A stretch of 64,000 nucleotides of DNA from an uncultured Gammaproteobacteria bacterium (GTDB lineage Bacteria > Patescibacteriota > Microgenomatia > Daviesbacterales > UBA10151), in assembly GCA_964360965.1 (NCBI GenBank), contig CAYHYM010000001.1, positions 8,878 to 72,877 on the forward strand. The letters are read 5' to 3'. Under the pieces are notes generated by a model. That model ran no database searches and was not told the DNA's origin. It saw only the letters and a list, made by a program, of their open reading frames with translations. Each line of letters opens with the position of its first letter. Position 1 is the first letter of the stretch. This document shows, in pieces, positions 1 through 64,000 of this stretch. The translations under genes and the position numbers were made by a program.

Positions 1-740
1 TTGATGAGATGCCAAAAGGCAGACCTCAAATAAAAACTTTTCTGGTCCCGGAGAAAAAAAGAGCGGACGGATACAAATTTATAGAAAAAAAGATCAAGAT
101 GGGTGATCAGGCCTACATCATCACTCCTTTGATTGAGCCGTCGGAGACACTGACCACAGTAAAGGCAGCCAAGATAGAATTCGTGCGGCTAAAAAAGATT
201 TTTCCTACTCTTACTTTGGGCCTTTTACATGGCAGGATGAAAGCCAAAGATAAAGAACAAGTTCTTAAAGACTTCCGATCTGGCCACATCCACATTTTAG
301 TGTCCACCTCAGTTGTTGAGGTTGGCATGGATATCCCCAATGCCACCATTATGGTAATTGAAGGCGCTGAAAGATTTGGTTTGGCTCAACTTCATCAATT
401 AAGAGGCAGAATTGGTAGAGGCACAAAAACCTCTTACTGCCTAGTCTACACATCCGGGGTGTCAACTGATGATAGGCGGCGGCTAAAATATTTGGAAACC
501 ACCTTTGATGGGCTGAAATTGGCTGAGCTAGACTTAAAAATTCGCGGCTCCGGGGAAATTTTTGGCACCAGACAATCCGGCAGGTTTGAATTCAAAATTG
601 CCTCTTTATCCAATTTGATAATGGTAGAAAAAACCAAAGCTGCTGCCCAAAAGTTACTTTCAGACAATCCTTCTCTTGACAAACATCCGCAAATAAAGAG
701 AAAATTGGAACAACTTGCGTCAAATGTGATGCCGGATTGA
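1..740 (+). CDS. recG: ATP-dependent DNA helicase RecG, C-terminal part (5' end outside window)
   Basis: Frame is open from the window start. Helicase C-terminal motifs present: HGRMKAKDKEQV, ILVSTSVVEVGMDIPNATIMVIEGAERFGLAQLHQLRGRIGRG. Confidence 0.8.
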   Translation, partial: DEMPKGRPQIKTFLVPEKKRADGYKFIEKKIKMGDQAYIITPLIEPSETLTTVKAAKIEFVRLKKIFPTLTLGLLHGRMKAKDKEQVLKDFRSGHIHILVSTSVVEVGMDIPNATIMVIEGAERFGLAQLHQLRGRIGRGTKTSYCLVYTSGVSTDDRRRLKYLETTFDGLKLAELDLKIRGSGEIFGTRQSGRFEFKIASLSNLIMVEKTKAAAQKLLSDNPSLDKHPQIKRKLEQLASNVMPD

Positions 741-775
741 CGCTTTGCGTCATCCCGCACTTGACAAAGGAAGCT

Positions 776-976
776 ATGCCTGGAGAACCAAAAAAAAGAC
801 ATTCAAAGAGTCGAAAGAGAATAAGAAGGGCTGCCATAAAACTGGTGGCAGCTTCTTTAATCGTCTGTAAAAATTGCGGCCAAAAAAGTCTGCCTCACAT
901 GGTTTGTAAAGAATGTGGATTTTATGGTGGGAAAGCTGTTATCAAAAAAAAGATATCCGTCACTAAAGTAAAGTAA
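776..976 (+). CDS. rpmF: 50S ribosomal protein L32
   Basis: PKKRHSKSRKRIRR N-terminus and CxxC...CxxC zinc ribbon. AGGAAG RBS lies 6 nt before the internal ATG; the ORF-track start at 737 is likely too early. Confidence 0.8.
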   Translation: MPGEPKKRHSKSRKRIRRAAIKLVAASLIVCKNCGQKSLPHMVCKECGFYGGKAVIKKKISVTKVK

Positions 977-1341
977 TGAAGACAGCCAGGGATCCCAGAC
1001 ATCTAAAACGCATCCATCTGATAAAACAACTTTTTTCCTGGGATTTTAACCAACAGGGGGAAGCTGGAGGACAAATTAAAGATATTACCAGACACTTAAA
1101 AAAAATAGACCACCTCATTTTGGAATCAGCCCCTCAAAGACCGCTAAAACAGATCAATAAAATAGATCTGGCTATCTTGCGTCTGGCTATTTTTGAGTTA
1201 ATAATTAAAAAAAATACCCCCATAAAAGTGGTGGTGGATGAAGCGGTTGAACTGGGAAAACAATTTGGATCAGCTGCCTCCAGCTCATTTGTCAACGGGG
1301 TATTGGGAACTTTAATAGAAAAGGAAGACATAAAAACTTGA
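976..1341 (+). CDS. nusB: transcription antitermination factor NusB
   Basis: NusB-like pattern AILRLAIFELI...VVVDEAVELGKQFG...FVNGVL. ATG overlaps the rpmF stop. Confidence 0.75.
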   Translation: MKTARDPRHLKRIHLIKQLFSWDFNQQGEAGGQIKDITRHLKKIDHLILESAPQRPLKQINKIDLAILRLAIFELIIKKNTPIKVVVDEAVELGKQFGSAASSSFVNGVLGTLIEKEDIKT

Positions 1342-1577
1342 ATCAAATAAACGAGGCTGAAATTATTAAAACTATAGCCGATCATCTGGGTGTGTCTTGG
1401 GAAGACATCAGCCGCAGCACCAATCTTTCGGATGATCTAACCTTGGGACAAATAGAGCTAAATGATCTACTACTGGCTCTTTCTCAAAAATTTAACGTGG
1501 AATTTGATCCGCAAGATCTGGAAGATTTGCAGACTGTTGATGACCTGATAGTTTTGGTGGAGGATAACTTATTGTGA
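1338..1577 (+). CDS. acyl carrier protein-like small acidic protein lacking the canonical DSL serine
   Basis: Helix II aligns to ACP (ELNDLLLALSQKF vs TVELVMALEEEF). The phosphopantetheine serine position reads Q (DLTLGQIE vs DLGADSLD). Position immediately upstream of rnc matches the Firmicutes acpP-rnc synteny. Confidence 0.55.
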   Translation: MNQINEAEIIKTIADHLGVSWEDISRSTNLSDDLTLGQIELNDLLLALSQKFNVEFDPQDLEDLQTVDDLIVLVEDNLL

Positions 1578-2257
1578 GAAATAACAATCTGCAAAATCTG
1601 CAACAACTTTTGGGAATAAATTTTAAAAATTTATATCTTTTACAAACAGCCTTTATTCACCGCTCATTCCTCAATGAAGTTAAGAGTAATCTTTCATCAA
1701 ATGAAAGAATGGAATTTTTGGGGGATGCGGTGTTATCTTTTATCATCTCATCCTATCTTTTTAAAATAAGACCCAAGGATACCGAAGGGGATTTAACAAA
1801 TCTCCGCTCTTTTATTGTCAAAACAGACTCCCTGGCCAAAGCAGCCAGTAAGCTAAACTTGGGAGAGTACCTTAAATTGTCAAAAGGAGAGGAGTCCTCA
1901 GGAGGAAGAGCAAGTATTCAACTTTTGGCCAATACTTATGAGGCCCTGCTGGGAGCAGTTTATTTGGATGGGGGCCTGGAGATGGCCCAAAAAATGGTGG
2001 AAAGAACACTGCTGCCAAATTTTAGGGATGAGCTCAAAATTGGCCCGCCCAAAGATGCCAAATCTGCCCTGCAGGAGATAACCCAGGAGCGTTTTAAAAA
2101 ATCACCATACTATAAAATTTTAAAAACTTCCGGCCCTGACCATGCCAAAACTTTTATGGTGGGAGTTTATATTAATGGAAAAATGATGGGGCAGGGCCAG
2201 GGAACCTCCAAACAAGAGGGGGAGGATAAAGCAGCCCAGAAAGCTTTAAAAAATTAG
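1574..2257 (+). CDS. rnc: ribonuclease III
   Basis: RNase III signature ERMEFLGDAVL plus a C-terminal dsRBD. Non-ATG (GTG) start. Confidence 0.9.
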   Translation: MRNNNLQNLQQLLGINFKNLYLLQTAFIHRSFLNEVKSNLSSNERMEFLGDAVLSFIISSYLFKIRPKDTEGDLTNLRSFIVKTDSLAKAASKLNLGEYLKLSKGEESSGGRASIQLLANTYEALLGAVYLDGGLEMAQKMVERTLLPNFRDELKIGPPKDAKSALQEITQERFKKSPYYKILKTSGPDHAKTFMVGVYINGKMMGQGQGTSKQEGEDKAAQKALKN

Positions 2258-2275
2258 CTAAATAAATTTCCACCG

Positions 2276-2304
2276 TTGACGCATGAGTAACTTTCAGATA
2301 TACT
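2276..2304 (+). promoter_or_regulatory. sigma70-like promoter of rpsP (TTGACG -35, 17-nt spacer, TATACT -10), predicted leaderless transcript
   Basis: TTGACG at 2276-2281 and TATACT at 2299-2304. The ATG at 2312 is 7 nt after the -10 and has no Shine-Dalgarno sequence. Confidence 0.45.
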
Positions 2305-2311
2305 TAATCTC

Positions 2312-2734
2312 ATGCTTAAGATAAGACTAATGAGGATTGGAGCCAAAAAAAGGCCATTTTATAGGATAGTGGTGGTTGATTCACGGGCCAAAAGGACTGG
2401 GGGGTATATTGAGCTTTTGGGAACTTATAATCCATTAACCGAACCCAAAGAGATCAAATTAAAACAGGATCGGATTAACCATTGGCTAAAGCAAGGAGCC
2501 CAACCCTCAGATGGATTTTTAAGAATAACCGGTAAAGCACCTCAAAGACCTCCCAGAAAGCCTAAGAAGGAGAAAAAAGAAGAGTCTTCGGCTGTCAGTC
2601 CTCAGCCATCAGATAAAACAAAGGAAAAGCCACAAGATTCGGAAGAGACGGCGAAGTCAAGTGAGTCAGAAGCAACTGGTGAAGTTGAGAGTGCTCCTGA
2701 GACAAAGGAAAAAGACAATGAAAGACCTTCTTAA
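2312..2734 (+). CDS. rpsP: 30S ribosomal protein S16 with K/E/S-rich C-terminal extension
   Basis: [34 protein letters not shown] is a canonical S16 N-terminus. Confidence 0.85.
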
Positions 2735-3011
2735 TTATATTATTACCAATCTTGTTTCCAAACCTGAAGCTGTTGCTATTGAGGAACAAAAGGATAATGG
2801 CCAGGTTAATTTAAACCTATCAGTTGACCCCTCTGATATGGGCATGGTGATTGGCAAAGGGGGACAGACTATCAGGGCCATCCGCAAACTTTTGGCTGTC
2901 AGGGCCATAGCGGAAAATGTCATGGTAAATCTAAAATTAAATGAGCCTGTAGGAGCCCCACAAGAGATTGCCACCCTTCGAACCGCTCAGGGTAAACTGT
3001 CCTCGCAATGA
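2718..3011 (+). CDS. KH-domain RNA-binding protein (YlqC/UPF0109-like)
   Basis: [21 protein letters not shown] loop. Conserved position between rpsP and trmD. Internal ATG start chosen. Confidence 0.65.
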
Positions 3012-3015
3012 CGTC

Positions 3016-3735
3016 ATGAAAATTTCCATCATCACCCTTTTTTCAGAAGTTTTTGAGCCCATTTTAAACTCTTCCATTTTAAAACGAGCACAAAAAAAGG
3101 GCTTGGTGGAATTTGAACTTATTAACCTCCGTGACTTTGGAGAAGGAAAACACAAAGTGGTTGATGATCGACCATATGGTGGAGGAGCGGGCATGGTACT
3201 CAGAACTGACATTTTGGCTAAAGCTGTAAAATCGTTAGATCGTTTTGTCATTCATTCGTCAAACGAAAATGCGAAAAAGCGATATAAACGACAATTAATT
3301 TTAACTTCAGCATCAGGTAAACCTTATAAGCAGGAAATAGCCAGGAAACTTTCTCAACTCGATCATCTAATCATAGTCTGTGGCCATTATGAAGGAGTGG
3401 ACCAAAGATTTATAGAAAAGTACGTTGATAGGGAAATAAGTATCGGGGATTATATTTTAACAGGAGGTGAGATTCCCGCCATGGTCATTGTGGATTCCAT
3501 AGTCAGACTGATCCCGGGAGTCCTGGAAAAGAAAGAAGCAACAGTTAATGAATCCTTTACAGAAAATATTCTAGAAGGACCCCAATATACAAGACCAGAA
3601 GAGTTTGAAGGATCAAAAGTCCCCAAAATCCTCCTTTCCGGGAATCATCAAGAAATAAAAAAATGGAGACAAGAACAAGCTATTAAAAAAACCAAAAAAA
3701 TAAGACCGGATTTATTACGAGATAAAAGTTCGTAG
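3016..3735 (+). CDS. trmD: tRNA (guanine37-N1)-methyltransferase
   Basis: MKISIITLFSEVFEP...DDRPYGGGAGMVL and LTGGEIPAMVIVDSIVRLIPGVL match TrmD. Confidence 0.85.
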   Translation: MKISIITLFSEVFEPILNSSILKRAQKKGLVEFELINLRDFGEGKHKVVDDRPYGGGAGMVLRTDILAKAVKSLDRFVIHSSNENAKKRYKRQLILTSASGKPYKQEIARKLSQLDHLIIVCGHYEGVDQRFIEKYVDREISIGDYILTGGEIPAMVIVDSIVRLIPGVLEKKEATVNESFTENILEGPQYTRPEEFEGSKVPKILLSGNHQEIKKWRQEQAIKKTKKIRPDLLRDKSS

Positions 3736-3743
3736 TGGACGAT

Positions 3744-4442
3744 TTACTCAAATGGATTAACTTTGCCTTTGGAGACAAAAGATGGTTGAGCGGCCACTGC
3801 CTGAGATGGAAAATTTACTTCCAAGTTGGTCAGAAACTCTTCATCTTTTTCTGTTAATTTTGGCAAAGGAGCATCCAGATCCCCCAAAGATGAAGGCAGT
3901 GGGGCATAAAAAATATCCACACTCAAGGATACTTGAGACACCCCGGAGGCCCTGGCAGTGGTGATCTCAATCCCGGAAACCTTCATCACACGGACAGAAT
4001 CCTCAATACCTGATAAAAGTTGAGGCATCAGCGCGGATGGCCCTGACAGCTCCAGTTTGGTGGTAAAATCAGGCACTGCCTGAGCTGTCTGGGGCAATAT
4101 TGCTACTTGAAAAGAAACCAGCGTAAAACCGTTTTTTAAAACAATATTCTGCAGCGCGCCAATGATTTGCGGCAGTTCTTTATCAACAGGCAGTGACAAT
4201 AGAGATAAACTTACTTTTTTGGACAGCTCATCTTGGTCAAAACCTGAAAGATCTTGCGCCTTAACTTCCAAAAGGTAAGATCCTTGGGAAAGATTGAGAA
4301 TTGTTTTATTATCCAAAAGATAGTTTTTAATTTGAGGGAAGATTACAAAAACTATCAAAATTACAGAAGAGAAAGCCACCAGCAGGGGGAAAACTATCAG
4401 TTTATATTTTTGATAAAAATTTATTAAGGGCAAAATATTCAT
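3744..4442 (-). CDS. pilO: type IV pilus assembly protein PilO-like
   Basis: Single N-terminal TM followed by a periplasmic-type domain. Last gene of the pilM-pilN-pilO run. Confidence 0.55.
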   Translation of the reverse strand: MNILPLINFYQKYKLIVFPLLVAFSSVILIVFVIFPQIKNYLLDNKTILNLSQGSYLLEVKAQDLSGFDQDELSKKVSLSLLSLPVDKELPQIIGALQNIVLKNGFTLVSFQVAILPQTAQAVPDFTTKLELSGPSALMPQLLSGIEDSVRVMKVSGIEITTARASGVSQVSLSVDIFYAPLPSSLGDLDAPLPKLTEKDEEFLTNLEVNFPSQAVAAQPSFVSKGKVNPFE

Positions 4443-4444
4443 TT

Positions 4445-4984
4445 TTATTTAATTTTTAAGTTTGTCCTATATACTCCGTCCCTGCCCCGGGACAGGTTTT
4501 CTATATCAACAGCCCCAATTTTACCTTCGTTTATCTGCGGGTCTACCAGATCTCTCAAAAATAAATCCAGGGATAAATAATCAGCAGTGATGGCGGATAA
4601 ATTGACATTACCGGCCCGATCAGCCCCAAAAGAATTAACAATAATGGAGGGGGGGATAATGGCGGATATTAAATTAAAAAGCTGGGACTGTTTGGAAGGG
4701 TTAGATTTAATCTGTCTAATATTTGTAACCCTTGATTTTAAAACTTGCAGTTTTGCCTCCTGATCTTTAAGCTCAGACACTTTCCCTTGAGCTTGTTCAA
4801 ATTTTTCCCTCGCCAGCGTCAGATTTTGGCTTTGCAGAATCCTTAAAGCAAAAACTGTGGATGACAAAAAAGTTAAAATCACCATGACTGCAATAGACAA
4901 AACGCGGATTTTGTAAAACTTTTGTCCTTGTTTTTGAGCAAGGTTCACCTCCGGGGGTAATAAATTAATAGTGATTTTTTCCAT
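4445..4984 (-). CDS. pilN: type IV pilus assembly protein PilN
   Basis: INLLPPE motif, one TM, coiled coil. Immediately follows pilM. Confidence 0.65.
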   Translation of the reverse strand: MEKITINLLPPEVNLAQKQGQKFYKIRVLSIAVMVILTFLSSTVFALRILQSQNLTLAREKFEQAQGKVSELKDQEAKLQVLKSRVTNIRQIKSNPSKQSQLFNLISAIIPPSIIVNSFGADRAGNVNLSAITADYLSLDLFLRDLVDPQINEGKIGAVDIENLSRGRDGVYRTNLKIK

Positions 4985-6022
4985 TTATTCCTCTCTCAGC
5001 GCCAAACCAACTGCCACAGAGTAGAGCGGAGCCTCCTGGGACAGTTTAGAAACTAAAGATTTATCCTTTTGGATTAAATACCAGGGATCTGCCTCCTGCA
5101 CCTCCAGCCCCAGACTGTGGGCCAGGTAAATTACCAGTCCCGGCATTTTGGCTCCTCCTCCTGAGAGCACCACTCTTTTGAGCCTGTTTTGGGGATGTTT
5201 GACCTCATAAGATTGAATTACTCTTTTGATCTCCTCCAAAATTACATCCACCACAGGTTTTAAGGCTGCAAAAACCTTACCTTCCAACTGATCCTCAACC
5301 AGTCCGTAAACCTTTTTATATTCTTCTGCTTGCAAGAGCTCAAAATTAAAATTTTTGGAAAGGGAACGGGTCAGGGCCAATCCGCCTGTAGAGATGGAAC
5401 GGGTCAGCAGGATCAGCCCTTTTGATATAGCAACCAAATCAGTGGTGGTGGCGCCCATTTGAATAATTAAAGTATTAGGGGAAAAGGGATTATTGCCAAC
5501 CAGGGAGCGGGCTGCCGCAATTACCTCTGTTTCCAAAACTCTGGGAGTAAGTCCTGCCATATTAAGAACTTTAATATATTTTTGGATGACATTTTTGGGT
5601 GAGGCCACCACAAAAACGACAGTTCTCCCTTTTTTATCTTTCTCATCTGCTCGGGAGAGCATCTGCCAGTATAAATTAACCTCTGATGAGGGCATGGGAA
5701 TAAATTCCTCCGAAGCAAAGCGGATGGCAGAAGACAGTTCAGAATCGGAAAGATAGGGCAAATCATCTATCACTCTGGTAAAAACCCGCGACTCAGGAAG
5801 TGCTGCTACCACTTCTCTTTCTTCAATTCTGGCAGCCTCCATCAGCTTTTTAATAGCCACAGCCACTTGCTCAAGCTCTATATCAGAATCAGACAGCATG
5901 CCGGGCGAAGGCGCAGGAATTGCCCCCAAAGACACCAACCTAAACTGGTTATCTTTCTTGGATAAAACCACCACTTTAACTGAAGAGAACCCAATATCCA
6001 GTCCTACAGAAATTTTGGCCAT
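4985..6022 (-). CDS. pilM: type IV pilus assembly ATPase-like protein PilM
   Basis: Actin-like fold with SVGLDIGFSSVKVVVL N-terminus. ATG at 6022 is preferred over the TTG at 6043 used by the ORF track. Confidence 0.8.
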   Translation of the reverse strand: MAKISVGLDIGFSSVKVVVLSKKDNQFRLVSLGAIPAPSPGMLSDSDIELEQVAVAIKKLMEAARIEEREVVAALPESRVFTRVIDDLPYLSDSELSSAIRFASEEFIPMPSSEVNLYWQMLSRADEKDKKGRTVVFVVASPKNVIQKYIKVLNMAGLTPRVLETEVIAAARSLVGNNPFSPNTLIIQMGATTTDLVAISKGLILLTRSISTGGLALTRSLSKNFNFELLQAEEYKKVYGLVEDQLEGKVFAALKPVVDVILEEIKRVIQSYEVKHPQNRLKRVVLSGGGAKMPGLVIYLAHSLGLEVQEADPWYLIQKDKSLVSKLSQEAPLYSVAVGLALREE

Positions 6023-6030
6023 ATCTTCAT

Positions 6031-6058
6031 TGTCAATTGTCAATTGTCAATTGTCAAT
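6031..6058. repeat. perfect tandem heptamer (TGTCAAT)x4 filling the spacer between the upstream stop and the pilM start
   Basis: Four exact head-to-tail copies. On the coding (minus) strand they read ATTGACA x4, giving overlapping TTGACA hexamers. Confidence 0.9.
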
Positions 6059-7860
6059 TATTTGACTTGGTATGTTCCTTTAACCAGAGTATAAGACCCT
6101 CCCGGACCTGATGTAAACAGGATGGAGGATAAACCTGTTTCATAATCTATTATTGACTCATTGGTTATTTTTATTTTCCAGGCTGTTATCTCTTTAAATT
6201 GGTTATTATTACCCGGATCAATAATTCCTTTGTCCGCATAAAATACTCCGCTATTGCCTACATTGCCAATGGTGATGGCACTATTGTTATTGGTTCTTGA
6301 ATCATAAGTAGACAAAAGTACCAGTATACTGTTTCCTTCACCCGTACCCAAGAGTTTATTTTGATTACCCATGATAGCCTTTCCATTAGTTCCATCAGTC
6401 CCTAAAACTATTATCCCGGAACCAGTCCCATAAGAGGAATCTAGTATAAACCTATTCTCATTACCCATGGTAATATCTCCTGCTATCCATATCGGAGTTT
6501 TTACCTTAATGATGCACTGATTGCCCAAAGTCAGGTTGCCGCTAAATTTACCCGGGCCCCAGGCAGTTTGTGAACCGCAAACAGGTTGCGAAAGGGAGCC
6601 TGCAGCTACCGCCTCATTTTTCCATCCTGTTATATTAGCTTCGGATATAGGGAAGGTTTTGGGAGGGGGGTCTTCCGATCCAGGATGACAGTGTGAATTG
6701 GGACAAGCACTACCTGAAACAGTTGAATTAGTAATAGTCTGATAATAAGCATCTTTATCTATAATCAATCTGTCTATTGTATTTGCATGAGCATCACCGT
6801 TAACCCTAGTATTATTTCCTGAAAGCAGGGAATTGGTAGTTCCGCCCATATAAGCCTTAAAGCTTAGGTCTCCGGAAAAGGAATTCCAGCTAGGATTAGC
6901 AGCACTCCAGTTAGGTGACCATTTAGGTTGACCATTGTTGTAGCTTTGAGCCAAGTCATTTTGCCATGACCAGTAATTATTATTATCAGAGGAAGTATCG
7001 ACCATAATCCAATAAGAAATGTCTGCGGAGAGTGTGGGATTTGTGGAAAAGGTCACATCTATCCATCCGTATTCAGTTATCACCAAGCTGCTTGAAAGAG
7101 TTCCTGTAGCAAATACCTCATTTTTTTTAGGCTGTCCGCTATCGTCACCCAAAATTCTGACAGTTACATCCGGAGGATTACCGAATTTTTTTAACTTGAG
7201 AGAGACTTTTCTTATTTTATTTGTCACTTGTGGCCTAAAGCTTTGAGCAATATCCAATCTGTTTTGACTGTCAATTGTTTTCCCAAATAAATAGTCTACA
7301 CAATTTGATCCTTCACAATCTGTCTGCTGATCGGCAGTCGGAGGAACACCTGCTGCCACCCATGCATCACCGGTGATAATATTACCATTACCCATAATGA
7401 TACTGCCGTTTGAATAAATCGAACCTTTAATTGTATTTTCATTACCAAGCTGTAATCCTCCTTCTCCCACCTGTATACCGTAAATAAAGGCCGCCCCAAC
7501 TCCTTTGGAAGTCTCTATCCTTAAGGTCTTTTTAACCTTGGGGGAAGTTTTATTGGGGATGTATCCGGTGGAGGTGATAACTTTGGTGGCTACATCTTTA
7601 GTGGTAATAACAACAGCATATGATCCGTCTGATAAAGCTGTCTCTGTCTCACCTGAATAACTGCCGCCGGTTTTATTAAGTGATACCAAAGCCTTATCCA
7701 CTCCGGCTTCAGCCAGACCAAGGGCTTTTTCCGATCTGGTTGAGTAAACGGCATTTTGCCAATATACTTGAGCCCCTCCTATGATCACCAAGGTCAATAC
7801 CAGCATCACCCCCACCACAATCAGCACTATGGGAAAAATCTGACCCCTTGAACTAATCAT
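6058..7860 (-). CDS. large pilus-associated protein with PilX-N-like N-terminus and beta-helix-like Gly/Asn repeats (putative tip adhesin)
   Basis: N-terminal hydrophobic segment IFPIVLIVVGVMLVLTLVIIGGAQVYW plus ALGLAEAGVDKAL as in the PilX N domain. Repeated IMGNGNIITGD, ITMGNENRF and IMGNQNKLLG motifs. Confidence 0.5.
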   Translation of the reverse strand: MISSRGQIFPIVLIVVGVMLVLTLVIIGGAQVYWQNAVYSTRSEKALGLAEAGVDKALVSLNKTGGSYSGETETALSDGSYAVVITTKDVATKVITSTGYIPNKTSPKVKKTLRIETSKGVGAAFIYGIQVGEGGLQLGNENTIKGSIYSNGSIIMGNGNIITGDAWVAAGVPPTADQQTDCEGSNCVDYLFGKTIDSQNRLDIAQSFRPQVTNKIRKVSLKLKKFGNPPDVTVRILGDDSGQPKKNEVFATGTLSSSLVITEYGWIDVTFSTNPTLSADISYWIMVDTSSDNNNYWSWQNDLAQSYNNGQPKWSPNWSAANPSWNSFSGDLSFKAYMGGTTNSLLSGNNTRVNGDAHANTIDRLIIDKDAYYQTITNSTVSGSACPNSHCHPGSEDPPPKTFPISEANITGWKNEAVAAGSLSQPVCGSQTAWGPGKFSGNLTLGNQCIIKVKTPIWIAGDITMGNENRFILDSSYGTGSGIIVLGTDGTNGKAIMGNQNKLLGTGEGNSILVLLSTYDSRTNNNSAITIGNVGNSGVFYADKGIIDPGNNNQFKEITAWKIKITNESIIDYETGLSSILFTSGPGGSYTLVKGTYQVK

Positions 7861-8413
7861 TTCTCAAATTTGCCTCTGATGTGGCCACATTTGTCTCCTC
7901 TTCTCTGCCTGTTTTTTGTTTTAACCTTAAGGTAATTTTGACTTTGACAGCAGAGGTGGGGGAAACTGCTATCCCCAAGGAGTCAAAATAGGCAAAATTA
8001 ACACTGTCCACATTCAGTGACAATATTTGATCCTGTGATTTTCTGCTACTTAAACTATCGGGGAAAAGCTTAAAAATTAGTTTGTCTGAATCTTTACTAA
8101 AAACCACGAAGTCAAAAGTATTTATTAAAACATTGTCAGAAGAATCAATGGAGGGAATTTTTAAAACCACTGTTGAAGAGGAAGAGGTGTAATCAGGGGA
8201 AATCACAGGATATCCGGATGCCACAGATTGGGCCTCCTTTAAAAACCCCCGGATTTTACTCAGAGTGTCATTGATTGATAAACCTTGAGAAACTTTTTGA
8301 GATTGATTATAGAAAACCCCGCTGCCTTGTACCAAAATCCCAAGCAGTAGCCCTCCCACTAAAACTGCCACCACTGAAGCGATGATGACCTCAGGCAGGG
8401 TAAAACCTCTCAC
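7853..8413 (-). CDS. minor type IV pilin (prepilin-type N-terminal cleavage/methylation)
   Basis: MRGFTLPEVIIASVVAVLVGG class III signal with G-F-T-L-x-E. Confidence 0.7.
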   Translation of the reverse strand: MRGFTLPEVIIASVVAVLVGGLLLGILVQGSGVFYNQSQKVSQGLSINDTLSKIRGFLKEAQSVASGYPVISPDYTSSSSTVVLKIPSIDSSDNVLINTFDFVVFSKDSDKLIFKLFPDSLSSRKSQDQILSLNVDSVNFAYFDSLGIAVSPTSAVKVKITLRLKQKTGREEETNVATSEANLRND

Positions 8414-8832
8414 AATCCTCCTTCTGAGATCAAAGTCTGCAATTTAACTTCTCTATCTTTACCTTCCTCTTTCCATTTCACAGATGCTATAACATTTTTG
8501 GCATTTTCAGAAAGGGTACAAACACTGGCAGGACAATTCTCCACCAGGGTTTTCCCCAAAGAAGAAGGTAGCAGATTTAACCTGGAATCTATAATATTAT
8601 TTTCACCGTCTGCCAAATTAATATAACCTGTGGTCCTTTTATCCTCCAAAGCTTTGCTGGCTATTTCCCGGGCCAAACTTTCATGTCGCGATCTTCCAAT
8701 CAGGTTAACAGAGGGGGGGATATTGGCAATCACCAGAATTAAAAAACCAACTGTGGCTATCACCAAAAGTATCTCCACCAGGGAAACACCTTTACTTTGA
8801 AATTTCTCCTGCTGAAAAAATGGCATAGTCAA
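8410..8832 (-). CDS. minor pilin / pseudopilin
   Basis: KGVSLVEILLVIATVGFLILV prepilin-like N-terminus. Confidence 0.65.
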   Translation of the reverse strand: MTMPFFQQEKFQSKGVSLVEILLVIATVGFLILVIANIPPSVNLIGRSRHESLAREIASKALEDKRTTGYINLADGENNIIDSRLNLLPSSLGKTLVENCPASVCTLSENAKNVIASVKWKEEGKDREVKLQTLISEGGL

Positions 8833-9673
8833 AATAAAGGGGGACTACTTTTTTTAATTCAAATATCTGAACTTTTCTTTGGACCTCACCTGAGACTCCG
8901 GTGGAGGTAAAAATCCTGGCCTGAGGAGGCAGTGAACACCCAGGATTACAGCTCCCCACAGGCGATACAGCCAAAGGTTGAGCGCTACTGTTATATAAAA
9001 ATCTGGTCCTTACCAGAATTAATTTTGGTAAACCACTGGCTGAATTTGGCAGGCTGGATAAGGTGATCTTGCATTTAAAAGGTCTGTCATTGGTACCTGC
9101 GGAAAAACTGGTGGTAATTTGGTAGTTGGTACACCCTCCACCGTAGTCCGCGGGAGCTTTAAAACCATTATCCCCTCTACCTCCAACACCTTCAACCGGG
9201 TCAATAAAAAACTTTTGAGCTTTGTAACCAAGCGCATCTTGATATACCACACTCACCTCCAGGGCTGGTTGTTCTCTGCCGGATGAGGCAGTTGTCCCCC
9301 AATAAAGATCAAGGCTGGTTTGAGTATAGTAATTTTTTAAACTATCCGGATCTGCCAGCCAAACATGAGCAATATCTTCTTTACCCAAGGGGGGATATTC
9401 TAAGGCTTGATTTTGGGCGGGAATGGAATTTTTGACAACTTGTTCGATCTTGGACTGGTTTCCCAATTCAATGGGGGAGGTGATACCAATATCTCCTTGT
9501 AGAGCTTTTTCAATACCCGCTTCTGCCGCAGAAAAGGCCCGGGATGATTGTTCTACTTTGGTGGCGGTTGAAACATCTACCAAACTTTTTTGCACTATTG
9601 AAAGACCGATGGCTAAAGCCATAGTCATAACCAGGATGAGGGTTAGTATTAACTGACCTTTTTGGTTGTTCAT
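8792..9673 (-). CDS. PilX-N-like minor pilin
   Basis: N-terminus QKGQLILTLILVMTMALAIGLSIV...AFSAAEAGIEKAL resembles the PilX N domain. Confidence 0.55.
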   Translation of the reverse strand: MNNQKGQLILTLILVMTMALAIGLSIVQKSLVDVSTATKVEQSSRAFSAAEAGIEKALQGDIGITSPIELGNQSKIEQVVKNSIPAQNQALEYPPLGKEDIAHVWLADPDSLKNYYTQTSLDLYWGTTASSGREQPALEVSVVYQDALGYKAQKFFIDPVEGVGGRGDNGFKAPADYGGGCTNYQITTSFSAGTNDRPFKCKITLSSLPNSASGLPKLILVRTRFLYNSSAQPLAVSPVGSCNPGCSLPPQARIFTSTGVSGEVQRKVQIFELKKVVPLYFDYAIFSAGEISK

Positions 9674-9693
9674 ATATTCACGTTATCATATGG

Positions 9694-10320
9694 TCACCGC
9701 AGTTGTATAGTTGTTTCAAATCTTACAGGATCAATCTGTCCAGCCACAGAGGGAAGAGCATTAACCGCCGGGGAAAGAGTAAAGTTAATTTTTACCCCAT
9801 CCTTAAACCCGGCTGACCGCTCTCTGGCAAAACTACCATTTATGGAAACTCCGCTTTGAGGATTTGTATCAGTTAAAACTAAAGCAGCCGGCATCGGATT
9901 ATCGCTTGTGCAAACTCTGTTAACAAAAACTGTATCTGTTTCTTCTTTACCGGTGGCTGGATCTAATTGTTTGACTGGATTATCTTGTTGGATTAAACCA
10001 TTGCTATTGGGAGCTGAAGGGGTAAAAGGAATAAATCTGTAGCGGGTATAGATGCCTTTACTGACTACTACCAAATTAGGGGAGGAGGCAGTGGTAGCAG
10101 GAGAAATAATCGCCGGACAAACTATATGATCTGCATTTCTAATCACACTGGTCATACTTTCCAAAACTGATTGCCCATTTTGTTTAATGGCAATTAAAAT
10201 TTGTGATTTGTTATTTCCCCGCAAACTGCCGGAGAATATAGCCAGCACTAAAACTCCCGCAATAGATAAAACCCCTATCACCACCAAAACTTCTGCTAAG
10301 GTAAAACCTCCCTTTTTCAT
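9694..10320 (-). CDS. minor type IV pilin
   Basis: MKKGGFTLAEVLVVIGVLSIAGVLV prepilin motif. Confidence 0.7.
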   Translation of the reverse strand: MKKGGFTLAEVLVVIGVLSIAGVLVLAIFSGSLRGNNKSQILIAIKQNGQSVLESMTSVIRNADHIVCPAIISPATTASSPNLVVVSKGIYTRYRFIPFTPSAPNSNGLIQQDNPVKQLDPATGKEETDTVFVNRVCTSDNPMPAALVLTDTNPQSGVSINGSFARERSAGFKDGVKINFTLSPAVNALPSVAGQIDPVRFETTIQLR

Positions 10321-10805
10321 ATTTTCCTCAAGATTGTGGTTAATCTGGACTCATGAGGACCGGAAACATCTGTCCAGGTTACCACCACCGTGATTTTCTT
10401 TTGATCCACTGCTGTATCTTCAATAAAAAACTGTCTTCTGAATCCTGCAGCAATAGTTTCTGAGTTAGCCGCAGTTGCATTTGTTAATACCCCAGATGCG
10501 TTAAAAAAGAAGTAGCAGCTACCTACAGGACAACTGGATTGGGTAGCAGGACAAGTGGGTGGAACGCTGGAACTACAGGCAGTAGAACTGGACCAAATTC
10601 CCGTTCCAGTGGTATCCCTATCTCTTAAACCTCTGACTTTCTCCAATCCCTGTTGTGCCAATTTTGTGGCCTGGGCTTGATTTTGAGAAAAGCTGGCATT
10701 TCGCAACGATGCAATAGTGGCAAAGGTTAAAGCAGCCACTACAATTATAATTACTGCAATCACCACCACCAATTCCATTAAACTCTGACCTTTTTCACTG
10801 AACAT
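10317..10805 (-). CDS. type IV pilin-like protein
   Basis: KGQSLMELVVVIAVIIIVVAAL prepilin-like N-terminus (Q instead of F at +1). Confidence 0.65.
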   Translation of the reverse strand: MFSEKGQSLMELVVVIAVIIIVVAALTFATIASLRNASFSQNQAQATKLAQQGLEKVRGLRDRDTTGTGIWSSSTACSSSVPPTCPATQSSCPVGSCYFFFNASGVLTNATAANSETIAAGFRRQFFIEDTAVDQKKITVVVTWTDVSGPHESRLTTILRKI

Positions 10806-11361
10806 CTATGGCTCCTCCTTGGGATATTGTAAAGCATGCTTTAGCATCATTTTTCTGATTCCTTAGTACTATCATCAAGGTTGAAGCGCTGGTAATACAA
10901 GAATCCCCACCGGCAAAACCCACATTCCCATTCAGAGCAGTAAAGTTCACAGTTAAAGGAGGGGGGAAGGTTGAACCATCCGGAGGGCAACTTGCATTAG
11001 GAACAGGTGAACATTGGATTGAAACTACCTCTGCACCTTCAAGAGTTTGTACTTTTTGTTCAGATTCTAGGGTTCCACAGGTTAATGATAGCTTAAGCTT
11101 ATTCCCATCAAACTTAACTGACCAAGGAACACCGCCTTGATTATTACATAGGACTCCGGCCGTGGCATTGGCTTGAGCCAGCCTTAAATAGGTCTGAATT
11201 TGACCAACAGCTTTGTTTAAAACCTGATCCTGGGTAAAATTCTTAAAGTTGGCAAAAACTACAATTCCCACCAGGGCAGTAATGGTAATCACCACCAAAA
11301 GTTCAACAAGGGTGAACCCGCTTCGACCTCGAAGCGAGGCGAGACCACGGACAGTTTGCAT
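10795..11361 (-). CDS. type IV pilin / pseudopilin (GspG-like)
   Basis: RSGFTLVELLVVITITALVGIVVFANF prepilin motif. Confidence 0.7.
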   Translation of the reverse strand: MQTVRGLASLRGRSGFTLVELLVVITITALVGIVVFANFKNFTQDQVLNKAVGQIQTYLRLAQANATAGVLCNNQGGVPWSVKFDGNKLKLSLTCGTLESEQKVQTLEGAEVVSIQCSPVPNASCPPDGSTFPPPLTVNFTALNGNVGFAGGDSCITSASTLMIVLRNQKNDAKACFTISQGGAIDVQ

Positions 11362-11406
11362 AATTTAAACGTACCATATTTCCTGGGCAACTACCAACTG
11401 GATTAC

Positions 11407-11423
11407 CCACACCCGGTGTGTAC
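11407..11423. repeat. REP-like near-palindrome CCACACCCGGTGTGTAC 3' of the RAYT gene
   Basis: ACACC/GGTGT arms around CGG. The same core recurs at 12138-12151 and 12161-12183. Confidence 0.6.
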
Positions 11424-11441
11424 AAGGTAGACACATCGGGG

Positions 11442-12119
11442 TTATTCTGCAATAAGATGTTTTATTTGATCTAATTTCCTCTGATAATCCATCTGGTCAA
11501 ATGTAAATTTTTTAAACTGATTCAATGAACGAAAATAGGCCAATAAGAACTTTTTATCCACAATGATATTCAATTTTTGTTTACCGAGGTATTCTGAAAA
11601 AGAGCACCATGGATAATTTTCCAACTCTTCAGGCTTTTTAATGATATAAGCAGTTAGGGGATTAAGATGAATGTAACGAGCTACATGAACTAATTGCTCA
11701 TCAGTCTCAATTCTAACTGCCTTAAATCTTGATTGGAAAAGTGACCCATTTCTATCATTTTTAGTATTAAAATATTTTGCATAGCTATTTTGAAAGTTTC
11801 TTGTAAAAGTGGTTATTCCGCCACTATTTATCTCCTTAATTAAAAAATGAATGTGATTTGGCATTAAACAATAAGCTAAAACTTGTATCAATCTTTTGCC
11901 AGTTTGCTCTAAACTTTTTAAAAACTTCGTCTTTTGGTCTTCAGCTAATCGATTAAAATGAGAGTAACGTAAAGTTAGTTTTTCAAATGTGTAAAAATAG
12001 AGTGTTTGAAGTGCTCTCTGATAATCCCTTTCATTGATAAAGATTGGCAGACGTGCCACACTCCGGTTGAAAATATGATAGATTTCACCTTCAACAATCG
12101 GTACTTTGCGGTAGGGCAT
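11442..12119 (-). CDS. REP-associated tyrosine transposase (RAYT, IS200/IS605-like Y1 HuH transposase)
   Basis: HuH motif LMPNHIHFLIK. Catalytic Tyr region ARYIHLNPL...YPWCSFSEY. 225 aa; a paralog lies at 41180-41848. Confidence 0.8.
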   Translation of the reverse strand: MPYRKVPIVEGEIYHIFNRSVARLPIFINERDYQRALQTLYFYTFEKLTLRYSHFNRLAEDQKTKFLKSLEQTGKRLIQVLAYCLMPNHIHFLIKEINSGGITTFTRNFQNSYAKYFNTKNDRNGSLFQSRFKAVRIETDEQLVHVARYIHLNPLTAYIIKKPEELENYPWCSFSEYLGKQKLNIIVDKKFLLAYFRSLNQFKKFTFDQMDYQRKLDQIKHLIAE

Positions 12120-12137
12120 TATTCCAGATTACGCTGT

Positions 12138-12183
12138 ACACCCCGGGGTGTCAAGCTACCACACACCCGGTGTAGATATCTAC
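12138..12183. repeat. REP-like palindromes 5' of the RAYT gene (ACACCCCGGGGTGT perfect 14-bp palindrome; ACACACCCGGTGTAGATATCTAC)
   Basis: Perfect palindrome at 12138-12151. A second ACACC/GGTGT unit follows, with a GTAGATATCTAC palindrome. Confidence 0.65.
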
Positions 12184-12680
12184 GGTCTGGTAAGCCCGTA
12201 GTTGAGGCGATTATCAGGGGGTGAGCTGCAGACTGGATCACTGACCTGACCGGCCCCTTTATTTTCTAATCTGGTGTACAAACAATAACAGATACAACCG
12301 GCAGGGTTAACTGCACTGCAGCTGCCACCTGGTTTACAATCTAATGTGCCAAAAGCCACGTAAGTATAATCCGGCTGGGGAACAGAATCATTAGGCACCC
12401 TGGTTAAATAGACAAACTTTTTACCGGCTGCATTAGTATAAGACAACTCACTGTCTGGTATAACACTAAAAGGGTAAAACTTTTGGTCAGCATGGTATTG
12501 TTGCAAACCGCTTTGGATGAATTTTAAATCTGACAGTCTTTTGCTATCTCTGGAGGCCTTATAAACTGCCTGATAAGTGGAAAAACCAAGCGCAGTTAAA
12601 ATGGCAATAATTGAGATGGCAATCAACAGTTCCACCAAGGTGAAACCTTTTTTAGAATTATCTATCCGGGGATGCTTCAT
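12180..12680 (-). CDS. type IV pilin (PilA-like)
   Basis: KKGFTLVELLIAISIIAILTALGFS prepilin motif. Internal ATG start chosen. Confidence 0.7.
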   Translation of the reverse strand: MKHPRIDNSKKGFTLVELLIAISIIAILTALGFSTYQAVYKASRDSKRLSDLKFIQSGLQQYHADQKFYPFSVIPDSELSYTNAAGKKFVYLTRVPNDSVPQPDYTYVAFGTLDCKPGGSCSAVNPAGCICYCLYTRLENKGAGQVSDPVCSSPPDNRLNYGLTRP

Positions 12681-13287
12681 AAATTTGATTTGAATAAGAG
12701 CCTCCAAAAGCTGCACACCAAATATCTGAAGCAGTAGACCTTAATGATGAATTGTATTTCCAGTTTTTAAGTCCGCATCTTTCAGAATCATTGGTATTTT
12801 CCAGCTGTGCTGTCAGGTCATAAGTTTGACCATCAGCAGTAACATTTCCATAAGTATAGGAATAATTTCCACCAACCCAAGGACCATTGGCATTATTGAT
12901 AGGGTCAATTGGTAGCCTGGGAGTAATACCACCATTGACTAAAGCAGGAATCCAACCCTCTCCTGTAGTACTGTAGACATAACAATTGGATCCGTAAGCA
13001 CAACTACCAGCAGTGGGATACTTACCAGCACCAGCACGATAAGCCTCCAAATAGGTATTGATTTTATTAAGATCAGCTTTTCTTTTAGCATCTCTGGCAT
13101 TTTTTTGAACACCTGAGTAGGCAGCTATACCTATCACAGAAAGAATACCAAGAATGGTAATAACAACCAGCAATTCAACCAGGGTGAAACCCTTCGACTC
13201 ACTATGCTCGCTCAGGGCAAGGCCACGTTTATCCTGAGCAAACCTGTACTGAGCGGAGTCGAAGTAGTCGAAGGAGGCAGATTTCAT
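12658..13287 (-). CDS. type IV pilin (PilA-like) with N-terminal extension derived from a palindromic repeat element
   Basis: SKGFTLVELLVVITILGILSVIGIAAYSGVQKNARDAKRKADL. The 32-aa leader MKSASFDYFDSAQYRFAQ... is encoded by the repeat at 13190-13274. Confidence 0.7.
   Translation of the reverse strand: MKSASFDYFDSAQYRFAQDKRGLALSEHSESKGFTLVELLVVITILGILSVIGIAAYSGVQKNARDAKRKADLNKINTYLEAYRAGAGKYPTAGSCAYGSNCYVYSTTGEGWIPALVNGGITPRLPIDPINNANGPWVGGNYSYTYGNVTADGQTYDLTAQLENTNDSERCGLKNWKYNSSLRSTASDIWCAAFGGSYSNQIYEASPDR
13190..13274. repeat. GTCGAAG/CTCAGTAC-family palindromic element (inverted CCTTCGACT ... AGTCGAAGG arms) embedded in-frame in the pilin 5' end
   Basis: Reverse complement matches 54391-54435 and 62450-62495 (GGTTCGAyTACTTCG...CTCAGTACAGGTAC). 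Confidence 0.6.
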
Positions 13288-13310
13288 ATTCTTGTTTAAT
13301 TATAACATAA

Positions 13311-13874
13311 TTAATCATCACTGGTAATTACATAAGCATTATCCCAGCCTGGTCCGGTTATAGCTGCCCCATTACAATCTTTGACTAATCTTAAGCCGTT
13401 ACGATTAGCATCATTTTTATTTTCCAAAAGAGCCACTAAAATAAAAAATTGTCCTTTTTTCGCAGCACAAAGCGCACTATGGTAACCTCTGTAGCCATAG
13501 TAGTAGCCTGTTTCTAAATTATTCCAGACCGTACCTGGTCCGCTGTTAAGAGGGTCTGTGGGCATCCGGCTGATATAACTACTATCCAAATTTTTCTGGG
13601 TGTCTGTACAACCTGCAAAATCCTCATCAGTAATCCAACTACCACCACTGGCAGAAGATTTCCAGACATTATCACCGGGACAAGGATAGCGGTTATTTTT
13701 TTGATAATACAACTCTAGAGCCACCTTTACAGCTCTTAAATCATCTTTTCTTTTAGCATCCCGGGCATTTTTTTGAACACCGGAGTAGGCAGTCAAACCC
13801 ACCACTGATAAAATAGCCAAAATAGTGATAACAACTAAAAGTTCAACGAGGGTGAAACCGGATCTTGGCCGCAT
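13311..13874 (-). CDS. type IV pilin (PilA-like paralog)
   Basis: RSGFTLVELLVVITILAILSVVGLTAYSGVQKNARDAKRKDDL. Confidence 0.75.
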   Translation of the reverse strand: MRPRSGFTLVELLVVITILAILSVVGLTAYSGVQKNARDAKRKDDLRAVKVALELYYQKNNRYPCPGDNVWKSSASGGSWITDEDFAGCTDTQKNLDSSYISRMPTDPLNSGPGTVWNNLETGYYYGYRGYHSALCAAKKGQFFILVALLENKNDANRNGLRLVKDCNGAAITGPGWDNAYVITSDD

Positions 13875-14275
13875 TATTGTTGGTTAGACTTACAAAAAGT
13901 GCCGGTAGAACTTTCAATGGTGGCGCAAACTTTGTAAGTTGCACCTGACGCACTTTCATTAGCAGCTCCACCGCTATAATCATAAGCAACATTAGTCAGG
14001 GGATCTCTGGGGATTGACTGGTTGCTAAACCATGTTGCCTGAAGTGCCGGATAATTTGGGGTAGTTTGACTGTAATGAACTTCCCAGGCTTTAGAAATGG
14101 CATCTACATCTCCTCTTCTTTGAGCATCTCTGGCATTTTTTTGAACACCAGTGAAGATGGTAATACCAATTACTGACAAAATGGCAATGATAGTAATAAC
14201 AACTAACAGCTCAACCAAAGTGAAACCAGATTTGTTTACACTAAAATTTATTGAAGTGGGCAGATACTTTTTCAC
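13874..14275 (-). CDS. type IV pilin (PilA-like paralog)
   Basis: KSGFTLVELLVVITIIAILSVIGITIFTGVQKNARDAQRRGDV. Confidence 0.75.
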   Translation of the reverse strand: MKKYLPTSINFSVNKSGFTLVELLVVITIIAILSVIGITIFTGVQKNARDAQRRGDVDAISKAWEVHYSQTTPNYPALQATWFSNQSIPRDPLTNVAYDYSGGAANESASGATYKVCATIESSTGTFCKSNQQ

Positions 14276-14309
14276 AATGATTTATCATTGCCATAATCTG
14301 GATTGATTG

Positions 14310-15164
14310 TCAAGGATTTAAGGTTAAATACCAATTCAAAATCAAATTTCCCCAAAAAAGAGCCACCAATGATCCTAAAACCAAAAACGGGCCAAAGGGC
14401 AGATTCTGTCCAAATTTCTTTTTACCCAAAATTATCAAAAATATGGCCACTGCCGCTCCTGTTAAAAATGATAAGAAAGTGGCCAAAACCGCATTGGGAA
14501 AACCCAATCCCAAACCCATAAAAGCCCCCAGCTTGACATCTCCTCCTCCCATGCCTTTACCGCGGGTAATGGTAATAAGGGCCAGGTAAAATCCTGCCAA
14601 AAAAAGTGCTGTCAATATTGAGAAAAAAAACTGCTCCAGCATTATCTGGGTATGTCTTATAAAATAAGGACTGTGAGGGGGAAGCAGCAGCCTTCCCACC
14701 AAAGATTGTGAAAGATAAAAATAAAGATAGCCAATCTTATATAAAGTAAGACTGATCAGCCATATTAGTAAAGTGACCATGGCAGGCCAAATTATCCGGT
14801 CAGGGATCAGCATTTTTTTAAAATCTGTTAAAAAAATTATGGTCAGAACTGTGATAAAGAATACTTTAAAAAAAAGCTCAAGAAGTTGAATTGGGGAGGG
14901 GAGCGAAGTCGAGGGAATGGAAGTTGAGAAAAGATAGGCTATCAAAAGACCTATCACAATCTCCATCCACAAATACTCAGTAGAAATCTTTTTATGGCAA
15001 TACCTGCATTTACCATAGAGAATTAGATAGGAAAAAATAGGAATAAGGTCATACCATCCAAGTTGATGTTTACATTTTGGACAGTACGACCTTCCCCAAA
15101 AAGACCGCTTTTGTAAACTGCGATCAGCCAAGGCTTTAACCAGACTCCCCAGAACAGCCCCCAC
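14310..15164 (-). CDS. pilD: prepilin peptidase (A24 family)
   Basis: N-terminal CPKC...CRYC zinc motif, polytopic membrane protein, GGGDVKLGAFMGLGLG catalytic region. Confidence 0.85.
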   Translation of the reverse strand: MGAVLGSLVKALADRSLQKRSFWGRSYCPKCKHQLGWYDLIPIFSYLILYGKCRYCHKKISTEYLWMEIVIGLLIAYLFSTSIPSTSLPSPIQLLELFFKVFFITVLTIIFLTDFKKMLIPDRIIWPAMVTLLIWLISLTLYKIGYLYFYLSQSLVGRLLLPPHSPYFIRHTQIMLEQFFFSILTALFLAGFYLALITITRGKGMGGGDVKLGAFMGLGLGFPNAVLATFLSFLTGAAVAIFLIILGKKKFGQNLPFGPFLVLGSLVALFWGNLILNWYLTLNP

Positions 15165-15178
15165 TATAAACCCTAAAA

Positions 15179-15727
15179 TTAGTATATACAGCTTCCTACT
15201 GATGCGGCATTGAGTGTCAATCCAGAACCCACCTCAAACTTATCAGTTTCATTACCTCCATCAGTTATCATCTTGCCGGACTGTTGAACTGATTCCAAAA
15301 CCGTATTTATTTCCCAACCAGTACCATTTGAACAGTAGGTGTAATGATAAGCTGTGGAGTTGGTAGGATCAACCGGTAAAGTTGGCACTGACACACTCTG
15401 TTGTGAAGAAAGGTCAACCTTAACCCAACCTGTTCCATTAGATGCTCTTGAACCTGTGCTTACACCACTGCAAGGGACTGTCAGATCCTTACACAAAATA
15501 GCGGCAGATGAAGACGTTGCTTCCTGAACTGCCACATTAATAGCCTGTTGCAAGTTGGCCAGATCTGTCAATCTGGCAGCATCCCGACCCCTTCTTGTTA
15601 ATTCCAAAGGATTAATAATAAGTACCACCACTGCTGCCAATATGGCAATAATGGCAATAACAACTAAAAGTTCCACCAAAGTGAAACCCTTTGATTCACT
15701 TCGTTTACTCAGGGCAGATTTACTCAA
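15179..15727 (-). CDS. type IV pilin (candidate major pilin, adjacent to pilC)
   Basis: MSKSALSKRSESKGFTLVELLVVIAIIAILAAV. The leader SESKGFTLVELL is shared with the 12658 pilin. Confidence 0.75.
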   Translation of the reverse strand: MSKSALSKRSESKGFTLVELLVVIAIIAILAAVVVLIINPLELTRRGRDAARLTDLANLQQAINVAVQEATSSSAAILCKDLTVPCSGVSTGSRASNGTGWVKVDLSSQQSVSVPTLPVDPTNSTAYHYTYCSNGTGWEINTVLESVQQSGKMITDGGNETDKFEVGSGLTLNAASVGSCIY

Positions 15728-15813
15728 ACTCTCTCACCTCCTCTCAAAAATCAAAATTTTACTAACCATATTATTGTATCCATAAAAAATAGTGTTAAGT
15801 CAAGATGGCAAAA

Positions 15814-17013
15814 TCAGAATGAAGTTGTCAGTTTATAAATGGGCAGGATGATGGATAAGACTAAAAAGCCTACGCCAATTCCCAAAACTATTAAGATAAT
15901 AGGTTCAATGGCCACAGTTAAATTTTTCACCAGATGGTCAGATTCTGATTCAAAATACTCTGATAATTTAAAAAAAATCTCATCCACCTTTCCTGTTTCT
16001 TCACCCACCTTAACCATCTGAGAAACAATTTTGGGGAAGATGGAAAGGGAGAGTAGTGAGGAAAATGGCATGCCCCTCTCTACCCCGGCATAGGATGATT
16101 TTAAGGCATTTCTAAAAACCTGATTTTCTGTCACCCCCCCTACAATATTGATAGCCTCAAGCAGAGGGATACCCGCTGAAACCAACAGGCCAAAAGTTCT
16201 GCTAAAGTTGGTCAGGGTGACATTGGTTATCACCTTTCCTATGATGGGAGTTTTAAGAAGCAGTCTGTCAAAGGCCAGTCCTCCGGCAGGGGTTTTCACC
16301 CATCTTTTCAAAACTGCCACAGTAATCCCCAAAATAATAATCATCAGCCACCAGAAATTAACAAACAAATCAGAGGTGGCAATCAGAATTTTGGTGGGAA
16401 GAGGCAAATCCAAAGTTGAATCACGATACAAAGATGTCAGCTTGGGAATCACAAATATCATCATGATGATGATAACCGCCATCATCATGGTAATAACCAC
16501 TATAGGATAAATTATGGCCCCCTTTACCCGGGCCCGAAATTCCCTTTCTTTTTCCAAAGAATCTGCCATCCTAAGGAATACCTCATCTAACTTTCCCGAG
16601 GCCTCGCCACTTTTGACCAGATTGACATATAGAATAGGAAAGACCTCTGTATGGCGACTCATTGCCTCTGCCAAACTCAAACCTCCTTTAATATCATGGG
16701 AAACCTCTGCTAAAACTTGCTTTAGGCCTTTGTTTTCCTGCTGTTCTTCCAAAATATCAATGGCCTCTGACAAAACCAAACCGGCAGAAATCATGGTGGC
16801 GAGCTGCCTGGTGATGGTGACCAGTTCAGAAAAACCGACCTTATTTAAAAACTTATCCAAAAGATAGACGGATTTTTTTTTAACAGTCACATCTGTCACC
16901 ACCAAACCTCTTTTTCTAAGGATCAAAGCAGCCAAACGAACATCACCGGCCTCGATTTCCCCTTTGTGTTCCTGACCATTTAAGTCTTTTGCCTTGTATA
17001 AAAAGTTAGCCAT
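15814..17013 (-). CDS. pilC: type IV pilus inner-membrane platform protein PilC
   Basis: Two GspF/PilC-type repeats, three TM segments, about 400 aa. Confidence 0.85.
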   Translation of the reverse strand: MANFLYKAKDLNGQEHKGEIEAGDVRLAALILRKRGLVVTDVTVKKKSVYLLDKFLNKVGFSELVTITRQLATMISAGLVLSEAIDILEEQQENKGLKQVLAEVSHDIKGGLSLAEAMSRHTEVFPILYVNLVKSGEASGKLDEVFLRMADSLEKEREFRARVKGAIIYPIVVITMMMAVIIIMMIFVIPKLTSLYRDSTLDLPLPTKILIATSDLFVNFWWLMIIILGITVAVLKRWVKTPAGGLAFDRLLLKTPIIGKVITNVTLTNFSRTFGLLVSAGIPLLEAINIVGGVTENQVFRNALKSSYAGVERGMPFSSLLSLSIFPKIVSQMVKVGEETGKVDEIFFKLSEYFESESDHLVKNLTVAIEPIILIVLGIGVGFLVLSIILPIYKLTTSF

Positions 17014-18067
17014 GGGACGTAAGTAATTTAGTCAAAAGCTCAGGTCTGATGGCAAATCGCAGGGCCACATCGGCTGAGATTTTACCAGCCTTAACCAAAG
17101 AGTTAAGCGATGTTTCCAGATTCATCATCCCCAGTTCGGCTGATGTTTGTATTAAATTATCAATCATATGGGTTTTTGCCTCCCTAATCATTGATCTGAC
17201 CGCAGCATTGGCAAAAAGAATCTCTTGAGCCAAAATCCTGCCCGGAGTCAAGGTTGGCACCAGCCGCAAGCATAAAATAGCCTCCAAAGTAGATGCCAGC
17301 TGCATCCTGATCTGTAGCTGCTGAGTTTGAGGAAAAACATCAATGATACGATCCACTGATTGGGCGGCAGAATTGGTATGTAAGGTGGCAAAAACCAGAT
17401 GCCCTGTTTCTGCGATGGTCATGGCAGAGGAAATGGTTTCCAAATCCCTCATCTCGCCAATTAACACCACATCCGGATCCTCTCGCAGAGCCGCGCGAAG
17501 CGCTCCAGCCCAGGACTTGGTATCATTGTACATCTCCCGCTGAGAAATTAGAGATTTGCCCTTTGGATAAACATATTCAATGGGGTCCTCAATAGTAATA
17601 ATGTGGGCAGCCCTATTTTGATTGATGGAATTTATAAAAGAGGCCAGAGCTGTTGATTTGCCATGGCCTGTTGGGCCGGTGATTAAAATAAAACCCTGGC
17701 GCAGCTCCGTCAGTTTTTCCACCACCTGAGGAAATCCCAATTCGGAGATGGCCGGAATTTTAAAAGGGATCAGGCGAAAAGATGCTGCCAGGTTTCCTTT
17801 TTGACGATAGATGTTAACCCGAAATCTGCCTTTTCCTTCAAAATCTATTGAGAAGTCAAGTTCCAGGTTTTGGGAGAAAGTTTGCTTTTGGGTCTCTGAC
17901 AAAATTGGGGTTAAAAAGCTGACCATCTCAGACGGAGCGATTACCTCTTCCCCTGGTATAGGGAAAAGCTCACCATGAACCCTTAAAATAGGAGGAAAAC
18001 CTACGGAAAGATGCAAATCTGAAGCTCCCCTGGCAATGGTTGTTTCCATTAGTTGTTGAATAGTCAT
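17006..18067 (-). CDS. pilT: twitching-motility retraction ATPase PilT
   Basis: Walker A GPTGHGKST. PilT-type HTNSAAQSVDRIIDVF. 353 aa. Confidence 0.85.
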   Translation of the reverse strand: MTIQQLMETTIARGASDLHLSVGFPPILRVHGELFPIPGEEVIAPSEMVSFLTPILSETQKQTFSQNLELDFSIDFEGKGRFRVNIYRQKGNLAASFRLIPFKIPAISELGFPQVVEKLTELRQGFILITGPTGHGKSTALASFINSINQNRAAHIITIEDPIEYVYPKGKSLISQREMYNDTKSWAGALRAALREDPDVVLIGEMRDLETISSAMTIAETGHLVFATLHTNSAAQSVDRIIDVFPQTQQLQIRMQLASTLEAILCLRLVPTLTPGRILAQEILFANAAVRSMIREAKTHMIDNLIQTSAELGMMNLETSLNSLVKAGKISADVALRFAIRPELLTKLLTSHG

Positions 18068-18075
18068 ATTTTTTC

Positions 18076-19788
18076 TTAATCCTGTGCGACTCTTAGCACC
18101 TCTTCCATGGTGGTAATTCCTTCCAAAACCTTTAAATATCCATCCTGTTTCATGGTGACCATGCCATCCTCAACACCCTGGCGTTCAATGTCTTGTGAGG
18201 AGGCATGCTCCAAAATTTTCCGGGAAATTTTTTCTGTTACCAGCAGCACTTCAAAAATACCGATTCTGCCCAGATATCCCATCTGAGCGCAATCTTGACA
18301 GCCTTGCGTTTTATAAAGTTTGATCTGACCATTTTTGGGCAGCAAGTTTCCCAAAACAGCTTTGATATTTTCCCAAACCTCAGGAGGAGCATCATATAAA
18401 ACTTTACATTTGGGACAAAGTTTTCTGACCACTCGTTGCCCCATCACTGCATTTAGGGCTGATGCCAAAAGAAACGGCTCCACCCCCATATCCAACAGCC
18501 TGGGAGCTGCGCCTGAAGAGGAATTGGTATGAACTGTGGAAAAAACCTGATGGCCGGTCAAGGCTGCCTGGATGGCCAGTTCAGCAGTTTCTGTATCTCT
18601 GATCTCACCCACCATCATTATATTGGGATCCTGACGCAAAAATGAACGCAGGGCTGAGGCAAAAGTTAAGCCTATTTGGGGATTGACCTGAACCTGATTA
18701 ACTCCGGGAATTTCATACTCAACCGGATCTTCAATGGTTAGGATATTAACTTTGGTGGTGGAAACTTTGGTCAGGATGGAGTAGAGGGTGGTGGTTTTGC
18801 CTGAACCTGTTGGTCCGCAGATTAAGATGATGCCATGAGGGCGAAGCAGCTGGGACCCTAAATTATTCAAAGACGAACCCCTCAGCCCCAGCTCCAGCAG
18901 GGTGGGGGCGCCTCCTGATTTAGGCAGTAGCCTCATCACCACTTTTTCCCCAAAAATGGTCGGCACTGTGGAGATACGTAGGTCAACTTCCTTCCCTTGA
19001 TAATCAAAAGAGAACCTGCCATCCTGCGGCAGCCTTTTTTCATCAATTTTTAAAACAGCCAGAATTTTAACCCTGGAGATCAGGGCATCATGTACCCCTT
19101 TGGGCAGAATTATTTTTTCCGACAGCACACCGTCAATTCTATAGCGGACCCGGGTTTTGTCTTCCTGTGGTTCAATATGGATGTCGGAAGCGCGGGTTTT
19201 GATGGCATATTCTAAAAGTTGATTGATGATATTGGCCACAGGCGCCTCGCGGATCACCTCAGGCGCCTCTTGAGCTTCCTCTTGCGGTTTAACCGAGGCC
19301 ACCTCTTTTAGGGCAGATGTCACCTCGGTAGTTAAACTTTGGGCATACTGGTTGGAAATGGCCTTTAAAATATCTGAAGTTAAGCCCAAAAAAGGCCTGA
19401 TCCTCATGCCTGATTTTTTCTCAATAAATTGGATCACCTGTATATCTAAAGGGTCTGCCATGGCCACCAGCAGTTGCCCATCTTTTTGGTCAAAAGCGAT
19501 CAGGATATAGCGGCGGGCCACTGCCTCAGGGATTAAATTTAGGATATTGGAAGCAATGGCCTGATCTTCCAGTAAGATATAGGGAACATTTAAAATTTGA
19601 GCTTTGGCCTGGGTTAGTTTATCAACAGGCACAAAATTATGTTCAAGAATTATTTTTTCGCTATTTTGGCCGGTGTTGATGCTTTCCAGCTTAATGGAAG
19701 AGAGTTGATCAGGAGTCAGAAGCCCCTGTTTAAATAGGATGTCCTCAATTAAAACATTATTTGATGAAGACTGGGCAGCCTGATCCAT
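18076..19788 (-). CDS. pilB: type IV pilus assembly ATPase PilB (GspE family)
   Basis: N-terminal GspII-like domain, Walker A GPTGSGKTTT, tetracysteine CPKC...CQDC. Confidence 0.85.
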   Translation of the reverse strand: MDQAAQSSSNNVLIEDILFKQGLLTPDQLSSIKLESINTGQNSEKIILEHNFVPVDKLTQAKAQILNVPYILLEDQAIASNILNLIPEAVARRYILIAFDQKDGQLLVAMADPLDIQVIQFIEKKSGMRIRPFLGLTSDILKAISNQYAQSLTTEVTSALKEVASVKPQEEAQEAPEVIREAPVANIINQLLEYAIKTRASDIHIEPQEDKTRVRYRIDGVLSEKIILPKGVHDALISRVKILAVLKIDEKRLPQDGRFSFDYQGKEVDLRISTVPTIFGEKVVMRLLPKSGGAPTLLELGLRGSSLNNLGSQLLRPHGIILICGPTGSGKTTTLYSILTKVSTTKVNILTIEDPVEYEIPGVNQVQVNPQIGLTFASALRSFLRQDPNIMMVGEIRDTETAELAIQAALTGHQVFSTVHTNSSSGAAPRLLDMGVEPFLLASALNAVMGQRVVRKLCPKCKVLYDAPPEVWENIKAVLGNLLPKNGQIKLYKTQGCQDCAQMGYLGRIGIFEVLLVTEKISRKILEHASSQDIERQGVEDGMVTMKQDGYLKVLEGITTMEEVLRVAQD

Positions 19789-19957
19789 ATATCTTTATTA
19801 TGGGCAAAATAACAGGGTGGTGTCAATCCCGATTAAATCAGGATCAATGCTTCACCCGGGATATTGCTTACATCAGGTTATTTATGTTAAAAATCATCCT
19901 GTGATATCCAAGCTTTTGATATCCCCATCTATTAAGGCAATAAGGGCAGAGGTTGAC

Positions 19958-20572
19958 ACCATGCTGACTCAAGCGGGTCTTAAAAAAACCCATCCAGATG
20001 TTTTATATTTCGAACGCAGTGAGAAGTTAGGCATTGGTGAAGCCAGAAAAATCAAAAACCATTTTTCCCATAAACCATTTCAGGCCAAGGGTAAAGCCGT
20101 AGTTTTGGAAGATGCAGGCATTTTAACTCCTGAGGCCCAAAATGCCCTGTTAAAAACTTTAGAGGAACCACCTGCTGACGCCCTGATAATTTTGGCAGCT
20201 TCATCAGACGCTCAATTTTTACCCACCATTTTATCCCGCTGCCAGATAATTAATCTTGAAGGTAGAAAGTATAACAATTATAACAACTATAAAAATTATA
20301 CTAAAGATCTCGAGGCTTTGTTAAAAGCAGATATCCCAGAAAGGTTTGAATATATTGAAAAACTAAAGGACAGGGGAGAATTTTTAAAATTTTTAATTCA
20401 AGCTTTCCGTCAACAACTACTACAGTCTACGCACGCCAAGTCTGACTTGGCGAGGCTGGAAATACAGAATTTCCTGAAGGAGCTTTTGCAGGCCGAGCAG
20501 TGGGCAAAACAAAATGTCAATATCCGGGCCATTTTGGAATATTTAATGCTGGTTATGCCCCAAAAATTGTGA
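19958..20572 (+). CDS. holB: DNA polymerase III delta-prime subunit-like (short form lacking P-loop region)
   Basis: THPDVLYFE...GKAVVLEDAGILTPEAQNALLKTLEEPPADALIILAASSDAQFLPTILSRCQII. Later ATG chosen because the track start at 19817 is 28 bp from the divergent pilB start. Confidence 0.55.
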   Translation, partial: TMLTQAGLKKTHPDVLYFERSEKLGIGEARKIKNHFSHKPFQAKGKAVVLEDAGILTPEAQNALLKTLEEPPADALIILAASSDAQFLPTILSRCQIINLEGRKYNNYNNYKNYTKDLEALLKADIPERFEYIEKLKDRGEFLKFLIQAFRQQLLQSTHAKSDLARLEIQNFLKELLQAEQWAKQNVNIRAILEYLMLVMPQKL

Positions 20573-20580
20573 TAAAATGA

Positions 20581-22566
<1,986 letters not shown>

Positions 22567-22620
22567 TGGATTTTGCTAACGCGGCACTGAGCGTAGTCGA
22601 AAGGCAATAGAGGTTTATGT

Positions 22621-23259
22621 ATGAAAAATTATTCCCCAATTTTATTTGAGGCCTATGATAAGTTTATGCTCTCCCTGGGGGGCAAAAAGATTCCCACTCC
22701 ATACAGGATAAATATTCCATATCAGAGCGATAGAAAAAAATATGGTAAATCTGATCCTGATACTTTAACAACAGATACCAGAAGGTTGGTCGTAGAGCGG
22801 AATTTTGATTTAAATAAAGCAACTGAGCAAGAAATAAGAAGTTTCATGGAAAAAAATATGCTGGGGATTGACTGTTCCGGATTTGTCTATCATCTGCTGG
22901 ATTATTTATTAAGACATACCAACAAGGGAGGCATGGAAAATATCGGTTTTCCTCCTGCCCAAAGAACCAATGTTTGGCTGTTAACTTCCAAGGAGTTCAC
23001 CATTCCTGTTGATGATCTAACCCATGCTTTGGCAGGGGATTTGATAAAATTAAACAGTGGGCAGGATCTTTTGCACTGCCTGATTGTTTTGGATCACCAA
23101 AATAGTATGATCACCTATACTCACTCTAGTAGATTTAACAAACCCAGTGGTATCCAAATTGGTAAAATAACTGAGGGAAAATTCCCAGATGATTTACAAG
23201 TTTTTTCCTATAATCCCAACAAGGGGGATGGCATTAGAAGGCTCAAAATGCTAAAATAG
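22621..23259 (+). CDS. NlpC/P60 (C40)-like cysteine peptidase domain protein
   Basis: GIDCSGFVYHLL resembles the C40 catalytic Cys motif, with a downstream His region. Confidence 0.45.
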   Translation: MKNYSPILFEAYDKFMLSLGGKKIPTPYRINIPYQSDRKKYGKSDPDTLTTDTRRLVVERNFDLNKATEQEIRSFMEKNMLGIDCSGFVYHLLDYLLRHTNKGGMENIGFPPAQRTNVWLLTSKEFTIPVDDLTHALAGDLIKLNSGQDLLHCLIVLDHQNSMITYTHSSRFNKPSGIQIGKITEGKFPDDLQVFSYNPNKGDGIRRLKMLK

Positions 23260-23263
23260 CTCA

Positions 23264-23902
23264 ATGGTAATTGAAAAAACGCCAGAAACTATGCCTACTT
23301 TGACTGTTCCTTATATCTCACAGAAAGATGATGAAACCAGCAATAGATATGGTAGAAGAGGGTGTGGATTAACGGCTTTGAGAATGGTGCTATCTTATTA
23401 TGGTAAGGATCTGGGCATGGAGGAACTAGACCAGCTAGTAGTAGAGACCCACGCTTATCAGCCAATGGAAGGCAAGGAGGAAATAGGCGGTTGGATTCAT
23501 GCAGGTATGACCAACATAGCTAGAAAAGTAGGACTCAGAGGATATAGAATCCATTATGGGATGCTTACTGAGCAAGATTTAATTAACTCTAAAGCTGTAT
23601 TTGAGGAAGAAGGAATGGGTGAGGAAGAGTTTAAGGACTTTAGTGAGAGCTTTGACCAAGCCAGAACAGAAGGTCCCATGTCTGATCTCTATCGTTTAAT
23701 TGATAAGGGCATTCCAGTGATTGCTTCAATGAAAAAATCTTATGCTAAAACTCTAGCTTCTCATATGATAGTTTTAATGGGCTATGGGGGTGATGAGTTA
23801 GTGGTTAATGACCCTTGGGAATTTGGACCAAATTATAAAGTTTCAGTTGATGAATTTAAGAAGCATTGGACTAATAGGGTAATCGTTATAAGCACTCCGT
23901 AG
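23264..23902 (+). CDS. peptidase C39-like (papain-fold) domain protein
   Basis: RRGCGLTALRMVLSYYG resembles the C39_2 catalytic Cys motif (CGPTSLAMVLSYYG-type). Confidence 0.5.
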   Translation: MVIEKTPETMPTLTVPYISQKDDETSNRYGRRGCGLTALRMVLSYYGKDLGMEELDQLVVETHAYQPMEGKEEIGGWIHAGMTNIARKVGLRGYRIHYGMLTEQDLINSKAVFEEEGMGEEEFKDFSESFDQARTEGPMSDLYRLIDKGIPVIASMKKSYAKTLASHMIVLMGYGGDELVVNDPWEFGPNYKVSVDEFKKHWTNRVIVISTP

Positions 23903-23951
23903 CCCATAGTTTGAATTACTGGACAAGTTGTGATATGATTATTTTAATAAT

Positions 23952-24503
23952 ATGTCAGAAAGAGATAGTGAACCTTTGCCCTCAGGGCAAAGATTTTTAG
24001 ACAACAAATGGACCAGAACAGCTGCAGCTGTTCTGGGTATTCCAACTGCAATATCACCTATAGCTTGTGCACCCCAGGCTGCAGAAGTCAGACCCGCCAG
24101 CGCCAGCGAGTTAGAAAGTGGTCTAAGGATTCCTTATCCTGACTACCAAATAACTTTACCTGAAGGTTGGGTTAAAGGAGATGGATTTTACATTGGTCAT
24201 GGTCATATCTTCTTTACTACGGAAAGACCAGTACCATCAGAAGTTGTTGGAAAAATAACTTTAGGTCGAACTAGCTCTCCAGAAGAAGAAGCCAAAAGAG
24301 TTCGTTCTACCTTAAGTGAACAAGTTCAAGTGGTTAGAGAGGATGAATTAAATATTGAGTACCTAATGGATGGTGATTTAACCTTACTAAGATTTAAAAA
24401 CGATAATAAAGGTCAAGTAATAATTATTGAAGTCTTGATTCCTAATGGTTTGGCAACTGTCTATCAAAAAGAGGCTCTAGAGTTTATAAACGCTATTCAC
24501 TAA
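23952..24503 (+). CDS. hypothetical protein (possible lipoprotein)
   Basis: N-terminal hydrophobic stretch with IAC lipobox-like site. No recognisable domain. Confidence 0.3.
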   Translation: MSERDSEPLPSGQRFLDNKWTRTAAAVLGIPTAISPIACAPQAAEVRPASASELESGLRIPYPDYQITLPEGWVKGDGFYIGHGHIFFTTERPVPSEVVGKITLGRTSSPEEEAKRVRSTLSEQVQVVREDELNIEYLMDGDLTLLRFKNDNKGQVIIIEVLIPNGLATVYQKEALEFINAIH

Positions 24504-24572
24504 CCCCTAAAAGCCTTGCGTTACCACCTTCAAACCAAGTATAATTAGAGTGGCTACAAAGCCATTTTTTTA

Positions 24573-27104
24573 ATGAACATTGGTAAAATTCAACCGGCTC
24601 CCATAATTGAAGAGATGCAGCGGTCCTATTTGGACTATGCTATGTCCGTCATAGTCTCTCGGGCCTTACCTGATGTCAGAGACGGCCTAAAACCGGTGCA
24701 GCGACGCATTATCTATGCTATGCATGAGCAAGGATTGCACCATACCTCAAGATATCAAAAGTCTGCAGCAGTTGTTGGTGAAGTTTTAAAGAATTTTCAT
24801 CCCCACGGAGATACCCCTGTCTATGAAGCCATGGTGAGAATGGCCCAAAATTTTTCCATGAGATATATGCTGGTTGACGGCCAAGGAAATTTTGGCTCCA
24901 TTGATGGAGATTCACCGGCAGCCATGCGATATACTGAGGTAAAATTATCCTCAATATCAGAAGAATTACTGCGTGATATCAACAAAAACACTGTTGATTT
25001 TACGGATAATTATTCAGGAACAACTCAAGAGCCCGTCCTGTTGCCATCCGTTATACCCAATCTGCTGCTTAATGGAGCCTCAGGTATAGCTGTTGGCATG
25101 GCCACCCAAATTCCACCCCATAATTTGGGGGAAGTATGTGATGCCTTGGTCTATATGATAGAACACCCAACCAGAACTGTCATTGCGACCCCGAATGAAA
25201 CAAGGGGGGATAACAATATATTTTCCTCTGATGCCACTGTTGAAAATTTAGTCCAGTTCATCAAAGGTCCGGATTTCCCCACAGGCGCTGCTATTTTTGA
25301 TCAAACAGAAATTATGGCAGCTTATGCAACTGGTAAAGGCAGGATTGTCATGCGCGCCAGAGCAGAAGTTGAGGAGACAGAGGCGGGCTCGCCTCGCTCC
25401 GCGGGCGGAGCGGGAAAAATGCAAATCATAGTCACGGAAATCCCATATCAGGTTAATAAATCCACTCTTATCTCAAGGATGGCCGAGCTGGTCAAAGATA
25501 AAAAAATAGAGGGGATTGCGGATTTGCGCGATGAGTCTGACAGAACACAGATGGTGCGAATTGTGATCGATCTGAAAAGAGACGGGAAACCCCAATCAGT
25601 TCTAAATAATTTATACAAACATACTACTATGCAGTCTGTTTTTAATGTCAATATAGTAGGCCTTCTTGATGGAGTGCCGCATCTTTTAAACCTAAAACAA
25701 ATTCTGCAGGAGTTTGTCAACCACCGCCAGAGGATTGTCAAAAGACGTTCCGAATTTGAACTGGCTGAGGCTAAAGCCAGGGAACACATCCTGCTGGGAC
25801 TGACAATTGCCGTTGATCAAATAGACGATGTCATTGAAACAATTAAAAAGAGCAAAGACGTTGAGATGGCCAAAGTTAATTTAATGGCCAAATTTAAACT
25901 AACAGAGATTCAATCGGTGGCTATTTTGGATATGCAGCTGCGGCGTTTGGCAGCATTGGAAAGGCAAAAAATTGAGGATGAGCTAAAAATGGTTAAAGAA
26001 ACCATCGCCTATCTTGAGAATCTGCTGATCTCGCCTGAAAAAATCTTAAGAGTTATAAAAGATGAGCTGGTAAAAATTAAGCAAAAATATGCAGACCCGC
26101 GACGCACCAAAGTTTACAAACAAAAAGTGGGGGAATTTAATGAGGAAGATCTGGTAGCCAATGAGGTGACAATTGTCACCATTACAGAAGGAGGTTATAT
26201 CAAACGTCAGTCTCCCGCCTCTTTCAGGACTCAGGCCAGGGGAGGAAAAGGGGTTTTGGGCATTTCCACCAAAGAAGAAGATGCGGTTTCCCATATTTTT
26301 TATACCCAGACTCACGATAATATTTTATTTTTTACCAGTATTGGAAAAGTTTATCAGGTTAAAGTTTGGGATATCCCGGAAACACAACGGGCTGCCAGGG
26401 GCCAAGCTGTGGTTAATTTAATAAATATTGAGCAAAGGGAAAAAGTCACTGCTGTTTTAACCAGAAGAGAGAAAGGAGAGGCGGCCAAATACTTCTTTAT
26501 GTGTACCTCCCGTGGTACTGTCAAAAAAACCGCTCTTTCAGAGTATGCCCATATTAGAAAGAACGGGTTGTTGGCCATAAAACTGGGAGCGGGTGATAAC
26601 CTGGGCTGGGTTTACCCAACAACAGGATTAGATGATGTGATAATTGTGTCCCAAAAAGGCAAATCTATCAGATTTTCTGAAAAGGGGGTTAAGCCAACAC
26701 ACAGGGATACTTCAGGCGTCAGGGGTATCAGACTTACAAAAGATGATCAGGTGGTATCTTTAAATATTATTGGGGATGGACAGGGAGAGCTGCTGGTTAT
26801 TATGGAAAACGGTTTGGGTAAAAAGACCAATATTTCATCCTGGAAAAGACAAGGCAGAGGAGGACAGGGAGTGAAGGCTGCCCAGGTTACTGCCAAAACA
26901 GGGAATATTGTCACAGCATCTTTAGTTGATAAAACCATGGATACGCTGATTTTAACATCAACCAAAGGCCAACTGATAAAAATGGACCTTAAACAGGTGC
27001 CAACGCTGCAAAGACAAACTCAGGGAGTAATTTTGATGAGAGCAAAAGACGGGGAAAAAGTGGCAGCAGCCACAGTGGTATCATCCAAGGAGAAGGTAGA
27101 ATGA
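24573..27104 (+). CDS. gyrA: DNA gyrase subunit A
   Basis: [16 protein letters not shown], active-site region AAMRYTE, C-terminal beta-pinwheel repeats. 843 aa. Confidence 0.95.
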
Positions 27105-27310
27105 AAAAAGAAAAGTTTATATCTAATATAGCTATTATTTATTTTTTTGCAGGTTTTGTTTTTGCCATAATTTTTGCCTTTTATTATCATTGGCCGGCTC
27201 TGTCATTTTTATCCCCAGGATTTTTTGTGGTGGCATTTTCCTGGCCCCTGCAGATTGGAGGATTTGGGGGAGACCTGATAAATTATGGCCTGTCAGGTAA
27301 ACCAATTTGA
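27101..27310 (+). CDS. small hypothetical membrane protein
   Basis: Two hydrophobic helices. Start overlaps the gyrA stop. Confidence 0.25.
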
Positions 27311-27332
27311 ATATTGATCAATGACCAACCTC

Positions 27333-27626
27333 CTATTTGCTGCCCAGAAACTTTTGAGCAAAATCATTTAAAAAATTTGATCCCCGGGAAATAACAAATC
27401 CTGACAAAAAAGTATCCACAAAAGGAATACTGCTTTCAATTCCCAAAATAAGGGAGAAAAAATTAATATGATAGGCAAATGCTAAAAACATCCCTGTTCC
27501 CAAACAGAAAAGGGGTAGATAGGGCTTCAAGGTAGTCACATTACCAAAAATATACTCCACGACAGCCTCATTGATGGCAGTAAATATAAAAACCGTGGCC
27601 AAGGGTGATAAATTTAATCCTTCCAA
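27333..27626 (-). CDS. small hypothetical membrane protein (3 predicted TM) downstream of the amidase
   Basis: Hydrophobic 97-aa ORF directly following the amidase gene on the same strand. Confidence 0.3.
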   Translation of the reverse strand: MEGLNLSPLATVFIFTAINEAVVEYIFGNVTTLKPYLPLFCLGTGMFLAFAYHINFFSLILGIESSIPFVDTFLSGFVISRGSNFLNDFAQKFLGSK

Positions 27627-27627
27627 T

Positions 27628-28569
27628 TTAGAAAGTTACCTTCCTGGCAGGAAAAAGCAGTTTATAAATTGAGATTATAACATCAATTAAAGTAAAGGTG
27701 GAATCAGGGTGTTCTTTTTGGGGCAGCGCTACCAGCGGAGGTTCTTTTAAAGAAGCCTTAAAGGCTAAAATCTGGGCCTCCAAGTTTTCTATCTGGCTTT
27801 TTTGGGAATCAATAATGGCCTGCATGCTTGATATTTGATTTTGTAAATTTTGCCCCTCTTTTCCCATTTTTAAAAGGGACTGATGTTCATCTGAGCTTAC
27901 CATGGTTAAAAGTACTTGTTCTAATCTGGCAGGGGAGTTGGTGTGAGCCGAAAGTCCAGCTTGATCCGGCTCTCTGCCTAAAACAGTTCTATAATAGCTC
28001 GCGATTACATCGCGTCGCTCTTGTAGCTGCCTTTCATCCATACCACTCACAATCATCTGTTTCCAGTTTAACCAGCCATCACCCGGACAGGCTGTTGATT
28101 GACCGGGCAGTTCTTTGTGGCCTTTGATACTATCCCAAGAAATAAAGCCCACTAGATCCCCAAAATTATTAATAAAAAAATCACAAAGTTTTCTGGCTGA
28201 GTCAAGCTGATCAGCAGTTGGAATTTTACCTGCCATAAAATTACCAATTAAACAAATGCCAATCACTTGATCATTTAAATTGGCCACATTGGCCCGGGCA
28301 GTTGATAAATCACCCACATAATAAACCGTGCCATCTTTACCGATTAAAAAATGATAGCCAATTCCACCCCAGCCATTTGTTTGGATATGAAAACGGGCAA
28401 TATCCAAAGGAGTTTGACTGTCCAAGGCAGCAGTGTGGTGGATGGCCAGGTATTTAACCTGAGAAGGTGTCCTGGTCCAGCTCCAATTATAGGCATCACC
28501 GGGCAGAGTATCTCTTAAATCTATAAATTTATTACCTAAAGAGGGAATGGTTAAATCAATCCTGGCCAC
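27628..28569 (-). CDS. N-acetylmuramoyl-L-alanine amidase (Amidase_2/PGRP domain) with coiled-coil and hydrophobic C-terminus
   Basis: AIHHTAALDSQTPLDIARFHIQTNGWGGIGYHFLIGKDG...GICLIGNF matches the PGRP amidase_2 signature. Confidence 0.75.
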   Translation of the reverse strand: MARIDLTIPSLGNKFIDLRDTLPGDAYNWSWTRTPSQVKYLAIHHTAALDSQTPLDIARFHIQTNGWGGIGYHFLIGKDGTVYYVGDLSTARANVANLNDQVIGICLIGNFMAGKIPTADQLDSARKLCDFFINNFGDLVGFISWDSIKGHKELPGQSTACPGDGWLNWKQMIVSGMDERQLQERRDVIASYYRTVLGREPDQAGLSAHTNSPARLEQVLLTMVSSDEHQSLLKMGKEGQNLQNQISSMQAIIDSQKSQIENLEAQILAFKASLKEPPLVALPQKEHPDSTFTLIDVIISIYKLLFPARKVTF

Positions 28570-28608
28570 GTTGTGGCTATACTAACAAAGACCAATTTCT
28601 CTTGTCAA

Positions 28609-29529
28609 TCAACGATTATTCCCCGAATGAAATGCCTTATGCACATCCTTTAGATGAGCATTGGTGACATGGGTGTATATTTGGGTGGTTTGGATGTTGG
28701 AGTGACCTAACATTTCCTGCACTGAGCGGATATCGGCTCCATTTATCAGTAAATCCGTGGCAAAAGAATGCCTTAAGGTATGGGGGGTGGCTTTGACAGG
28801 AAGACCTAAAGCTTTAACATATTTTTCCACAATTCGCTCAATTGAGCGGGAAGTAAGCCTCATAGCCTCACCGCTGTTTTGGGCATCTATCTTACCCTGA
28901 TACCTGATAAAAAGAGGCTTGAGGGTATCTTTTCTTGCCATCAAGTATTTTTCCAAAAACTCAACTGCAGAATCAGATAAAAAAACTATCCTTTCTTTTC
29001 CACCTTTACCAACAACTCCAAACTCGCGTCTGTTAAGATTTATGGTGTCCCTGTTTAAAGAAGCCAGTTCAGAAACCCGCAGTCCTGTTGAAAAAAGCGT
29101 CTCCAGAATGGCCCTATCCCTTATGCCATCTTTTCTAGATGTATTCGGAGCATCAAGCAGTTGCTTAAGCGAAGCATCATCCAAAATCTTCAAAGGCCTT
29201 GGTTCTGCCTCTCCCAGTTCCACTTTTTCAGGGGATAAAGTTTGGATATCTTGGCGGGCTAAATATCTTAAAAATGCCCGCAGAGCTATCATAAAATAGT
29301 TTTGGGTGACTCTTTTTAAGGATCTTTTGGTCTTTGGATCCTGAAATCTTGCCAGATACAACCTGTATTTTCTGACCAAATTCAAATCTATATCTTTGGG
29401 ATCAATATCATTCGAAAACTGCAAAAATCGTTTTAGATAATGATCGTAGTTTTTAATGGTTAACTGAGAGGCATTCCTCTCCAGCTCCAGATATTCTAAG
29501 AAATCAGTAATTAAGGCAGATAGGTTCAT
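28609..29529 (-). CDS. xerC: tyrosine site-specific recombinase XerC/XerD-like
   Basis: R..HxxR..Y catalytic region HTLRHSFATDLLINGADIRSVQEMLGHSNIQTTQIYTHV. ATG overlaps the upstream gene stop as ATGA (29527-29531). Confidence 0.8.
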   Translation of the reverse strand: MNLSALITDFLEYLELERNASQLTIKNYDHYLKRFLQFSNDIDPKDIDLNLVRKYRLYLARFQDPKTKRSLKRVTQNYFMIALRAFLRYLARQDIQTLSPEKVELGEAEPRPLKILDDASLKQLLDAPNTSRKDGIRDRAILETLFSTGLRVSELASLNRDTINLNRREFGVVGKGGKERIVFLSDSAVEFLEKYLMARKDTLKPLFIRYQGKIDAQNSGEAMRLTSRSIERIVEKYVKALGLPVKATPHTLRHSFATDLLINGADIRSVQEMLGHSNIQTTQIYTHVTNAHLKDVHKAFHSGNNR

Positions 29530-30236
29530 CACAAAAGTGCCAGGCCTAAAATTCCCAGGATGGTTAAGATTGAACCTACTATGGCCAGGGCAAAGGTAAA
29601 CTGCTCTGTTCCTGCCGGGGGAAGAGCCTTTGGCGGCCCAACATAGGGAGCAGTAGTCCCTGAGGGTGTGGCCACACCAACACCAACTCCTGCTCCGGGC
29701 GCGCCAGCAGCGCAAGTGCCAGTCCCTATAGTATAATTTCCATTAACCACTGAGTTTAACACATCAGCCACTATATCCCCCCTTTGCACCACATTAGAAT
29801 CTGAAGTTTTACTTTTATCATTGGAGTCAAAGTCAAATTTAATCTGACTGGCGCCAGTTGGAGCATCATCTTTAACTTTAAACTTAATGCTGGCCAAAGT
29901 TCCAGAACCCAAAAAACCAGTCGTGACAGAGGCCAAGCCTGAAATGGAAACTTTACCGTTGGACTCATCAATGCTATTTCCCGGGTAATCTGCATAAATT
30001 GATCCCACTGACATGGATGAAGCGCTAAACCTGGAAGTATCATATAAAACTATGGCATCAGTGCCATCAGTTTGAACCCCGCCAGTATTTAAAACAATAT
30101 CCAATGAGAAGGTACAGCTTTTATTAAAGGTACCCGAGGAAGGGGACAAAGACAGGGTGGCAGTCTGGGCAAAGGCAACCGGGCTTAATATAATTGTTAT
30201 AAAAATTATAAAAATTATAATTACTATAGTCTTCAT
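29529..30236 (-). CDS. secreted cohesin-like domain protein with C-terminal LPPAG-TM anchor-like tail
   Basis: Signal peptide. Cohesin-like beta-sandwich segment ...AIVLYDTSRF...GTLASIKFKVKDDAPTG. C-terminus KALPPAGTEQFTFALAIVGSILTILGILGLALL. Confidence 0.5.
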   Translation of the reverse strand: MKTIVIIIFIIFITIILSPVAFAQTATLSLSPSSGTFNKSCTFSLDIVLNTGGVQTDGTDAIVLYDTSRFSASSMSVGSIYADYPGNSIDESNGKVSISGLASVTTGFLGSGTLASIKFKVKDDAPTGASQIKFDFDSNDKSKTSDSNVVQRGDIVADVLNSVVNGNYTIGTGTCAAGAPGAGVGVGVATPSGTTAPYVGPPKALPPAGTEQFTFALAIVGSILTILGILGLALL

Positions 30237-30787
30237 GGCAGAATATTTATCTCCAACTGATTAACTTTTTCCAAAATATCTGCTCCAGTGCCTGTTTCAG
30301 TCACATTAGTGTCCCCGGTTTTACCTGGGGTAAAGTCCAATGAAACTTTGGTTAATCCTACAGCTTTGGCCACAAATGTTACTGCAGCAAACTGACCCTC
30401 CGGTATAACTCCGCCTTGCTGGGTGGTAATACCGGAGACAGATACTCTTCCCAAAGTCGCGTCAACCTTATTTTGCGGATAATCGGAAAAAATGGTCCCC
30501 AATACTGTTGGCTGGGCTGTTAATAGTTTTGGGTCATAGGTAATTATCAAGTCCACCCCATCAACTTTTTTGGCCGAGGCGACATTTATAGTAACCAAAA
30601 TTCTCTCCCTCACCCTAAGCTGACTTTTATCAGCGGAGAGGCTGATGGAGGTTTGACTTGTAACAGGTACGGCAACAGTTGATGGAGGAGTTGGTTTAAC
30701 CAAAGACCATCCGGCCCACAAAACTTCTGCCAAAATTACCATACCCAGCACTATAAAAATGTTTCTTTTCACCAGATATTTTTGCAT
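30233..30787 (-). CDS. secreted cohesin-like domain protein
   Basis: Signal/anchor. Cohesin-like ...VDGVDLIITYDPKLLTA...QFAAVTFVAKAVGLTKVSLDF (compare FRYDPNVLEI and VFAKIRATVKS in clostridial cohesins). Confidence 0.5.
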   Translation of the reverse strand: MQKYLVKRNIFIVLGMVILAEVLWAGWSLVKPTPPSTVAVPVTSQTSISLSADKSQLRVRERILVTINVASAKKVDGVDLIITYDPKLLTAQPTVLGTIFSDYPQNKVDATLGRVSVSGITTQQGGVIPEGQFAAVTFVAKAVGLTKVSLDFTPGKTGDTNVTETGTGADILEKVNQLEINILP

Positions 30788-30806
30788 ACCTTTAGATTAA
30801 ACTTTC

Positions 30807-31109
30807 TCAACTGCCGAAGTCAAGGGCGGGCAGTTGAATTAAAGTCGCACCGGGTGAGGGGGAAGGTGATGGACTAACTTGTGCTGACGGAGAAGAGGAG
30901 GGGGCTGTTTCCTTGGTAATTTTTAATTTTACATTAGAGTTGGTAGTTTCTGTGATGACCTGACCTGTATCATTCACAAATTCCACCTTGGGGATAAAGG
31001 CTGCCCGAGGCCTAAAAATTTGGGTCTGACGTACCAAATACAAAGTAGCCGGAATAGCCACCAAGATAATTACAAAGCCTATTAAAATTAATGTTTGTCT
31101 TTTAGTCAT
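30807..31109 (-). CDS. truncated 5' paralog (100 aa) of the 31143-32411 gene; leader plus Pro-Ser linker only
   Basis: First 67 aa nearly identical to the next gene. Contains a 76-nt tract 100% identical to 32215-32291. Confidence 0.4.
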   Translation of the reverse strand: MTKRQTLILIGFVIILVAIPATLYLVRQTQIFRPRAAFIPKVEFVNDTGQVITETTNSNVKLKITKETAPSSSPSAQVSPSPSPSPGATLIQLPALDFGS

Positions 31110-31142
31110 TAACTTACCCCCTTATAGATTAACCGACTCTTT

Positions 31143-32411
31143 CTACAGTGTCAACCTTTTACTTGTTCTCATCACATTATCAAAGTCTCCATGGATATCC
31201 CACCAATTTCTCAATTTTTTACCCTGATATGTTTTAGTGTTATTTTTTCCCGGCATGTTTTGCAGCATCCAAATTTGATAATTCAGTGCAGAGTTATTAT
31301 TTATCGGATCTATATCCTGACAACCCCAAATTTGACAACTAATATCTGTCAGCTGACCTAAAGTATCCGGATTCCAATCCAGACAATCAGATTTTTGGGG
31401 GGTTGGATTATTCCTGTCATATTCTGATCTGGCATTTGGTGGATTGTGCGCTGAACCGCACCTGCCATTCACCCCCAAAGTCTGCGGGAAATTTGGTCCC
31501 TGGAATTTATCTCTGTATAAACTTTTATCAACAGCATCAATTTCTGCCTCTATTTGATGTCCCCAAGACTCCAAAGCTTCTGCAGTAAACCTTTGATAAT
31601 TAAATGTGTACACACGATAAGTATTTGCACAAATTGGCATATCATTCTCTCCGCCGCTATTTGAGATATCCCCAAACGGCCCTGACATTTTTGATTCATA
31701 AATATCAAGATAGGGGTGACTGTCTGCTTTTGGCGAACCCTGATAACCCCAAAGCCATACCTCTTTTACCCCCTTACTGTCAACATAGTCGCAAATGTTG
31801 TGAGTTTGCATGATGCCCCGGTAGTCAGGGTAGGTTGGTTTATCCAACCGGGCTTTAATCGGTACTGCCTGCAGGTATTCTTTGGTATCAACGATTGTAT
31901 AACGGAGAACCGGTTTTGCATTCGGATCTTTATATCCCAAATATGTGCTGGCTTTCTCCAAAGATATTTTGAGCTGGCTGGTCACATCATCAGTTCTTTT
32001 TTTGATCAGTTCATATGAATCACCAATATCTCCTGTCACAGTAATATCAATACACTGCTGTTGGGGATTTAAGGAACAGGGAACAGAAGGAAAATATTTA
32101 ATCAGCAACACATTTATATTAAAACTTGTATCCAAGCCTGGTTGGAAAGTTGGAGAAGGGGATGGAGATGAAATTTGTGTGGGAGAAGGACTAGGAAAAG
32201 TTGTCACTGCTTCTTTGGTAATTTTTAATTTTACATTAGAGTTGGTAGTTTCTGTGATGACCTGACCTGTATCATTCACAAATTCCACCTTTGGAATAAA
32301 AGCTGCTCTGGGTTTAAAAATCTGAGTCTGCCTGACCAGATACATGGTGGCAGGAATGGAAATAAGAATAATGACGAAGCCTATGAGAATAAGTATTTGT
32401 TTTTTCGTCAC
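31143..32411 (-). CDS. secreted protein: conserved leader, Pro-Ser linker, C-terminal Cys-containing domain of unknown function
   Basis: Leader MTKKQILILIGFVIILISIPATMYLVRQTQIFKPRAA, linker SPSPTQISSPSPSPT, then a 300-aa domain with no assignable family. Confidence 0.5.
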   Translation of the reverse strand: MTKKQILILIGFVIILISIPATMYLVRQTQIFKPRAAFIPKVEFVNDTGQVITETTNSNVKLKITKEAVTTFPSPSPTQISSPSPSPTFQPGLDTSFNINVLLIKYFPSVPCSLNPQQQCIDITVTGDIGDSYELIKKRTDDVTSQLKISLEKASTYLGYKDPNAKPVLRYTIVDTKEYLQAVPIKARLDKPTYPDYRGIMQTHNICDYVDSKGVKEVWLWGYQGSPKADSHPYLDIYESKMSGPFGDISNSGGENDMPICANTYRVYTFNYQRFTAEALESWGHQIEAEIDAVDKSLYRDKFQGPNFPQTLGVNGRCGSAHNPPNARSEYDRNNPTPQKSDCLDWNPDTLGQLTDISCQIWGCQDIDPINNNSALNYQIWMLQNMPGKNNTKTYQGKKLRNWWDIHGDFDNVMRTSKRLTL

Positions 32412-32428
32412 TTTTCACTTTTCCCTTA

Positions 32429-34306
32429 TCACTTTAACAATATGCTGGCCGTTTGAGGAGGTATTGGTCCCCAAGCGCCACTTTCAAAAAACTGCACATA
32501 CGCTGACTTTAATCCTGGTCCACCTGTTAAAGTCAGATCCAAAGTGAAAACTGTTGCTGTACCCATATCACTTTGGGCTAAAACAGTGGCAAAATTAGGA
32601 TCAAAGGAAACCCTGAAAGGCAGCAGGCCTGAAGGCACAGCAGAGGCGGTGGCTGTGGGGGAGGCTGAAGAAGTTGCCACCGGCGAGGCAGATGCAGTTG
32701 CCACAGGTGATGCGGCAGGACCACCTACAGGGGGTTCTTTTGGTAGAGGGGGAGAGAACTGCTCATCAGATTGGTTGATATTCTGCCTCATACAGGCATA
32801 ATCAATGGAATTAATCCTGCCATCCCCATTAAAATCACCTGTTTTGACCACGTCTTTTACCAAACTCCACTGGCGGGTTAATTCTGCCCGATCAAAAGCA
32901 TTTATTTTTCCATCAGCCTTGATGGCTGGAGCAATATCACCAACCAGCAAAGTTACAGCCTCCAAATTCTTGGTACCGGTTTTGGTTTCAAATTCCACTT
33001 TTTTAGAGAGGGTATTGGGTGCTTTAATAACCAGGGCATACTTTTTATTTTTCTCCAGCTTTGGTGTAAAACCTGTCACTTTGCCATCTTTGTCCAGTTT
33101 GACTGTTTGTTCCAGAACCGGCTCCGGGTTTTCCGACTCGGCGCTGACCAGTACATTGGCAAAAATCTTCACTAACACATTATCCACTGCCAAATTCCCG
33201 CCAGCGCTCTTACATTGGGTTAGAGCGGCAAAGGTGACAGTGGTAGTGCCCACCGAACAGTCGGCTCTGGCAGTTTTGCTGTCATCACGGGTCAGCTCCA
33301 CATCATTTTTGCCTTCCAATTTTTTATCCAAAATAGCTGTCACCACCCCTGTTGATTCATTCCAACTCAAAACTTCCGCATCAGTTCCACCCACCTTAAC
33401 TTTGCCTTTACCTTTGGGGCCAATATTGGTACCGGTGATGGTGATGCTGGTACCGGATCCGGAAATGGCATGAGTACAGCTGGCCTCAGAAATAGCAGGA
33501 TTGGGGATAAAGTTGATCATCCGATCTCTTCTTGAAATAACACCAGTATTTGATATAAAGAGGGCATGAATAGTATTTCTGCCAGGTTTGGTTAAGGTAT
33601 GGGGTATCAGCTTGGGATGAGTATCATAAAGTTGAGCGCCTTTATCTGCGCAAGAGGTAGCAGTAATTGGCCCTTTATCAGATATAAAGAAACAGGCAGT
33701 AGAAACAGGTGGAGTTGGGGATGGTGATGGGCTAGGTGATGGACTGGGACTTGGTGAAGGTGAAGGAGACGGTGAAGGAGACGGAGCCTGGTTGACTGTC
33801 AGGGCAGAAGGGGAAACAGACAGGGTTTCCAATGATAAATCTGATTTAACATTTTTCAGCAAGGAGGTATTCAGTATATCAATGCCATACTGATTGGGGG
33901 ATTGGGATGTAAACACAAGTTCTACAAACGAGGTAGTAACTGCCGCAGGCAATGTAAAGCTGGCTGCGGTGTCCAATTCTCCAACCAGTTTAATCTGGCC
34001 GTTTAAATTGATCTGGGCCAGATTTTGGTCTCCATCGCCCTCCAATACATCAGATTTTTTGCCAACTTTGTAGGTAATGCTTTTCAGCTTAGCCTTAACT
34101 GGATCAAATTTAACATTAATTTGATACATCCTTATCTTTAAGGCGGCAGTTGAAGTAAGCTGAGCATTGACTGTGAAATCCTGCCCTGCCGGCGCTACCA
34201 AGGCAGGCGGATTAAATGAGGAAGAAACTGTCTGGCCAAATGCGGCCCTGGGCAAGCCTAGTGTAGCAAGTAACAATAAAATAATAACAGTAAATTTTCT
34301 TTTCAT
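32429..34306 (-). CDS. large secreted protein with cohesin-like modules, (SP)n linker, Ig-like region and dockerin-like repeat
   Basis: Signal peptide ending PRAAFGQ. (SP)x20 linker. Dockerin-like loop DFNGDGRINSIDYACM plus KADGKINAFDRAEL. Confidence 0.55.
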   Translation of the reverse strand: MKRKFTVIILLLLATLGLPRAAFGQTVSSSFNPPALVAPAGQDFTVNAQLTSTAALKIRMYQINVKFDPVKAKLKSITYKVGKKSDVLEGDGDQNLAQINLNGQIKLVGELDTAASFTLPAAVTTSFVELVFTSQSPNQYGIDILNTSLLKNVKSDLSLETLSVSPSALTVNQAPSPSPSPSPSPSPSPSPSPSPSPTPPVSTACFFISDKGPITATSCADKGAQLYDTHPKLIPHTLTKPGRNTIHALFISNTGVISRRDRMINFIPNPAISEASCTHAISGSGTSITITGTNIGPKGKGKVKVGGTDAEVLSWNESTGVVTAILDKKLEGKNDVELTRDDSKTARADCSVGTTTVTFAALTQCKSAGGNLAVDNVLVKIFANVLVSAESENPEPVLEQTVKLDKDGKVTGFTPKLEKNKKYALVIKAPNTLSKKVEFETKTGTKNLEAVTLLVGDIAPAIKADGKINAFDRAELTRQWSLVKDVVKTGDFNGDGRINSIDYACMRQNINQSDEQFSPPLPKEPPVGGPAASPVATASASPVATSSASPTATASAVPSGLLPFRVSFDPNFATVLAQSDMGTATVFTLDLTLTGGPGLKSAYVQFFESGAWGPIPPQTASILLK

Positions 34307-34311
34307 ACTTT

Positions 34312-35238
34312 TTAACGCTTCCAGATATTCAAATCATCAGCGTCTATTTGACCGTCACCGTCAAAATCAGGGTTAACAGAGACAGGTATTTTACCTAAGT
34401 TTACCGCAGTCAGCCAGTAAAGATAATCATTTTCATCTTTCACTCCGTTACCATCAGCATCACCTAGGGTTCTTGATGGTCTGTTGCACCAGCTATTTTT
34501 ATCCTGGGTAGAGGGCACAATGTTGTAGATAGTTGCCGGAAGAGAACATTGTATCGGACCGCTTCCAGGAGGTAGTCCGTAATCTACCCCTGTCAGTTTG
34601 GTAAACTGGCAAGGAGAGGAGCAGCTGTTATCGGCTTGACACCCACATCCTGTCACAGGCGGGAGCGGAGAAGGCGAAGGAGAAACAGCAGGCCCTGTCA
34701 CCATATATCTCCCTTCAATGTTTTCTGCAGTTATTAAAGTTGTTTCCGCTCCGGAGGCCACCAGTTCAAAGGCAGGGGCAAACCTGACAGTTGATACCCC
34801 TCCTGCCCTGGCCTTAAACTTGAGCGTTCCCAAAATCAGAACTCCTGAAGAGATGGGATCTTTCGACTTTCTTACAGCAGTAAAGCGGAACTGGCCCAAG
34901 GGATCATCCACAGTATTTCTTAAAGTGTCAAAACTTGAAAGAGCAGGGTCAAATGTGACAAGCTGTAAGATATTTGTGTTGTAGGCAAGCTGTATGTTTA
35001 CTCCGGTAATATCCTGGTTTCGTGCATTCATCTTCAGCTGCACCTCAAATTCTTCTCCCGTATTTTTGCTGGATTCAGCAGGAGAGAGAGACAGTGTTAC
35101 TGCGCCAGTAGGCACCGCAGCCCTACTTCTTAGGTCCTGAATCTGCCTGACCAGATATAAAGTTACTGGTATGGCCACAATCAGAATAGCCACTACCATA
35201 AACGGTATAATTTTTATCAATTTATCTCTATCTATCAT
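34312..35238 (-). CDS. cohesin-like + Pro-Ser linker + type I dockerin protein
   Basis: Leader ...VTLYLVRQIQDLRSRAA. Cohesin-like core. C-terminal dockerin pair DADGNGVKDENDYLYWL and DFDGDGQIDADDLNIWK, with Ca-loop D/N at positions 1, 3, 5, 9, 12. Confidence 0.6.
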   Translation of the reverse strand: MIDRDKLIKIIPFMVVAILIVAIPVTLYLVRQIQDLRSRAAVPTGAVTLSLSPAESSKNTGEEFEVQLKMNARNQDITGVNIQLAYNTNILQLVTFDPALSSFDTLRNTVDDPLGQFRFTAVRKSKDPISSGVLILGTLKFKARAGGVSTVRFAPAFELVASGAETTLITAENIEGRYMVTGPAVSPSPSPLPPVTGCGCQADNSCSSPCQFTKLTGVDYGLPPGSGPIQCSLPATIYNIVPSTQDKNSWCNRPSRTLGDADGNGVKDENDYLYWLTAVNLGKIPVSVNPDFDGDGQIDADDLNIWKR

Positions 35239-36809
35239 AGGTAACCATTTTTCCAGATACTGAAATCCACGGTATTGATTGAGTCGTCGCAGTTGAAGTC
35301 TGCCTTTTTACTCTTGGTTAAGGAATGTAACTCCCTGAACCAGATGTTAAAGTCTGAAAGATCCACATCACCATCTTTGTCAGCATCACCCTGGGAGGGG
35401 ACACAAACCGCTGGTGTTGGGGAAGGGGAAGGAGAGGGAGAAGGGGAGGGGGAAACTGTAGGTTGAGGAGCTACACAAAAACCTCTATTTGGTTGATTGG
35501 CTTCACAAACAGGTTTTTGGGGGTCAACACAAAAAGAAGCATCTGTTTGACATTGACTGCCATGACATATCAGACAATCCCTAGCCTTGGAGGCTGAGAC
35601 GCATTGGGCATCAATACATTTATCTTTAAATTCCCTAAAATCAATTGACACCTTTCTTCTACATCTGTCATCCTCATCATCTTTGGTGGCTGCAAAATTA
35701 TCACAATTAGGATCTTCTGTCTGTGTTTTGGGGTTATTTCTACAAACTCCACACTGGCCAAAGTTATAGGTATTTAGGATGGGGGTAGTGGTAGTTACAC
35801 AGGCAAAACAAGATTGGCCTGAAACAGCACAAGTCAGCTGGCTGGCTGGAACCCCTTGATAAGCCGGGGTATCAGAAGATGAAAGGCAACCAATAGTACC
35901 GGCTGGTTGGCACTGATATGTCCTTTCAGCTCCAAAAAGATTGCCTGCGGATACTCCCACAGGACAAGTGGGAACACCTAGGGCCCCACCGGGTAGGGTG
36001 GTAAAAACAATCAGACTAAGGTTACACTGCCCACCAAATTCCTGACTTTTATCATTAAACATTCTCCACCTGAAGGGATATGTCCCAGCAGTTGTGGGCC
36101 CAATTGTGACATTAAAGTCCTTTTGATTGCCTGGTTCAATTGTGCTACCTACACTAATATTGGTTTTATCTGGCTTGAATGCCAACTCAGCACCTGAACC
36201 ACCAGTGAATCTTAAGGAATAATTTGATTGCCAGTTGTTAGTAACACCCCCAGTAGGGTCTTGAGTATTTCTTAAAATCATGGTGATGTTATAAGATTTG
36301 TTAATCACAACAATACCAGGGTGTTTATCATAAGGTTGGCCATCAATGGTGACGTCTGTACAGTCTGCCCTGTCTGCACCACCCACACCTACATTGCCAG
36401 ATGAAGGTGAAGGTGGAGGTGGTGGTGGTGAGGCTGCAGCGGGACACTGCTTTGGTTCTGTACAACTGGAAGCATCACACTGCGGTTGATCACCTGGATC
36501 ATTAGGATCGGCCACACCGTCACTATTGATGTCCAGGGTGTTATCCGTATAAGTGGCAAAAGCCGTTAGATAACAACCGTTGGCATCTACAGATCCACAA
36601 CTACCAACCGGCTGACCAACTTGTGGCTGGTTTGGCCTATTACACGGGAAAAGACCATCTGGGGCAGGACTCATAATCTCTGCTGCCTTTGATTTAAGTT
36701 GAGTTTGTTGTTGGACCAGTCTTACTCCCACCAGAAGCCCCACAGCCAAAACCCCCAAAATCAACAGGGCAATGATATTTCTTTTAGATAATAATTTTGT
36801 TGCTTCCAT
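35235..36809 (-). CDS. Cys-rich secreted protein with Pro-Ser linker and C-terminal dockerin
   Basis: Leader ...VRLVQQQTQLKSKAA. PPPPPPSPSS and PSPSPSPSPSPTP linkers. Dockerin pair DADKDGDVDLSDFNIWF and DFNCDDSINTVDFSIWK. Confidence 0.55.
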   Translation of the reverse strand: MEATKLLSKRNIIALLILGVLAVGLLVGVRLVQQQTQLKSKAAEIMSPAPDGLFPCNRPNQPQVGQPVGSCGSVDANGCYLTAFATYTDNTLDINSDGVADPNDPGDQPQCDASSCTEPKQCPAAASPPPPPPSPSSGNVGVGGADRADCTDVTIDGQPYDKHPGIVVINKSYNITMILRNTQDPTGGVTNNWQSNYSLRFTGGSGAELAFKPDKTNISVGSTIEPGNQKDFNVTIGPTTAGTYPFRWRMFNDKSQEFGGQCNLSLIVFTTLPGGALGVPTCPVGVSAGNLFGAERTYQCQPAGTIGCLSSSDTPAYQGVPASQLTCAVSGQSCFACVTTTTPILNTYNFGQCGVCRNNPKTQTEDPNCDNFAATKDDEDDRCRRKVSIDFREFKDKCIDAQCVSASKARDCLICHGSQCQTDASFCVDPQKPVCEANQPNRGFCVAPQPTVSPSPSPSPSPSPTPAVCVPSQGDADKDGDVDLSDFNIWFRELHSLTKSKKADFNCDDSINTVDFSIWKNGYL

Positions 36810-36812
36810 ATT

Positions 36813-37211
36813 TTATATTCCAGGTGATGGTGATGGACTAGGTGATGGACTGGGACTTGGTGAAGGTGAAGGGCTTGGACTGGGGCTGGGAGACAGTGAT
36901 GGAGAGGGGGATGGGGATGGTGGGAGTGGCAAATTAATTCCTTCCTCAGATTTTAAGAAAGGTGAATCCAACACCACATTTATTTCAGAATCTGTAGATG
37001 TACATTCACCAACAGCCGGACAATTAACACCTGATTTTCCTTCTATTGCTCTAAAGGAGATCGGATCACCACCGGCTGCTTTGGATTTTAATTGCTGTTG
37101 GGTTTGGACCAGTTTAATCCCCAAAGGAATGGCCACAATCATAATGGCCAAAATCAAAAATGAAATGATGTTCTTCCTGGAAAAAAGACTGTTGTCTGAA
37201 GAATAATCCAT
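36813..37211 (-). CDS. short leader + (PS)n-only protein (possible truncated paralog)
   Basis: Leader ...GIKLVQTQQQLKSKAA, then (SP)x18 to the stop. The plus-strand ORF 36772-37206 is its antisense image. Confidence 0.4.
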   Translation of the reverse strand: MDYSSDNSLFSRKNIISFLILAIMIVAIPLGIKLVQTQQQLKSKAAGGDPISFRAIEGKSGVNCPAVGECTSTDSEINVVLDSPFLKSEEGINLPLPPSPSPSPSLSPSPSPSPSPSPSPSPSPSPSPSPGI

Positions 37212-37244
37212 TACCCTTACTCTAAAGCAAAAGATTGAAGTTTG

Positions 37245-38720
37245 TCAATCTGTTTTTAACTTGGTCAAATCTACAATCACAAAATCATGGGTCTGATGGA
37301 TAATCTTATATTTTTCCATGACTTGCTTTGTCTGATCATCAAGAGCCACAGACACATAATGGGTGGCCCCCAGCTTAATCAGCTCGGTCACACTCAGGTA
37401 AACAGAAGACCAGCCAGGTCGATCCAGCTGGTATAAAAAAGCGGTATTTCTCTCAAATGGAGCAATCACCCTGGCTTCTTTGGGTAAAATTTCTCTGGCC
37501 ACATCTCCAGCTTTCATAATCTCACCATGATTAATCTGATAAAAACCCCTCACCTGATACCAGCCAAAAGCAAAGGTTAGAGCAATCAAAGCTAAGGTAG
37601 CAGGAATGGTGATCCAGGCAGTCAACCATCTGCCGGAGGCAAAAATTAGAAAATCTACTGAGCGGGCCATAAACACAGCCAAAATCGGCACCAGGGGAAT
37701 CTGATAATAATCATGTTCCACATTGCCGCGAGCCAAAATCAGCACATATAAACTTAAACCCAGCAGCCACCAGTGGAAAAACCAGGTTTGACCTTGTTTC
37801 GGCTTCAAAAATACTCCCAGGGTAGCCAGGAAAAAACCAGCCACAGTTAAAATTTCCCTGCCCAGTCTTTCTGCAATAATCCAATGTAAGAAAGCTCCTT
37901 TGTAGCGGATGTTGTCACCATTAAAAAGCCAGGCGGCAGAAGGGATGCCTTCAGGATATTGCAGCATCCATAAACGCCATGATAACAGAGGTACAGTGGT
38001 CAAAGCAACCAGCAGATACAGCTTAAGGTTAGTCAGGGCCCGCAATCCCCGGTAATGGAAAGATAAATATGCCATCGGCATCAATAGATAAAGCGTGTAT
38101 GGTTTGGTGAGAATGGCCACATTCAAAAACAACACAGTCAAAACAAAAAAAAACCAGGTTTCTTTTTCCAAAAACCTGATAAAAAAATAAAGGGCTGACA
38201 AAGAGGCAAAGATCATCATCGGCTCCGGCATAAACACTCTGGAGAAATAAATATTATACGGTAAAAAGGCCAAAAAGAGAGCTGAGATAAGAGCAACCCT
38301 GATCCCTAAAAATTTTTTGACCAGAAGATAAAGGAGAATAATTGACAAAAGTGAGAAAACAACTGACATTTGCCGGCCATAGATTACCTCCACCTGTCCC
38401 ATGATCAGATATACCACTGCCACCAGACCGCTATAGATGGGAAATTCCACAAAGCGGAAACGCTGCGGGTTGGGACGGGAATCGTGGGTAACAGGAGCCA
38501 TGTCATCATATTTAGGATGCAAAAAATCAAAGCCTTCTTTGATAAAATTTCTGGACACAGCTGCCGTGTCAACCTGCCTCCAGGAATGCCAGTCACCCAG
38601 GGGAATGTTGATCCGGTACTGGCGGATCCAAAAGGCCCCAATTAAAATGATTATCAAAAAGAGCAGGGGACTGGAAAAAACCTTTTTAAGTACCATAAAG
38701 CCATTATAGCAGCAAGACAA
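37245..38720 (-). CDS. GT-C fold glycosyltransferase (PMT_2 / ArnT-like, family 39/83-type), polytopic
   Basis: About 12 TM helices. First extracytoplasmic loop carries acidic YDD...PQRFRFVEFPIYSG. Topology and size typical of protein O-mannosyl/ArnT-like transferases. Confidence 0.55.
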   Translation of the reverse strand: MSCCYNGFMVLKKVFSSPLLFLIIILIGAFWIRQYRINIPLGDWHSWRQVDTAAVSRNFIKEGFDFLHPKYDDMAPVTHDSRPNPQRFRFVEFPIYSGLVAVVYLIMGQVEVIYGRQMSVVFSLLSIILLYLLVKKFLGIRVALISALFLAFLPYNIYFSRVFMPEPMMIFASLSALYFFIRFLEKETWFFFVLTVLFLNVAILTKPYTLYLLMPMAYLSFHYRGLRALTNLKLYLLVALTTVPLLSWRLWMLQYPEGIPSAAWLFNGDNIRYKGAFLHWIIAERLGREILTVAGFFLATLGVFLKPKQGQTWFFHWWLLGLSLYVLILARGNVEHDYYQIPLVPILAVFMARSVDFLIFASGRWLTAWITIPATLALIALTFAFGWYQVRGFYQINHGEIMKAGDVAREILPKEARVIAPFERNTAFLYQLDRPGWSSVYLSVTELIKLGATHYVSVALDDQTKQVMEKYKIIHQTHDFVIVDLTKLKTD

Positions 38721-39788
38721 ATTAGACAGTATCTTGCAAAATCATACATTAAACAAAAACGCCGTAATTAATATTGTCCGACAAGGACCAGTATATCTGT
38801 GAGTCAGTATATCAGTGTTTCAGTGGATTAAAAATATTTGATAATTTGATAATATGGAAGTGTGATAAAAGATGTGAATATAAACTTTTGTCAAAAAGAA
38901 TAAACTCCTTGCACAAATACTGGCGCTTTTAACACCGATACACAGATATACTGAAAGATACACTGAAACTCCGAGCCCCTAGAAGGGCCTAAAAACGGCT
39001 GGTTAGGGGAGGGCCGCTATCTGCCATCATCTAGTTTAGGCTGTCAGGAAGGGCCAAATTGGTAGTTAGTAGTTTGTAGTTGGTAGTTGGTAGAAAACAG
39101 CAAATTTTTGAAGGGAAATATGAGAAATTAGGCACACAAAAATGCTTGATAAAAAACTTATGCCTTTTATAATTAAATTTATCCTGAGCAAGCCTGAAGG
39201 ACTCCTCCCTAATCCCACTTCTCTGACATCGCATAACCATGATTGTCCGACATTATTATATTTGGGGAAGAATGCGGAAAAGAGAGAATAGCCTTGGTCT
39301 TCTGATACGTGAGTAAAGAATCTCTAGATTACTCTCATGATCCTTCGCTAACGCTTGGGATGACAACTAGAAGAGCACCTCTCCTCCAAGAGGCTTCGGG
39401 TATTCTATGTAAGAAAGAATAAGCAATTATATGCACTAACTGACAGATTACTTTTAATCTTCAAGCGTCCATCCTTTTGCCGTAGGCAAAAGTGTACAGA
39501 GCTAATAACGAGAGTAAGATCGTGTGAGTCCTTAGAGTACGGAGTGCTATTGTGACAACGATCACAATAGTAGCGCAGTACTCGGGGGCTCGTAGTGCAC
39601 GAACATCGTGAGAGCACGAAGAGACCCATAGTTTTCCACATTTGAACTTGGCAAATATATAAAACTATATCACCTATAGTTTTCACGAAATATCTCATAA
39701 TTTTTCACAGTTCGACTTCGCTCACTGCAGGCACTCCTCTACTTCCAATTTGTCTTAACAATCCAATTCTCCATTGTCAATTGATTCT

Positions 39789-40598
39789 CTATCCTATCCA
39801 GGAAGTTGTTAAAAATGCTACCATAAAAACAGCCATCCCAATAATCAGGTATTCCCATATTACTCTCCTATTCAACCTGTTTTTTAACCATCCTGTCAAA
39901 AGTCCCAGTAAAACATACATGGAAGAAGAAACAGCCAGGGAAAACATCGGGGCTTTGATCGGCCAAAAGGAAAAAGCTAAAGCCAGCTCCCCCAAAACCA
40001 AACTTAAAATAAATGTCTGTCCCAAAATTGCAGTCCCCATACTATCCTCCATCTCCTGAGCCCAAATAAATTGCATGATCAGGGGAAAGCTGATCACAAA
40101 AACAAATCCTCCATTTGCCCAAAATGGCAAATTAAAAGCAGCCAGTACATTTATGATAAAAAAAGCAGTTATCAGGGTAAATAAAAAATTGGCTGTTGAA
40201 GCAGCGCGGTACAAAGGTATGGTCCTTAATGATGCCACATTAAAGACATTTTGAGAAAGCAGAAGTAAATAAAAAGTCAGACCAAAAAAAAGTCCTACAG
40301 GCAGCCTAGTAAGCCAGCGCACAGGCAGTAAGAAATAAAAGGAGGCCACAGCCAAAGCATAAAGCGTGGGCAAGATCAAAAGTACCACTGCTTTGATGGG
40401 ACTTAGTCCCTCCCAAAGAGCCCACAAAGACAAAAAATAAGCGCTGAGCGCAAGTCCTGCTATAAAGCGAAATCTTAAGTCAAAATCAACCAGTTGGGTG
40501 GAAAAAAGGCCCAAAGTTAAAAGTATGGAAGATATGATAATTTTCTGACGTTTGGTTAAATTTAGATTCATTTTGCTGCCATCTTCAACACATGACAA
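39789..40598 (-). CDS. hypothetical polytopic membrane protein
   Basis: Seven or more hydrophobic helices. No recognisable family. Confidence 0.35.
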   Translation of the reverse strand: MSCVEDGSKMNLNLTKRQKIIISSILLTLGLFSTQLVDFDLRFRFIAGLALSAYFLSLWALWEGLSPIKAVVLLILPTLYALAVASFYFLLPVRWLTRLPVGLFFGLTFYLLLLSQNVFNVASLRTIPLYRAASTANFLFTLITAFFIINVLAAFNLPFWANGGFVFVISFPLIMQFIWAQEMEDSMGTAILGQTFILSLVLGELALAFSFWPIKAPMFSLAVSSSMYVLLGLLTGWLKNRLNRRVIWEYLIIGMAVFMVAFLTTSWIG

Positions 40599-41101
40599 AT
40601 GGCAATGGCCAAGGCATCTGTGGCATCATCCAAATGTCCGCCGCGCCATGTGACTTTTAGCTTCCTTCTCTTTCTTCCGTTACTCCCCAGAAACTTCCTT
40701 ACCCCATCATGGACTTGGGTCTTATCTGCCCTGCCTGATCCTGCCACCATCAGCTTCACCTGAAGTCCGGTATAATCTTGAATGGGAACCCTATGCTCTG
40801 CTGCAGCCAGCATGATCACTCCCCTAGCTTGACCTACCATGATGGCAGTTCTGGTATTGGCCCCAAAAAATAACATCTCGGAAACCATCTGATCCGGCTT
40901 GTATTGTTTTATTATTTTGGTCAGCTCTGAATGAATCATATGCAGTCTATCCTGCATTAATCTTTCTTTGGGGGTGTATATATTGCCATAAGTTATAAGT
41001 TCAATTCCATATTCAAATTCCCTACCCAAAATATCATCAGGAACCTTAATTACCCCATATCCGGTTGTAGCTGTTCCAGGATCAATGCCTAGTATTATCA
41101 T
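40568..41101 (-). CDS. ruvC: crossover junction endodeoxyribonuclease RuvC
   Basis: MIILGIDPGTATTGYGVI. RNase H-like fold with conserved D/E/D/D positions. Confidence 0.8.
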   Translation of the reverse strand: MIILGIDPGTATTGYGVIKVPDDILGREFEYGIELITYGNIYTPKERLMQDRLHMIHSELTKIIKQYKPDQMVSEMLFFGANTRTAIMVGQARGVIMLAAAEHRVPIQDYTGLQVKLMVAGSGRADKTQVHDGVRKFLGSNGRKRRKLKVTWRGGHLDDATDALAIAICHVLKMAAK

Positions 41102-41143
41102 AACAGTTTTCCAATTCTAACACAGCCATTCATTAGTAGTTTA

Positions 41144-41159
41144 GACACCTGGGGGGTGG
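41144..41159. repeat. REP-like element GACACCTGGGGGGTGG 3' of RAYT-2 (inverted partner at 41889-41904)
   Basis: The 14-mer ACACCTGGGGGGTG occurs here and as a reverse complement at 41889-41904. The pair brackets only the RAYT gene. Confidence 0.65.
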
Positions 41160-41179
41160 ATTAGGCAGGCATGTAGGGA

Positions 41180-41848
41180 TTATTCCAAAATAAGATGTTC
41201 AATCAGTTTTAATTTTCTTTGATAGTCAGCTTGATCAAATACAAAATGTTTATATTTTTCCCTGCTTCCAAACATATCCAACACTAAATTTGGTTCTAAA
41301 AAACCATCATTACCAGTAAGATAATTTGAAAAGGATGACCACGGATACTTTTCTAATTCACCAACAGTTCTAACTATAAAATTTGTATAAGGATTTAGGT
41401 GTATATATCTTGAAACATGAATAAACTGTTCATCAGTCTCTATCCTCTTGGCTTTAAATTGATCTAAAAATAAGGAGCCGTCCCGTTCATTCCTGGTATT
41501 ATGATAACGAGTATAACTATTTTGGAAATTACCTATAAATTTTGAAATACCATCCTCCATTTTCTGCTTTAACAAGAAATGAAAATGATTGGGCATTAAA
41601 CAAAAACAAATAATATCAACTAATTTTTCTGCCTGGTTCGTAATTTTGGTAATCTCTTTTTGTTTATCTTGTTCCAACTCCAAAAATTTAGATAATCTAA
41701 TAGGTGGGCTTGAAACTCTATAAAATTCAATTGCCAAAATTGCCCTTTGGTATTCTTTTTTTGTGGTAAAGGTGGGTTGCTTATTTATACCTCTGTTGTA
41801 AACATGGTAGATCTCATCCGTTACAAGTGGAATTTTTCTACCTGGCAT
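41180..41848 (-). CDS. REP-associated tyrosine transposase (RAYT) paralog
   Basis: HuH motif LMPNHFHFLLK. Tyr region SRYIHLNPYTNFIV...YPWSSFSNY. About 50% identical to the 11442 copy. Confidence 0.8.
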   Translation of the reverse strand: MPGRKIPLVTDEIYHVYNRGINKQPTFTTKKEYQRAILAIEFYRVSSPPIRLSKFLELEQDKQKEITKITNQAEKLVDIICFCLMPNHFHFLLKQKMEDGISKFIGNFQNSYTRYHNTRNERDGSLFLDQFKAKRIETDEQFIHVSRYIHLNPYTNFIVRTVGELEKYPWSSFSNYLTGNDGFLEPNLVLDMFGSREKYKHFVFDQADYQRKLKLIEHLILE

Positions 41849-41870
41849 AAAGTCATAATAGATTAATTAT

Positions 41871-41930
41871 CCCTGGGTGTCAACCTGAGACACCCCCCAG
41901 GTGTTTATAGGTGTTTATACAGGTGTTTAT
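41871..41930. repeat. REP-like hairpin (GGGTGTC aacctga GACACCC) plus three tandem AGGTGTTTAT decamers 5' of RAYT-2
   Basis: Seen directly: CCCTGGGTGTCAACCTGAGACACCCCCCAGGTGTTTATAGGTGTTTATACAGGTGTTTAT. Confidence 0.7.
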
Positions 41931-42518
41931 ATCCACTGAATGGACACTCTCCGGATTCCCTATAACCATTTTGATATCGGCAGGTAGTTCAATCTCATGA
42001 TGGTAAAATCCATCAACCACGCTTTTACCAATTTTCATACTAATAGGAGTTTTATAGTCTCTAATAATGGGAACCCCCACGTTGTCTCCTTCTCTAAAAA
42101 AGCTTCTCCACTCTGGTTTACCGACGTCAGCAGGATAAAAATATTTGAACCTTGCCTTAGCTGCTTCAACATCTACCTGACAATCTGAATCAAAAGTCAT
42201 ACCATTAACACTTACTCTAAGTTTTAATTCAGATAAACACTGGGTTAACTGCATAAACCATGGTTCAGACACTACAGCTTTTAAATTTATATCAGGCCAA
42301 TCCCAACCGTCTTTATTGTGATCTTCTCCAAATCTTACTGATATCAATGCCTGTCTTGAAGGTAACTCCACCTGTCTCACTTCTCCGTTAAATTCCCCGT
42401 CAAAAATATACTTTTTAAGTTGAAAAGCATGAACAACAGAATCACCTGACTGGTAAACTAATCTTCCATTAGTAAAAGGTTCAAATTGTTGATCAAATTT
42501 TCTAGTTTCAATATCCAT
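41880..42518 (-). CDS. hypothetical protein
   Basis: 212-aa ORF. No recognisable domain. Confidence 0.35.
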   Translation of the reverse strand: MDIETRKFDQQFEPFTNGRLVYQSGDSVVHAFQLKKYIFDGEFNGEVRQVELPSRQALISVRFGEDHNKDGWDWPDINLKAVVSEPWFMQLTQCLSELKLRVSVNGMTFDSDCQVDVEAAKARFKYFYPADVGKPEWRSFFREGDNVGVPIIRDYKTPISMKIGKSVVDGFYHHEIELPADIKMVIGNPESVHSVDINTCINTYKHLGGVSG

Positions 42519-42526
42519 AATTTGCC

Positions 42527-43387
42527 TTAAGTAGCCTCTCTTAAAATTTCCTCAGCTATATCAAAATTTGCGTAAACTTTTTGTACATCATCCAACTCCT
42601 CTATTTTTCGGGCAAAATCCAGTACTTTTTTGGCAGTTTCCTTATCTTTTATTTCCATCAAGGTATTAGGTTTATAAACAATTTCAGCCTGCTCTACCCC
42701 ATACCCTACTTGAGTAATTTTTGTACTCATAGTATTTAACTGGGAGCTTTCTACATATACTAAATATCCTCGCTTTTCTTGAGCGTCAGCGAAATCCCTT
42801 CGGGTCTGAGCTCTTCGAGTCCGAGCCTCAGAGTCGAGGACCTCAGGGTCGAAGACCTGAGCGAAGTCGAAGGATTCCACATCCTCCGCTCCCAAATCTA
42901 TTAACTCCAACATTTCCTGTTCTCTGTCATCCTCCTTTTCGGGGGCCCGCTGTCCCCTAACTTTTATCTCCCCAATTCTATCAAACATATAAGCCACACT
43001 TCCCTGCCCAGCCAAAGAACCACCTGCTCTTTCAAATAAATTCTTCACTTCCTGTAAGGTCCTCAGTTTATTATCTGTCATCCCCTCCACTAAAAAGGCC
43101 ACTTTCCCCGGCCCAAAACCCTCATACGTGACTTCTTCAATACTTTGACCGGGTAATTTACCCAAACCCCTGTCAATGGCCCGTTGCACGTTCTCCTTGG
43201 GCATATTAACAGCTTTTGCCTCATCCATGACTACCCTCAAACGAGGATTAGACTCCGAATCACCGGATCCCCCCATTTTAGCAGCAATAGTGATGGCATT
43301 AGCTACTTTAGTAAAGGTCTGTCCCCTCTTTATATCCGCAGCCCCTTTTTGCCTTTTTATCGTCGACCATTTGGAATGTCCGCTCAT
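42527..43387 (-). CDS. yebC: YebC/PmpR-family DNA-binding regulator with in-frame repeat-derived insertion
   Basis: MSGHSKWSTIKRQKGAADIKRGQ YebC N-terminus. About 100 nt of GTCGAAG/CTCAG repeat encode DVESFDFAQVFDPEVLDSEARTRRAQTRRDFADAQEK. Confidence 0.8.
   Translation of the reverse strand: MSGHSKWSTIKRQKGAADIKRGQTFTKVANAITIAAKMGGSGDSESNPRLRVVMDEAKAVNMPKENVQRAIDRGLGKLPGQSIEEVTYEGFGPGKVAFLVEGMTDNKLRTLQEVKNLFERAGGSLAGQGSVAYMFDRIGEIKVRGQRAPEKEDDREQEMLELIDLGAEDVESFDFAQVFDPEVLDSEARTRRAQTRRDFADAQEKRGYLVYVESSQLNTMSTKITQVGYGVEQAEIVYKPNTLMEIKDKETAKKVLDFARKIEELDDVQKVYANFDIAEEILREAT
42776..42876. repeat. GTCGAAG/CTCAG-family repeat tract inside the yebC coding sequence
   Basis: TTCGACTTCGCTCA 14-mer shared with 39711-39731. 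GTCGAAGACCTG 12-mer shared with 53975-53990. Confidence 0.55.
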
Positions 43388-43619
43388 GCAAGATATTTTA
43401 ACACAGCCTGAGAATATATGTTTTTAAAGTAAGGGTATAGTTTAATGGATAGATCTACCCCACTTGCTACAACTAAACCTTCTCTTGGTGTTTCTGATGC
43501 CATATTTTTATGAGCAGAATAATAAGACGAGTATACAACTACAAACCCATCTTTGCAAATACCAACAAAAATACGAAACATTGACAAGTTTACTTCCCAC
43601 ACCTTATACTTTTTCTTTG

Positions 43620-44318
43620 ATGGATTCACAACTTGCCATTTCAGCTGCTTTGGAAGGCCGTTTTTCCGAGGCTTTAAAATTAAACCAGCATATCTTAAAA
43701 GATGATCCTAAAAATGTAGATGCCCTAAATCGGTTGGCCAGAGCCTATTTTGAACTGGGAAAACTTATCCTTGCCAAAAAATACTACAATCATGTATTAG
43801 AAATTGACTCCTATAACCCTATTGCCCAAAAAAATTTAAAGATTATTAAAGCCTTCAAAGGCAAAAAAGTAAATGGCATACCAGTTATGCAGCGTATTCA
43901 ACCTGCCCTTTTCCTGCAAGAACCAGGTAAAACAAAGGTGGTAGAAGTTATGAAAGTGGCTGAACCCAATAAATTATCCCAACTTTTCCCCGGACAGAGC
44001 GTCAAAATTGTACTTAAAAAAAGAACCATCACTGTGGTTGACCAAAATGATGTTTATTTGGGGGTTTTGCCTGATGATTTAGCCTATCATTTGATCAGAC
44101 TTTGCAGGGGGGGCAACAAATTTCAAGTTTATGTTAAATCTGTCAGAGTTAATGGATTATCACTGATTTTAAAAGAGGTGTTCCGCAGCAAAAGATTTAA
44201 AAACCAACCGTCTTTTTTGCCTGCCAAGGTTTATCATCATCAAGATATCATCAGCCTTCCTGCAAAAGGGGAAAGTATTGATTTAACCTCAGATGATGAA
44301 GAAGAGGGAACTAGTTAA
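43620..44318 (+). CDS. TPR-repeat protein
   Basis: TPR motifs ALKLNQHILKDDPKNVDALNRLARAYFELGKLILAKKYYNHVLEID. Internal ATG start chosen. Confidence 0.5.
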   Translation: MDSQLAISAALEGRFSEALKLNQHILKDDPKNVDALNRLARAYFELGKLILAKKYYNHVLEIDSYNPIAQKNLKIIKAFKGKKVNGIPVMQRIQPALFLQEPGKTKVVEVMKVAEPNKLSQLFPGQSVKIVLKKRTITVVDQNDVYLGVLPDDLAYHLIRLCRGGNKFQVYVKSVRVNGLSLILKEVFRSKRFKNQPSFLPAKVYHHQDIISLPAKGESIDLTSDDEEEGTS

Positions 44319-45225
44319 TTTTTTGGGCAAAGTCTTCTCCTATAAAAATATTAACCTCGGCCCTTGATTCATATTTTTCATCTTTCATTTCAGAGGATGA
44401 GAAAACCTGCATCAGCCTTTTTCGGGTTTGAGAGGGAGGTGCTGATAAAGTGGAGTGTTTTTGTTTAAATGAGGCATTTGAAGAAATTATGACATTTCCT
44501 CCCATATTGGAAATGATCCTGGACACTTTTTGGGCAATGCCCGGGAGATCCGTGGCATTATAAACCCCAATTGTTAAACCCTCAGACAAAATGGCATCTT
44601 CGGAAAAATTCCCTGTCTCAACTATTTTATCCTCTCTTATTCCTATCAACCCTAAGGCAAATCGCCAAAACTCAAACAAGGTGATATTTGTTTTTGAGGA
44701 AAGCAGAAGTGATATCAAATCCAGAGGAGATGAACGCAGCTGCAAGATTAAATCTTTAGCCCTGGTATTTTTAAAAGAACCCCCGGGTTCCCAATATCCA
44801 TCAAGGGGAATCTCCAGATGTGAAGAAAAAGAGTTTACCAAAAATGAGTCTCCTGCTTTAGGATTCTCATTTTCACCCAAATCAAAGATTGACCTTGCCT
44901 GCCATTCTCCAAATCCTCCCGGAACATTAATATAAACCTCATCCCCAACTTCTAAAAGGACCAAAGTTTTCTCTTTGGGATTATAGGATAAAACTGATAA
45001 ACCGGCAGATTTAACCACCAGATTAATATTAAATGCTCCGTCCCAAAGATAATTTTTGGAAATGGTGGTTTCTTTATTTAGCGGAGCAGATATGAAATGG
45101 ACAAAACGCACTCCATTACCCACCATAATTACCAAAATAAGTATGACCAGCGCCCACAGGGCAATTTTGACCTTTTGTTTTGTTTTTTTATGTGACTCAA
45201 AAATTTTCCAGCCCATTTTTTTCAT
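44311..45225 (-). CDS. LytR-CpsA-Psr (LCP)-family-like protein
   Basis: N-terminal TM, then an LCP-like core (AFNINLVVKSAGLSVLSYNP...LLEVGDEVYINVPGGFGE). Confidence 0.4.
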   Translation of the reverse strand: MKKMGWKIFESHKKTKQKVKIALWALVILILVIMVGNGVRFVHFISAPLNKETTISKNYLWDGAFNINLVVKSAGLSVLSYNPKEKTLVLLEVGDEVYINVPGGFGEWQARSIFDLGENENPKAGDSFLVNSFSSHLEIPLDGYWEPGGSFKNTRAKDLILQLRSSPLDLISLLLSSKTNITLFEFWRFALGLIGIREDKIVETGNFSEDAILSEGLTIGVYNATDLPGIAQKVSRIISNMGGNVIISSNASFKQKHSTLSAPPSQTRKRLMQVFSSSEMKDEKYESRAEVNIFIGEDFAQKIN

Positions 45226-45298
45226 TGTATAAACAAACCTCTTGACCATGCAAGTTTTTATAGTGTAAACTAACCTTTAAAGGGGGTGATAATAATTT

Positions 45299-45571
45299 AT
45301 GGATGATCAAAATACAGTACCGTCTACTGCGGCGCCAGCGCCAACCTGCACCAGCTGTGGCATGGCCACATCAGGTTATAAATGCGCTGTTTGCGGTGAA
45401 GAATCAGCTGCCCATGATCAAGCTCATGCTTGCGGTGGAGAAAATTGCCAGCCAAAATGTGAGGGCTGTGGACAAGCTGACAGCAAATGTACTTGTCAGC
45501 AACCTCAAACTCCATCATCAGGCCCAACTCCTCCACCTGTGGACACTGGAGCAGCGCCACCTGCAATGTAA
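45299..45571 (+). CDS. small Cys-rich (12 Cys/90 aa) Pro-rich protein, possible metal-binding
   Basis: AGGGGG RBS 11 nt upstream. CTSCG...CAVCGEE...HACGGENCQPKCEGCGQADSKCTCQQ. Confidence 0.4.
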   Translation: MDDQNTVPSTAAPAPTCTSCGMATSGYKCAVCGEESAAHDQAHACGGENCQPKCEGCGQADSKCTCQQPQTPSSGPTPPPVDTGAAPPAM

Positions 45572-45591
45572 AGTTTAAACCTCAATTAAAC

Positions 45592-45636
45592 CACCTTCCA
45601 GGATGGTGTCTGCCGACAGATGATTCCTGGAAGGTG
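45592..45636. terminator. perfect 12-bp-stem hairpin between convergent genes (candidate bidirectional terminator)
   Basis: CACCTTCCAGGA ... TCCTGGAAGGTG, with an inner TCTG-CCGA-CAGA stem. No strong U-tract. Confidence 0.4.
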
Positions 45637-45644
45637 ACATGACA

Positions 45645-47354
45645 TTATTCCCAGGCCAGAGTTTTTCTGGATAGTCTGGCCAGTTCAATTTTGGCCCTGC
45701 CTTTAAAATATCCTCCCTCTTTTAAATGCTGACGCAGTTTTTCCGCCAAAAAATCCCCAGCCAAAATTTCCGGCACAATCACAAAATCAGCTCCCTTTTT
45801 ATACAAAATTTTGGCATCAAGAGGAGTTTCTGCCCGGACAACAACAGGTACCCTGATATGTCTTGAGCGGACCTCTTCCAAAAGAGTAAGATTATCCTCC
45901 ACACCCGGGGCTGTCGATATAATCATCCTGGCCTCTTTTAAAAATAAGGCATCTAAAACTTCAGGATCACTCATGTCCCCATAAATAACTTTCACTCCCA
46001 TCTTTTGTAAATCCTCTATCTGGGTGGGGTTAAAATCCAAAACAATATGCCCTATCCTTTCCTTTTTTAAAAATTTGATAATCTCTCCCCCCACCCGGTG
46101 TCCTCCAATTACCACCACATGACCGCGTAAATTTTCACCAATCCTTACTCTTTCCAAAAAATGATGGTAGTTTTTCCTCTCAAAAAAAGTAAAAAGAGAG
46201 GACAAATGTTTATAAATTACACTTGAGTGTGAGATTAAAATGGATGAGATAATCATCGAGGCCACCCCTGTGAGAGCTATTACTGTCAACGCAGCAGTTG
46301 AAGCAACCCCCATCTTCACCCCCACCAAAATTACAATCAAAGAAAACTCAGACACCTGAGAAAGGTTAATGGAAGTTTGGAATAGAGTATGTTTGCGAAA
46401 TCCAAAAATACCCAAAATCAGCATAAAAAGAACAGGCTTTATCAAAACAGCATAACTTACAAACAACAAAACCGTTGGTAAAACTTCTCTAATTTGAGAA
46501 AAATTAACCTGGGTGCCAAGATAGACAAAAAAGAGGGTGATAAAAAAATCTCTTAAGGGTTTAACTTTGCCTTGAATTTGAAAATGATAAGGCGAGGCAG
46601 CCAAAGCCACTCCTGCCAAAAATGCCCCTATCATCACGGAAAAACCCAAAAAAATAGAAAATGACACAAAAATAAAACACCAGGAAAGAGCTGTTAAAAA
46701 TAGCAGTTCTCCTGATTTGGCCACAGCGGAAAAAACAGCCGTCAGCAGATAACGATTAAGTAAAAATGCCGATCCAAAAAGTAGCAAAACCTTGGCCACA
46801 AAGGTAATTACAGGAATAGTCTGCTGCAATCCCAATCCCAAAAAAGAGGGAGAAACAGTTAAGGCCAAAAGCACCAGCACTGCCAGCAAATCTTCCAAAA
46901 TAAGTATCCCCAAAGCCAGTTTTCCATATAAAGAGGTTAAATCTTTTTTATCAAGCAGCAGTTTGACTACCACGATGGTGGATGAAAAAGACAATCCTAA
47001 CCCCAAATACCAGGATTCAGCATCAGAAAAGCCAAAGTTTTTTGCCAGAGACGATCCTAAAATTGTGGTTATGATAATCTGGAAAAGAGCCGATACAATA
47101 ATGGGCTTGCCTAAATTTTTTACCTCTCTTAAATCAAGCTCCATGCCCACCAGAAAAAGCACAAAAGCTATTCCAATCTCCGGTAAAAAAGATAAAGCTT
47201 GTGAGCCTTGAAAATCAAATAAGGTAGAAGAAGCAAGAATCAATCCTCCAAAAAGATAGGCTACCAAAAGCGGCAGGCTAAATTTATGGGTTACAAAACC
47301 CAAAACTGATGATAAACCTAATATGATAGCCAGTTGTATGAAAATGTTATCCAT
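45645..47354 (-). CDS. monovalent cation:proton antiporter-2 (Kef-type) with C-terminal RCK/TrkA-N domain
   Basis: About 12 TM helices. C-terminal Rossmann GHVVVIGGHRVGGEIIKFLKKERIGHIVLDFNP. Confidence 0.75.
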   Translation of the reverse strand: MDNIFIQLAIILGLSSVLGFVTHKFSLPLLVAYLFGGLILASSTLFDFQGSQALSFLPEIGIAFVLFLVGMELDLREVKNLGKPIIVSALFQIIITTILGSSLAKNFGFSDAESWYLGLGLSFSSTIVVVKLLLDKKDLTSLYGKLALGILILEDLLAVLVLLALTVSPSFLGLGLQQTIPVITFVAKVLLLFGSAFLLNRYLLTAVFSAVAKSGELLFLTALSWCFIFVSFSIFLGFSVMIGAFLAGVALAASPYHFQIQGKVKPLRDFFITLFFVYLGTQVNFSQIREVLPTVLLFVSYAVLIKPVLFMLILGIFGFRKHTLFQTSINLSQVSEFSLIVILVGVKMGVASTAALTVIALTGVASMIISSILISHSSVIYKHLSSLFTFFERKNYHHFLERVRIGENLRGHVVVIGGHRVGGEIIKFLKKERIGHIVLDFNPTQIEDLQKMGVKVIYGDMSDPEVLDALFLKEARMIISTAPGVEDNLTLLEEVRSRHIRVPVVVRAETPLDAKILYKKGADFVIVPEILAGDFLAEKLRQHLKEGGYFKGRAKIELARLSRKTLAWE

Positions 47355-47419
47355 ATTTTTTTGGACTAATTCGGTACATATCTTGACTTGTTAATTTAGT
47401 ATGTCTGCCGAATTGTCCA

Positions 47420-48205
47420 TTACGAACTTTCTTCTTTTAAATAAGTTAACGCAATTTTTAAATCATCTGGCAATGGGCTTTCCACCTCCATCCATTCCCC
47501 ACTCACTGGATGATAAAATCCAATCTTTTTAGCATGTAAAAACTGTCTATGTACCCATCTGTGATCAAGCCTCACCATCTTACGGCCGACATATTTCTCG
47601 TCCGCCACTATTGGGTGTCCCGTATATTTTAAATGTACCCTAATTTGATGTGTCCGTCCAGTTTTTGGTCTTACGACCAAAAAAGTAAACAGGTTATAGT
47701 GAATAGTTGACAGTTTTCTGAATTGTATTTTGTTGAAATCATTAAAAATTGTTTGTAACTTGGTTATTGGTAATTGGTAATTACCTATAGGTTCGTACTC
47801 TGTCACAGCCTGTCGTGCCTCCAGTGCCTCCAGGGGGACGCCTTGGAGGCTTGCAGTGAATTTTTCTCTTTTAAATGGATTCCTGGCAATGGCAGCATCA
47901 ATTACTCCACCCTGTTCAATTCTTCCATGCACCAAGGCTAAATATTCTTTTTTAGTTTTTCTTTCTTTAAATTGGGCTTGTAAATTTTCTAAAGCTTGTT
48001 GAGTTTTAGCTACCAACAAAACTCCCGAGGTATCTTTATCTAATCTATGAACTGCCCCACCTCTCTCAAGGTTAATACCATGCTCTTTCTGTAAAATCTC
48101 TGCAAGTGTCACTTCTTTTTGAGTCTCAGATGGAGTGACAACTAAACCAGGTGGTTTATCTACTACCAGAAGAGAATTATCTTGATATATAATCTTTAAA
48201 GCCAT
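47420..48205 (-). CDS. RluA-family pseudouridine synthase
   Basis: Catalytic HRLDKDTSGVLLVAKT motif. Confidence 0.8.
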   Translation of the reverse strand: MALKIIYQDNSLLVVDKPPGLVVTPSETQKEVTLAEILQKEHGINLERGGAVHRLDKDTSGVLLVAKTQQALENLQAQFKERKTKKEYLALVHGRIEQGGVIDAAIARNPFKREKFTASLQGVPLEALEARQAVTEYEPIGNYQLPITKLQTIFNDFNKIQFRKLSTIHYNLFTFLVVRPKTGRTHQIRVHLKYTGHPIVADEKYVGRKMVRLDHRWVHRQFLHAKKIGFYHPVSGEWMEVESPLPDDLKIALTYLKEESS

Positions 48206-48208
48206 ACC

Positions 48209-48586
48209 TTAAGATTTCTGTAGGTAGGAGTGTATTTCAGATAAAACCTGGTCAGGATTTAGAGCAGATTTGATCAGATATCCTGAGGCTCCCAGGTCAG
48301 AGCACTGCTTTATCACACCATCTTGTCCCAGATTTGTTAAAATGACAATCTGACCATTATTTTGTTTTGGGGGAGTTATTTTTAAATCTCGCAAAATTTG
48401 CAGTCCGTCTTTTTTGGGCAGCATAATATCCAAAAGCACTAGATTATACCCACCCTGGGAAATTTTTTGTAAAGCCACTTCCCCGTCTGCAGCCACATCA
48501 ACCAGATATCCTTCCCCCTGCAGCAGTTCCTGATAAAATTCCCGCAAGAATTGATCATCCTCAACAATTAAAATTTTTTCTTTCAT
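48209..48586 (-). CDS. stand-alone response-regulator receiver domain protein
   Basis: KILIVEDD...VLLDIMLPKKDG...K CheY-like phosphoacceptor fold. Confidence 0.8.
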   Translation of the reverse strand: MKEKILIVEDDQFLREFYQELLQGEGYLVDVAADGEVALQKISQGGYNLVLLDIMLPKKDGLQILRDLKITPPKQNNGQIVILTNLGQDGVIKQCSDLGASGYLIKSALNPDQVLSEIHSYLQKS

Positions 48587-48665
48587 AAATTATAATGATT
48601 ATAACGCATCGCGTTACAAGAAGCGATGCGATGTAATCGCAGAGCGATTATAACAGTTATAAAAA

Positions 48666-50138
48666 TTACAAAGCAACTGGTTCCAATCCTCTAACCTCTT
48701 CTTTGGGCTTGATATGATATTTTTCAGATTGATCAAGCACATCAGCGCTGGCCACAGGCAAAGAAAAAGTAAAAGTGGCGCCCTTACCCAAACCATCTGA
48801 GAAGGCCCAAATCCTGCCATGCATGAGATTTACCAAACTTTTGCAAATATAAAGTCCCAAACCTGTTCCGCCTGATGTTCCCATGGCTACATAGGAGTTA
48901 TCCAACCTGCCAAATTTGGTAAAAAGTTGTCCCAAATCCTCTTTGGCAATGCCTGAGCCTGAGTCTTTAACTGAAGTTTCAATAATCTGCCCGTCACCAA
49001 AAAATGAGATGCTAATTTTGCCTCCTGAGGGGGTAAATTTTAAAGAGTTTCCCAGCAGATTCAAAAGCACCTGATGCACTTTATTACGATCGGCAAATAT
49101 TTTTGGTATTGGGGTGCTCAAAATTTCAATTGTAATATTTCTCTCCTGGGCTCTGGGTTTTACCTCTTCCATCACCTCATTTACTAAAATGACCATATCA
49201 TACTCTTGCGGGTTTATCTCTATCCTACCCGCTTCAATCCTGGAAATGTTTAACATGTCAGAAACCAGATTAATCAATCTTTCTGTTGAAATCAAGGTCC
49301 TCTGAAGGTATTTTTTTAATTTTTCTGTTAAGGGAATATCAGGTCTGTTTAAGGCCATCCAGATATAGGAACGAATCGCTGTCATGGGTGTTCTTAGCTC
49401 GTGAGAAGTAACAGAAACAAAATCATCTTTTAGTTGATCTAACTGTTGAAGTCTGGTATTTGCAGTAACCAGTTGTCGACTAGTATCTTTTAGATTCTGA
49501 TAAAGAAAGGCGTTATCAAGTGCTCTAGAGACTTCCGCAGTAAACTCTTCCATAATAAGAATTTCTAAAGCTGACAGTTTTTCTTTCTCTTTGGTAGATG
49601 AGTATTCTAAGATTCCTACCACCTCACCTCTTATTAATATTGGGTAAAGAAAAATGCTTTTTAGTCTCCATAATCTTTGAATTTTAGCTGATATTTCTGA
49701 AGGCAAAACTCCTTTTTGAATATCATATAAATTTCTAGTATGTAGAGGCGTTTTATCTAGGACTACTTTGGTGAATAAGTTCTCTGTATTGGAAAGTGGA
49801 ACGATCTGTTCTTTAAATTTTACTGGCAACATATCATGTAAAGTCTGGGTCGAGTCTGAATCTAGAGATATAGCAATTCGTTTTATTATTTGAGCTTCCT
49901 TATCAACTAGCGCAAGGATAGCAAAAGTAAATCCCAGCTCTTTGTGAATTACTTCTACTATACCTTGGTATAAAGATTCAATTTCCGGGCTAGAAATTAC
50001 TAACTTATCTAAGCTTCTTAAAGCTTTTAAAAGCCTATTCTGAGAAGATAATTGAGAATATTTTGAAGCAATAATTCTTATACCCACTAGAGCGGAAATG
50101 ATGATTGTTATAATGATGAACAGAGCAGGTATTACCAC
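48666..50138 (-). CDS. sensor histidine kinase (TM, GAF-like, HisKA, HATPase_c)
   Basis: H-box HELRTPMTAIRSY. N, G1, G2 boxes LGNSLKFT and GTGLGLYICKSLV. Confidence 0.8.
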   Translation of the reverse strand: MVIPALFIIITIIISALVGIRIIASKYSQLSSQNRLLKALRSLDKLVISSPEIESLYQGIVEVIHKELGFTFAILALVDKEAQIIKRIAISLDSDSTQTLHDMLPVKFKEQIVPLSNTENLFTKVVLDKTPLHTRNLYDIQKGVLPSEISAKIQRLWRLKSIFLYPILIRGEVVGILEYSSTKEKEKLSALEILIMEEFTAEVSRALDNAFLYQNLKDTSRQLVTANTRLQQLDQLKDDFVSVTSHELRTPMTAIRSYIWMALNRPDIPLTEKLKKYLQRTLISTERLINLVSDMLNISRIEAGRIEINPQEYDMVILVNEVMEEVKPRAQERNITIEILSTPIPKIFADRNKVHQVLLNLLGNSLKFTPSGGKISISFFGDGQIIETSVKDSGSGIAKEDLGQLFTKFGRLDNSYVAMGTSGGTGLGLYICKSLVNLMHGRIWAFSDGLGKGATFTFSLPVASADVLDQSEKYHIKPKEEVRGLEPVAL

Positions 50139-50152
50139 ACAATTAGTATAAC

Positions 50153-51076
50153 CTATTTTGTTAAGCGTCTTTTTATAAAACCAACTATGTTTTCAGCATG
50201 AGCTTCTTTATTTACATGATTAGGTTTATTTAAGTCAGGAAAAAACCTCCTAAAACTTAAAGGGTGTTGATTTCCCCATCGCATTAATTTTGGCTGTTCT
50301 CCTGTTAAATCAATTACGGTCGAAGAAGCTGCTGCATCAATTTTAGGAGATTTTGGGGGAATTTTGTTAAATACCACAAAACCATCCACTCTTGATCCTA
50401 TCTCTTCATATAATTGGTGCTGGGCTGCTACAGAATAAACATTTTTCCCCGTAGGATTGGCTGAAGTTCCCGCTACGACTTTACCATATCTTGTGGATAG
50501 CTCCCATAAAGTATTATTATAGCTATCATTAGGATCCTGCCAATCACTTGCTCCTAAAACAAGTACAGTCCTACCAAATGGTTTGGCATCTGTTACCTGA
50601 ATAGGTAAAGAATCTTGAGCCATTAGAAGTAGCCCTACTGAATTATTTTCAAAAAGTAATCCTATTACTTGATTTAAATGGTCTTTGGTAGGATTACTAA
50701 TATCTAATAATCTTCTTGCTGCTTCAACTAGCGGTTTTGATTCTTCCGTTTTAGCCACATAATGAGTTGACTCTGGCAAACACCCAATACCTAATACTTG
50801 GCGTTGAGGTCTACCTTTAATTTCATTGAGTGCAGCTGTTGCTAAGGGATTATCAAAAACACCTACCAAAATCATAATCCTCCTACTTTCTGCCCCCCAA
50901 GGCATAACCACTACTCCCCCTGCAGCAATTAAAGCTGCAACCTCTTTTGCATCTTCTTGCCCAGGATGAAAGATTTTACCTCGTCTGCCATCTTTTCTCC
51001 TTTGAGCAATGTATTCTTTGTTTACCTCTAAACTAGCTAAAGCTGCAGGGGCTAGCTTTCGACCAATTTGAACCAT
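50153..51076 (-). CDS. L-threonylcarbamoyladenylate synthase-like (Sua5/YrdC/TsaC family)
   Basis: EIKGRPQRQVLGI, VVAGTSANPTGK and STVIDLT match YrdC-domain motifs. Confidence 0.55.
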   Translation of the reverse strand: MVQIGRKLAPAALASLEVNKEYIAQRRKDGRRGKIFHPGQEDAKEVAALIAAGGVVVMPWGAESRRIMILVGVFDNPLATAALNEIKGRPQRQVLGIGCLPESTHYVAKTEESKPLVEAARRLLDISNPTKDHLNQVIGLLFENNSVGLLLMAQDSLPIQVTDAKPFGRTVLVLGASDWQDPNDSYNNTLWELSTRYGKVVAGTSANPTGKNVYSVAAQHQLYEEIGSRVDGFVVFNKIPPKSPKIDAAASSTVIDLTGEQPKLMRWGNQHPLSFRRFFPDLNKPNHVNKEAHAENIVGFIKRRLTK

Positions 51077-51156
51077 AGTTAAATTTTACAACAAAATCTG
51101 TATTTGACAAAATTTGCTATGTATGCCCATTATAGTATTAGAGGGGGTGATAAAAA

Positions 51157-51486
51157 TTGGATTTATTATGGTATTTTCTGGCAGGATTTTTTCATTTCAA
51201 TGCCCTGCCCCATCTTTTTAAAGGCATCACCGGACAGACTCACATGACTCCTTTTGCCAGGGTGTCATCACCGGTGGTAAATGTGATATGGGCCTTTGTC
51301 AGTTTCGGGATGGCAGCTTTTATTTTGGGAATGGTCACAGGTAAAGGAGGTTTGGTGCTACCCTGGGATGCCAATCTGATGGATCTGAATTTGTTGGCCT
51401 ATTTTGGGGGAGCTTTGGTAGTGGCTTTGTATCTGGCCTGGTTTTGGTCTAATCCCAAAGCCAGACTGCCCTGGCAGACTGACTGA
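51157..51486 (+). CDS. small hypothetical membrane protein
   Basis: GGGGGTGATAA RBS-like sequence upstream. Three hydrophobic helices. Confidence 0.3.
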   Translation: MDLLWYFLAGFFHFNALPHLFKGITGQTHMTPFARVSSPVVNVIWAFVSFGMAAFILGMVTGKGGLVLPWDANLMDLNLLAYFGGALVVALYLAWFWSNPKARLPWQTD

Positions 51487-51502
51487 TTGGTGAACAATCC
51501 TT

Positions 51503-51862
51503 CTATTTTGACATTTTCTTAGAACAAGAAAGGCACAAAGTAGCTGTGGGCATGGCCAGCAGCCTGGCTGTTTCAATATGCTTGGGGCATTTTAAACAAT
51601 GGCCATAAGTGCCATTTTTAATCCTGAAAAGTGCCTCTTTTACATCCTGGGCAAAAGTTTTAAGACCTGCTACCAAAGCAATAGTTCTCAAATGAGCCTG
51701 AGCCAAAAAAGACTCTGTCCCCAACTCAGTGGTTTCGGCAACAGAGGGAAGCTTAAGCGGATCCTCTTTTTCCACGGTTTGCAAGTTTTTCCTGACCTCC
51801 TTTTGACGGGCCAACAGCATTCTTTTAATATTATTTAAAGTTTTTTGGGGTAGTTCTAACAT
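51503..51862 (-). CDS. DksA/TraR-family C4 zinc-finger protein
   Basis: C-terminal CLKCPKHIETARLLAMPTATLCLSC four-Cys motif after a coiled-coil region. Confidence 0.55.
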   Translation of the reverse strand: MLELPQKTLNNIKRMLLARQKEVRKNLQTVEKEDPLKLPSVAETTELGTESFLAQAHLRTIALVAGLKTFAQDVKEALFRIKNGTYGHCLKCPKHIETARLLAMPTATLCLSCSKKMSK

Positions 51863-52733
51863 TGAACCTCCTCAATATTTTAGTCAAACTCCTGATATTC
51901 CAAAAAATAGCAACTGTTTGATTATACCATTTTTTCTGCAAACCCTTTAAAAACCGCTGCCTCTTTTCCCGGCTGGTAAAGATTTCTTTTAACAAAGCAG
52001 CCAGATTTTTAACATCTTCTATTGGTGTTTTCCTGGCAATTTTATAAAACAAAAAAATTGCCAACAAAACAAGTACCAAAGATAAAAAATGTCCGCTACT
52101 CTGCCTAAAAAAATCCATGATAAATTTGGTTCCTCCTATAAAAATTAGTACTAAACTGGCAATTTTGCCCGGAGGATGAAATTGGACGGCTTTTGGCCAA
52201 ATCTTTATCAGTATTATTAAAAAAATCACAGCTTCAAAAAGCTGTACCGGCAGCCTTTTGCCTATCAAACCAACCATGGGAGTGGCAAAAAAAAGGTCGC
52301 TTTGAATCCCTGCCCCGCATCCTCCCAAGAAACAGCCTATATTACCCCAAAAAAGCCCACCCAAAAAACCAACAGATGAAATGTCTAAAACTTTCCCAAA
52401 ATCGATCTTGATCATCCTGCATAAAAAAAACAGCGCTCCTGCTCCACCCCCAAAACCTCCCCAAAAAGAAAATCCCGGGTATTTGGTAATCTGGATCATT
52501 TTTAGAAAATCTGCTTGAAAAAAATTTAAGTGTTCTATAATAAAAAATACTCTGGAAATAACAAGTCCTCCAAAAAAAGTCAGGATTAAAACGTCAAGCA
52601 TCTTTTCTTCATCCATATCCCAGGCTCGGGCCAGCCTCCAGATAAGGTAAGTTGAAAATAAAAATGCCACAGCTAAAAATAAGCCAAAAGAAGAAATGGT
52701 AATTGGGCCAATTGAAAAAAGCACCGGTAACAT
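51831..52733 (-). CDS. lgt: prolipoprotein diacylglyceryl transferase
   Basis: PVLFSIGPITISSFGLF N-terminus, GFSFWGGFGGG and FLGGLFWGNIGCFLGG Lgt-like motifs. Confidence 0.75.
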   Translation of the reverse strand: MLPVLFSIGPITISSFGLFLAVAFLFSTYLIWRLARAWDMDEEKMLDVLILTFFGGLVISRVFFIIEHLNFFQADFLKMIQITKYPGFSFWGGFGGGAGALFFLCRMIKIDFGKVLDISSVGFLGGLFWGNIGCFLGGCGAGIQSDLFFATPMVGLIGKRLPVQLFEAVIFLIILIKIWPKAVQFHPPGKIASLVLIFIGGTKFIMDFFRQSSGHFLSLVLVLLAIFLFYKIARKTPIEDVKNLAALLKEIFTSREKRQRFLKGLQKKWYNQTVAIFWNIRSLTKILRRFNVRTTPKNFK

Positions 52734-52820
52734 AAGTATTGTGGTAATAAAAGCCTACCATACAACCTAATTTGACGCAAATTTATCCTTTGTATTGACA
52801 AAGGTTGGTATACTATCTTA

Positions 52821-53264
52821 ATGACCGCTACAGCACATGCTTTAGTGGGAGGAGCAATTGCCGCATCTATTTCTAATCCCGCTGTTGCCCTTCCCTTAGC
52901 TTTCATCTCCCACCCCATTTTGGACATGATTCCTCACTGGGATCTAGGTGTAGGCTGGAGAAAGAAAAATAAAGTAACTCTATTTTTGGAATCTGTCTTG
53001 GATTTAATAATTGGAATAATTTTGGCCTATTTTATATTTGGTAAAAATGTTGATCCAATCTATTTTTTAGCTTGTATATTCTTTTCTGAAGTTTGGGATA
53101 TCCTGATGATGCCATACCTTCTTTTTGGCTGGAAGAACCCACCTTTCTCAACAACCTACAAATGGCAGCATAAAATTCAAACCAATATTAAACTTCCCTG
53201 GGGAATCTTAACTCAAGCAATCACCGTGGGAGGGGTGGTTTTTGCTTTAAGATTTGTCCACTAA
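52821..53264 (+). CDS. hypothetical membrane protein
   Basis: Four hydrophobic helices. No family assignable. Confidence 0.3.
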   Translation: MTATAHALVGGAIAASISNPAVALPLAFISHPILDMIPHWDLGVGWRKKNKVTLFLESVLDLIIGIILAYFIFGKNVDPIYFLACIFFSEVWDILMMPYLLFGWKNPPFSTTYKWQHKIQTNIKLPWGILTQAITVGGVVFALRFVH

Positions 53265-53832
53265 ACCTTTCTACATATTCCCCTGTTCTCGTGTCTATTT
53301 TTACTTTTTCCCCAACCTTAATAAACATGGGAACTTTGACCATCAGTCCATTATCCATGATGGCATCTTTGAAGACATTGGAAACTGTATTTCCCTTCTC
53401 CCCTGGTCCTGTTTCTGCTATTTCATATACCAGGCTCATGGGTAATTCCATTCCCAGAGCCTCTCCTTCTGATATTATTAAAATCACCTCTAGTCCGTCT
53501 TTTAAGTACTTTATCTGCTCACCTAACGCTTGTCCACCTAATGAGAACTGTTCAAAAGATACAGGATCCATGAAGTTAAATCCGCCAGCTGGCGGATCCC
53601 CATCTCTGTACAAAAACTGGGCCTTTTTCTTTTCTACATCAGCTTCATCTACTCTAGCTCCGGTAATAAAGGAGTTTTCTAAAACAGCCCCTGTACGTAT
53701 ATTCCTGACATTAAGCTTAATATTCCCGGATCCCCGCCCGGTTTTCATATGCTCATAGGTTAAAACCAGGAAAATATCTTTTCCCTCTTTAAAAAACGTC
53801 CCATTCCTTAACTCATTTACATTTAAAGCCAT
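53221..53832 (-). CDS. efp: elongation factor P
   Basis: MALNVNELRNGTFFKEGKDIFLVLTYEHMKTGRGSGNIKLNVRNIRTG. Internal ATG start chosen. Confidence 0.9.
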   Translation of the reverse strand: MALNVNELRNGTFFKEGKDIFLVLTYEHMKTGRGSGNIKLNVRNIRTGAVLENSFITGARVDEADVEKKKAQFLYRDGDPPAGGFNFMDPVSFEQFSLGGQALGEQIKYLKDGLEVILIISEGEALGMELPMSLVYEIAETGPGEKGNTVSNVFKDAIMDNGLMVKVPMFIKVGEKVKIDTRTGEYVERFSGQILKQKPPLPR

Positions 53833-54128
53833 ACACCCTCCTGTCATCCTGAACCCGCCACAGGCGGGTGAAGGATCTAATCTTTGGATTTTAGCATAAA
53901 CTTCCTTCCTATGTCATCCCGACGAATGTCGGGATCCATAAATAATGTGTTTAGTTGGATTCTCCTCGAGTCTGAGCGACCTCGGAGTCGAAGACCTGCA
54001 TTTGCAGGAATGACAGAAGAAAATCCTTAATTCCCTCTCTATCTCTTTTTAACCATTCCACATTGGAATGAACAAGTTTTCTCTTTCTTACCACGATCGG
54101 AGGATATTTGGTATAATTATTTTTTAGG

Positions 54129-54174
54129 CCGAGGTGTTTACACCGAGCTTGCCGAGGTGTTTACACCGAGCTTG
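54129..54174 (+). repeat. two tandem 23-bp copies of GCCGAGGTGTTTACACCGAGCTT immediately 5' of tRNA-Leu, duplicating the tRNA 5' nine bases
   Basis: Units at 54129-54151 and 54152-54174, with the tRNA beginning GCCGAGGTG at 54175. Each unit holds a GGTGT-TT-ACACC inverted repeat. Confidence 0.75.
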
Positions 54175-54257
54175 CCGAGGTGCTGGAATGGTAGACAGGC
54201 CAGTCTCAAAAACTGGTGATGGCAACATCATGAGGGTTCGACTCCCTCCCTCGGTAC
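54175..54257 (+). tRNA. tRNA-Leu (anticodon CAA), class II with long variable arm, no encoded CCA
   Basis: Hand-folded. Acceptor GCCGAGG/CCTCGGT, D arm CTGG-AATGGTAGA-CAG, anticodon stem CCAGT/ACTGG with loop CTCAAAA, 15-nt variable arm, T arm GAGGG-TTCGACT-CCCTC. Close to E. coli tRNA-Leu in architecture. Confidence 0.85.
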
Positions 54258-54382
54258 TCTGTGCGACTATATGACTTCGCTCGAACATATTTTACCAAAA
54301 ATTACTAACGCATTACTAGTCGGCGTCAACCTCAATCTCGTTTCCTACCTCATTACAAACTCCTACCTCAATCTTTCCATAC

Positions 54383-54500
54383 TTCGACTGGTTCGACTAC
54401 TTCGGTTACACTCAGTACAGGTACGCTCACCATAAATTCACTCACCACAAGTTCACTCAGGACAAGTCACTATCGCTTCCATGCTCAGGCTCGCACTTGT
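54383..54500. repeat. GTCGAAG/CTCAGTAC-family element downstream of tRNA-Leu
   Basis: TTCGACTGGTTCGACTACTTCGGTTACACTCAGTACAGGTACGCTCACCA is about 87% identical to 62450-62495, and the reverse complement matches 13235-13274. Confidence 0.55.
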
Positions 54501-54725
54501 GGGCCTTCACTCTCCTTACCTTAACTTTAATTTAATTCAAAGAGAAATTTTCGCCAGCATTTTGTCCTAACTATCTATTGTATTTATTTTGAGTAACTAA
54601 TTTACTTTAGAGTAAATATATTGTGCAATAGATATAAGTCTATGGAATTCCAGTCAACTACAGAACATTTTTAGGATCTAGTCCAAATTAGCATAATTTT
54701 TAATAAAATAGGATATAATCGGCAT

Positions 54726-55535
54726 ATGGGAATTGAAAACAGAAGCCATTTTGGCAGAGAAAGACTACGGATGCCAGATCGTGATTATAGCAGTCATGTT
54801 ATTGGTGATCGATGCCCGCTTTTAGGAGGACCTTCTGTTGAAGAAGATGTTGCAACCTTATGGAGAAACTTAAGATATGGTCGTTTTCTCAAAGAAGAAT
54901 TAAGAAAATTAAGGGAATATTTAAGTCTAAATTCGGGTTTGCCAGATAGTAGTGCTGACTTTAAAGCGGGAACTACTTTTGAGCCTGATGTCTACCCTCA
55001 TGGAACCATTATACTTGCAGGAAGAGAAGGAGACATATATATCACAACCAGAACCAGGGTTAGAAGGGAACCGTACAGGTCGCCTCTCCGAGGACCAGAC
55101 ATTGCTTCAGTTCTTTATGGAAGACCTGACTATTCAAAACCGGAATGGCAAGATAAAGGACTATGGTTAGAAAAAGAAGATTATAACGATAGGCGACTTT
55201 TCCGAGGCAACCATTTTGGAATTATTATTAGATTGCCAAATACTCCCCACAATCAAACAGTACTGCTACAAAATAGCTGGGAGGAAATTATGAAAGGCAA
55301 AGCGGACCTTAGATTTATTGAAGGTCAAGTGCCTATTAGTTCATGGAATCACTTAGTAACTTCGTATCTGGGGCCTGGATATAATCCTGATAAGAAAGTG
55401 TATACCCAAGATGATCTTTTCGATCGCTTTACTGGAATACAGATATTAGAGGTGGGAAAAGGTGTTAAAGAAGAAGTCAGAAGGCCCTTAGGAAGATTAT
55501 CTACCGCTATAAGACGGGCTTTGGGTTCTACATAG
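54726..55535 (+). CDS. hypothetical protein
   Basis: 269-aa ORF. No recognisable domain. Confidence 0.35.
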   Translation: MGIENRSHFGRERLRMPDRDYSSHVIGDRCPLLGGPSVEEDVATLWRNLRYGRFLKEELRKLREYLSLNSGLPDSSADFKAGTTFEPDVYPHGTIILAGREGDIYITTRTRVRREPYRSPLRGPDIASVLYGRPDYSKPEWQDKGLWLEKEDYNDRRLFRGNHFGIIIRLPNTPHNQTVLLQNSWEEIMKGKADLRFIEGQVPISSWNHLVTSYLGPGYNPDKKVYTQDDLFDRFTGIQILEVGKGVKEEVRRPLGRLSTAIRRALGST

Positions 55536-55543
55536 TACAATAA

Positions 55544-55882
55544 ATGAAAGAGGCTGGAGAGTTTCGAATATTCTGTCCTAAGGCTGAACAATTTATGCCT
55601 ATAAATGGTTCCTTTGAAGTTGACTTACCAGCTTTAGCCCGTGGAGAACAAATTTTTCTAGACTGTGACTATATGCGAGATGCTCAACCTGTCAGAGAAG
55701 GGAGATTTGGCTGTCTTAAAGTTAGTGCATCAGAAGTAAACCTTAATGATTTAATAACAGTTAATGGCAGTGTTAATGAAGAAAAAGGAACGCTTGATGC
55801 TCAGCTTAACTGTGGACATTGTGGGAATAATGTAGATCTATCATTTCCATATCAGGATGGTAATACCGATAGCCAGCAGTAA
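55544..55882 (+). CDS. hypothetical protein
   Basis: 112-aa ORF, 8 nt after the previous gene. Possible two-gene operon. Confidence 0.3.
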   Translation: MKEAGEFRIFCPKAEQFMPINGSFEVDLPALARGEQIFLDCDYMRDAQPVREGRFGCLKVSASEVNLNDLITVNGSVNEEKGTLDAQLNCGHCGNNVDLSFPYQDGNTDSQQ

Positions 55883-56265
55883 AATAATTATCAGAATCCA
55901 CCAAATATATTTTCTGGATGATTTTCTTTCCTCAATTGAAGAATAACTAAAAGGTTTCTTTTTCTCTTGCATTTTTAAAATCCATAATTTTTAGGTTAAT
56001 TTTAGCAGAAATTTAGATCAGAAGGTAGGGTAATTAGGGAGATTGGGGAGGTAAGGGAGATTGGCCCTCCTGCGCTGAAGCTTCGGTGGGTAAAGGTGAT
56101 TCAGGTTGTTGGGGTTGTTCAGGGAGATCAGGCGGATTAGATGGATCAGAAGGAGTAGAAGGAACAGAGTCTGATGATTGATTAGGGTCATCTGGCATAA
56201 ATTAAGTATACAACAAAACATTTCCTTCTTGACAAATATTATCAAACTAATATAATGATAATAGT

Positions 56266-56562
56266 ATGAACAGCACAATTTTACAAATCCCTGTTAATAA
56301 AAACCTTCGTGACCAAGCTGCTAGCAGAGCAGAAAGGATGGGTTTTTCTTCCCTTCAGGAGGTAGTCAGATTATTCTTAAATAAAATAGCCTTGGGAGAA
56401 ATTGATGTCAGCTTTGAGCCAACTGTGCAGTTATCCCCTAAGGCAATTAAAAGATATAACAAGATGATAGATGAGATTGAAGCTGGTAAAAATATTACTG
56501 GTCCCTTTACAGATGTAGGTGAAATGATGAAATATCTCCATGAAGGTAAAATTCCACGCTAA
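56266..56562 (+). CDS. RelB/DinJ-like antitoxin
   Basis: Small acidic protein with an RHH-like N-terminus. 3' end overlaps the toxin gene by 23 nt. Confidence 0.55.
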   Translation: MNSTILQIPVNKNLRDQAASRAERMGFSSLQEVVRLFLNKIALGEIDVSFEPTVQLSPKAIKRYNKMIDEIEAGKNITGPFTDVGEMMKYLHEGKIPR

Positions 56563-56806
56563 GTTTATTAAAAATTACCGAAAAAGAATTCTCAGTAATA
56601 AAAAACTTGATAATCAGGTCAAAATAAAAATTGAACAGTTTAAAATTAATCCTAATAATCCTATCTTAAAAGATCATAATTTAACTGGGACAAAGAAGGG
56701 ATTAAAAGCATTTTCACTTACTGGAGATATCAGAATAATTTATAGACCTTCTTCCGACAATGAAGTAGTTTTTATGGATATTGGATCACATAATCAAGTG
56801 TATTAA
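56540..56806 (+). CDS. RelE/ParE-family toxin (mRNA interferase)
   Basis: 88 aa: ...LKDHNLTGTKKGLKAFSLTGDIRIIYRPSSDNEVVFMDIGSHNQVY matches the RelE/YoeB family. Confidence 0.7.
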   Translation: MKVKFHAKFIKNYRKRILSNKKLDNQVKIKIEQFKINPNNPILKDHNLTGTKKGLKAFSLTGDIRIIYRPSSDNEVVFMDIGSHNQVY

Positions 56807-56811
56807 ATAAA

Positions 56812-57012
56812 TTATTTACTCCAGATTCCTCTTTTATTTTTCTTTGCTTCATCTTGGGCTACAAGTAATTCTTTCTGATATATCCAGGGTTTTTTGTGTC
56901 CCGCACCATACGGTACAGGACTATTTTGGTAGATAAGGGAGAAAGAAGTATTTTTAACATGAGGTAGGATATCTTCAAGTAAATTCTCTGAAACTGTAAT
57001 TAATTTAGACAT
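56812..57012 (-). pseudogene. chimeric remnant: repeated MSKLITVSENLLEDILPHVK module fused to a staphylococcal-nuclease-like C-terminal tail
   Basis: C-terminus KPWIYQKELLVAQDEAKKNKRGIWS resembles the end of SNase/thermonuclease. Too short for a functional SNase domain. Confidence 0.35.
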
Positions 57013-57063
57013 ATTTATTATATTACTCAATATTTAGTCTGATTTGCACTATTTATTCTCAAG

Positions 57064-57609
57064 TTGTATTATTCCATCATTATGGTAACTGAAGCTAGAC
57101 CATCAATAGAATTTTTTAGACAAAGCTTAACTCAGCAAAAGGATTTAGTGGTTGCGGGAGAGGTTAGCCGTTCAAGTGAGAACTGGGCAGAATGGAGAAT
57201 GGTTTTTGTAGCTCCAAAGAAACCTGCATATAGTCTAAGAGGAATTCAGGTTGTCTATAATAGATTCTTAAAGCAAGGTTTTAAAGTATGTAACAGCACA
57301 TATCAAGGTCAAGATTCTCTGCATTTGGGAGATATTGAATTTGATGAAGGTCAAATACCACAGGCAAGAAGATTACTTATATCTGTTTATCCAGATGAAG
57401 GTTTAGCAAGAGAAGCTTATGAGTGGGAGGCAGCATGGGTGGAAAGAGGATCTACATTTGAGCAGTTACGTGGGAAATATCGTGCAGAAGGAAGACAGGA
57501 GCCCTATGTGGGTTATGTTCCAAATGATGTTTTAAGAGAAAAATGGTTAAAACACCAAGTTAATCAGATTAAATCTGCTCTAACTTTTTGGAAGAGACCT
57601 GCAGCTTAA
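57064..57609 (+). CDS. hypothetical protein
   Basis: 181-aa ORF. No recognisable domain. Confidence 0.3.
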   Translation: MYYSIIMVTEARPSIEFFRQSLTQQKDLVVAGEVSRSSENWAEWRMVFVAPKKPAYSLRGIQVVYNRFLKQGFKVCNSTYQGQDSLHLGDIEFDEGQIPQARRLLISVYPDEGLAREAYEWEAAWVERGSTFEQLRGKYRAEGRQEPYVGYVPNDVLREKWLKHQVNQIKSALTFWKRPAA

Positions 57610-57687
57610 TATTCACTTCTTCAAAATAATCCCATAGTTTGATATATAGCTTCCTCTTGTATATAATCTCATTCAATAGTTAAACTT

Positions 57688-58890
57688 ATGGCCACTGAAC
57701 AAGGAATAATTAATTCTGGACAGGATTTTTTTAATTCACTTAGACTACGACATATTTATGGGGATCTGAATACAATTGAGGCTAAGATTAACAAGCGAAG
57801 CTTCTTGAGGTTAACTAATCCTGACCCAGACATTGTAGCAGCTGAAGCGGAAAGGATAATTCAAGCTGGACCACTCAGAGGCATTTCCTTTATTGAAGCA
57901 AATAAACAAGGTTACTTTGTTTATGAAGGTGCACCAGTTCCACTTGCTTGGTGGGCACCACATAGGTTCGAAAGACAGTTTCTTACCAGATTAGCTCATT
58001 CACTCACTGGTGAATTTCCTTTTATACTAGATGTTGCATGCGGAACTGGATTACTTGCTAAATTACTAGCAGCAGAAACAGATGCAAAAGTAGTTGGTTT
58101 AGATCCAGGAGAAATATTTAATGAGATGTCTGGTATTGATCGTTTACCAGATACTCCTGGCAATATATTGCTTAGAAAGAAAGATGTTTGGAAAGCAGTA
58201 AATACCTATGGTCCAAAGTATCCTTATCAATTAAACCGAGAAAGAAGAGAATTGTTAAAAAGACTAAAAAGGGAACCTGAAAAAGTATCTATTTTCTTAT
58301 CTCCAGAGTATCCTTACTCATCTTCTGCTAAAGAAGGGTTCAATCGACCCAATGAAGGAGTTGAGGAATTATCTGATGAAGTGAAAAGAATCCAGGAAAT
58401 AGCACCTCTTTACAAGGCTCCTTCCCCCATAGATTTAGTAATTTGCAGTTTTATGCCAGTTGGAGCTGATTTAACAGTACCTATCAGAGATGGCATTTAT
58501 CCTAAGGGTATTGTTTATGTTAGACAAATGCGTGGTGGGACCGGAACAGGTGATTATTTCTTATATGAATATCTAAATCCTGAAAGTTCTAAAAGATTAA
58601 GATACTCTCAGATAAGTTTTAATCCAGGTGAACATTACCAAGTAGTTGCCAGATGGCCAACCCCAAGTCAAAATAATTGGCATGCTAGTGAAACTAATAA
58701 ACTGCAAAGTCCTATGACTGCAGAAGTTGTGGTCCAACTGAGAAAGGATGTTGTTTTAGCCAAGACAGATAGGATCACTTGTCCAAGTTACCCTTGGGAT
58801 CAGGATATAGAAGATTTTCTTGGACAAGTATTGAGGAAGGAACTCTTTTTTGCTGGTATTGAACAAGCTACAAATTCCTTATTTGCTTAA
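57688..58890 (+). CDS. hypothetical protein with class I SAM-methyltransferase-like motif
   Basis: Motif I ILDVACGTGLLAKLLA followed by acidic VVGLDPGE. Confidence 0.45.
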   Translation: MATEQGIINSGQDFFNSLRLRHIYGDLNTIEAKINKRSFLRLTNPDPDIVAAEAERIIQAGPLRGISFIEANKQGYFVYEGAPVPLAWWAPHRFERQFLTRLAHSLTGEFPFILDVACGTGLLAKLLAAETDAKVVGLDPGEIFNEMSGIDRLPDTPGNILLRKKDVWKAVNTYGPKYPYQLNRERRELLKRLKREPEKVSIFLSPEYPYSSSAKEGFNRPNEGVEELSDEVKRIQEIAPLYKAPSPIDLVICSFMPVGADLTVPIRDGIYPKGIVYVRQMRGGTGTGDYFLYEYLNPESSKRLRYSQISFNPGEHYQVVARWPTPSQNNWHASETNKLQSPMTAEVVVQLRKDVVLAKTDRITCPSYPWDQDIEDFLGQVLRKELFFAGIEQATNSLFA

Positions 58891-58899
58891 TATTCACAA

Positions 58900-58949
58900 C
58901 TTCCACCCTTCGATACTTCGACAAGCTCAGTACTCAGGGTAAACCTGAA
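58900..58949. repeat. 50-bp deletion derivative of the 108-bp palindromic element at 60725-60832, 10 nt after a stop codon
   Basis: CTTCCACCCTTCGATACTTCGACAAG + CTCAGTACTCAGGGTAAACCTGAA; identical to the ends of the 60725 copy. Confidence 0.65.
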
Positions 58950-58977
58950 TTAGCTATTTTTGTGCTAGAATTGCTTT

Positions 58978-59349
58978 ATGGCTAAGAAAGTCATAAGCTA
59001 TGACCTTTTATTTGAAGTCAAAGATACTCTTGGTAGAAGGATACACACCACAAAAGATTACTGGCAGAAGATTAAAACCTTAAAGCATCGAGAATTAAAA
59101 TATGGTATTAATGAAGTTAAGACTACACTGACAAAACCAGATGAGATAAGAAGAAGTGTGACTGATTCTACTATTTTACTCTATGCACAAAGACAGCAAA
59201 ATTATGATATACTTATTGTGGCAGTTAAGGTTTTAAATGGTGAGGGTTTCTTAGTGACAGTTTATCAGACTAAGGATTATAAAAAGAAAGGAGAACTTAT
59301 ATGGCCAAAGCAAAAACAGAGGCTCGCCCTGAGCGAAGCCGAAGGGTAA
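58978..59349 (+). CDS. DUF4258-like putative toxin
   Basis: About 120 aa: HTTKDYWQKIKTLKHRELKY...ILLYAQRQQNYDILIVAVKV. Paired with a DUF2283-like gene. Confidence 0.45.
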   Translation: MAKKVISYDLLFEVKDTLGRRIHTTKDYWQKIKTLKHRELKYGINEVKTTLTKPDEIRRSVTDSTILLYAQRQQNYDILIVAVKVLNGEGFLVTVYQTKDYKKKGELIWPKQKQRLALSEAEG

Positions 59350-59588
59350 AAATTTATCTTGATCCTGTAGCAAATACCTTTAATATTTGGTGGGATGATC
59401 CTAAAAAGGCTTATTCCTCTGAAGAGGTAGATTCTCCAAACAGGAATGACGTAATTATTAAAGATAAACAAGGCAAACCAATTAGTTTGGAAGTGATTGG
59501 TATATTTCCAAGTGAACTAAATGTGGCAGAGAAGCTTAAAAGGACAATTGGAACTCCCAAAGAACCACTGCTTCTTCAATCAATTTAA
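59301..59588 (+). CDS. DUF2283-like small protein (putative cognate antitoxin)
   Basis: VKIYLDPVANTFNIWWDD...LEVIGIF resembles DUF2283. Overlaps the upstream gene. Confidence 0.5.
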   Translation: MAKAKTEARPERSRRVKIYLDPVANTFNIWWDDPKKAYSSEEVDSPNRNDVIIKDKQGKPISLEVIGIFPSELNVAEKLKRTIGTPKEPLLLQSI

Positions 59589-59746
59589 TCCTTAATCTTT
59601 TTCTCTAAAGGTGTTCCTTTAACATGAGGCAGGATATCTTTTAATAGATTCTCTGAGACTGTAATTAATTTGGGCATGACACAATTTTAGTCTATTAGAT
59701 CTGGACAAAATGATAAAGTTGTGTAAAATAAACTAAAGTTTAATTT

Positions 59747-60715
59747 ATGACTCAAGAAACAAGAGCAGCTTTACTATTCCCAGGTCAAGGATTACCTTCT
59801 AAAGATATTGTTGCATGTTATCAAAGACTCAATAGTATTGATTCTACTCATATACAACAAAGATTAGGACGAGCCCAAGATGCAATAAATAAAGTTCATG
59901 GAAGTGCTGCTTTTGATATTAATATTGCTTTGCAGGATGAAAAATCTCCAAGCTTTACTCAGACTTCTTTTGTACAACCTGTGGTTTATACCCTTAGCGT
60001 CCTTACCTCTGAAATTACTGATGCTCACGGTATTGCCAGAATTGCTCCCAGTTTTGTGGCTGGGCATAGTTTAGGTGAGTACTCTGCTCTAACCAGGGCC
60101 AAAGTCTTTGATTTTGAACAAGGAGTTGATCTTGTTACATACCGAGGTTTGGTAATGGAAGAGGCATGTCAGAAAACCAAAAGCGTTTTACTTAGAATCA
60201 GTGGGTTAGCAGAAGATAGAGTAAGGGAACTTTGTCAACCAGGAGGCACAAGAATTGCTGAAGTTGCTTTGATCAATGCTCCAACATTGATAGTGGTAGG
60301 TTGTGCAGCAGAAGCTGCAACTGAAGTAGATAGATTAGCCAAAGAAGCTGGAGCTAGAGGTGCAACTGATTTAGGAACAGCTGGGGCTTTTCATACCACA
60401 TTTATGGAAGAAGCAGCTGACAAATTGGATAAAAAACTATTTGAATATGACTTTAAACACCCAGAAATTCCAGTTGTAACTAATTTTACAGGAAAACCTA
60501 TATATCATAGTATGCAAGCACAAGATCATCTAATTCAAGGCATGATCAATCCAGTTCAGTGGGCTAAGGTATTAGAAACTTTACAGACATCAGGTGTCAC
60601 GGTTTTTGCTGAAGTTGGCCCTGGAACTTCACTGGCTGCTTTAAATAGGATTAACAATATTCCTGAGGATAGAACAATAAATGTTCTTAACTGGTTTGAA
60701 CCACGAGGTACTTAA
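59747..60715 (+). CDS. fabD: malonyl CoA-acyl carrier protein transacylase
   Basis: FPGQG, active-site GHSLGEYSALT, conserved R (TYRGL) and GAFHTTFMEEAADKL all match FabD. Confidence 0.8.
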   Translation: MTQETRAALLFPGQGLPSKDIVACYQRLNSIDSTHIQQRLGRAQDAINKVHGSAAFDINIALQDEKSPSFTQTSFVQPVVYTLSVLTSEITDAHGIARIAPSFVAGHSLGEYSALTRAKVFDFEQGVDLVTYRGLVMEEACQKTKSVLLRISGLAEDRVRELCQPGGTRIAEVALINAPTLIVVGCAAEAATEVDRLAKEAGARGATDLGTAGAFHTTFMEEAADKLDKKLFEYDFKHPEIPVVTNFTGKPIYHSMQAQDHLIQGMINPVQWAKVLETLQTSGVTVFAEVGPGTSLAALNRINNIPEDRTINVLNWFEPRGT

Positions 60716-60724
60716 TATGTACAG

Positions 60725-60832
60725 CTTCCACCCTTCGATACTTCGACAAGACTTCGACGGTGAGTCTTTCGACCCTGAGCTCAAGACCGAAGGGCTCAGT
60801 CGAACCGCTCAGTACTCAGGGTAAACCTGAAG
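60725..60832. repeat. 108-bp composite palindromic element (GTCGAAG/CTCAGTAC family) 10 nt after the fabD stop
   Basis: Internal inverted pairs TTCGACCCTGAGC/GCTCAGTCGAA and TCTTTCGACC/GACCGAAGGG. The ends are identical to the 58900 copy. Confidence 0.7.
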
Positions 60833-60979
60833 CTGTTATTAAAAAGAGATTAGAACCTACTTCATAATAAGCTGCTTCATTTCCTCCATCAGAATATGCT
60901 TTAGAGCCTAAAAATTTAAGTAGTTTGATATACAAAATATACCTTGTATTTTAACAATTAGGATAATAAGATAGATACC

Positions 60980-61336
60980 ATGGATGAAAGTAAACTTAAA
61001 ACAATAGTTGAAGAAGTGGTAAATAAAGCCGTGGATCCAATCAAAAAACAGCTTGAAGATCCTAAAACTGGTTTAGCAGCAATCAATAGAAGGCTTGATG
61101 GTGTAGGAGGACAGTTGAATGATCCAGATACAGGATTAAAAAGAATTAATGAGAGATTAGATGCTAATACAGCAGCAGTCGTGGAACTTGAGAGTACAAT
61201 AAAAGGCTACGCTGATTCATACCAGACAAATGATGCTAATATTAGGAAAGTGGAAAAAAGATTGGAAACTTTGGAAGAGGATGCAAGAGTAAATGTCCCT
61301 TCTGAGTTACAACTTGCTCCTCAATCTGACCTTTAA
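60980..61336 (+). CDS. hypothetical coiled-coil protein
   Basis: 118-aa ORF with repeated DP(K/D)TGL...IN(R/E)RLD heptad-like units. Confidence 0.3.
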   Translation: MDESKLKTIVEEVVNKAVDPIKKQLEDPKTGLAAINRRLDGVGGQLNDPDTGLKRINERLDANTAAVVELESTIKGYADSYQTNDANIRKVEKRLETLEEDARVNVPSELQLAPQSDL

Positions 61337-61350
61337 TGCAAAACCTTTCA

Positions 61351-62661
61351 TCAGTTGTGTTCAATATATGCTTTGTAGCCAACTAGCTTTTTGTTATCCC
61401 CAGAGCCAGAGTAGATATTTTTAACTCCGAAGGTTAAAAAGAGATCATCTTTGGAATAGGTAATGGTAGTACCAGTATTATCTTGGGAATTTAAAGTCTC
61501 TTTAAAGTTAGAATTGGTAAGTTGATTTGTATAGTAATCCAAAAAGGCTTGAGGAATTGATAATAATTGTTCAGATTCCAGATAAATACCTTCCTCCTCA
61601 ATTCTTCTTTTGCCTGAAGTAAAAAGTAATACCTTCTTTTGGGTTTTCTCCCATTTAATATCTGAGTAGAGTTTAGGGAGTCCCGTACCATTCGGTACAG
61701 GATTAAAAGTAGTAAGTCCGCCTGTTGGAGAAACAGGGCTAGGTGAAGGCGTAGTCTCAAAAGAGATAATCTCGGAGACCTCTATTAAATTAGGGGTGGG
61801 GGTTAAGTTGCCCTTAATTTGAACTTTCATGCCTTCAAAATCTGATAAGTTAACATTTTTTGATGCAGGGTTAAGGGTCCAGAGGGTTTTATTTTTATCA
61901 TTTGCTTGCAGGTAATATCCTGCTGAGGATTTTTGGATTATTCCCTGGGCAGTAATACCTCTGTGTAAGATGGGAGAGAAATTAGGGAATAGTTTACCAA
62001 GACCATAGTTTATACCTGATTTAAAACCTATCCCAAAACCTCCCAACCCCCCGCCCACTCCTGCCATGATAATAATTAAAGCTAAAACAGGGATTCTTAA
62101 GGTAATCATCTGTCTTTTGAGCAGTTTATTTAAAAAAGCTCTTAAATAAGTAACAGGATTAGTTAAGAAAAAACCAAACAAAGGAGGATCTTTTTTAGAA
62201 GAAGGTTGGGTATTTTGATTTATTTCTATAATGGGAGGAAGTCCCGCACCAGACGGTGCAGGATTAGGGGTATTTGGCTCGCCTGGTGGCGAAGCTGGGA
62301 CAGGAGGAGGGGTAGTCTGTTCAACCTTTTCTTCATGTTCAGGGATAAATCTTCCATGTTCATCTCTTTTTTGATGGGAAGCCACAGCAGAATGGACTAA
62401 GTTTTCTGAAACAGGATATTGAGGGTAATCAGGGATATTGGGAGAATTTGGTTCGATTACTTCGACTGTGCTCAGTACAGGTACACTCACCACAGGTGGG
62501 GTATTAGGGGCTGAAGGAGTAGGTGTTTGAGGAAAGGTTGGATTAACAGATTGTTGGTAGGGATTATCGGGATCTACAGGATTAGTATGAGGGTTAAAGT
62601 TTGACCCAAAAGAAGGAGGGGGATTATTTTGATCCGGAGGATCTTTAGGCAGATTATCCAT
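61351..62661 (-). CDS. hypothetical single-pass membrane protein with Pro-rich N-terminus
   Basis: Pro/Asn-rich N-terminal 170 aa, one TM, C-terminal domain. Carries an in-frame GTCGAAG-family repeat (62450-62499) encoding VPVLSTVEVIEPN. Confidence 0.4.
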   Translation of the reverse strand: MDNLPKDPPDQNNPPPSFGSNFNPHTNPVDPDNPYQQSVNPTFPQTPTPSAPNTPPVVSVPVLSTVEVIEPNSPNIPDYPQYPVSENLVHSAVASHQKRDEHGRFIPEHEEKVEQTTPPPVPASPPGEPNTPNPAPSGAGLPPIIEINQNTQPSSKKDPPLFGFFLTNPVTYLRAFLNKLLKRQMITLRIPVLALIIIMAGVGGGLGGFGIGFKSGINYGLGKLFPNFSPILHRGITAQGIIQKSSAGYYLQANDKNKTLWTLNPASKNVNLSDFEGMKVQIKGNLTPTPNLIEVSEIISFETTPSPSPVSPTGGLTTFNPVPNGTGLPKLYSDIKWEKTQKKVLLFTSGKRRIEEEGIYLESEQLLSIPQAFLDYYTNQLTNSNFKETLNSQDNTGTTITYSKDDLFLTFGVKNIYSGSGDNKKLVGYKAYIEHN

Positions 62662-62816
62662 GAAATTAGTATAGAACTAATTTGCAGATTAAAGCAATAA
62701 ATTGATTAGAGGGTGAGTTTAGGTGATGCAACTGTGTATATTGATAGGATATTAGTTTCTCCTAAAATTTTAAGCAGAACGTAAGAACGTAAATTTTAAA
62801 AATTGTACGTGGTCAA

Positions 62817-63353
62817 TTAAGGCTTCATTATGAAAGGCTCAAGGTCTTCTCTTTTTAAAAGAGTAGATTCTGAACAATTTGCTACCATAGCCACACTTGG
62901 CATGTGTGAGAAACCTACATATTCAACAAACTTACCTTTTTCTTTGGCTTTCTTAACTGCCGGAAGAAGATCTGTATCTGATGAAACTAAAGTAATATGG
63001 TCGCAAAGATTTTCATAGGTTGCGACCAAGATATCTACGGCTATATTGACATCTACTCCTTTCTCGTGCATTTTGCCTTTTGATTTTAATAAATATCCCA
63101 ATGAGTATCTGAATTTGTGCTTTTTTAAGTGTGCTAATAGCTTTTGTTGTTTGTCAAACAACCCTTGAACATGTTTTGTGCGATTAGTTCTGACTGCTCC
63201 CACATAATATATACACTCTACTAATTCTCCTTTTTTAGAAAGACTTTTGGCAAAAGAAGAAAAATTAAACGCTAACTCATTATGAAGTTTTAGATCTTTA
63301 AGCTTGAAGTAGAAGTTACTACCATCAATTAACACTATATAACGTTGTTTAGT
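62817..63353 (-). CDS. NYN/LabA-like (PIN-fold) domain protein
   Basis: VLIDGSNFYF...GVDVNIAVDIL...LVSSDTDLLPAV matches the NYN domain. Confidence 0.65.
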   Translation of the reverse strand, partial: TKQRYIVLIDGSNFYFKLKDLKLHNELAFNFSSFAKSLSKKGELVECIYYVGAVRTNRTKHVQGLFDKQQKLLAHLKKHKFRYSLGYLLKSKGKMHEKGVDVNIAVDILVATYENLCDHITLVSSDTDLLPAVKKAKEKGKFVEYVGFSHMPSVAMVANCSESTLLKREDLEPFIMKP

Positions 63354-63569
63354 CATTGAGACCAATTATATAGCAAAGCTTGGGATAAAAAAATCCTGCA
63401 AATGCCTTGCGGCCTTGCAGGAGAGTTAAGTAATTGTATACTAACAAAATATTGGCAATATGTCAAGAAAAAATTGTAGGTGAGCAGTTGGCAGTGAAAA
63501 CTTTATAGCAGAAACAAGAAGATATGTAAAGCAAATTGCATATAGGCTCGTAAATCACTATAATTGCAG

Positions 63570-64000
63570 CATGGCTATTGAAAGATTTATTAAAGGCAGA
63601 ATTATTGGCCCATATTTTGAAAGAGTAAGAAGGCAAAGGGAACAATCACAGCAACAGGTACAAGTGGAAACTGCTCGCGGAGAAATTAATGCTCTTTTAG
63701 AGGATATATTTCCCAATGACACTGTTAAGGAATATACATTCAAAGATCCTGATATAGATTGGCCTCAACAGCTACCTTCATTAGTAAACTTACACCCAGA
63801 AATTACTGATAAGGATTTAATATCAATCTCAGTTGATAGAGAATACTTAGGATGTCCCACTCTGCATATTAGTATGTATTTTGGGTATTTTACAGATCCG
63901 CCTTATTATACAGTAACATCCTTGTTAGACAACAATCTTAGCAGTATTGAGGTTTATTCTGTAGCGACTACTGGAGATGCAATGACCCAAAGGTATAATA
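63570..64000 (+). CDS. hypothetical protein, 5' part (runs off window end)
   Basis: ATG at 63570. Frame is open through position 64000 (about 143 codons). Confidence 0.35.

What the first reader, a model, noticed from the sequence alone, without database searches (positions are those of the whole stretch)
1338..1577. ACP-like gene before rnc has lost the phosphopantetheine serine, while an intact fabD sits alone in the accessory island (59747-60715)
Synteny (ACP gene then rnc) and helix-II alignment identify an ACP homolog. The DSL serine position is Gln (DDLTLGQIE), so it cannot be 4'-phosphopantetheinylated. Yet a canonical FabD (GHSLGE, conserved Arg and His) is encoded 58 kb away without any other fab genes in the window. 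Either the ACP-like protein has a moonlighting role and FabD serves a non-FAS pathway (e.g. malonyl transfer to another carrier), or fabD is a horizontally acquired relic.
Basis: partly seen in the sequence, partly recalled or inferred. Interest (0 to 1): 0.5.

Follow-up and report, generated by a model that had tools for sequence, protein, structure and literature searches.

The report
Serine-less acyl carrier protein relic
A tiny groundwater bacterium (Daviesbacteria, a group reported not to make fatty acids) keeps the gene for the fatty-acid carrier protein between two RNA-processing genes. The gene has lost the one serine that carries the cofactor, as in all 41 related species examined, so the protein must now do something other than carry acyl groups.

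Summary
ORF 1338-1577 is a real ACP-fold protein: Pfam PP-binding scores above its cut-off, and the AF2 model matches solved ACPs at TM 0.8-0.89. Gln38 (CAA, 1449-1451) aligns without gaps to the phosphopantetheine serine.

This is not peculiar to this genome. In 41 species-representative genomes, mostly Daviesbacteria, the same gene sits in the same recG-rpmF-nusB-ACP-rnc-rpsP-KH-trmD block. It carries Pro in 40, Thr in 1 and Ser in none. Among 126 small relatives from a 1.84-billion-protein library, 91 lack the serine, with 12 different residues in its place.

The gene is under purifying selection (dN/dS median 0.21). It therefore looks like the positional ortholog of acpP/acpA, kept as a cofactor-free protein after fatty acid synthesis was lost.

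The FabD-like gene (59747-60715) keeps its catalytic residues but scores below the FabD equivalog cut-off. It belongs to a Microgenomates-specific clade and stands alone with different neighbours in every genome examined. Here it lies in a low-GC3 block next to tRNA-Leu. No link between the two genes was found beyond co-occurrence in three genomes.

Whether acpS, a second ACP or fab genes exist elsewhere in the genome could not be tested.

The parts
776..976 (+). rpmF (ribosomal protein L32). The start is approximate; the mechanical ORF runs 737-976.
   Evidence: The homologous gene in L011 and L012 is annotated PF01783. It was found by tblastn in 39 of 41 related loci. In E. coli, rpmF heads the plsX-fabHDG-acpP cluster.
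976..1341 (+). nusB. Its stop overlaps the ACP-like start by 4 nt.
   Evidence: PF01029, 85.9 bits. It lies immediately upstream of the ACP-like gene in 41 of 41 loci and in the distant loci L054-L056.
1338..1577 (+). ACP-fold protein of 79 aa, pI about 4.05, lacking the phosphopantetheine serine. It is the positional ortholog of acpP/acpA.
   Evidence: dN/dS median 0.21.
1449..1451 (+). Codon CAA, Gln38, at the position of the DSL serine. It is the first residue of helix II.
   Evidence: Gapless alignments, DSSP on the model, and the codon table of 41 orthologs: CCN Pro in 40, ACA Thr in 1.
1574..2257 (+). rnc (RNase III). Its GTG start overlaps the ACP-like stop by 4 nt.
   Evidence: PF14622, 124.3 bits, PF00636 and the dsrm domain. 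It lies downstream of the ACP-like gene in 41 of 41 loci.
2312..3735 (+). rpsP, a KH-domain (KhpA-like) gene and trmD, the remainder of the conserved block.
54174..54257 (+). tRNA-Leu(CAA), at the left edge of the low-GC3 block.
   Evidence: ARAGORN; Rfam RF00005, 55.1 bits.
54726..63365 (.). Low-GC3 accessory block: hypothetical proteins, a YafQ-like toxin pair, the FabD-like gene and a NYN-domain gene. The right edge was not determined.
   Evidence: GC3 is 0.20-0.32 in all but one ORF of the block (a doubtful 86-aa ORF at 56018-56278 on the minus strand reads 0.55), against 0.370 +/- 0.058 for 59 core genes. Pfam hits. No PADLOC or PHROGs hits of note.
59747..60715 (+). Solitary FabD-like malonyl/acyl-CoA acyltransferase from a Microgenomates-specific clade.
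   Evidence: TIGR00128 198.4 bits against a cut-off of 260.9. The clade is P0014-P0067. Catalytic residues are invariant. No shared neighbours.
60711..60840 (+). Repeat element directly after the FabD-like gene. A copy also follows the 400-aa gene at 58886-58958.
   Evidence: the repeat finder families D1 and D4, 93% and 83% identity; alignment.

Best explanation
ORF 1338-1577 is the descendant, at the ancestral chromosomal position, of the housekeeping acyl carrier protein gene. The ancestral arrangement is rpmF...acpP as in E. coli and acpA-rnc as in Firmicutes.

In this CPR lineage the flanking plsX/fab genes are gone and the 4'-phosphopantetheine serine has been replaced: Pro in Daviesbacteria generally, Gln in this genome. 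The protein therefore cannot be converted to holo-ACP and does not carry acyl groups.

It is nevertheless kept under purifying selection, and its coding sequence overlaps nusB and rnc by 4 nt at each end. The most likely mode of action is as a cofactor-free, very acidic four-helix adaptor that binds and modulates a partner protein through helix II and a newly conserved helix IV/C-terminus (TVxDL[IV]xL[VI]ED). A precedent is apo-AcpP, which activates MukB as well as holo-AcpP does. The partner is most plausibly part of the rRNA transcription and processing or ribosome-biogenesis set it is co-encoded with (NusB, RNase III, S16, KhpA, TrmD).

- **Shown:** homology, fold, loss of the serine, conservation, selection and synteny.
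- **Inferred:** the adaptor mode of action (about 0.6).
- **Speculative:** the RNA-processing partner (about 0.25).

The former serine position now varies among residues common at helix N-termini (P, E, D, S, T, K, A).

The FabD-like gene 58 kb away is an independent, catalytically intact, patchily distributed accessory acyltransferase. Its acceptor is unknown and cannot be this protein.
For: **ACP identity and fold.** Pfam PP-binding scores above its cut-off. A PDB profile search returns only ACPs. The AF2 model with Foldseek gives TM 0.8-0.89 to ACPs.

**Serine replaced.**

**Lineage-wide loss.** 41 species genomes carry Pro in 40 and Thr in 1. All four Pro codons are used, so the residue is maintained at the protein level. 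The Ser-bearing cousins use TCA. Ser TCA, Pro CCA and Gln CAA are single steps apart.

**Wider family.** Of 126 small representative proteins, only 35 have Ser. That column has 2.87 bits of entropy and 13 residue types, while the flanking D and L columns have 0.5-0.6 bits.

**Selection.** NG86 dN/dS in 46 unsaturated pairs has a median of 0.21 and a maximum of 0.40. Identity of the orthologs to the window protein is 49-65%, comparable to NusB at 52-68%.

**Synteny.** The recG-rpmF-nusB-ACP-rnc-rpsP-KH-trmD block is present in 41 of 41 loci. Distant Asp, Ala and Glu versions that share only 18-27% identity with one another sit in the same context.

**Start/stop overlaps.** 4-nt overlaps in the window, and overlaps in L055 and L056 as well.

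**Ancestral position.** The E. coli order rpmF-plsX-fabHDG-acpP was read from NC_000913. The B. subtilis order recG-fapR-plsX-fabD-fabG-acpA-rnc-smc-ftsY...ffh-rpsP-khpA-rimM-trmD is from my own knowledge of that genome, not a tool result.

**Literature.** Apo- and holo-AcpP stimulate the MukB ATPase equally (PMC8602292). CPR and Microgenomates are reported to lack complete fatty-acid pathways (PMC7143001; PMC7242380).

**Absences in the window.** No acpS/sfp or fab genes and no second ACP-fold ORF.
Against: No partner or activity has been shown, and the adaptor idea is inference.

acpA-rnc adjacency predates the loss of fatty acid synthesis. The operon context may be historical rather than functional.

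Only 64 kb of the genome was visible. A canonical holo-ACP with AcpS elsewhere cannot be excluded, and an intact FabD-like enzyme hints that some carrier may exist.

About a quarter of the wider family still has Ser at the site, and some of those may be modified.

There is no expression evidence. dS is saturated for most pairs, so the dN/dS estimate rests on 46 of 861 pairs.
Confidence: 0.6

Rival explanations
1. A second, canonical holo-ACP with AcpS or Sfp, and perhaps a partial acyl-transfer pathway, is encoded elsewhere in the genome. The FabD-like enzyme loads that carrier, and the ACP-like gene here is a spare copy. This is compatible with the non-carrier reading of ORF 1338-1577, but it changes the meaning of the FabD gene.
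For: The FabD-like clade keeps Q14, S108, R133 (the malonyl-carboxylate arginine) and H216 invariant across 50 sequences. That points to a real acyl-CoA to thiol transfer. Ser-bearing small ACP-like proteins exist in the wider family, 35 of 126.
Against: No second ACP-fold ORF is present in the 64-kb window or within +/-10 kb of FabD-like in five other genomes. Across 731 kb of related DNA there is exactly one ACP-like gene per ACP locus. Published surveys report that CPR genomes lack ACP-processing and fatty-acid genes. No acpS was seen in the window.
Confidence: 0.25
2. The ACP-like ORF is a decaying relic of acpP with no remaining function.
For: The defining serine is gone. All NCBIfam ACP equivalog cut-offs are missed, for example TIGR00517 at 29.7 bits against 70.45. 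No fab genes are nearby.
Against: The ORF is intact in 41 of 41 species and in distant lineages. dN/dS has a median of 0.21. Helix IV and the C-terminus are nearly invariant within the close family (21 invariant columns in A2). The fold prediction is confident. The gene overlaps both neighbours at its start and stop.
Confidence: 0.03
3. The protein is still an acyl carrier, modified at another residue, and FabD-like loads it.
For: Both genes co-occur in three genomes: the window, CAZYPW01 and JACOYE01. Ser49 is at least 90% conserved in the close family.
Against: From established enzymology, known phosphopantetheinyl transferases act only on the serine at the N-terminus of helix II. Ser49 lies at the C-terminal end of helix II. 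It is not conserved in the wider family, where the column reads E 66 and S 23. No other Ser, Thr or Cys is conserved. The two genes are never linked.
Confidence: 0.03
4. The FabD-like gene is a recently acquired, non-functional passenger in an island.
For: Its GC3 is 0.198 against 0.37 for the core genes. It lies next to tRNA-Leu and is flanked by repeats and toxin-antitoxin-like genes. Its neighbours differ in every genome.
Against: The ORF is full length and the catalytic residues are invariant across the 50 aligned clade members, down to 35% identity (the clade has about 54 clusters). In one genome it sits beside secE-nusG-rplKA in a core region.
Confidence: 0.07

Closest known systems
Bacterial housekeeping ACP (E. 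coli AcpP, B. subtilis AcpA; Pfam PF00550, TIGR00517)
   Same: The same four-helix fold (TM 0.8-0.89), the same length and a strongly acidic character. It shares the DL motif before helix II, acidic residues at the helix II positions equivalent to D38 and E41, and the TV motif before helix IV. The chromosomal position matches: after rpmF as in E. coli, and before rnc as in B. subtilis.
   Different: It has no serine at the cofactor site, so it cannot be made holo. Equivalog scores are about half their cut-offs. There are no fab, pls or acpS neighbours. Its helix IV and C-terminus (DDLIVLVEDNLL) are conserved within its close family. It is inserted between nusB and rnc with overlapping start and stop codons.
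Cofactor-independent ACP partnerships (AcpP-MukB in E. coli)
   Same: ACP acts as a protein-binding activator, with apo- and holo-forms equally active (PMC8602292). This shows that the fold can work without the prosthetic group.
   Different: In E. coli the same protein is still the fatty-acid-synthesis carrier. Here the carrier function appears to be lost altogether. No MukB or SMC gene is in the window.
Mitochondrial ACP as a structural subunit (complex I NDUFAB1, the ISD11-NFS1 complex, the MALSU1-L0R8F8-mtACP module of mitoribosome assembly)
   Same: An ACP retained as a subunit of machines unrelated to fatty acid synthesis, including a ribosome-assembly module. This comparison rests on my own knowledge. 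NDUFAB1 and NFS1-ISD11-ACP chains do appear among the sequence and fold hits.
FabD, malonyl-CoA:ACP transacylase (TIGR00128), and trans-AT enzymes such as DisD
   Same: The full-length Acyl_transf_1 fold, the GHSLGE nucleophile elbow, and the Q11, R117 and H201 equivalents.
   Different: It scores below the FabD and MdcH equivalog cut-offs. It is 31% identical to E. coli FabD, and its best solved match is a trans-AT. It is solitary, with no fab, PKS or mdc genes and no carrier nearby. It belongs to a Microgenomates-specific clade and lies in a low-GC3 block.

Membership tests
Acyl carrier protein (PF00550 / TIGR00517) | Sequence match to the PP-binding profile above the curated cut-off | tested here: met
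   PF00550 scores 32.6 bits against 20.8. All NCBIfam ACP equivalog and subfamily models fall below their cut-offs, for example NF002148 at 40.5 against 71 and TIGR00517 at 29.7 against 70.45.
Acyl carrier protein (PF00550 / TIGR00517) | Four-helix ACP fold | tested here: met
   AF2 pLDDT 84.9, with helices at 3-17, 38-52, 58-61 and 67-77. Foldseek against the PDB: of the 50 matches listed, 47 are acyl carrier proteins (the other three are an ACP-HEPS2 integrative model and two FtsHi motor complexes); TMq 0.75-0.89.
Acyl carrier protein (PF00550 / TIGR00517) | Conserved serine (DSL) at the N-terminus of helix II as the 4'-phosphopantetheine attachment site | tested here: not met
   Gln38 occupies the position. 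It is Pro in 40 and Thr in 1 of 41 orthologs.
Acyl carrier protein (PF00550 / TIGR00517) | Conversion to the holo-form by AcpS or Sfp, and acyl loading | not testable with these tools
   No acpS or sfp was found in the 64-kb window. The biochemistry is untested.
Acyl carrier protein (PF00550 / TIGR00517) | Genomic association with fab/pls genes | tested here: not met
   No fab or pls genes lie in the window or in the 41 orthologous loci with +/-6 kb flanks. Only the ancestral flanks are kept, rpmF upstream and rnc downstream (plus knowledge of the B. subtilis gene order).
FabD, malonyl-CoA:ACP transacylase (TIGR00128) | Score at or above the equivalog cut-off | tested here: not met
   198.4 bits against a cut-off of 260.9.
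FabD, malonyl-CoA:ACP transacylase (TIGR00128) | Catalytic Ser-His dyad in GHSxG, the oxyanion Gln and the malonyl-binding Arg | tested here: met
   Q14, S108, R133 and H216 align to E. coli Q11, S92, R117 and H201. They are invariant in 50 clade members.
FabD, malonyl-CoA:ACP transacylase (TIGR00128) | A cognate holo-ACP and a type II fatty-acid-synthesis context | tested here: not met
   It is solitary in six genomes and shares no neighbours. No ACP-fold ORF lies within +/-10 kb. The only ACP-like gene seen in the same genomes lacks the serine.
Malonate decarboxylase epsilon subunit MdcH (TIGR03131) | Score at or above the cut-off, and mdc operon neighbours | tested here: not met
   174.8 bits against 297.9. 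No mdc genes are in the window.
Trans-acting acyltransferase of trans-AT polyketide synthases (DisD-like) | Association with a PKS gene cluster and its carrier domains | tested here: not met
   DisD is the best PDB sequence match, at 131.8 bits. No KS or PKS genes lie in the window or near the homologs.

The most novel reading that the evidence does not exclude
Across a large part of the CPR/Patescibacteria, the housekeeping ACP has been converted into an obligate cofactor-free subunit or regulator of the rRNA transcription and processing machinery it is co-encoded with (NusB, RNase III). This would reveal an ancient function of ACP that does not depend on phosphopantetheine and that was important enough to survive the complete loss of fatty acid synthesis. 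A further possibility is that the orphan FabD-like enzyme marks an uncharacterised, carrier-independent malonyl or acyl transfer in these lipid-scavenging cells.
Probability: 0.2. Interest if true: 0.8.

Novelty: new variant of a known kind. Interest (0 to 1): 0.6.

Why it matters
ACP is among the most connected proteins in bacteria, and it has been hard to separate its roles outside fatty acid synthesis from its carrier role, because the carrier role is essential.

This case is a natural separation-of-function experiment. The lineage belongs to a radiation reported to have lost fatty acid synthesis, and none was seen in this window. It has discarded the cofactor serine repeatedly, replacing it with many different residues. 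Yet it keeps the fold, the acidic helix II and the gene's place in a core operon under purifying selection. Finding the partner of this protein would show what ACP does when it carries nothing.

It also matters for annotation. These genes are labelled 'acyl carrier protein', and the orphan gene 'ACP S-malonyltransferase', in MAG annotations. That can make CPR genomes look as if they hold fragments of a lipid pathway that they cannot run.

Tried and rejected
- **The search for related loci with the 32-sequence alignment A3.** The closer alignment A2 was used instead, so the genome scan sampled mainly Daviesbacteria.
- **PADLOC and PHROGs scans of FabD-like and its island neighbours.** Only weak coiled-coil noise came back. 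The ACP-like protein hit a phage 'acyl carrier protein' PHROG at 27.6 bits. A defence-system or phage-cargo reading was dropped.
- **Promoter and terminator scan of 1-4000.** Counts did not differ from the shuffles, so it says nothing about operon structure. The 4-nt start/stop overlaps were used instead.
- **Pattern search for the post-gene repeat.** Zero matches, because I fixed the spacer wrongly. The repeat is documented.
- **Rfam scan of the whole window.** Only the tRNA was found.
- **Literature searches.** Searches for a serine-less ACP in CPR, Microgenomates or Saccharibacteria found nothing on point. A search for the B. subtilis gene order also found nothing, so that order is cited from knowledge.
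- **Shared neighbours of FabD-like across four loci by all-against-all BLASTP.** None were found.
- **Reading the serine loss as a sequencing or assembly error.** Rejected. The identical protein occurs on four independent contigs from two assemblies and two read sets, and a 91%-identical relative also has Gln.
- **An alternative genetic code.** Not indicated. The window's ORFs, called with table 11, give full-length matches to Pfam families.
Full report
**Source and context.** The window comes from a Patescibacteria (CPR) genome. The identical ACP-like protein lies on contigs from Hainich groundwater 0.1-um filter metagenomes. Its closest genomic relatives are MAGs titled Candidatus Daviesbacteria or Microgenomates. 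Pfam scans of the window's ORFs show a typical CPR gene set: a large type IV pilus cluster, gyrB (with an adjacent 843-aa ORF that looks like gyrA but was not scanned), cohesin/dockerin surface proteins, IS200-like transposases and toxin-antitoxin pairs. No fabH/F/G/Z/I, plsX/Y/C or acpS/sfp was found.

**1. Checking the observation.** The ORF at 1338-1577 (79 aa, TTG start) matches Pfam PP-binding above the gathering score, at 32.6 bits against 20.8. It falls well below every NCBIfam ACP equivalog cut-off, at about 30-40 bits against 65-106.
- A profile of the protein and 12 homologs, searched against PDB sequences, finds only acyl carrier proteins (best E 1.3e-10). The alignments are gapless across the DSL region.
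- AlphaFold2 predicts a confident four-helix bundle with pLDDT 84.9. Helix II begins exactly at residue 38.
- Foldseek matches solved ACPs at TM 0.8-0.89.
- BLASTP against E. coli AcpP, taken from NC_000913, is gapless and places Gln38 (codon CAA, 1449-1451) opposite the cofactor serine.

The protein is very acidic, with 18 D+E against 3 K+R and a pI of about 4.05.

The FabD-like ORF at 59747-60715 has the GQG, GHSLGE, Arg, His and NPVQW elements, which align to E. coli Q11, S92, R117, H201 and Q250 at 31% identity. It scores 198.4 bits on TIGR00128 against a cut-off of 260.9, and 174.8 on MdcH against 297.9. Its best solved relative is the trans-AT DisD. 'Canonical' is too strong a word for it.

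**2. The serine loss is a property of the lineage.** Thirteen proteins from the 5.8-billion-sequence search, the window's own among them (the others share 54-91% identity with it), carry Q, Q, P, P, P, P, P, P, S, S, S, S and P at this column. A scan of one genome per GTDB species found 41 loci. The residue is Pro in 40, Thr in 1 and Ser in none. The Pro codons are CCA 20, CCG 12, CCT 6 and CCC 2, so Pro is maintained at the protein level. The window's CAA is one step from CCA. The Ser-bearing cousin P0011 uses TCA, which is also one step from CCA.

An exhaustive HMMER search of 1.84 billion cluster representatives returned 3377 hits. Among the best 150, 126 are small single-domain proteins. 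Only 35 of those have Ser. The rest have P 33, E 17, D 10, K 10, A 6, T 4, R 4, G 2, N 2, and H, Q and L once each. That column has 2.87 bits of entropy. The neighbouring D and L columns have 0.5-0.6 bits, and the helix II acidic positions stay at 1.2-1.5 bits. The residues now found there are largely those favoured at helix N-termini, which fits residue 38 being the first residue of helix II.

**3. The gene is not decaying.** In all 41 loci the ORF is intact. It lies in the block recG-rpmF-nusB-ACP-rnc-rpsP-KH-trmD, usually followed by pilO/N/M.
- Identity of the orthologs to the window protein is 49-65%, similar to NusB at 52-68% and a little below RNase III at 62-69%.
- Nei-Gojobori dN/dS for the 46 pairs with 0.05 < dS < 1.5 has a median of 0.21 and a maximum of 0.40. 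The closest pair gives 0.04.
- Very distant serine-less members sit in the same recG-nusB-ACP-rnc context: P0162 (Asp, on a 509-kb contig), P0280 (Ala) and P0206 (Glu). These three share only 18-27% identity with one another.
- Start and stop codons overlap by 4 nt at both junctions in the window. They also overlap in L055 and L056.

**4. What the gene is.** In E. coli the order is rpmF-plsX-fabH-fabD-fabG-acpP-fabF. In B. subtilis, from my own knowledge of that genome, it is recG-fapR-plsX-fabD-fabG-acpA-rnc-smc-ftsY...ffh-rpsP-khpA-rimM-trmD. The CPR block recG-rpmF-nusB-ACP-rnc-rpsP-KH-trmD is collinear with these, with the lipid genes and several others removed.

The ORF is therefore best read as the positional ortholog of the housekeeping ACP. 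It survived the loss of fatty acid synthesis that is generally reported for CPR and for a complete Microgenomates genome. It cannot be phosphopantetheinylated at the canonical site. No other Ser, Thr or Cys is conserved across the family.

**5. Most likely mechanism.** The protein most likely acts as a cofactor-free acidic adaptor that binds a partner. [quoted passage not shown] Helix II keeps its acidic positions, and helix IV with the C-terminus (TVDDLIVLVEDNLL) is nearly invariant in the close family. In the wider family an Asp, at the position where E. coli has Ala, is strongly conserved at 0.70 bits. This suggests a new interface. The operon points to rRNA transcription and processing or ribosome biogenesis as the partner's pathway. 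That step is inference only, because the acpA-rnc adjacency is older than the loss of function.

**6. The FabD-like gene.** About 54 clusters at 35-100% identity form a clade, some of them named Candidatus Microgenomates. Scores drop from 187 bits or more within the clade to 172 and below outside it; the named canonical FabDs that follow score about 150 bits or less at 32-35% identity. In an alignment of 50 members the catalytic residues are invariant.
- The gene is solitary, and its neighbours differ in each of six genomes: the window, L005, L007, L009, L057 and L058. In L057 it lies beside secE-nusG-rplKA.
- No ACP-fold ORF lies within +/-10 kb of it in the five other genomes. The window holds only the one ACP-like ORF.
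- In the window it lies in a block (54.7-63.4 kb) whose GC3 is 0.20-0.32 in all but one short doubtful ORF, against 0.370 +/- 0.058 for 59 core genes. The gene's own GC3 is 0.198. The block starts just after tRNA-Leu(CAA) at 54174-54257 and contains toxin-antitoxin-like genes and repeated post-gene elements.
- The 'accessory island' description is supported, 'relic' is not, and transfer among CPR organisms is plausible.
- FabD-like co-occurs with a serine-less ACP-like gene in at least three genomes: the window, CAZYPW01 (L009 with L051) and JACOYE01 (L057 with L017). The conserved ACP ortholog cannot be its acceptor. What it acylates is unknown.

**7. Limits.** Only 64 kb of this genome, and +/-6-10 kb around the homologs, could be read. 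Taxonomy of the distant serine-less members is not established beyond their Microgenomates-like synteny. No expression or biochemical data exist. The paper library yielded no report of a serine-less ACP in CPR, but that library is incomplete.

**8. Verdict.** It is a new variant of a known kind and of moderate to high interest.

Noticed in passing
window 54128-54257: An exact tandem repeat of 2 x 23 nt (GCCGAGGTGTTTACACCGAGCTT) lies immediately upstream of tRNA-Leu(CAA). The first 9 nt of each unit equal the 5' end of the tRNA. This looks like repeated partial duplication of the tRNA 5' end at the edge of the low-GC3 block.
   Followed up: partly
window 57596-57622, 58885-58958, 60711-60840; also 54389-54432 and 62449-62492: Three consecutive island genes (the 181-aa, 400-aa and FabD-like ORFs) end in the same sequence, GCTTAATAT(T/G)(C/T)AC..CTTC. 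Two of them are followed by a shared TTCGAC-rich element of about 75 nt (93% and 83% identity). Related 44-nt copies at 84% identity, 8060 nt apart, bracket the FabD-like gene. These could be cassette or att-like repeats, or a shared terminator. There is no Rfam match.
   Followed up: partly
window 11442-12119 (-) and 41180-41848 (-): Two paralogous IS200/Y1-transposase-like ORFs (PF01797). One sits in the middle of the type IV pilin gene cluster. A similar gene lies near the FabD-like gene in L058.
   Followed up: no
window 30807-31109 (-) and 31143-32411 (-): Adjacent ORFs share a nearly identical N-terminal stretch of about 65 aa (signal/anchor plus 'FIPKVEFVNDTGQVITETTNSNVKLKITKE'). The shorter one looks like a truncated duplicate (sequences printed).
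   Followed up: no
window 30233-36809 (-): A run of large secreted proteins with cohesin and dockerin domains and (SP)n linkers, a cellulosome-like surface architecture in a CPR genome.
   Followed up: no
window 2312-2734 (+): The rpsP ORF is 140 aa, with a long Lys/Glu/Ser-rich C-terminal tail. It overlaps the mechanically called start of the KH-domain ORF. Relatives show S16 genes of very different lengths, 68 to 183 aa.
   Followed up: no
window 57688-58890 (+): A 400-aa island ORF with only a weak SAM-methyltransferase glycine-loop match (E about 1e-3 to UbiE-type models) and no Pfam family above threshold. It shares its 3' flank repeat with the FabD-like gene.
   Followed up: partly
loci L013, L016, L021 and others: Many MAGs from the 'binchicken' co-assemblies are titled 'uncultured Gammaproteobacteria bacterium'. 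They nevertheless carry the Daviesbacteria-type recG-nusB-ACP-rnc block at 49-65% identity, so the record titles look like placeholder taxonomy.
   Followed up: no

Follow-up and report, generated by a model that had tools for sequence, protein, structure and literature searches.

The interval from 11362 to 12183, which makes up the whole gap between two neighbouring pilin genes of a Microgenomates-like CPR bacterium from Hainich groundwater, probably holds a resident module of the REPtron/TIRtron type, in which a domesticated, vertically inherited Y1 HUH endonuclease/ligase gene lies between two cognate palindromic units. This reading draws on the class of the protein, on catalytic residues that are intact, on the purifying selection acting on the gene, on three orthologs with conserved positions, on palindromes that occur family-wide and on solo units in relatives. 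By analogy, the enzyme would bind and cleave the hairpins and mobilise them in trans. All coordinates refer to the window, that is, the whole 64-kb stretch of DNA that was analyzed, and the two copies of the gene found in it are termed W1 (in the pilin array) and W2. The features of both loci are collected in the table.

Table. Positions in the window of the two Y1 genes, their flanking repeats, promoter-like elements and the pilin neighbours of W1.
Feature	Position	Strand	Remarks
Upstream pilin-like gene, 166 aa from ATG at 12680	12180-12680	minus	N_methyl 35.6 bits; gene calls in L001; context, outside the module
Outer upstream palindrome CACACCCGGTGTA	12162-12174		core ACACCCGGTGT at 12163-12173, then GTAGATATCTAC; separated by 5 nt from the upstream pilin's stop codon; same hairpin in L084 and L085
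Inner upstream perfect 14-nt palindrome ACACCCCGGGGTGT	12138-12151		overlaps the -35 box; 100% conserved in orthologs at dS 0.5-1.4
Right arm of 39-nt imperfect inverted repeat	12140-12178		pairs 74% with 11404-11442
Promoter-like site	12126-12154	minus	TTGACA 12154-12149, 17-nt spacer, TAATCT 12131-12126
Y1/HUH gene, copy W1	11442-12119	minus	225 aa; HUH = H89-I-H91; catalytic Tyr = Y149 in RYIHLNP
Left arm of 39-nt imperfect inverted repeat	11404-11442		hairpin, GGTAG spacer, ACACATCGGGG; 74% complementary to 12140-12178
Downstream palindrome CACACCCGGTGTG	11408-11420		begins 21 nt past the W1 stop codon; also conserved in both orthologs, L084 and L085
Downstream pilin-like gene, 188 aa	10795-11361	minus	N_methyl 28.2 bits; context, outside the module; same neighbour in ortholog L084
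Second Y1 gene, copy W2	41180-41848	minus	222 aa; shares 48% identity with W1; flanked by ruvC and a 212-aa ORF
W2 downstream arm of 43-nt inverted repeat	41142-41184		holds hairpin CACCTGGGGGGTG at 41146-41158
W2 upstream arm of 43-nt inverted repeat	41865-41907		holds hairpin ACACCCCCCAGGTGT at 41890-41904 and -35 TTGACA 41883-41878

The preliminary description had recognized in W1 a RAYT-type Y1 protein from the motifs HIHFL, YIHLNP and YPWCSFSEY. The open reading frame and the motifs (HIHFL, RYIHLNP and YPWCSFSEY, as read from the translation) are confirmed, and so is the family: W1 scores 38.1 bits against Pfam Y1_Tnp (PF01797), for which the gathering cutoff is 23, and with its HUH motif and single Tyr it belongs to the HUH Y1 superfamily. 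H89, H91 and Y149 are invariant in 63 homologs. Pfam at E <= 0.1 found Y1_Tnp alone in W1, with no Bac_DnaA_C or HTH C-terminal domain. The only NCBIfam match of W1 is the RAYT equivalog NF047646, at 58.4 bits and below its cutoff of 80, and none of the IS200 models of that database matched at E <= 0.1. As a phmmer search of the PDB with the W1 protein gave nothing relevant and a profile of 22 sequences gave only weak matches (ISDra2 TnpA and 4ER8, E 0.003-0.05), a fold comparison was needed. The AF2 model of W1 (pLDDT 89.9) has a helical tail at residues 189-224; its best fold in the PDB is 4ER8, TnpA_REP, and it is nearer to TnpA_REP than to the TnpA of IS608 or ISDra2. The Y motif, YIHLNP, is of the class-2 Y---NP type and not Y...Q.

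That the gene encodes a RAYT and not an ordinary IS200 TnpA, as had been proposed, is borne out by the Y...NP motif, the lack of an IS200 NCBIfam match, the TnpA_REP fold and the lack of a TnpB-sized neighbour of either copy, and the assignment of W1 to the class-2, RAYT-type Y1 proteins is thus supported. The RAYT label nevertheless stands only in this general form, as the NF047646 score below the cutoff and the subclass 2.1 motifs show that the protein is not of the E. coli type. The motifs in question are NHIH in W1 and NHFH in W2, LFQ, YIHLNP and YPWCSF / YPWSSF, in proteins of 225 / 222 aa. Those published for subclass 2.1 are NHVH or NH[YF]H, FQ or W[EQ], YIELNP or Y[IV]HLNP and an SS tail, with a median length of 238 aa (PMC6006769), and the motifs and the length of 222-225 aa fit the row of subclass 2.1 alone in Table 1 of that paper. 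By its motifs, W1 would therefore be a TnpA_Y1 of subclass 2.1, or RAYT Group 1 / TIRYT, a placement made by comparison with the published motifs (Table 1, PMC6006769) only.

The palindromes with ACACC and GGTGT arms that were said to bracket the gene are present. The pattern ACACC-N0-8-GGTGT occurs four times in the 64-kb window, where 0.31 occurrences are expected, and four or more were reached in 0 of 100 shuffles; three of the sites flank W1 and the fourth (41890-41904) flanks W2. The core hairpin of W1 reads alike on the gene strand at both ends. Its stems are short, of 5-7 bp, the single-strand folding energies of the flanks are insignificant (z -0.5 to -2.1), and the preferred fold is a longer stem between the two upstream palindromes rather than the small hairpins. 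Rfam has no match in the W1 region. In W1, a GTAG stands between the two upstream palindromes, on the 3' side of the outer hairpin and 4 nt away from the inner palindrome on its 5' side, and relatives have ATAG or TTAG there; a head of the REP type, GT[AG]G placed 0-2 nt 5' of the hairpin foot, is thus not conserved. Describing the hairpins as REP-like hence holds in part: cognate palindromes do bracket both W1 and W2, but they have no conserved GT[AG]G head and no solo copy in the 64-kb window.

The upstream unit of W1 also contains a promoter-like site, the -10 hexamer of which (TAATCT) ends 6 nt ahead of the ATG, so that a W1 mRNA made from it would probably be leaderless. This site is absent from the list of a generic promoter scan, as TAATCT matches the -10 consensus at 3 of 6 positions. 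At W2, the -35 element is matched by a -10 TATTAT at 41860-41855, and the two arms, of 43 nt, are 74% complementary. The loop of the upstream hairpin ACACCCCCCAGGTGT is flipped relative to the downstream copy CACCTGGGGGGTG, and each paralog has its own hairpin variant. Both W1 and W2 contain GGGGTGTC, which fits 7 of the 8 positions of the published TIR motif GGGGWSAS. Pfam gave no match for the 212-aa ORF beside W2. Within the 64-kb window there are no near-identical copies of W1, the two copies being 48% identical, and no TnpB-sized gene lies beside either copy, the neighbours being pilins, RuvC and the 212-aa ORF.

W1 lies in a minus-strand type IV pilus cluster, the ends of which are marked by a PilT-like ATPase ORF (~18 kb) and a PilM-like ORF (~5 kb), according to the ORF list and the Pfam-annotated contig L001. 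Pilin genes flank it on both sides, as the preliminary description had it: both neighbours match N_methyl, and W1 is co-oriented with them. Two orthologs share the setting. L084, at 90% protein identity, has the same pilin genes after it, and L085, at 78%, has pilin genes before it; indeed, the orthologs found all carry the Y1 gene in a pilin array. Between W1 and these orthologs, dS is 0.47-1.4 and dN/dS 0.08-0.12. A stretch of 36 nt of the upstream flank, CACCGGGTGTGTGGTAGCTTGACACCCCGGGGTGTAC, is identical in W1, L084 and L085, and the downstream hairpin is conserved as well. Because dN/dS is low, the flank identical and the HUH motif and Tyr149 invariant, W1 and its flanks can be taken as functional and under selection, and they have been kept in pilin arrays since before synonymous sites saturated.

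These observations change the picture of a gene inserted in the array. The gene does lie between pilins, but insertion is a historical inference, as orthologs at dS 0.5 to >1 are also found in pilin arrays, and such an insertion would be an old event at best. An effect on read-through in the pilus operon, which had also been suggested, finds no support: W1 runs in the direction of the operon, a promoter-like site precedes it, and no terminator-like feature is seen in its flanks (the generic promoter/terminator scan found neither such features nor a U-tract after the hairpins). Since the upstream unit carries a -35 box, W1 would be transcribed on its own, in the same direction as the pilus operon around it, and there is no sign that the operon is interrupted. 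The idea that a recent insertion has disrupted the pilus genes is thereby removed, as the module is an old and conserved one, self-promoted and in line with the operon.

The family to which W1 belongs is large. A word-indexed search gave 2172 proteins at E <= 1e-5, and an exhaustive search gave 363 clusters (at 50% identity) at E <= 1e-30 and 8342 at E <= 1e-10. The GTDB species genomes contain at least 572 loci, and the best 80 of these are mostly from Patescibacteria (among them Daviesbacteria, Beckwithbacteria, Levybacteria, Saccharibacteria and Paceibacterota), together with a few from Chloroflexi, Omnitrophota, Planctomycetes and archaea. Since Patescibacteria carry this family so commonly, the presence of a RAYT-like gene in one reduced genome is ordinary, and not unusual as had been supposed. 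Pilin genes occur within 3 kb in 4 of the 80 loci, which is about chance level; the location near pilins is not a family trait, and gene contexts have changed over long time scales. Divergent pairs of paralogs within 10 kb are found at several loci (L014, L022, L035 and L067). The plasmid database contains distant homologs only, up to 38% identical and annotated 'transposase', the label that public records give to family members.

Palindromes accompany the gene throughout the family. Of 78 loci, 55% have a perfect stem of at least 8 bp in the 70 nt upstream of the gene and 42% have one in the 50 nt downstream, compared with 0.4% of shuffled flanks in either case, and in 46 of the 78 loci a 9-mer is common to the upstream and downstream hairpins. 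The hairpin sequence is lineage-specific across the family. In the closest relatives, the upstream unit consists of the hairpin, (A/T/G)TAGNT and TTGACACC, in this order, and contains TTGACA, with a -10-like hexamer 17 nt further on, the end of which is 6-9 nt ahead of the ATG. The exact pattern TTGACA-N16-18-TAnnnT ending 5-9 nt before the ATG is present in 15 of 79 loci, compared with 0.13% of shuffles, and the loci that have it belong mostly to the closest of the relatives listed. The upstream unit of these relatives thus looks like a built-in promoter that would give a leaderless mRNA. The downstream unit is an inverted copy of the upstream box followed by the hairpin, and in most loci begins 0-25 nt past the stop codon.

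The loops of the two flanking hairpins are in direct orientation in 21 loci and inverted in 15. For RAYTs, the flanking units are always inverted (PMC2817692), and the mixed orientation is predicted neither by this rule nor by the IS200 rule, by which they lie on the same strand. When the inner segments upstream and downstream were compared for co-variation, the segment from the opposite flank of the same locus matched best in 6 of 12 loci (mean score 6.1, and 4.5 for cross-pairs). As some loci have direct rather than inverted flanks, pairing of the inner segments within loci is only suggestive.

Solo units bear on whether the palindromes disperse. Outside the flanks of W1 and W2, the 64-kb window contains no solo cognate unit. 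The looser pattern CACC..GGTG occurs 16 times in it (4.5 expected), and the extra sites were rejected as solo units, all being inside ORFs and without the flanking boxes of the unit. A look-alike at 449-469 in RecG was also rejected; there, the protein seems no longer than E. coli RecG. Within 10 kb on either side of the homologs, 30 cognate units were found in 1.0 Mb, half of them in two non-CPR loci, one of Pirellulaceae and one of Amarolinea. At CPR loci, solo units stand right after the stop codons of unrelated ORFs, with the Y1 gene on the same contig (three copies in L024, and others in L006, L064, L070 and further loci).

Metagenome contigs were scanned in addition for the W1-type motif, CACACCGGGTGTG(N)GGTA, and 80 loci were kept, only eight of which have a Y1 gene. 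Some 25 low-GC, CPR-like contigs carry solo W1-type units with the characteristic boxes and without a Y1 gene, and two (L113 and L121) have full box-hairpin-box palindromes of ~57 nt. One contig, L182, in which the smaller L110 is contained, stems from the sample that also yielded the contigs of the window, with a coverage of 4.8 (4.0 for these) and a tetranucleotide correlation with the window of r = 0.97. By sample, coverage and tetranucleotides, it is a candidate for the window's genome. L182 contains 35 nt identical to window positions 12139-12173, which are read in frame as part of the variable linker in a protein of 510 aa, and further hairpins in frame in RsmI and UvrB; the UvrB exceeds solved UvrBs by 15 residues at precisely the place of the hairpin. 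Low-copy, REP-like dispersal in this lineage is thus plausible, with the reservation that the solo units come from related contigs and not from the window. Because cognate units are rare within 10 kb of the homologs, dispersal, if any, is therefore low-copy, unlike that of classical REPs.

For the resident module, a course of events may be proposed by analogy with E. coli TnpA_REP and IS200/IS605 TnpA. The palindromes would extrude as hairpins in single-stranded DNA, such as the lagging-strand template, and the W1 enzyme would bind a hairpin and nick and rejoin the adjacent DNA by means of the HUH-bound metal and Tyr149. Solo units could thereby be seeded occasionally elsewhere, at the 3' ends of genes or even in frame within them, and the Y1 gene itself would remain in place. 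The upstream unit would in addition supply the gene with its own consensus -35 box.

The same facts may also be read as an autonomous minimal insertion sequence, in which the gene and its two hairpin ends transpose as a unit, like a TnpA-only IS200, and of which this copy inserted in the pilin array. The same palindrome is found at both ends, often on the same strand (the 21 direct cases), as in the ends of IS200/IS605; the context varies between lineages, with 4 of 80 loci near pilins; several genomes have two or more paralogs within 10 kb; and public records call the family 'transposase'. We nonetheless consider this reading unlikely. No near-identical copies are seen, W1 and W2 being 48% identical with their own hairpin variants, the orthologs, which are under strong purifying selection, stay in pilin arrays at dS 0.5 to >1, the protein has Y...NP in place of Y...Q and a fold nearer to TnpA_REP than to the IS608 and ISDra2 enzymes, and solo units outnumber gene-linked ones among the matches to the W1-type motif. 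Less likely still is that the flanking palindromes serve mainly at the level of regulation or RNA, as an operator for autoregulation, a promoter module or an mRNA-stabilising 3' stem-loop, and not as substrates of mobilisation. In its favour, a consensus TTGACA in the upstream unit has a -10-like hexamer 17 nt further on, 6 nt short of the ATG, the exact pattern TTGACA-N16-18-TAnnnT is shared by 15 of 79 loci (0.13% of shuffles), the downstream unit starts 0-25 nt past the stop codon in most loci, and the flank is 100% conserved where synonymous sites are saturated. It leaves unexplained, however, why solo units stand behind unrelated genes or in frame in coding sequences, and why the same palindrome is found at both ends across hundreds of lineages with different sequences; moreover, no terminator-like U-tract follows the hairpins and Rfam has no match. 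A regulatory or RNA role of the flanks may well exist as an added one, as it is compatible with a resident module and with an autonomous insertion sequence alike.

A decaying relic with palindromes nearby by chance would be in line with the W1 stems of 5-7 bp and the flank folding z of -0.5 to -2.1, but the intact ORF, the invariant catalytic residues, a dN/dS of ~0.1, the four palindromes where 0.31 are expected and hairpin statistics that hold family-wide make it scarcely credible. A resident module remains our preferred reading, and has some weaknesses of its own that should be considered. There is no solo unit in the window, and L182 is only a candidate for the same genome. A conserved GT[AG]G head is lacking, and the loop orientation is mixed, with 21 direct and 15 inverted cases. 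Finally, PMC6006769 reports no REPs beside subclass 2.1 genes, and a mechanism for this subclass would be drawn by analogy.

More broadly, it is conceivable, if somewhat short of an even chance, that Patescibacteria carry a widespread and undescribed clade of subclass-2.1-like Y1 proteins with cognate REP-like palindromes, which have either loop orientation and no GTAG head and are scattered in low numbers, both after genes and, in frame, inside them (UvrB, RsmI and a PEP-utilising enzyme, for instance). If true, this would be the first domesticated system of the RAYT/REP type in ultra-small genomes, and a tractable minimal case, with a few units per 1-Mb genome, for studying how hairpins are chosen and copied. 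RAYT/TIRYT-type modules are common in CPR, with cognate hairpins few enough per genome for every copy to be tracked. A targeted survey could extend the range of domesticated Y1 systems and account for some of the odd in-frame insertions in CPR proteins. In the literature searched, we found no RAYT or REP system linked to CPR.

Among known systems, the TnpA of IS200/IS605 (subclass 1.1; IS608 and ISDra2) shares with W1 the HUH/Y1 core and, in many loci, flanking hairpins on the same strand. It differs in its Y[IV]ENQ motif (Y---Q), where W1 has YIHLNP, and in its length of ~150 aa as compared with 225 aa, and near-identical copies and an adjacent tnpB, which are typical of it, are both lacking at W1 and W2 in the 64-kb window. 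The TnpA_REP of E. coli (REPtron, subclass 2.2, 4ER8) is closer. Like W1, it is a class-2 Y1 protein with Y...NP, its gene is nested between cognate palindromes that start right after the stop codon, each paralog has its own palindrome, and it is single-copy and vertically retained; as in the CPR family, its solo units are located after genes and, in some cases, inside them in frame. TnpA_REP has, however, DHLH and WE where W1 has NHIH and FQ, and W1 is longer by ~60 aa, in a helical insert (residues 30-75) and the C-terminal tail. The CPR family differs further from TnpA_REP and its REPs in having no conserved GT[AG]G head, in its mixed flank orientation and in that no high-copy REP family is seen.

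The closest likeness is to subclass 2.1, which Quentin et al. 2018 (PMC6006769) equate with RAYT Group 1 (Bertels et al. 2017, PMC5581495) and most TIRYTs (Di Nocera et al. 2013, PMC3733652). These proteins have, as does W1, NH[VIYF]H, FQ for the W motif, Y[IV]HLNP, an SS-type tail, YPW(C/S)SF, and a length of ~225-240 aa. They occur in few copies per genome, which are ~49% identical (the mean between intragenomic copies of subclass 2.1 is 49.2%, PMC6006769), as are the two copies in the window at 48%. TIRYT genes are flanked by terminal inverted repeats, many of them with GGGGWSAS (PMC3733652), and the repeats of W1 and W2 appear to resemble them in being imperfect, partly self-complementary and low-copy elsewhere in the genome. 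On the other hand, the C-terminal HTH-like domain of subclass 2.1 (Bac_DnaA_C, HTH_23 or HTH_28) has no Pfam match in W1; subgroup 2.1.2 is described as heterogeneous in its C-terminal region. The published genes also have no REP-like hairpins beside them (PMC6006769), whereas nearly all of the CPR genes are bracketed by clear palindromes, and hosts from Patescibacteria were sampled in neither the subclass 2.1 nor the TIRYT survey. The W1 locus is thus of a kind already known, being a further member of the TIRYT / Group 1 RAYT proteins. What goes beyond the literature searched is a CPR-wide clade, clear bracketing hairpins in a subclass that was reported to be without them (PMC6006769), and cognate units that lie in frame in genes.

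Palindromic units of the kind that bracket the Y1 genes were found inside protein-coding sequence in the metagenome contig L182 (ENA Hain_H51_01um_R2_3876), which comes from a sample shared with the window's contigs. Three of its genes contain, in frame, hairpin units of the type that flanks W1, the Y1 gene lying between pilin genes (L182 7363-7420, 8777-8791 and 12372-12409). At these sites the unit codes for ..KPYTHPGVSSYHTPGVDIHLGGG.. (a 510-aa protein), HLSGVKLNP (RsmI) and CSGHTPGVSTQTHTGCGI (UvrB). When compared with solved UvrB structures, the UvrB of L182 is 15 aa longer at the hairpin segment, but only part of this segment is clearly inserted, as the UvrB of Bacillus caldotenax natively has HSPGV at the matching position.

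In the window itself, the hairpin loops of the W1 paralog W2 read TGGGG at one side and CCCCA at the other, and the ORF upstream draws both its C-terminal residues (..INTCINTYKHLGGVSG) and its stop codon from the unit sequence. The stop, TGA, sits within the W2 -35 box TTGACA, and three tandem copies of CAGGTGTTTATA (41898-41931) also code for the tail of this ORF.

Palindromes within other genes and the W2 region. Positions refer to the window unless L182 is named.
Feature	Position	Context
Second Y1 module (W2)	41180-41932	Hairpin variant of its own
ORF upstream of W2	41880-42518	212 aa, no Pfam match
13-nt palindrome CACCTCCGAGGTG	22300-22312	Within GyrB (20587-22566)
CACATCCGGGGTGTCAACTGA	449-469	Within RecG fragment (9-740)
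Different tiny palindromic insert	L182, about 7730-7790	Inside P0121 gene

Two look-alikes in window genes should be considered here. The residues HLRGG, which the GyrB palindrome encodes, fall after the Toprim domain and before the C-terminal domain, in a stretch that appears roughly 11 aa longer than in B. subtilis GyrB. The RecG sequence matches the W1 inner unit at 17 of 21 positions, presumably with no extra protein length. Both may be due to chance. The second kind of insert in L182, GACTGCCAGATGGCAGTC with an 8-bp stem, encodes RLPDGS as part of an 11-aa insertion in P0121 that is absent from most homologs. The direct repeat AGGCATAA on both sides of it looks like a target-site duplication. 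P0129 shares this insertion, and P0147 carries another at a different site.

In the promoter-like sites of W1 (12126-12154) and W2 (41855-41883), only 5-9 nt separate a -10-like hexamer from the ATG, and this holds for 13 further loci, most of them among the closest relatives listed (L004-L016); at this spacing, the Y1 mRNA would be leaderless, without a Shine-Dalgarno sequence. Among 78 genome loci of Y1 homologs (L004-L083), the upstream and downstream hairpin loops are the same in 21 and reverse complements in 15, and a flipped loop separates the close relatives L005 and L007 (TCTAA vs TTAGA).

A distant Y1 homolog (36% identical) also lies within a pilin array, antisense to the surrounding pilin genes, in the Patescibacteria MAG H51-bin110_1 (L055, 9970-10657). 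The Y1-pilin association, seen in 4 of 80 loci, is not above chance expectation.

Clear dispersal of the cognate palindrome is seen at two non-CPR loci: the 10 kb around the homolog contain 10 additional copies in a Pirellulaceae member (L080) and 5 in Ca. Amarolinea (L083), often arranged as doublets. The Y1 family, therefore, does accompany REP/REPIN-like arrays in larger genomes.

Follow-up and report, generated by a model that had tools for sequence, protein, structure and literature searches.

Nested REP-like hairpin repeats, part of them in frame within genes, in a groundwater Daviesbacteria genome

Ssn nucleases cut single-stranded DNA beside NTS/SRM hairpins, with an NTS-ssnA-NTS architecture (Chenal et al., 2025; PMC11893778); what these proteins are known to do is cut ssDNA, not transpose it. 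CGTC REPs have been equated with dRS3 and with RPE-4/RPE-6, intragenic copies have been reported (Di Nocera et al., 2013; PMC3733652), and the reported hosts come from five phyla, CPR not among them (PMC3733652). Here we describe hairpin repeats of 20-108 nt, part of them in frame within genes, in a 64-kb stretch (the window) of a groundwater Daviesbacteria (CPR) genome. A sequence-only reading of the window had put them forward as what would be a new, CPR-specific analogue of the Rickettsia palindromic elements. That view must be abandoned, as the core recurs across phyla and belongs with the CGTC/TGTC-tagged REPs and the Ssn-related hairpins. Judged by their sequence, the repeats of the window form a local offshoot of a REP-like, pan-bacterial family and not a CPR invention.

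The hairpin unit and its composites

The basic unit is a hairpin of ~20 nt, not an element of ~100-150 bp. A variable, covarying stem of 4-6 bp surrounds the conserved core TCGAC-TNC-GCTC, whose opposite strand, GAGC-GNA-GTCGA, amounts to a mini-hairpin tip C-GNA-G; the larger copies consist of units set inside other units. The dispersed palindromic family claimed for the window is real, since the shared words lie where they had been placed and exceed expectation: CTTCGAC/GTCGAAG is present 13 times against 2.0 +/- 1.4 expected, CTCAGTAC/GTACTGAG 5 times against 0.8, and TTCGAC 23 times against 9.9, while TTCGA as a whole is depleted. Scanning the window for the core with a stem (TCGAC-N2-4-GCTC with at most one mismatch, closed by at least three base pairs) returned 9 units where 0.9 were expected and shuffles gave at most 3. 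Seven of the ten copies originally listed have an exact or near-exact core (13190-13274, 22586-22606, 39711-39731, 42776-42876, 58900-58949, 60725-60832 and 62450-62499), but 14885-14920 is stemless, 53945-53990 is degenerate and 54383-54500 is homologous in its first ~55 nt only. Copies beyond that list are 2966-3013, 59325-59348, three TGTC-tagged hairpins at 53842-54015 and a tandem duplication at 54128-54182. About half of the window copies lie within ORFs.

On its own, the 20-nt unit makes a marginal hairpin by nearest-neighbour energies (about -0.9 kcal/mol). The folding proposed for the larger copies held in part: with RNA parameters 13190-13274 folds strongly (z = -4.0 and -3.7 for the two strands; DNA z -3.0) and 60725-60832 moderately (z = -2.6 on the plus strand), whereas 42776-42876, 58900-58949 and 62450-62499 gave no significant z.

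Single units stand in the spacer that separates the gyrB stop from the following gene (22585-22605, plus strand; GAGC-GTA-GTCGA orientation, decayed stem) and in the intergenic sequence at 39706-39732 (plus; CAGT-TCGACTTCGCTC-ACTG). The 50-nt copy at 58900-58949 (plus) has an inner hairpin, TACT-TCGACAAGCTC-AGTA, within an outer ACCCT-TCGA...CTC-AGGGT, and then a CAGG-GTAAA-CCTG hairpin. The 108-nt copy at 60725-60832 (plus) is this 50-nt copy with an internal palindromic insert of 57 nt (60751-60807), which is homologous to the 60-nt insert of yebC. The shorter copy had been described as the longer one minus 58 nt, and the two are indeed otherwise identical, but the indel measures 57 nt; both do lie downstream of stop codons, of a methyltransferase-like ORF and a fabD-like gene respectively, although at 9 nt and not at 10 nt. 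Their common sequence already begins at CTTAATAT, 2 nt ahead of each stop codon.

Further hairpins adjoin the tRNA-Leu gene. The TGTC-tagged ones include TGTC-ATCCT-GAAC-[CCGCC ACA GGCGG]-GTGA-AGGAT at 53842-53878 (plus; DNA fold z -4.8) and the REP/NTS-like TGTC-ATCCCGAC-GAAT-GTCGGGAT-CCA at 53912-53940 (plus; DNA fold z -4.2); at 53957-54015 (minus; z -3.3) the hairpin TGTCATTCC-TGCA-AA-TGCAGG is followed by a degenerate TCGAC/CTCAG unit, a feature that takes in 53945-53990. A 23-nt tandem repeat (54128-54182, plus; 2.4 copies, 100% identical) is a duplication of the 5'-most 9 nt of tRNA-Leu and yields CACC-GAGCTTGCCGA-GGTG hairpins, one mismatch off the core of the 58900 copy. On the 3' side of tRNA-Leu, 54383-54500 (plus) is a non-palindromic array in which TACTTCGAC 9-mers, a shared 45-nt stretch and 15-mer tandem repeats follow one another; the array shows no folding (z = +1.1 to +1.4, RNA parameters), and its first ~55 nt alone are homologous to 13228-13272 and 62452-62489 (82-84%). 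The mimicry of the tRNA-Leu T-arm that had been suggested comes down to 9 matching nt in a core that by definition starts TTCGAC, and the resemblance is probably due to chance.

Copies within genes

RPE-like behaviour, the in-frame gain of units, is supported by yebC, one pilin leader and the 61351 ORF, and from comparison with homologues we regard lineage-specific in-frame insertion as established in these three cases. In yebC, the composite at 42776-42876 (minus) covers residues ~171-204. Its outer unit, ATCCT-TCGACTTCGCTC-AGGAT, plus a half-unit is common to the closest relatives, while a nested palindromic insert of 60 nt (VFDPEVLDSEARTRRAQTRR; 42797-42856, minus; 2-nt (GG) junction ambiguity) is found only in the yebC of the window. 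Relative to solved YebC structures the protein has ~31 extra amino acids, exactly at the element, as had been predicted; most of 120 orthologues have no such segment, and YebC of the closest relatives has only a 7-aa version of it. In the DNA alignment the 60-nt gain is clean and nested, and a 21-nt gain is likewise clean between close relatives.

The insertion proposed at the pilin N-terminus is borne out for one paralogue, whose 33-aa element-made leader compares with 5-17 aa in its paralogues. Most of this leader (MKSASFDYFDSAQYRFAQDKRGLALSEHSESKG followed by FTLVELL; ORF 12658-13287) is encoded by an 85-nt long hairpin at 13190-13274 (minus), an inverted pair of units. The leader of another pilin, ORF 15179-15727 (ALSKRSESKG before FTL), contains a degenerate half-unit at 15687-15715 (minus) that is 77% like 13190-13219. 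The insertion in the 61351 protein was also correctly recognised: the unit TACT-TCGACTGTGCTC-AGTA plus flank (62450-62491, plus), whose minus strand encodes VPVLSTVEVIEPN within ORF 61351-62661, falls in a hypervariable region that in orthologues contains different units or no unit at all. For PilD the claim is not supported, as the exact core TCGACTTCGCTC at 14898-14915 (minus; no closing stem) encodes STSL in an interdomain loop that varies across all homologues, and the segment is no longer than theirs. The composite GATTGCCA-[CCCTTCGAACCGCTCAGGG]-TAAACTGTCCTCGCAATGACG at 2966-3013 (plus), an architecture that recurs in viral contig L015, forms the 13-residue C-terminal tail of a KhpA-like KH-domain ORF (2661-3011) directly upstream of trmD, and the unit CCCT-GAGCGAAGCCGA-AGGG at 59325-59348 (plus) contributes ARPERSRRV to the N-terminus of a DUF2283-like ORF (59301-59588).

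Five of the six reading frames of the unit are without a stop codon, and all five are used within the window. Insertions of multiple-of-three length would therefore survive at sites that tolerate them, such as, perhaps, surface loops and leader peptides, protein termini or disordered linkers; outside such places, persistence would be confined to intergenic copies. A second, GC-rich palindrome family is represented in gyrA by a 30-nt palindrome in frame (25386-25415, plus; stem CGCTCCGC/GCGGAGCG; 10 residues), which adds 7-9 aa in comparison with solved GyrA structures; another member of this family (GGTCTCGCCTCGCTTCGAGGTCGAAGCGGG; 11317-11346, minus) makes up the 10-residue leader of pilin ORF 10795-11361.

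Breadth of the core and its link to small GIY-YIG genes

The flanks of 115 independent cores form 3.34 consecutive pairs, against 1.54 in shuffled flanks (maximum 1.86), with many different stems, for example ATGCT/AGCAT, GTGCT/AGCAC, GGGCT/AGCCC and TCACT/AGTGA; on this covariation we consider the hairpin architecture established. The core spacer is biased to T-N-C (TTC 44, TCC 24, TGC 16, TAC 10). Among the matches listed, the pattern CCCTTCGAC-N3-GCTCAGGG is matched in viral and genome collections alike, the TCGAC-TNC-GCTC core is found in nearly every bacterial phylum, and its hosts, cultured isolates of many phyla among them, span 27 to 73% GC.

Within 200 nt of small single-domain GIY-YIG genes the core is ~70-fold enriched and inverted. 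On either side of 80 such metagenomic genes, the nearest 200 nt hold 2.1 cores per kb, against ~0.03 per kb at distances above 1 kb; upstream the cores lie 24 R / 8 F and downstream 18 F / 12 R, and 29 of the 80 have a core at most 300 nt away; L245 (Sphingomonas) and L233 are single examples of core-flanked genes. Units encode the termini of 32/120 GIY-YIG homologues versus 1/150 PilD controls. We take both the spread of the core across phyla and its strong inverted flanking of small GIY-YIG genes to be established by these sequence comparisons. The sampled genes resemble UPF0213 proteins, the Ssn clade being cd10448. A GTCA tag is present on 64% of cores near GIY-YIG genes and on 0/6 strict cores in the window, where the TCGAC-type copies are without a 5' GTCA tag and three neighbouring hairpins are tagged. 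The published SRM pattern has 0 matches in the window and 0/80 near the sampled genes. Only 2/244 loci chosen for the motif include a GIY-YIG gene, which is compatible with a non-autonomous majority and is not evidence for the link. The mobilising enzyme of this genome is one that we infer, because the 64-kb window, a further 8.6 kb of the contig and ~73 kb from four related Daviesbacteria contain no GIY-YIG gene.

Origin of the copies and comparison with known systems

On balance, we favour, with moderate confidence, an explanation in which the units are REP-like ssDNA hairpin repeats that grow by nested insertion and are mobilised by an Ssn/UPF0213-type GIY-YIG nuclease. They would belong to a superfamily that takes in CGTC/TGTC-tagged REPs (dRS3, RPE-4, RPE-6) and the Ssn-related motifs flanking small GIY-YIG ssDNA nucleases. 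The nuclease, putatively encoded elsewhere in the genome, would act on the single strand in its folded form and in this way generate or mobilise copies. Single units would insert precisely and often into older units, as would the ~60-nt palindromes composed of them, and such repeated insertion could produce the nested composites of 50-108 nt. Against this explanation weigh the marginal energy of the bare unit, the absence of target-site duplications, and, as described above, the untagged window cores, the lack of SRM matches and the lack of a GIY-YIG gene in the sequence available.

Movement by RAYT-like Y1 (HUH) transposases, with the units as REP/REPIN-type elements, is unlikely in our view, even though ssDNA hairpins are an established substrate of HUH transposases (cited in PMC11893778) and two RAYT-like genes, their position varying between relatives, lie within 64 kb. 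The gene at 11442-12119 (minus), a candidate alternative mobiliser, is flanked by ACACC(N)GGTGT hairpins, and that ACACC/GGTGT stem is shared with the hairpins upstream of tRNA-Leu; the second (41180-41848, minus), flanked by 43-nt inverted repeats, separates yebC from ruvC in the window but not in the relatives, and L328 has another on the opposite side of yebC. The two score 58 and 51 bits against NF047646, under its 80-bit cut-off, but have the HUH motif PNHxHF. However, all three RAYT-like genes examined have their own CACC(N)GGTG-type flanking hairpins without the TCGAC-GCTC core, only 1/244 motif-bearing loci has a RAYT homologue, the units are without a GTAG tag, and the strong linkage of the core is with GIY-YIG genes.

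An origin without any dedicated enzyme, by replication slippage, quasi-palindrome template switching and hairpin-primed synthesis, would make the similarity one of shared short words, and fits with composites made of few words in both orientations, adjoining tandem 9-, 15- and 23-nt arrays, nested inserts that reuse the words of the host unit, and the absence of target-site duplications at the copies. Yet we find it quite unlikely given one 12-nt core with covarying stems in unrelated phyla of 27 to 73% GC, a 45-nt stretch 82-84% identical at three unlinked loci, a 50-nt copy equal to the ends of the 108-nt copy and a 21-nt insertion in yebC of L328 without local template; it also leaves the GIY-YIG link unexplained. 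That the copies are non-mobile, host-selected signals (terminators, mRNA stabilisers or protein-binding sites) kept for RNA or DNA function seems improbable. REPs are often downstream of genes and have been proposed as RNA elements (PMC3733652), two copies begin 9 nt past stop codons, and their 3' CAGG-GTAAA-CCTG hairpin with T-rich sequence gives a terminator-like score at 60816-60830; against this, terminator-like matches are at chance level (3 versus 1.6 +/- 1.4), units face either way with respect to transcription and enter coding regions in five frames, they have no Rfam match, and presence at the same site differs among close relatives.

Among known systems, RPE-1-type elements, likened here by description, also insert in frame into unrelated genes and are tolerated at surface-exposed protein parts (PMC10969869), but they are ~100-150 bp long (PMC10969869) and genus-specific, whereas the mobile unit here is 20-60 nt and the family pan-bacterial. 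REP/REPIN elements with RAYT share ssDNA hairpins, inverted dimers, a flanked single-copy gene and a non-autonomous majority; the linked gene there is a Y1 HUH transposase and here a GIY-YIG nuclease, and the hairpin flanks of the RAYT-like genes in this genome differ from the units. Compared with Ssn/SRM, including Neisseria NTS/dRS3, the core here is TCGAC-TNC-GCTC within a short 4-6-bp stem, the published degenerate pattern matches none of these copies, the window copies have no GTCA tag, the available sequence has no ssnA-like gene, and about half of the window copies lie in ORFs whereas NTS are rarely intragenic (2%). Both are nonetheless hairpin repeats of 20-50 nt in hundreds of dispersed copies, flank a ~100-aa GIY-YIG gene on two sides in inverted orientation, have GTCA 5' of the stem in gene-adjacent copies and a GCG-N(N)A-GC-like mini-hairpin tip, and occur across phyla, including in Sphingomonas. 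The TCGAC-type units differ from CGTC/TGTC REPs in their 12-nt conserved centre, short stems and, in this genome, lack of a tag, but both are small tagged palindromes, often inverted dimers and mostly downstream of genes (PMC3733652), with intragenic in-frame copies in housekeeping genes, and the hairpin at 53912-53940 fits the CGTC-1 description: a TGTC tag, an 8-bp stem starting AT, a 4-nt loop and a CCA tail (PMC3733652).

The repeat unit and its copies in the window

Comparison with many copies from elsewhere defines the unit as a conserved 12-nt centre, TCGAC-TNC-GCTC, closed by a stem of 4-6 bp whose sequence varies from copy to copy with its complementarity kept. In 115 cores with unselected flanks, 3.34 consecutive flank pairs are found, against 1.54 with shuffled partners (maximum 1.86). 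Nearest-neighbour energies make the bare 20-nt unit only marginally stable, and the stem therefore rests on covariation and not on energy. The spacer of the core is T-N-C in most copies, so that the opposite strand reads C-GNA-G, the motif that characterises the highly stable GCGNAGC DNA mini-hairpins (PMC13037366); we take the apparent likeness of the unit tip to these mini-hairpins as a lead and no more. A hammerhead reading of the core was dropped from the sequence, as the residues needed by a hammerhead core are absent, and a tRNA-like reading was dropped because the T-loop resemblance comes without a matching T-stem.

The sequence-only reading had described a dispersed palindromic family from a handful of shared words, and these words are indeed enriched. 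In the window, which has a G+C content of 40.5%, CTTCGAC/GTCGAAG was observed 13 times against 2.0 expected and CTCAGTAC with its complement five times against 0.8, while TTCGAC was observed 23 times against 9.9 expected despite depletion of TTCGA itself. The word common to the copies is TTCGAC-N3-GCTCAG, found at 13249(-), 22587(-), 39711(+), 42857(-), 58917(+, with a 2-nt spacer) and 62461(+). A scan for the core plus its stem returned nine stem-closed units against 0.9 expected and added copies at 2978, 59331 and 54145/54168. Furthermore, three unlinked stretches (13228-13272, 54392-54436 and 62452-62489) are 82-84% identical over 38-45 nt. Rfam, searched at the gathering threshold and also at E <= 5, matched only the tRNA; the literature held no match to the peptide or DNA strings of the units, and nothing relevant was found there on palindromic in-frame repeats of CPR genomes.

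The hairpin potential that had been suggested for the family holds for only some copies. The stretch 13190-13274 folds with a z of about -4 and 60725-60832 with a z of -2.6, and 53842-53878 and 53912-53940 also fold strongly; 54383-54500, which consists mostly of tandem 9-mers and 15-mers, does not fold.

The longer copies are nested composites. In the 50-nt copy (58900-58949) an inner TACT-TCGACAAGCTC-AGTA is nested in an outer ACCCT-TCGA...CTC-AGGGT. This copy is identical to both ends of the 108-nt copy (60725-60832), which carries an additional 57-nt palindrome within the inner unit, homologous to a 60-nt insert in yebC. The two copies had been described as one element with and without a 58-nt internal deletion; the identity of the ends stands, and the difference is 57 nt. 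Similarity between them begins at CTTAATAT (58886-58893 and 60711-60718), 2 nt ahead of where each upstream gene has its stop codon, and for this reason the element may supply that codon.

Mimicry of the tRNA-Leu T-arm by one module of the family was not supported. Both the T-arm and the array at 54389 contain GGTTCGACT, and given that the unit starts with TTCGAC by definition and that the T-stem partner is absent, we regard the match as chance. Immediately upstream of the tRNA-Leu(CAA) gene, the gene's first 9 nt are duplicated by a perfect 23-nt tandem repeat (54128-54182, 2.4 copies). Where its copies join, CACC-GAGCTTGCCGA-GGTG hairpins form that lie one mismatch from the unit core, and their CACC/GGTG stem is the same as that in the flanks of the first RAYT-like gene (11442-12119).

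Other repeats were seen in the window. Repeats of the GGTGATGGACTGGGACTTGGTGAAGG type, whose coding strand is rich in Gly/Asp/Glu, occur repeatedly in several large minus-strand ORFs (30847-36902), 204-nt paralogous blocks at 30905 and 32207 share 82% identity, and short TATAACAAT-like tandem 9-mers occupy AT-rich spacers (20261-20309, 30189-30228 and 48640-48670).

Copies inside genes

Copies had been read as lying inside reading frames without breaking them; in-frame insertion, absent from orthologues, was confirmed for yebC, a pilin leader and the ORF at 61351-62661. The YebC encoded in the window aligns with solved YebC structures except at positions 172 to 208, where it is longer by approximately 31 residues. 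Most of 120 orthologues, all from Daviesbacteria or Microgenomates, have a short loop here, EDVEDF-xE-D-NI-QKY; the closest relatives carry SFDFAQDFADAQEKQG, and the window adds 20 residues within that segment. In the DNA alignment these additional 60 nt stand out as one clean block whose junction is ambiguous by 2 nt. Short inserts of other kinds occupy the same loop in further orthologues, among them EPFDSAQGK, EPFDGTQGK, SFDSAQD and an 11-letter peptide, and two orthologues with 91% identity differ by a clean 21-nt insertion, CCCTTCGACTCCGCTCAGGGT, without target duplication. In the pilin ORF (12658-13287) the element makes up the 33-aa leader ahead of the G|FTLVELL cleavage site, the leaders of pilin paralogues being 5-17 aa long. 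In the ORF at 61351 the unit sits in a proline-rich, hypervariable N-terminal region, where orthologues have either no unit or other units (LSGVEG, ILSEAEG). PilD had been listed alongside these genes; it contains an exact core, but 60 homologues show the loop to be variable and no shorter than in the window, so an insertion is not borne out.

Two more copies within ORFs form the C-terminal tail of a KhpA-like protein and the N-terminus of a DUF2283-like ORF. Stop codons are absent from five of the six frames of a unit, and all five open frames are used in the window, giving the peptides FDFAQ or FDSAQ, STSL, LRTAQ, PERSRR and LSTVE. For annotation, many unit-encoded peptides at the ends of proteins (such as FDSAQG, LSEVEG and PERSRR) are repeat read-through and not protein sequence.

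A second, GC-rich palindrome family (...CTCGCTCCGCGGGCGGAGCG...) also inserts in frame, encoding SPRSAGGAG or a 10-letter peptide. It is present in gyrA (25386-25415), where 7-9 aa are added relative to solved GyrA structures, in a pilin leader (11317-11346) and, in other Daviesbacteria, in the same yebC loop or at a nearby yebC site (L124, a locus from a Daviesbacteria relative, approximately 10430-10460). There may be a third intragenic hairpin family: a 26-nt repeat, GTCCCGYACCAnnCGGTRCAGGAYTA, with a small GTACC/GGTAC hairpin, lies at 56898-56923, 61680-61705 and 62241-62266, and two of its copies are in frame within the 61351 ORF (NPVPNGTG and NPAPSGAG).

In an ultra-small CPR genome, tiny hairpin repeats are a live source of indels in proteins. 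Comparison of close relatives allows gains of 21 and 60 nt to be dated, and genes as central as yebC are affected, as is gyrA by the second repeat family.

Distribution, GIY-YIG genes and mode of spread

The unit family is not specific to the Daviesbacteria lineage. The 17-base pattern CCCTTCGAC-N3-GCTCAGGG was found in at least 120 stretches of viral contigs and in at least 120 stretches of bacterial contigs from a set with one genome per species. Among the matches listed, hosts range from 27 to 73% G+C and span many phyla: Acidobacteria; Bacteroidetes, including cultured Flavobacterium, Tenacibaculum and Aequorivita; Cyanobacteria (Nodularia, Microcoleus); Sphingobium; Treponema; Agromyces; Chloroflexi; Planctomycetes; Saccharibacteria; Curtissbacteria; and Parcubacteria. 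Copies elsewhere often form inverted pairs or tandem arrays. On one viral contig (IMG/VR 3300028178_000222, around 8020-8130) a 32-nt gcccgttgggcaccccttcttagaaggggaat is repeated around a spacer of approximately 39 nt that contains a unit, which looks like either a CRISPR-like array whose spacer happens to contain a unit or another nested repeat.

In a plasmid search one match, a Sphingomonas locus, was annotated 'GIY-YIG nuclease family protein', and in that locus and a Sphingobacteriales contig units lie on both sides of a GIY-YIG gene of approximately 100 aa. We sampled 80 metagenomic loci encoding relatives of this GIY-YIG protein. Core density in these loci is 2.1 per kb in the 200 nt adjoining the gene on each side and approximately 0.03 per kb beyond 1 kb, and a core lies no more than 300 nt from 29 of the 80 genes. 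Among upstream cores the GAGC...TCGA orientation predominates (24 to 8) and among downstream cores the opposite one (18 to 12), with typical ends of the form TGTCAGGCT-GAGCGGAGTCGA-AGCC ... GGCT-TCGACTCCGCTC-AGCCTGACA. Unit-encoded termini were found in 32 of 120 GIY-YIG homologues, compared to one of 150 PilD controls. The unit-associated proteins resemble the UPF0213 structures 1zg2 and 1ywl. Searches by regular expression, tblastn and HMM found no GIY-YIG gene in the window, in a further 8.6 kb of its contig (approximately 73 kb in all) or in four related loci (approximately 73 kb). Through the 61351 protein the window was traced to a groundwater metagenome from Hainich (ENA ERZ1292627), whereas its YebC had no exact match among recorded proteins.

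Most likely, the units are non-autonomous ssDNA hairpin elements whose spread would depend on a GIY-YIG nuclease encoded elsewhere, and selection would leave in genes only those frame-preserving copies that fall at tolerant sites. The window itself offers other candidate enzymes, two RAYT-like Y1 transposase genes (11442-12119 and 41180-41848) that are 48% identical to each other and whose positions shift between relatives; one of them and a 212-aa ORF (41880-42518) have been inserted between yebC and ruvC, genes that overlap in the relatives L124, L328 and L329. Were these transposases to mobilise the units, the family would belong with REP/REPIN elements. However, each gene has its own flanking CACC(N)GGTG hairpins without the core, as does the RAYT-like gene of L328 (9163-9834), and a RAYT homologue was present at only one of 244 motif loci; we therefore rejected that assignment. 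Two further explanations dispense with a mobilising enzyme, namely local growth of copies through slippage and template switching, and a host function such as termination; as regards the latter, terminator-like matches in the window are no more frequent than chance.

Dependence on a GIY-YIG nuclease could be taken further. The TCGAC-TNC-GCTC hairpin and its TGTC-tagged form might form the termini of a pan-bacterial IS-like element whose sole gene encodes a GIY-YIG ssDNA nuclease of approximately 100 aa, with non-autonomous derivatives of approximately 21 nt that would rank as the smallest mobile DNA units known and would be actively remodelling essential proteins in streamlined CPR genomes by in-frame insertion. 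We consider this whole proposal rather unlikely; if true, it would describe a class of transposon with a GIY-YIG enzyme instead of a transposase.

Relation to published repeat families

A repeat-flanked GIY-YIG pattern is already published. Ssn proteins are single-domain GIY-YIG nucleases that bind a hairpin repeat and cut ssDNA beside it; the repeat is termed NTS in Neisseria, where it contains dRS3, and SRM in general (Chenal et al., 2025; PMC11893778). SRMs lie near 71% of Ssn homologues, the NTS-ssnA-NTS layout resembles an insertion sequence, and genomes rich in SRM include Rickettsia, Wolbachia and Sphingomonas (PMC11893778). Our units share with SRMs an inverted repeat of 20-50 nt that forms a hairpin, as seen in the covarying stems, the nine stem-closed units and the strong folds. 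An SRM is oriented by a conserved, non-palindromic 5' flank, HGTCWY (the 'GTCA' tag), which occurs at 53 of 83 cores adjoining GIY-YIG genes outside the window and within 10 nt of none of the six strict cores inside it; three hairpins of the window, at 53842, 53912 and 54015(-), do carry it. The full published pattern, HGTCWYN(0-2)YYVSBRHN(0-5)WNVSBRGN(0-2)RNCYNB, has no match in the window (0.22 expected) and none near the 80 sampled GIY-YIG genes; with one substitution allowed it matches three times in the window against four expected, none at the elements, which is uninformative. Given that no tag was found at the six cores and that the pattern has no match in the window or near the 80 genes, the TCGAC-type units of the window appear, on sequence, to be a variant related to SRMs that falls outside the published definition. 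The published pattern misses a widespread core variant flanking about a third of the sampled metagenomic GIY-YIG genes.

The CGTC/TGTC-tagged REPs defined by Di Nocera et al., 2013 (PMC3733652) have a terminal tag, a stem of 8-9 bp opening with A-T pairs, a loop of 4-5 nt and a short CCA-like tail. Three TGTC-tagged hairpins lie between efp and tRNA-Leu in the window, at 53842, 53912 and 54015(-), and the second of these (53912-53940), TGTC-ATCCCGAC-GAAT-GTCGGGAT-CCA, fits the description of CGTC-1 at every point. In contrast, the TCGAC-type units have no tag, stems of 4-6 bp and a 12-nt centre. Di Nocera et al., 2013 described intragenic copies and knew of no transposase for these REPs (PMC3733652); copies lying in frame within genes are already known for the superfamily.

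The in-frame insertions had been likened to Rickettsia palindromic elements (RPE) and proposed as a new family. As in RPE, copies have entered unrelated genes in frame; RPE are approximately 100-150 bp long with a conserved peptide, whereas here the units measure 20-60 nt and the composites at most 108 nt. Since CGTC-1, itself equated with dRS3, and CGTC-4 of R. conorii correspond to RPE-6 and RPE-4, respectively (PMC3733652), the analogy is partly homology; the family is neither of a new kind nor lineage-specific. The likeness to RPE, the CGTC-tagged REPs and the Ssn nucleases connect through this repeat family.
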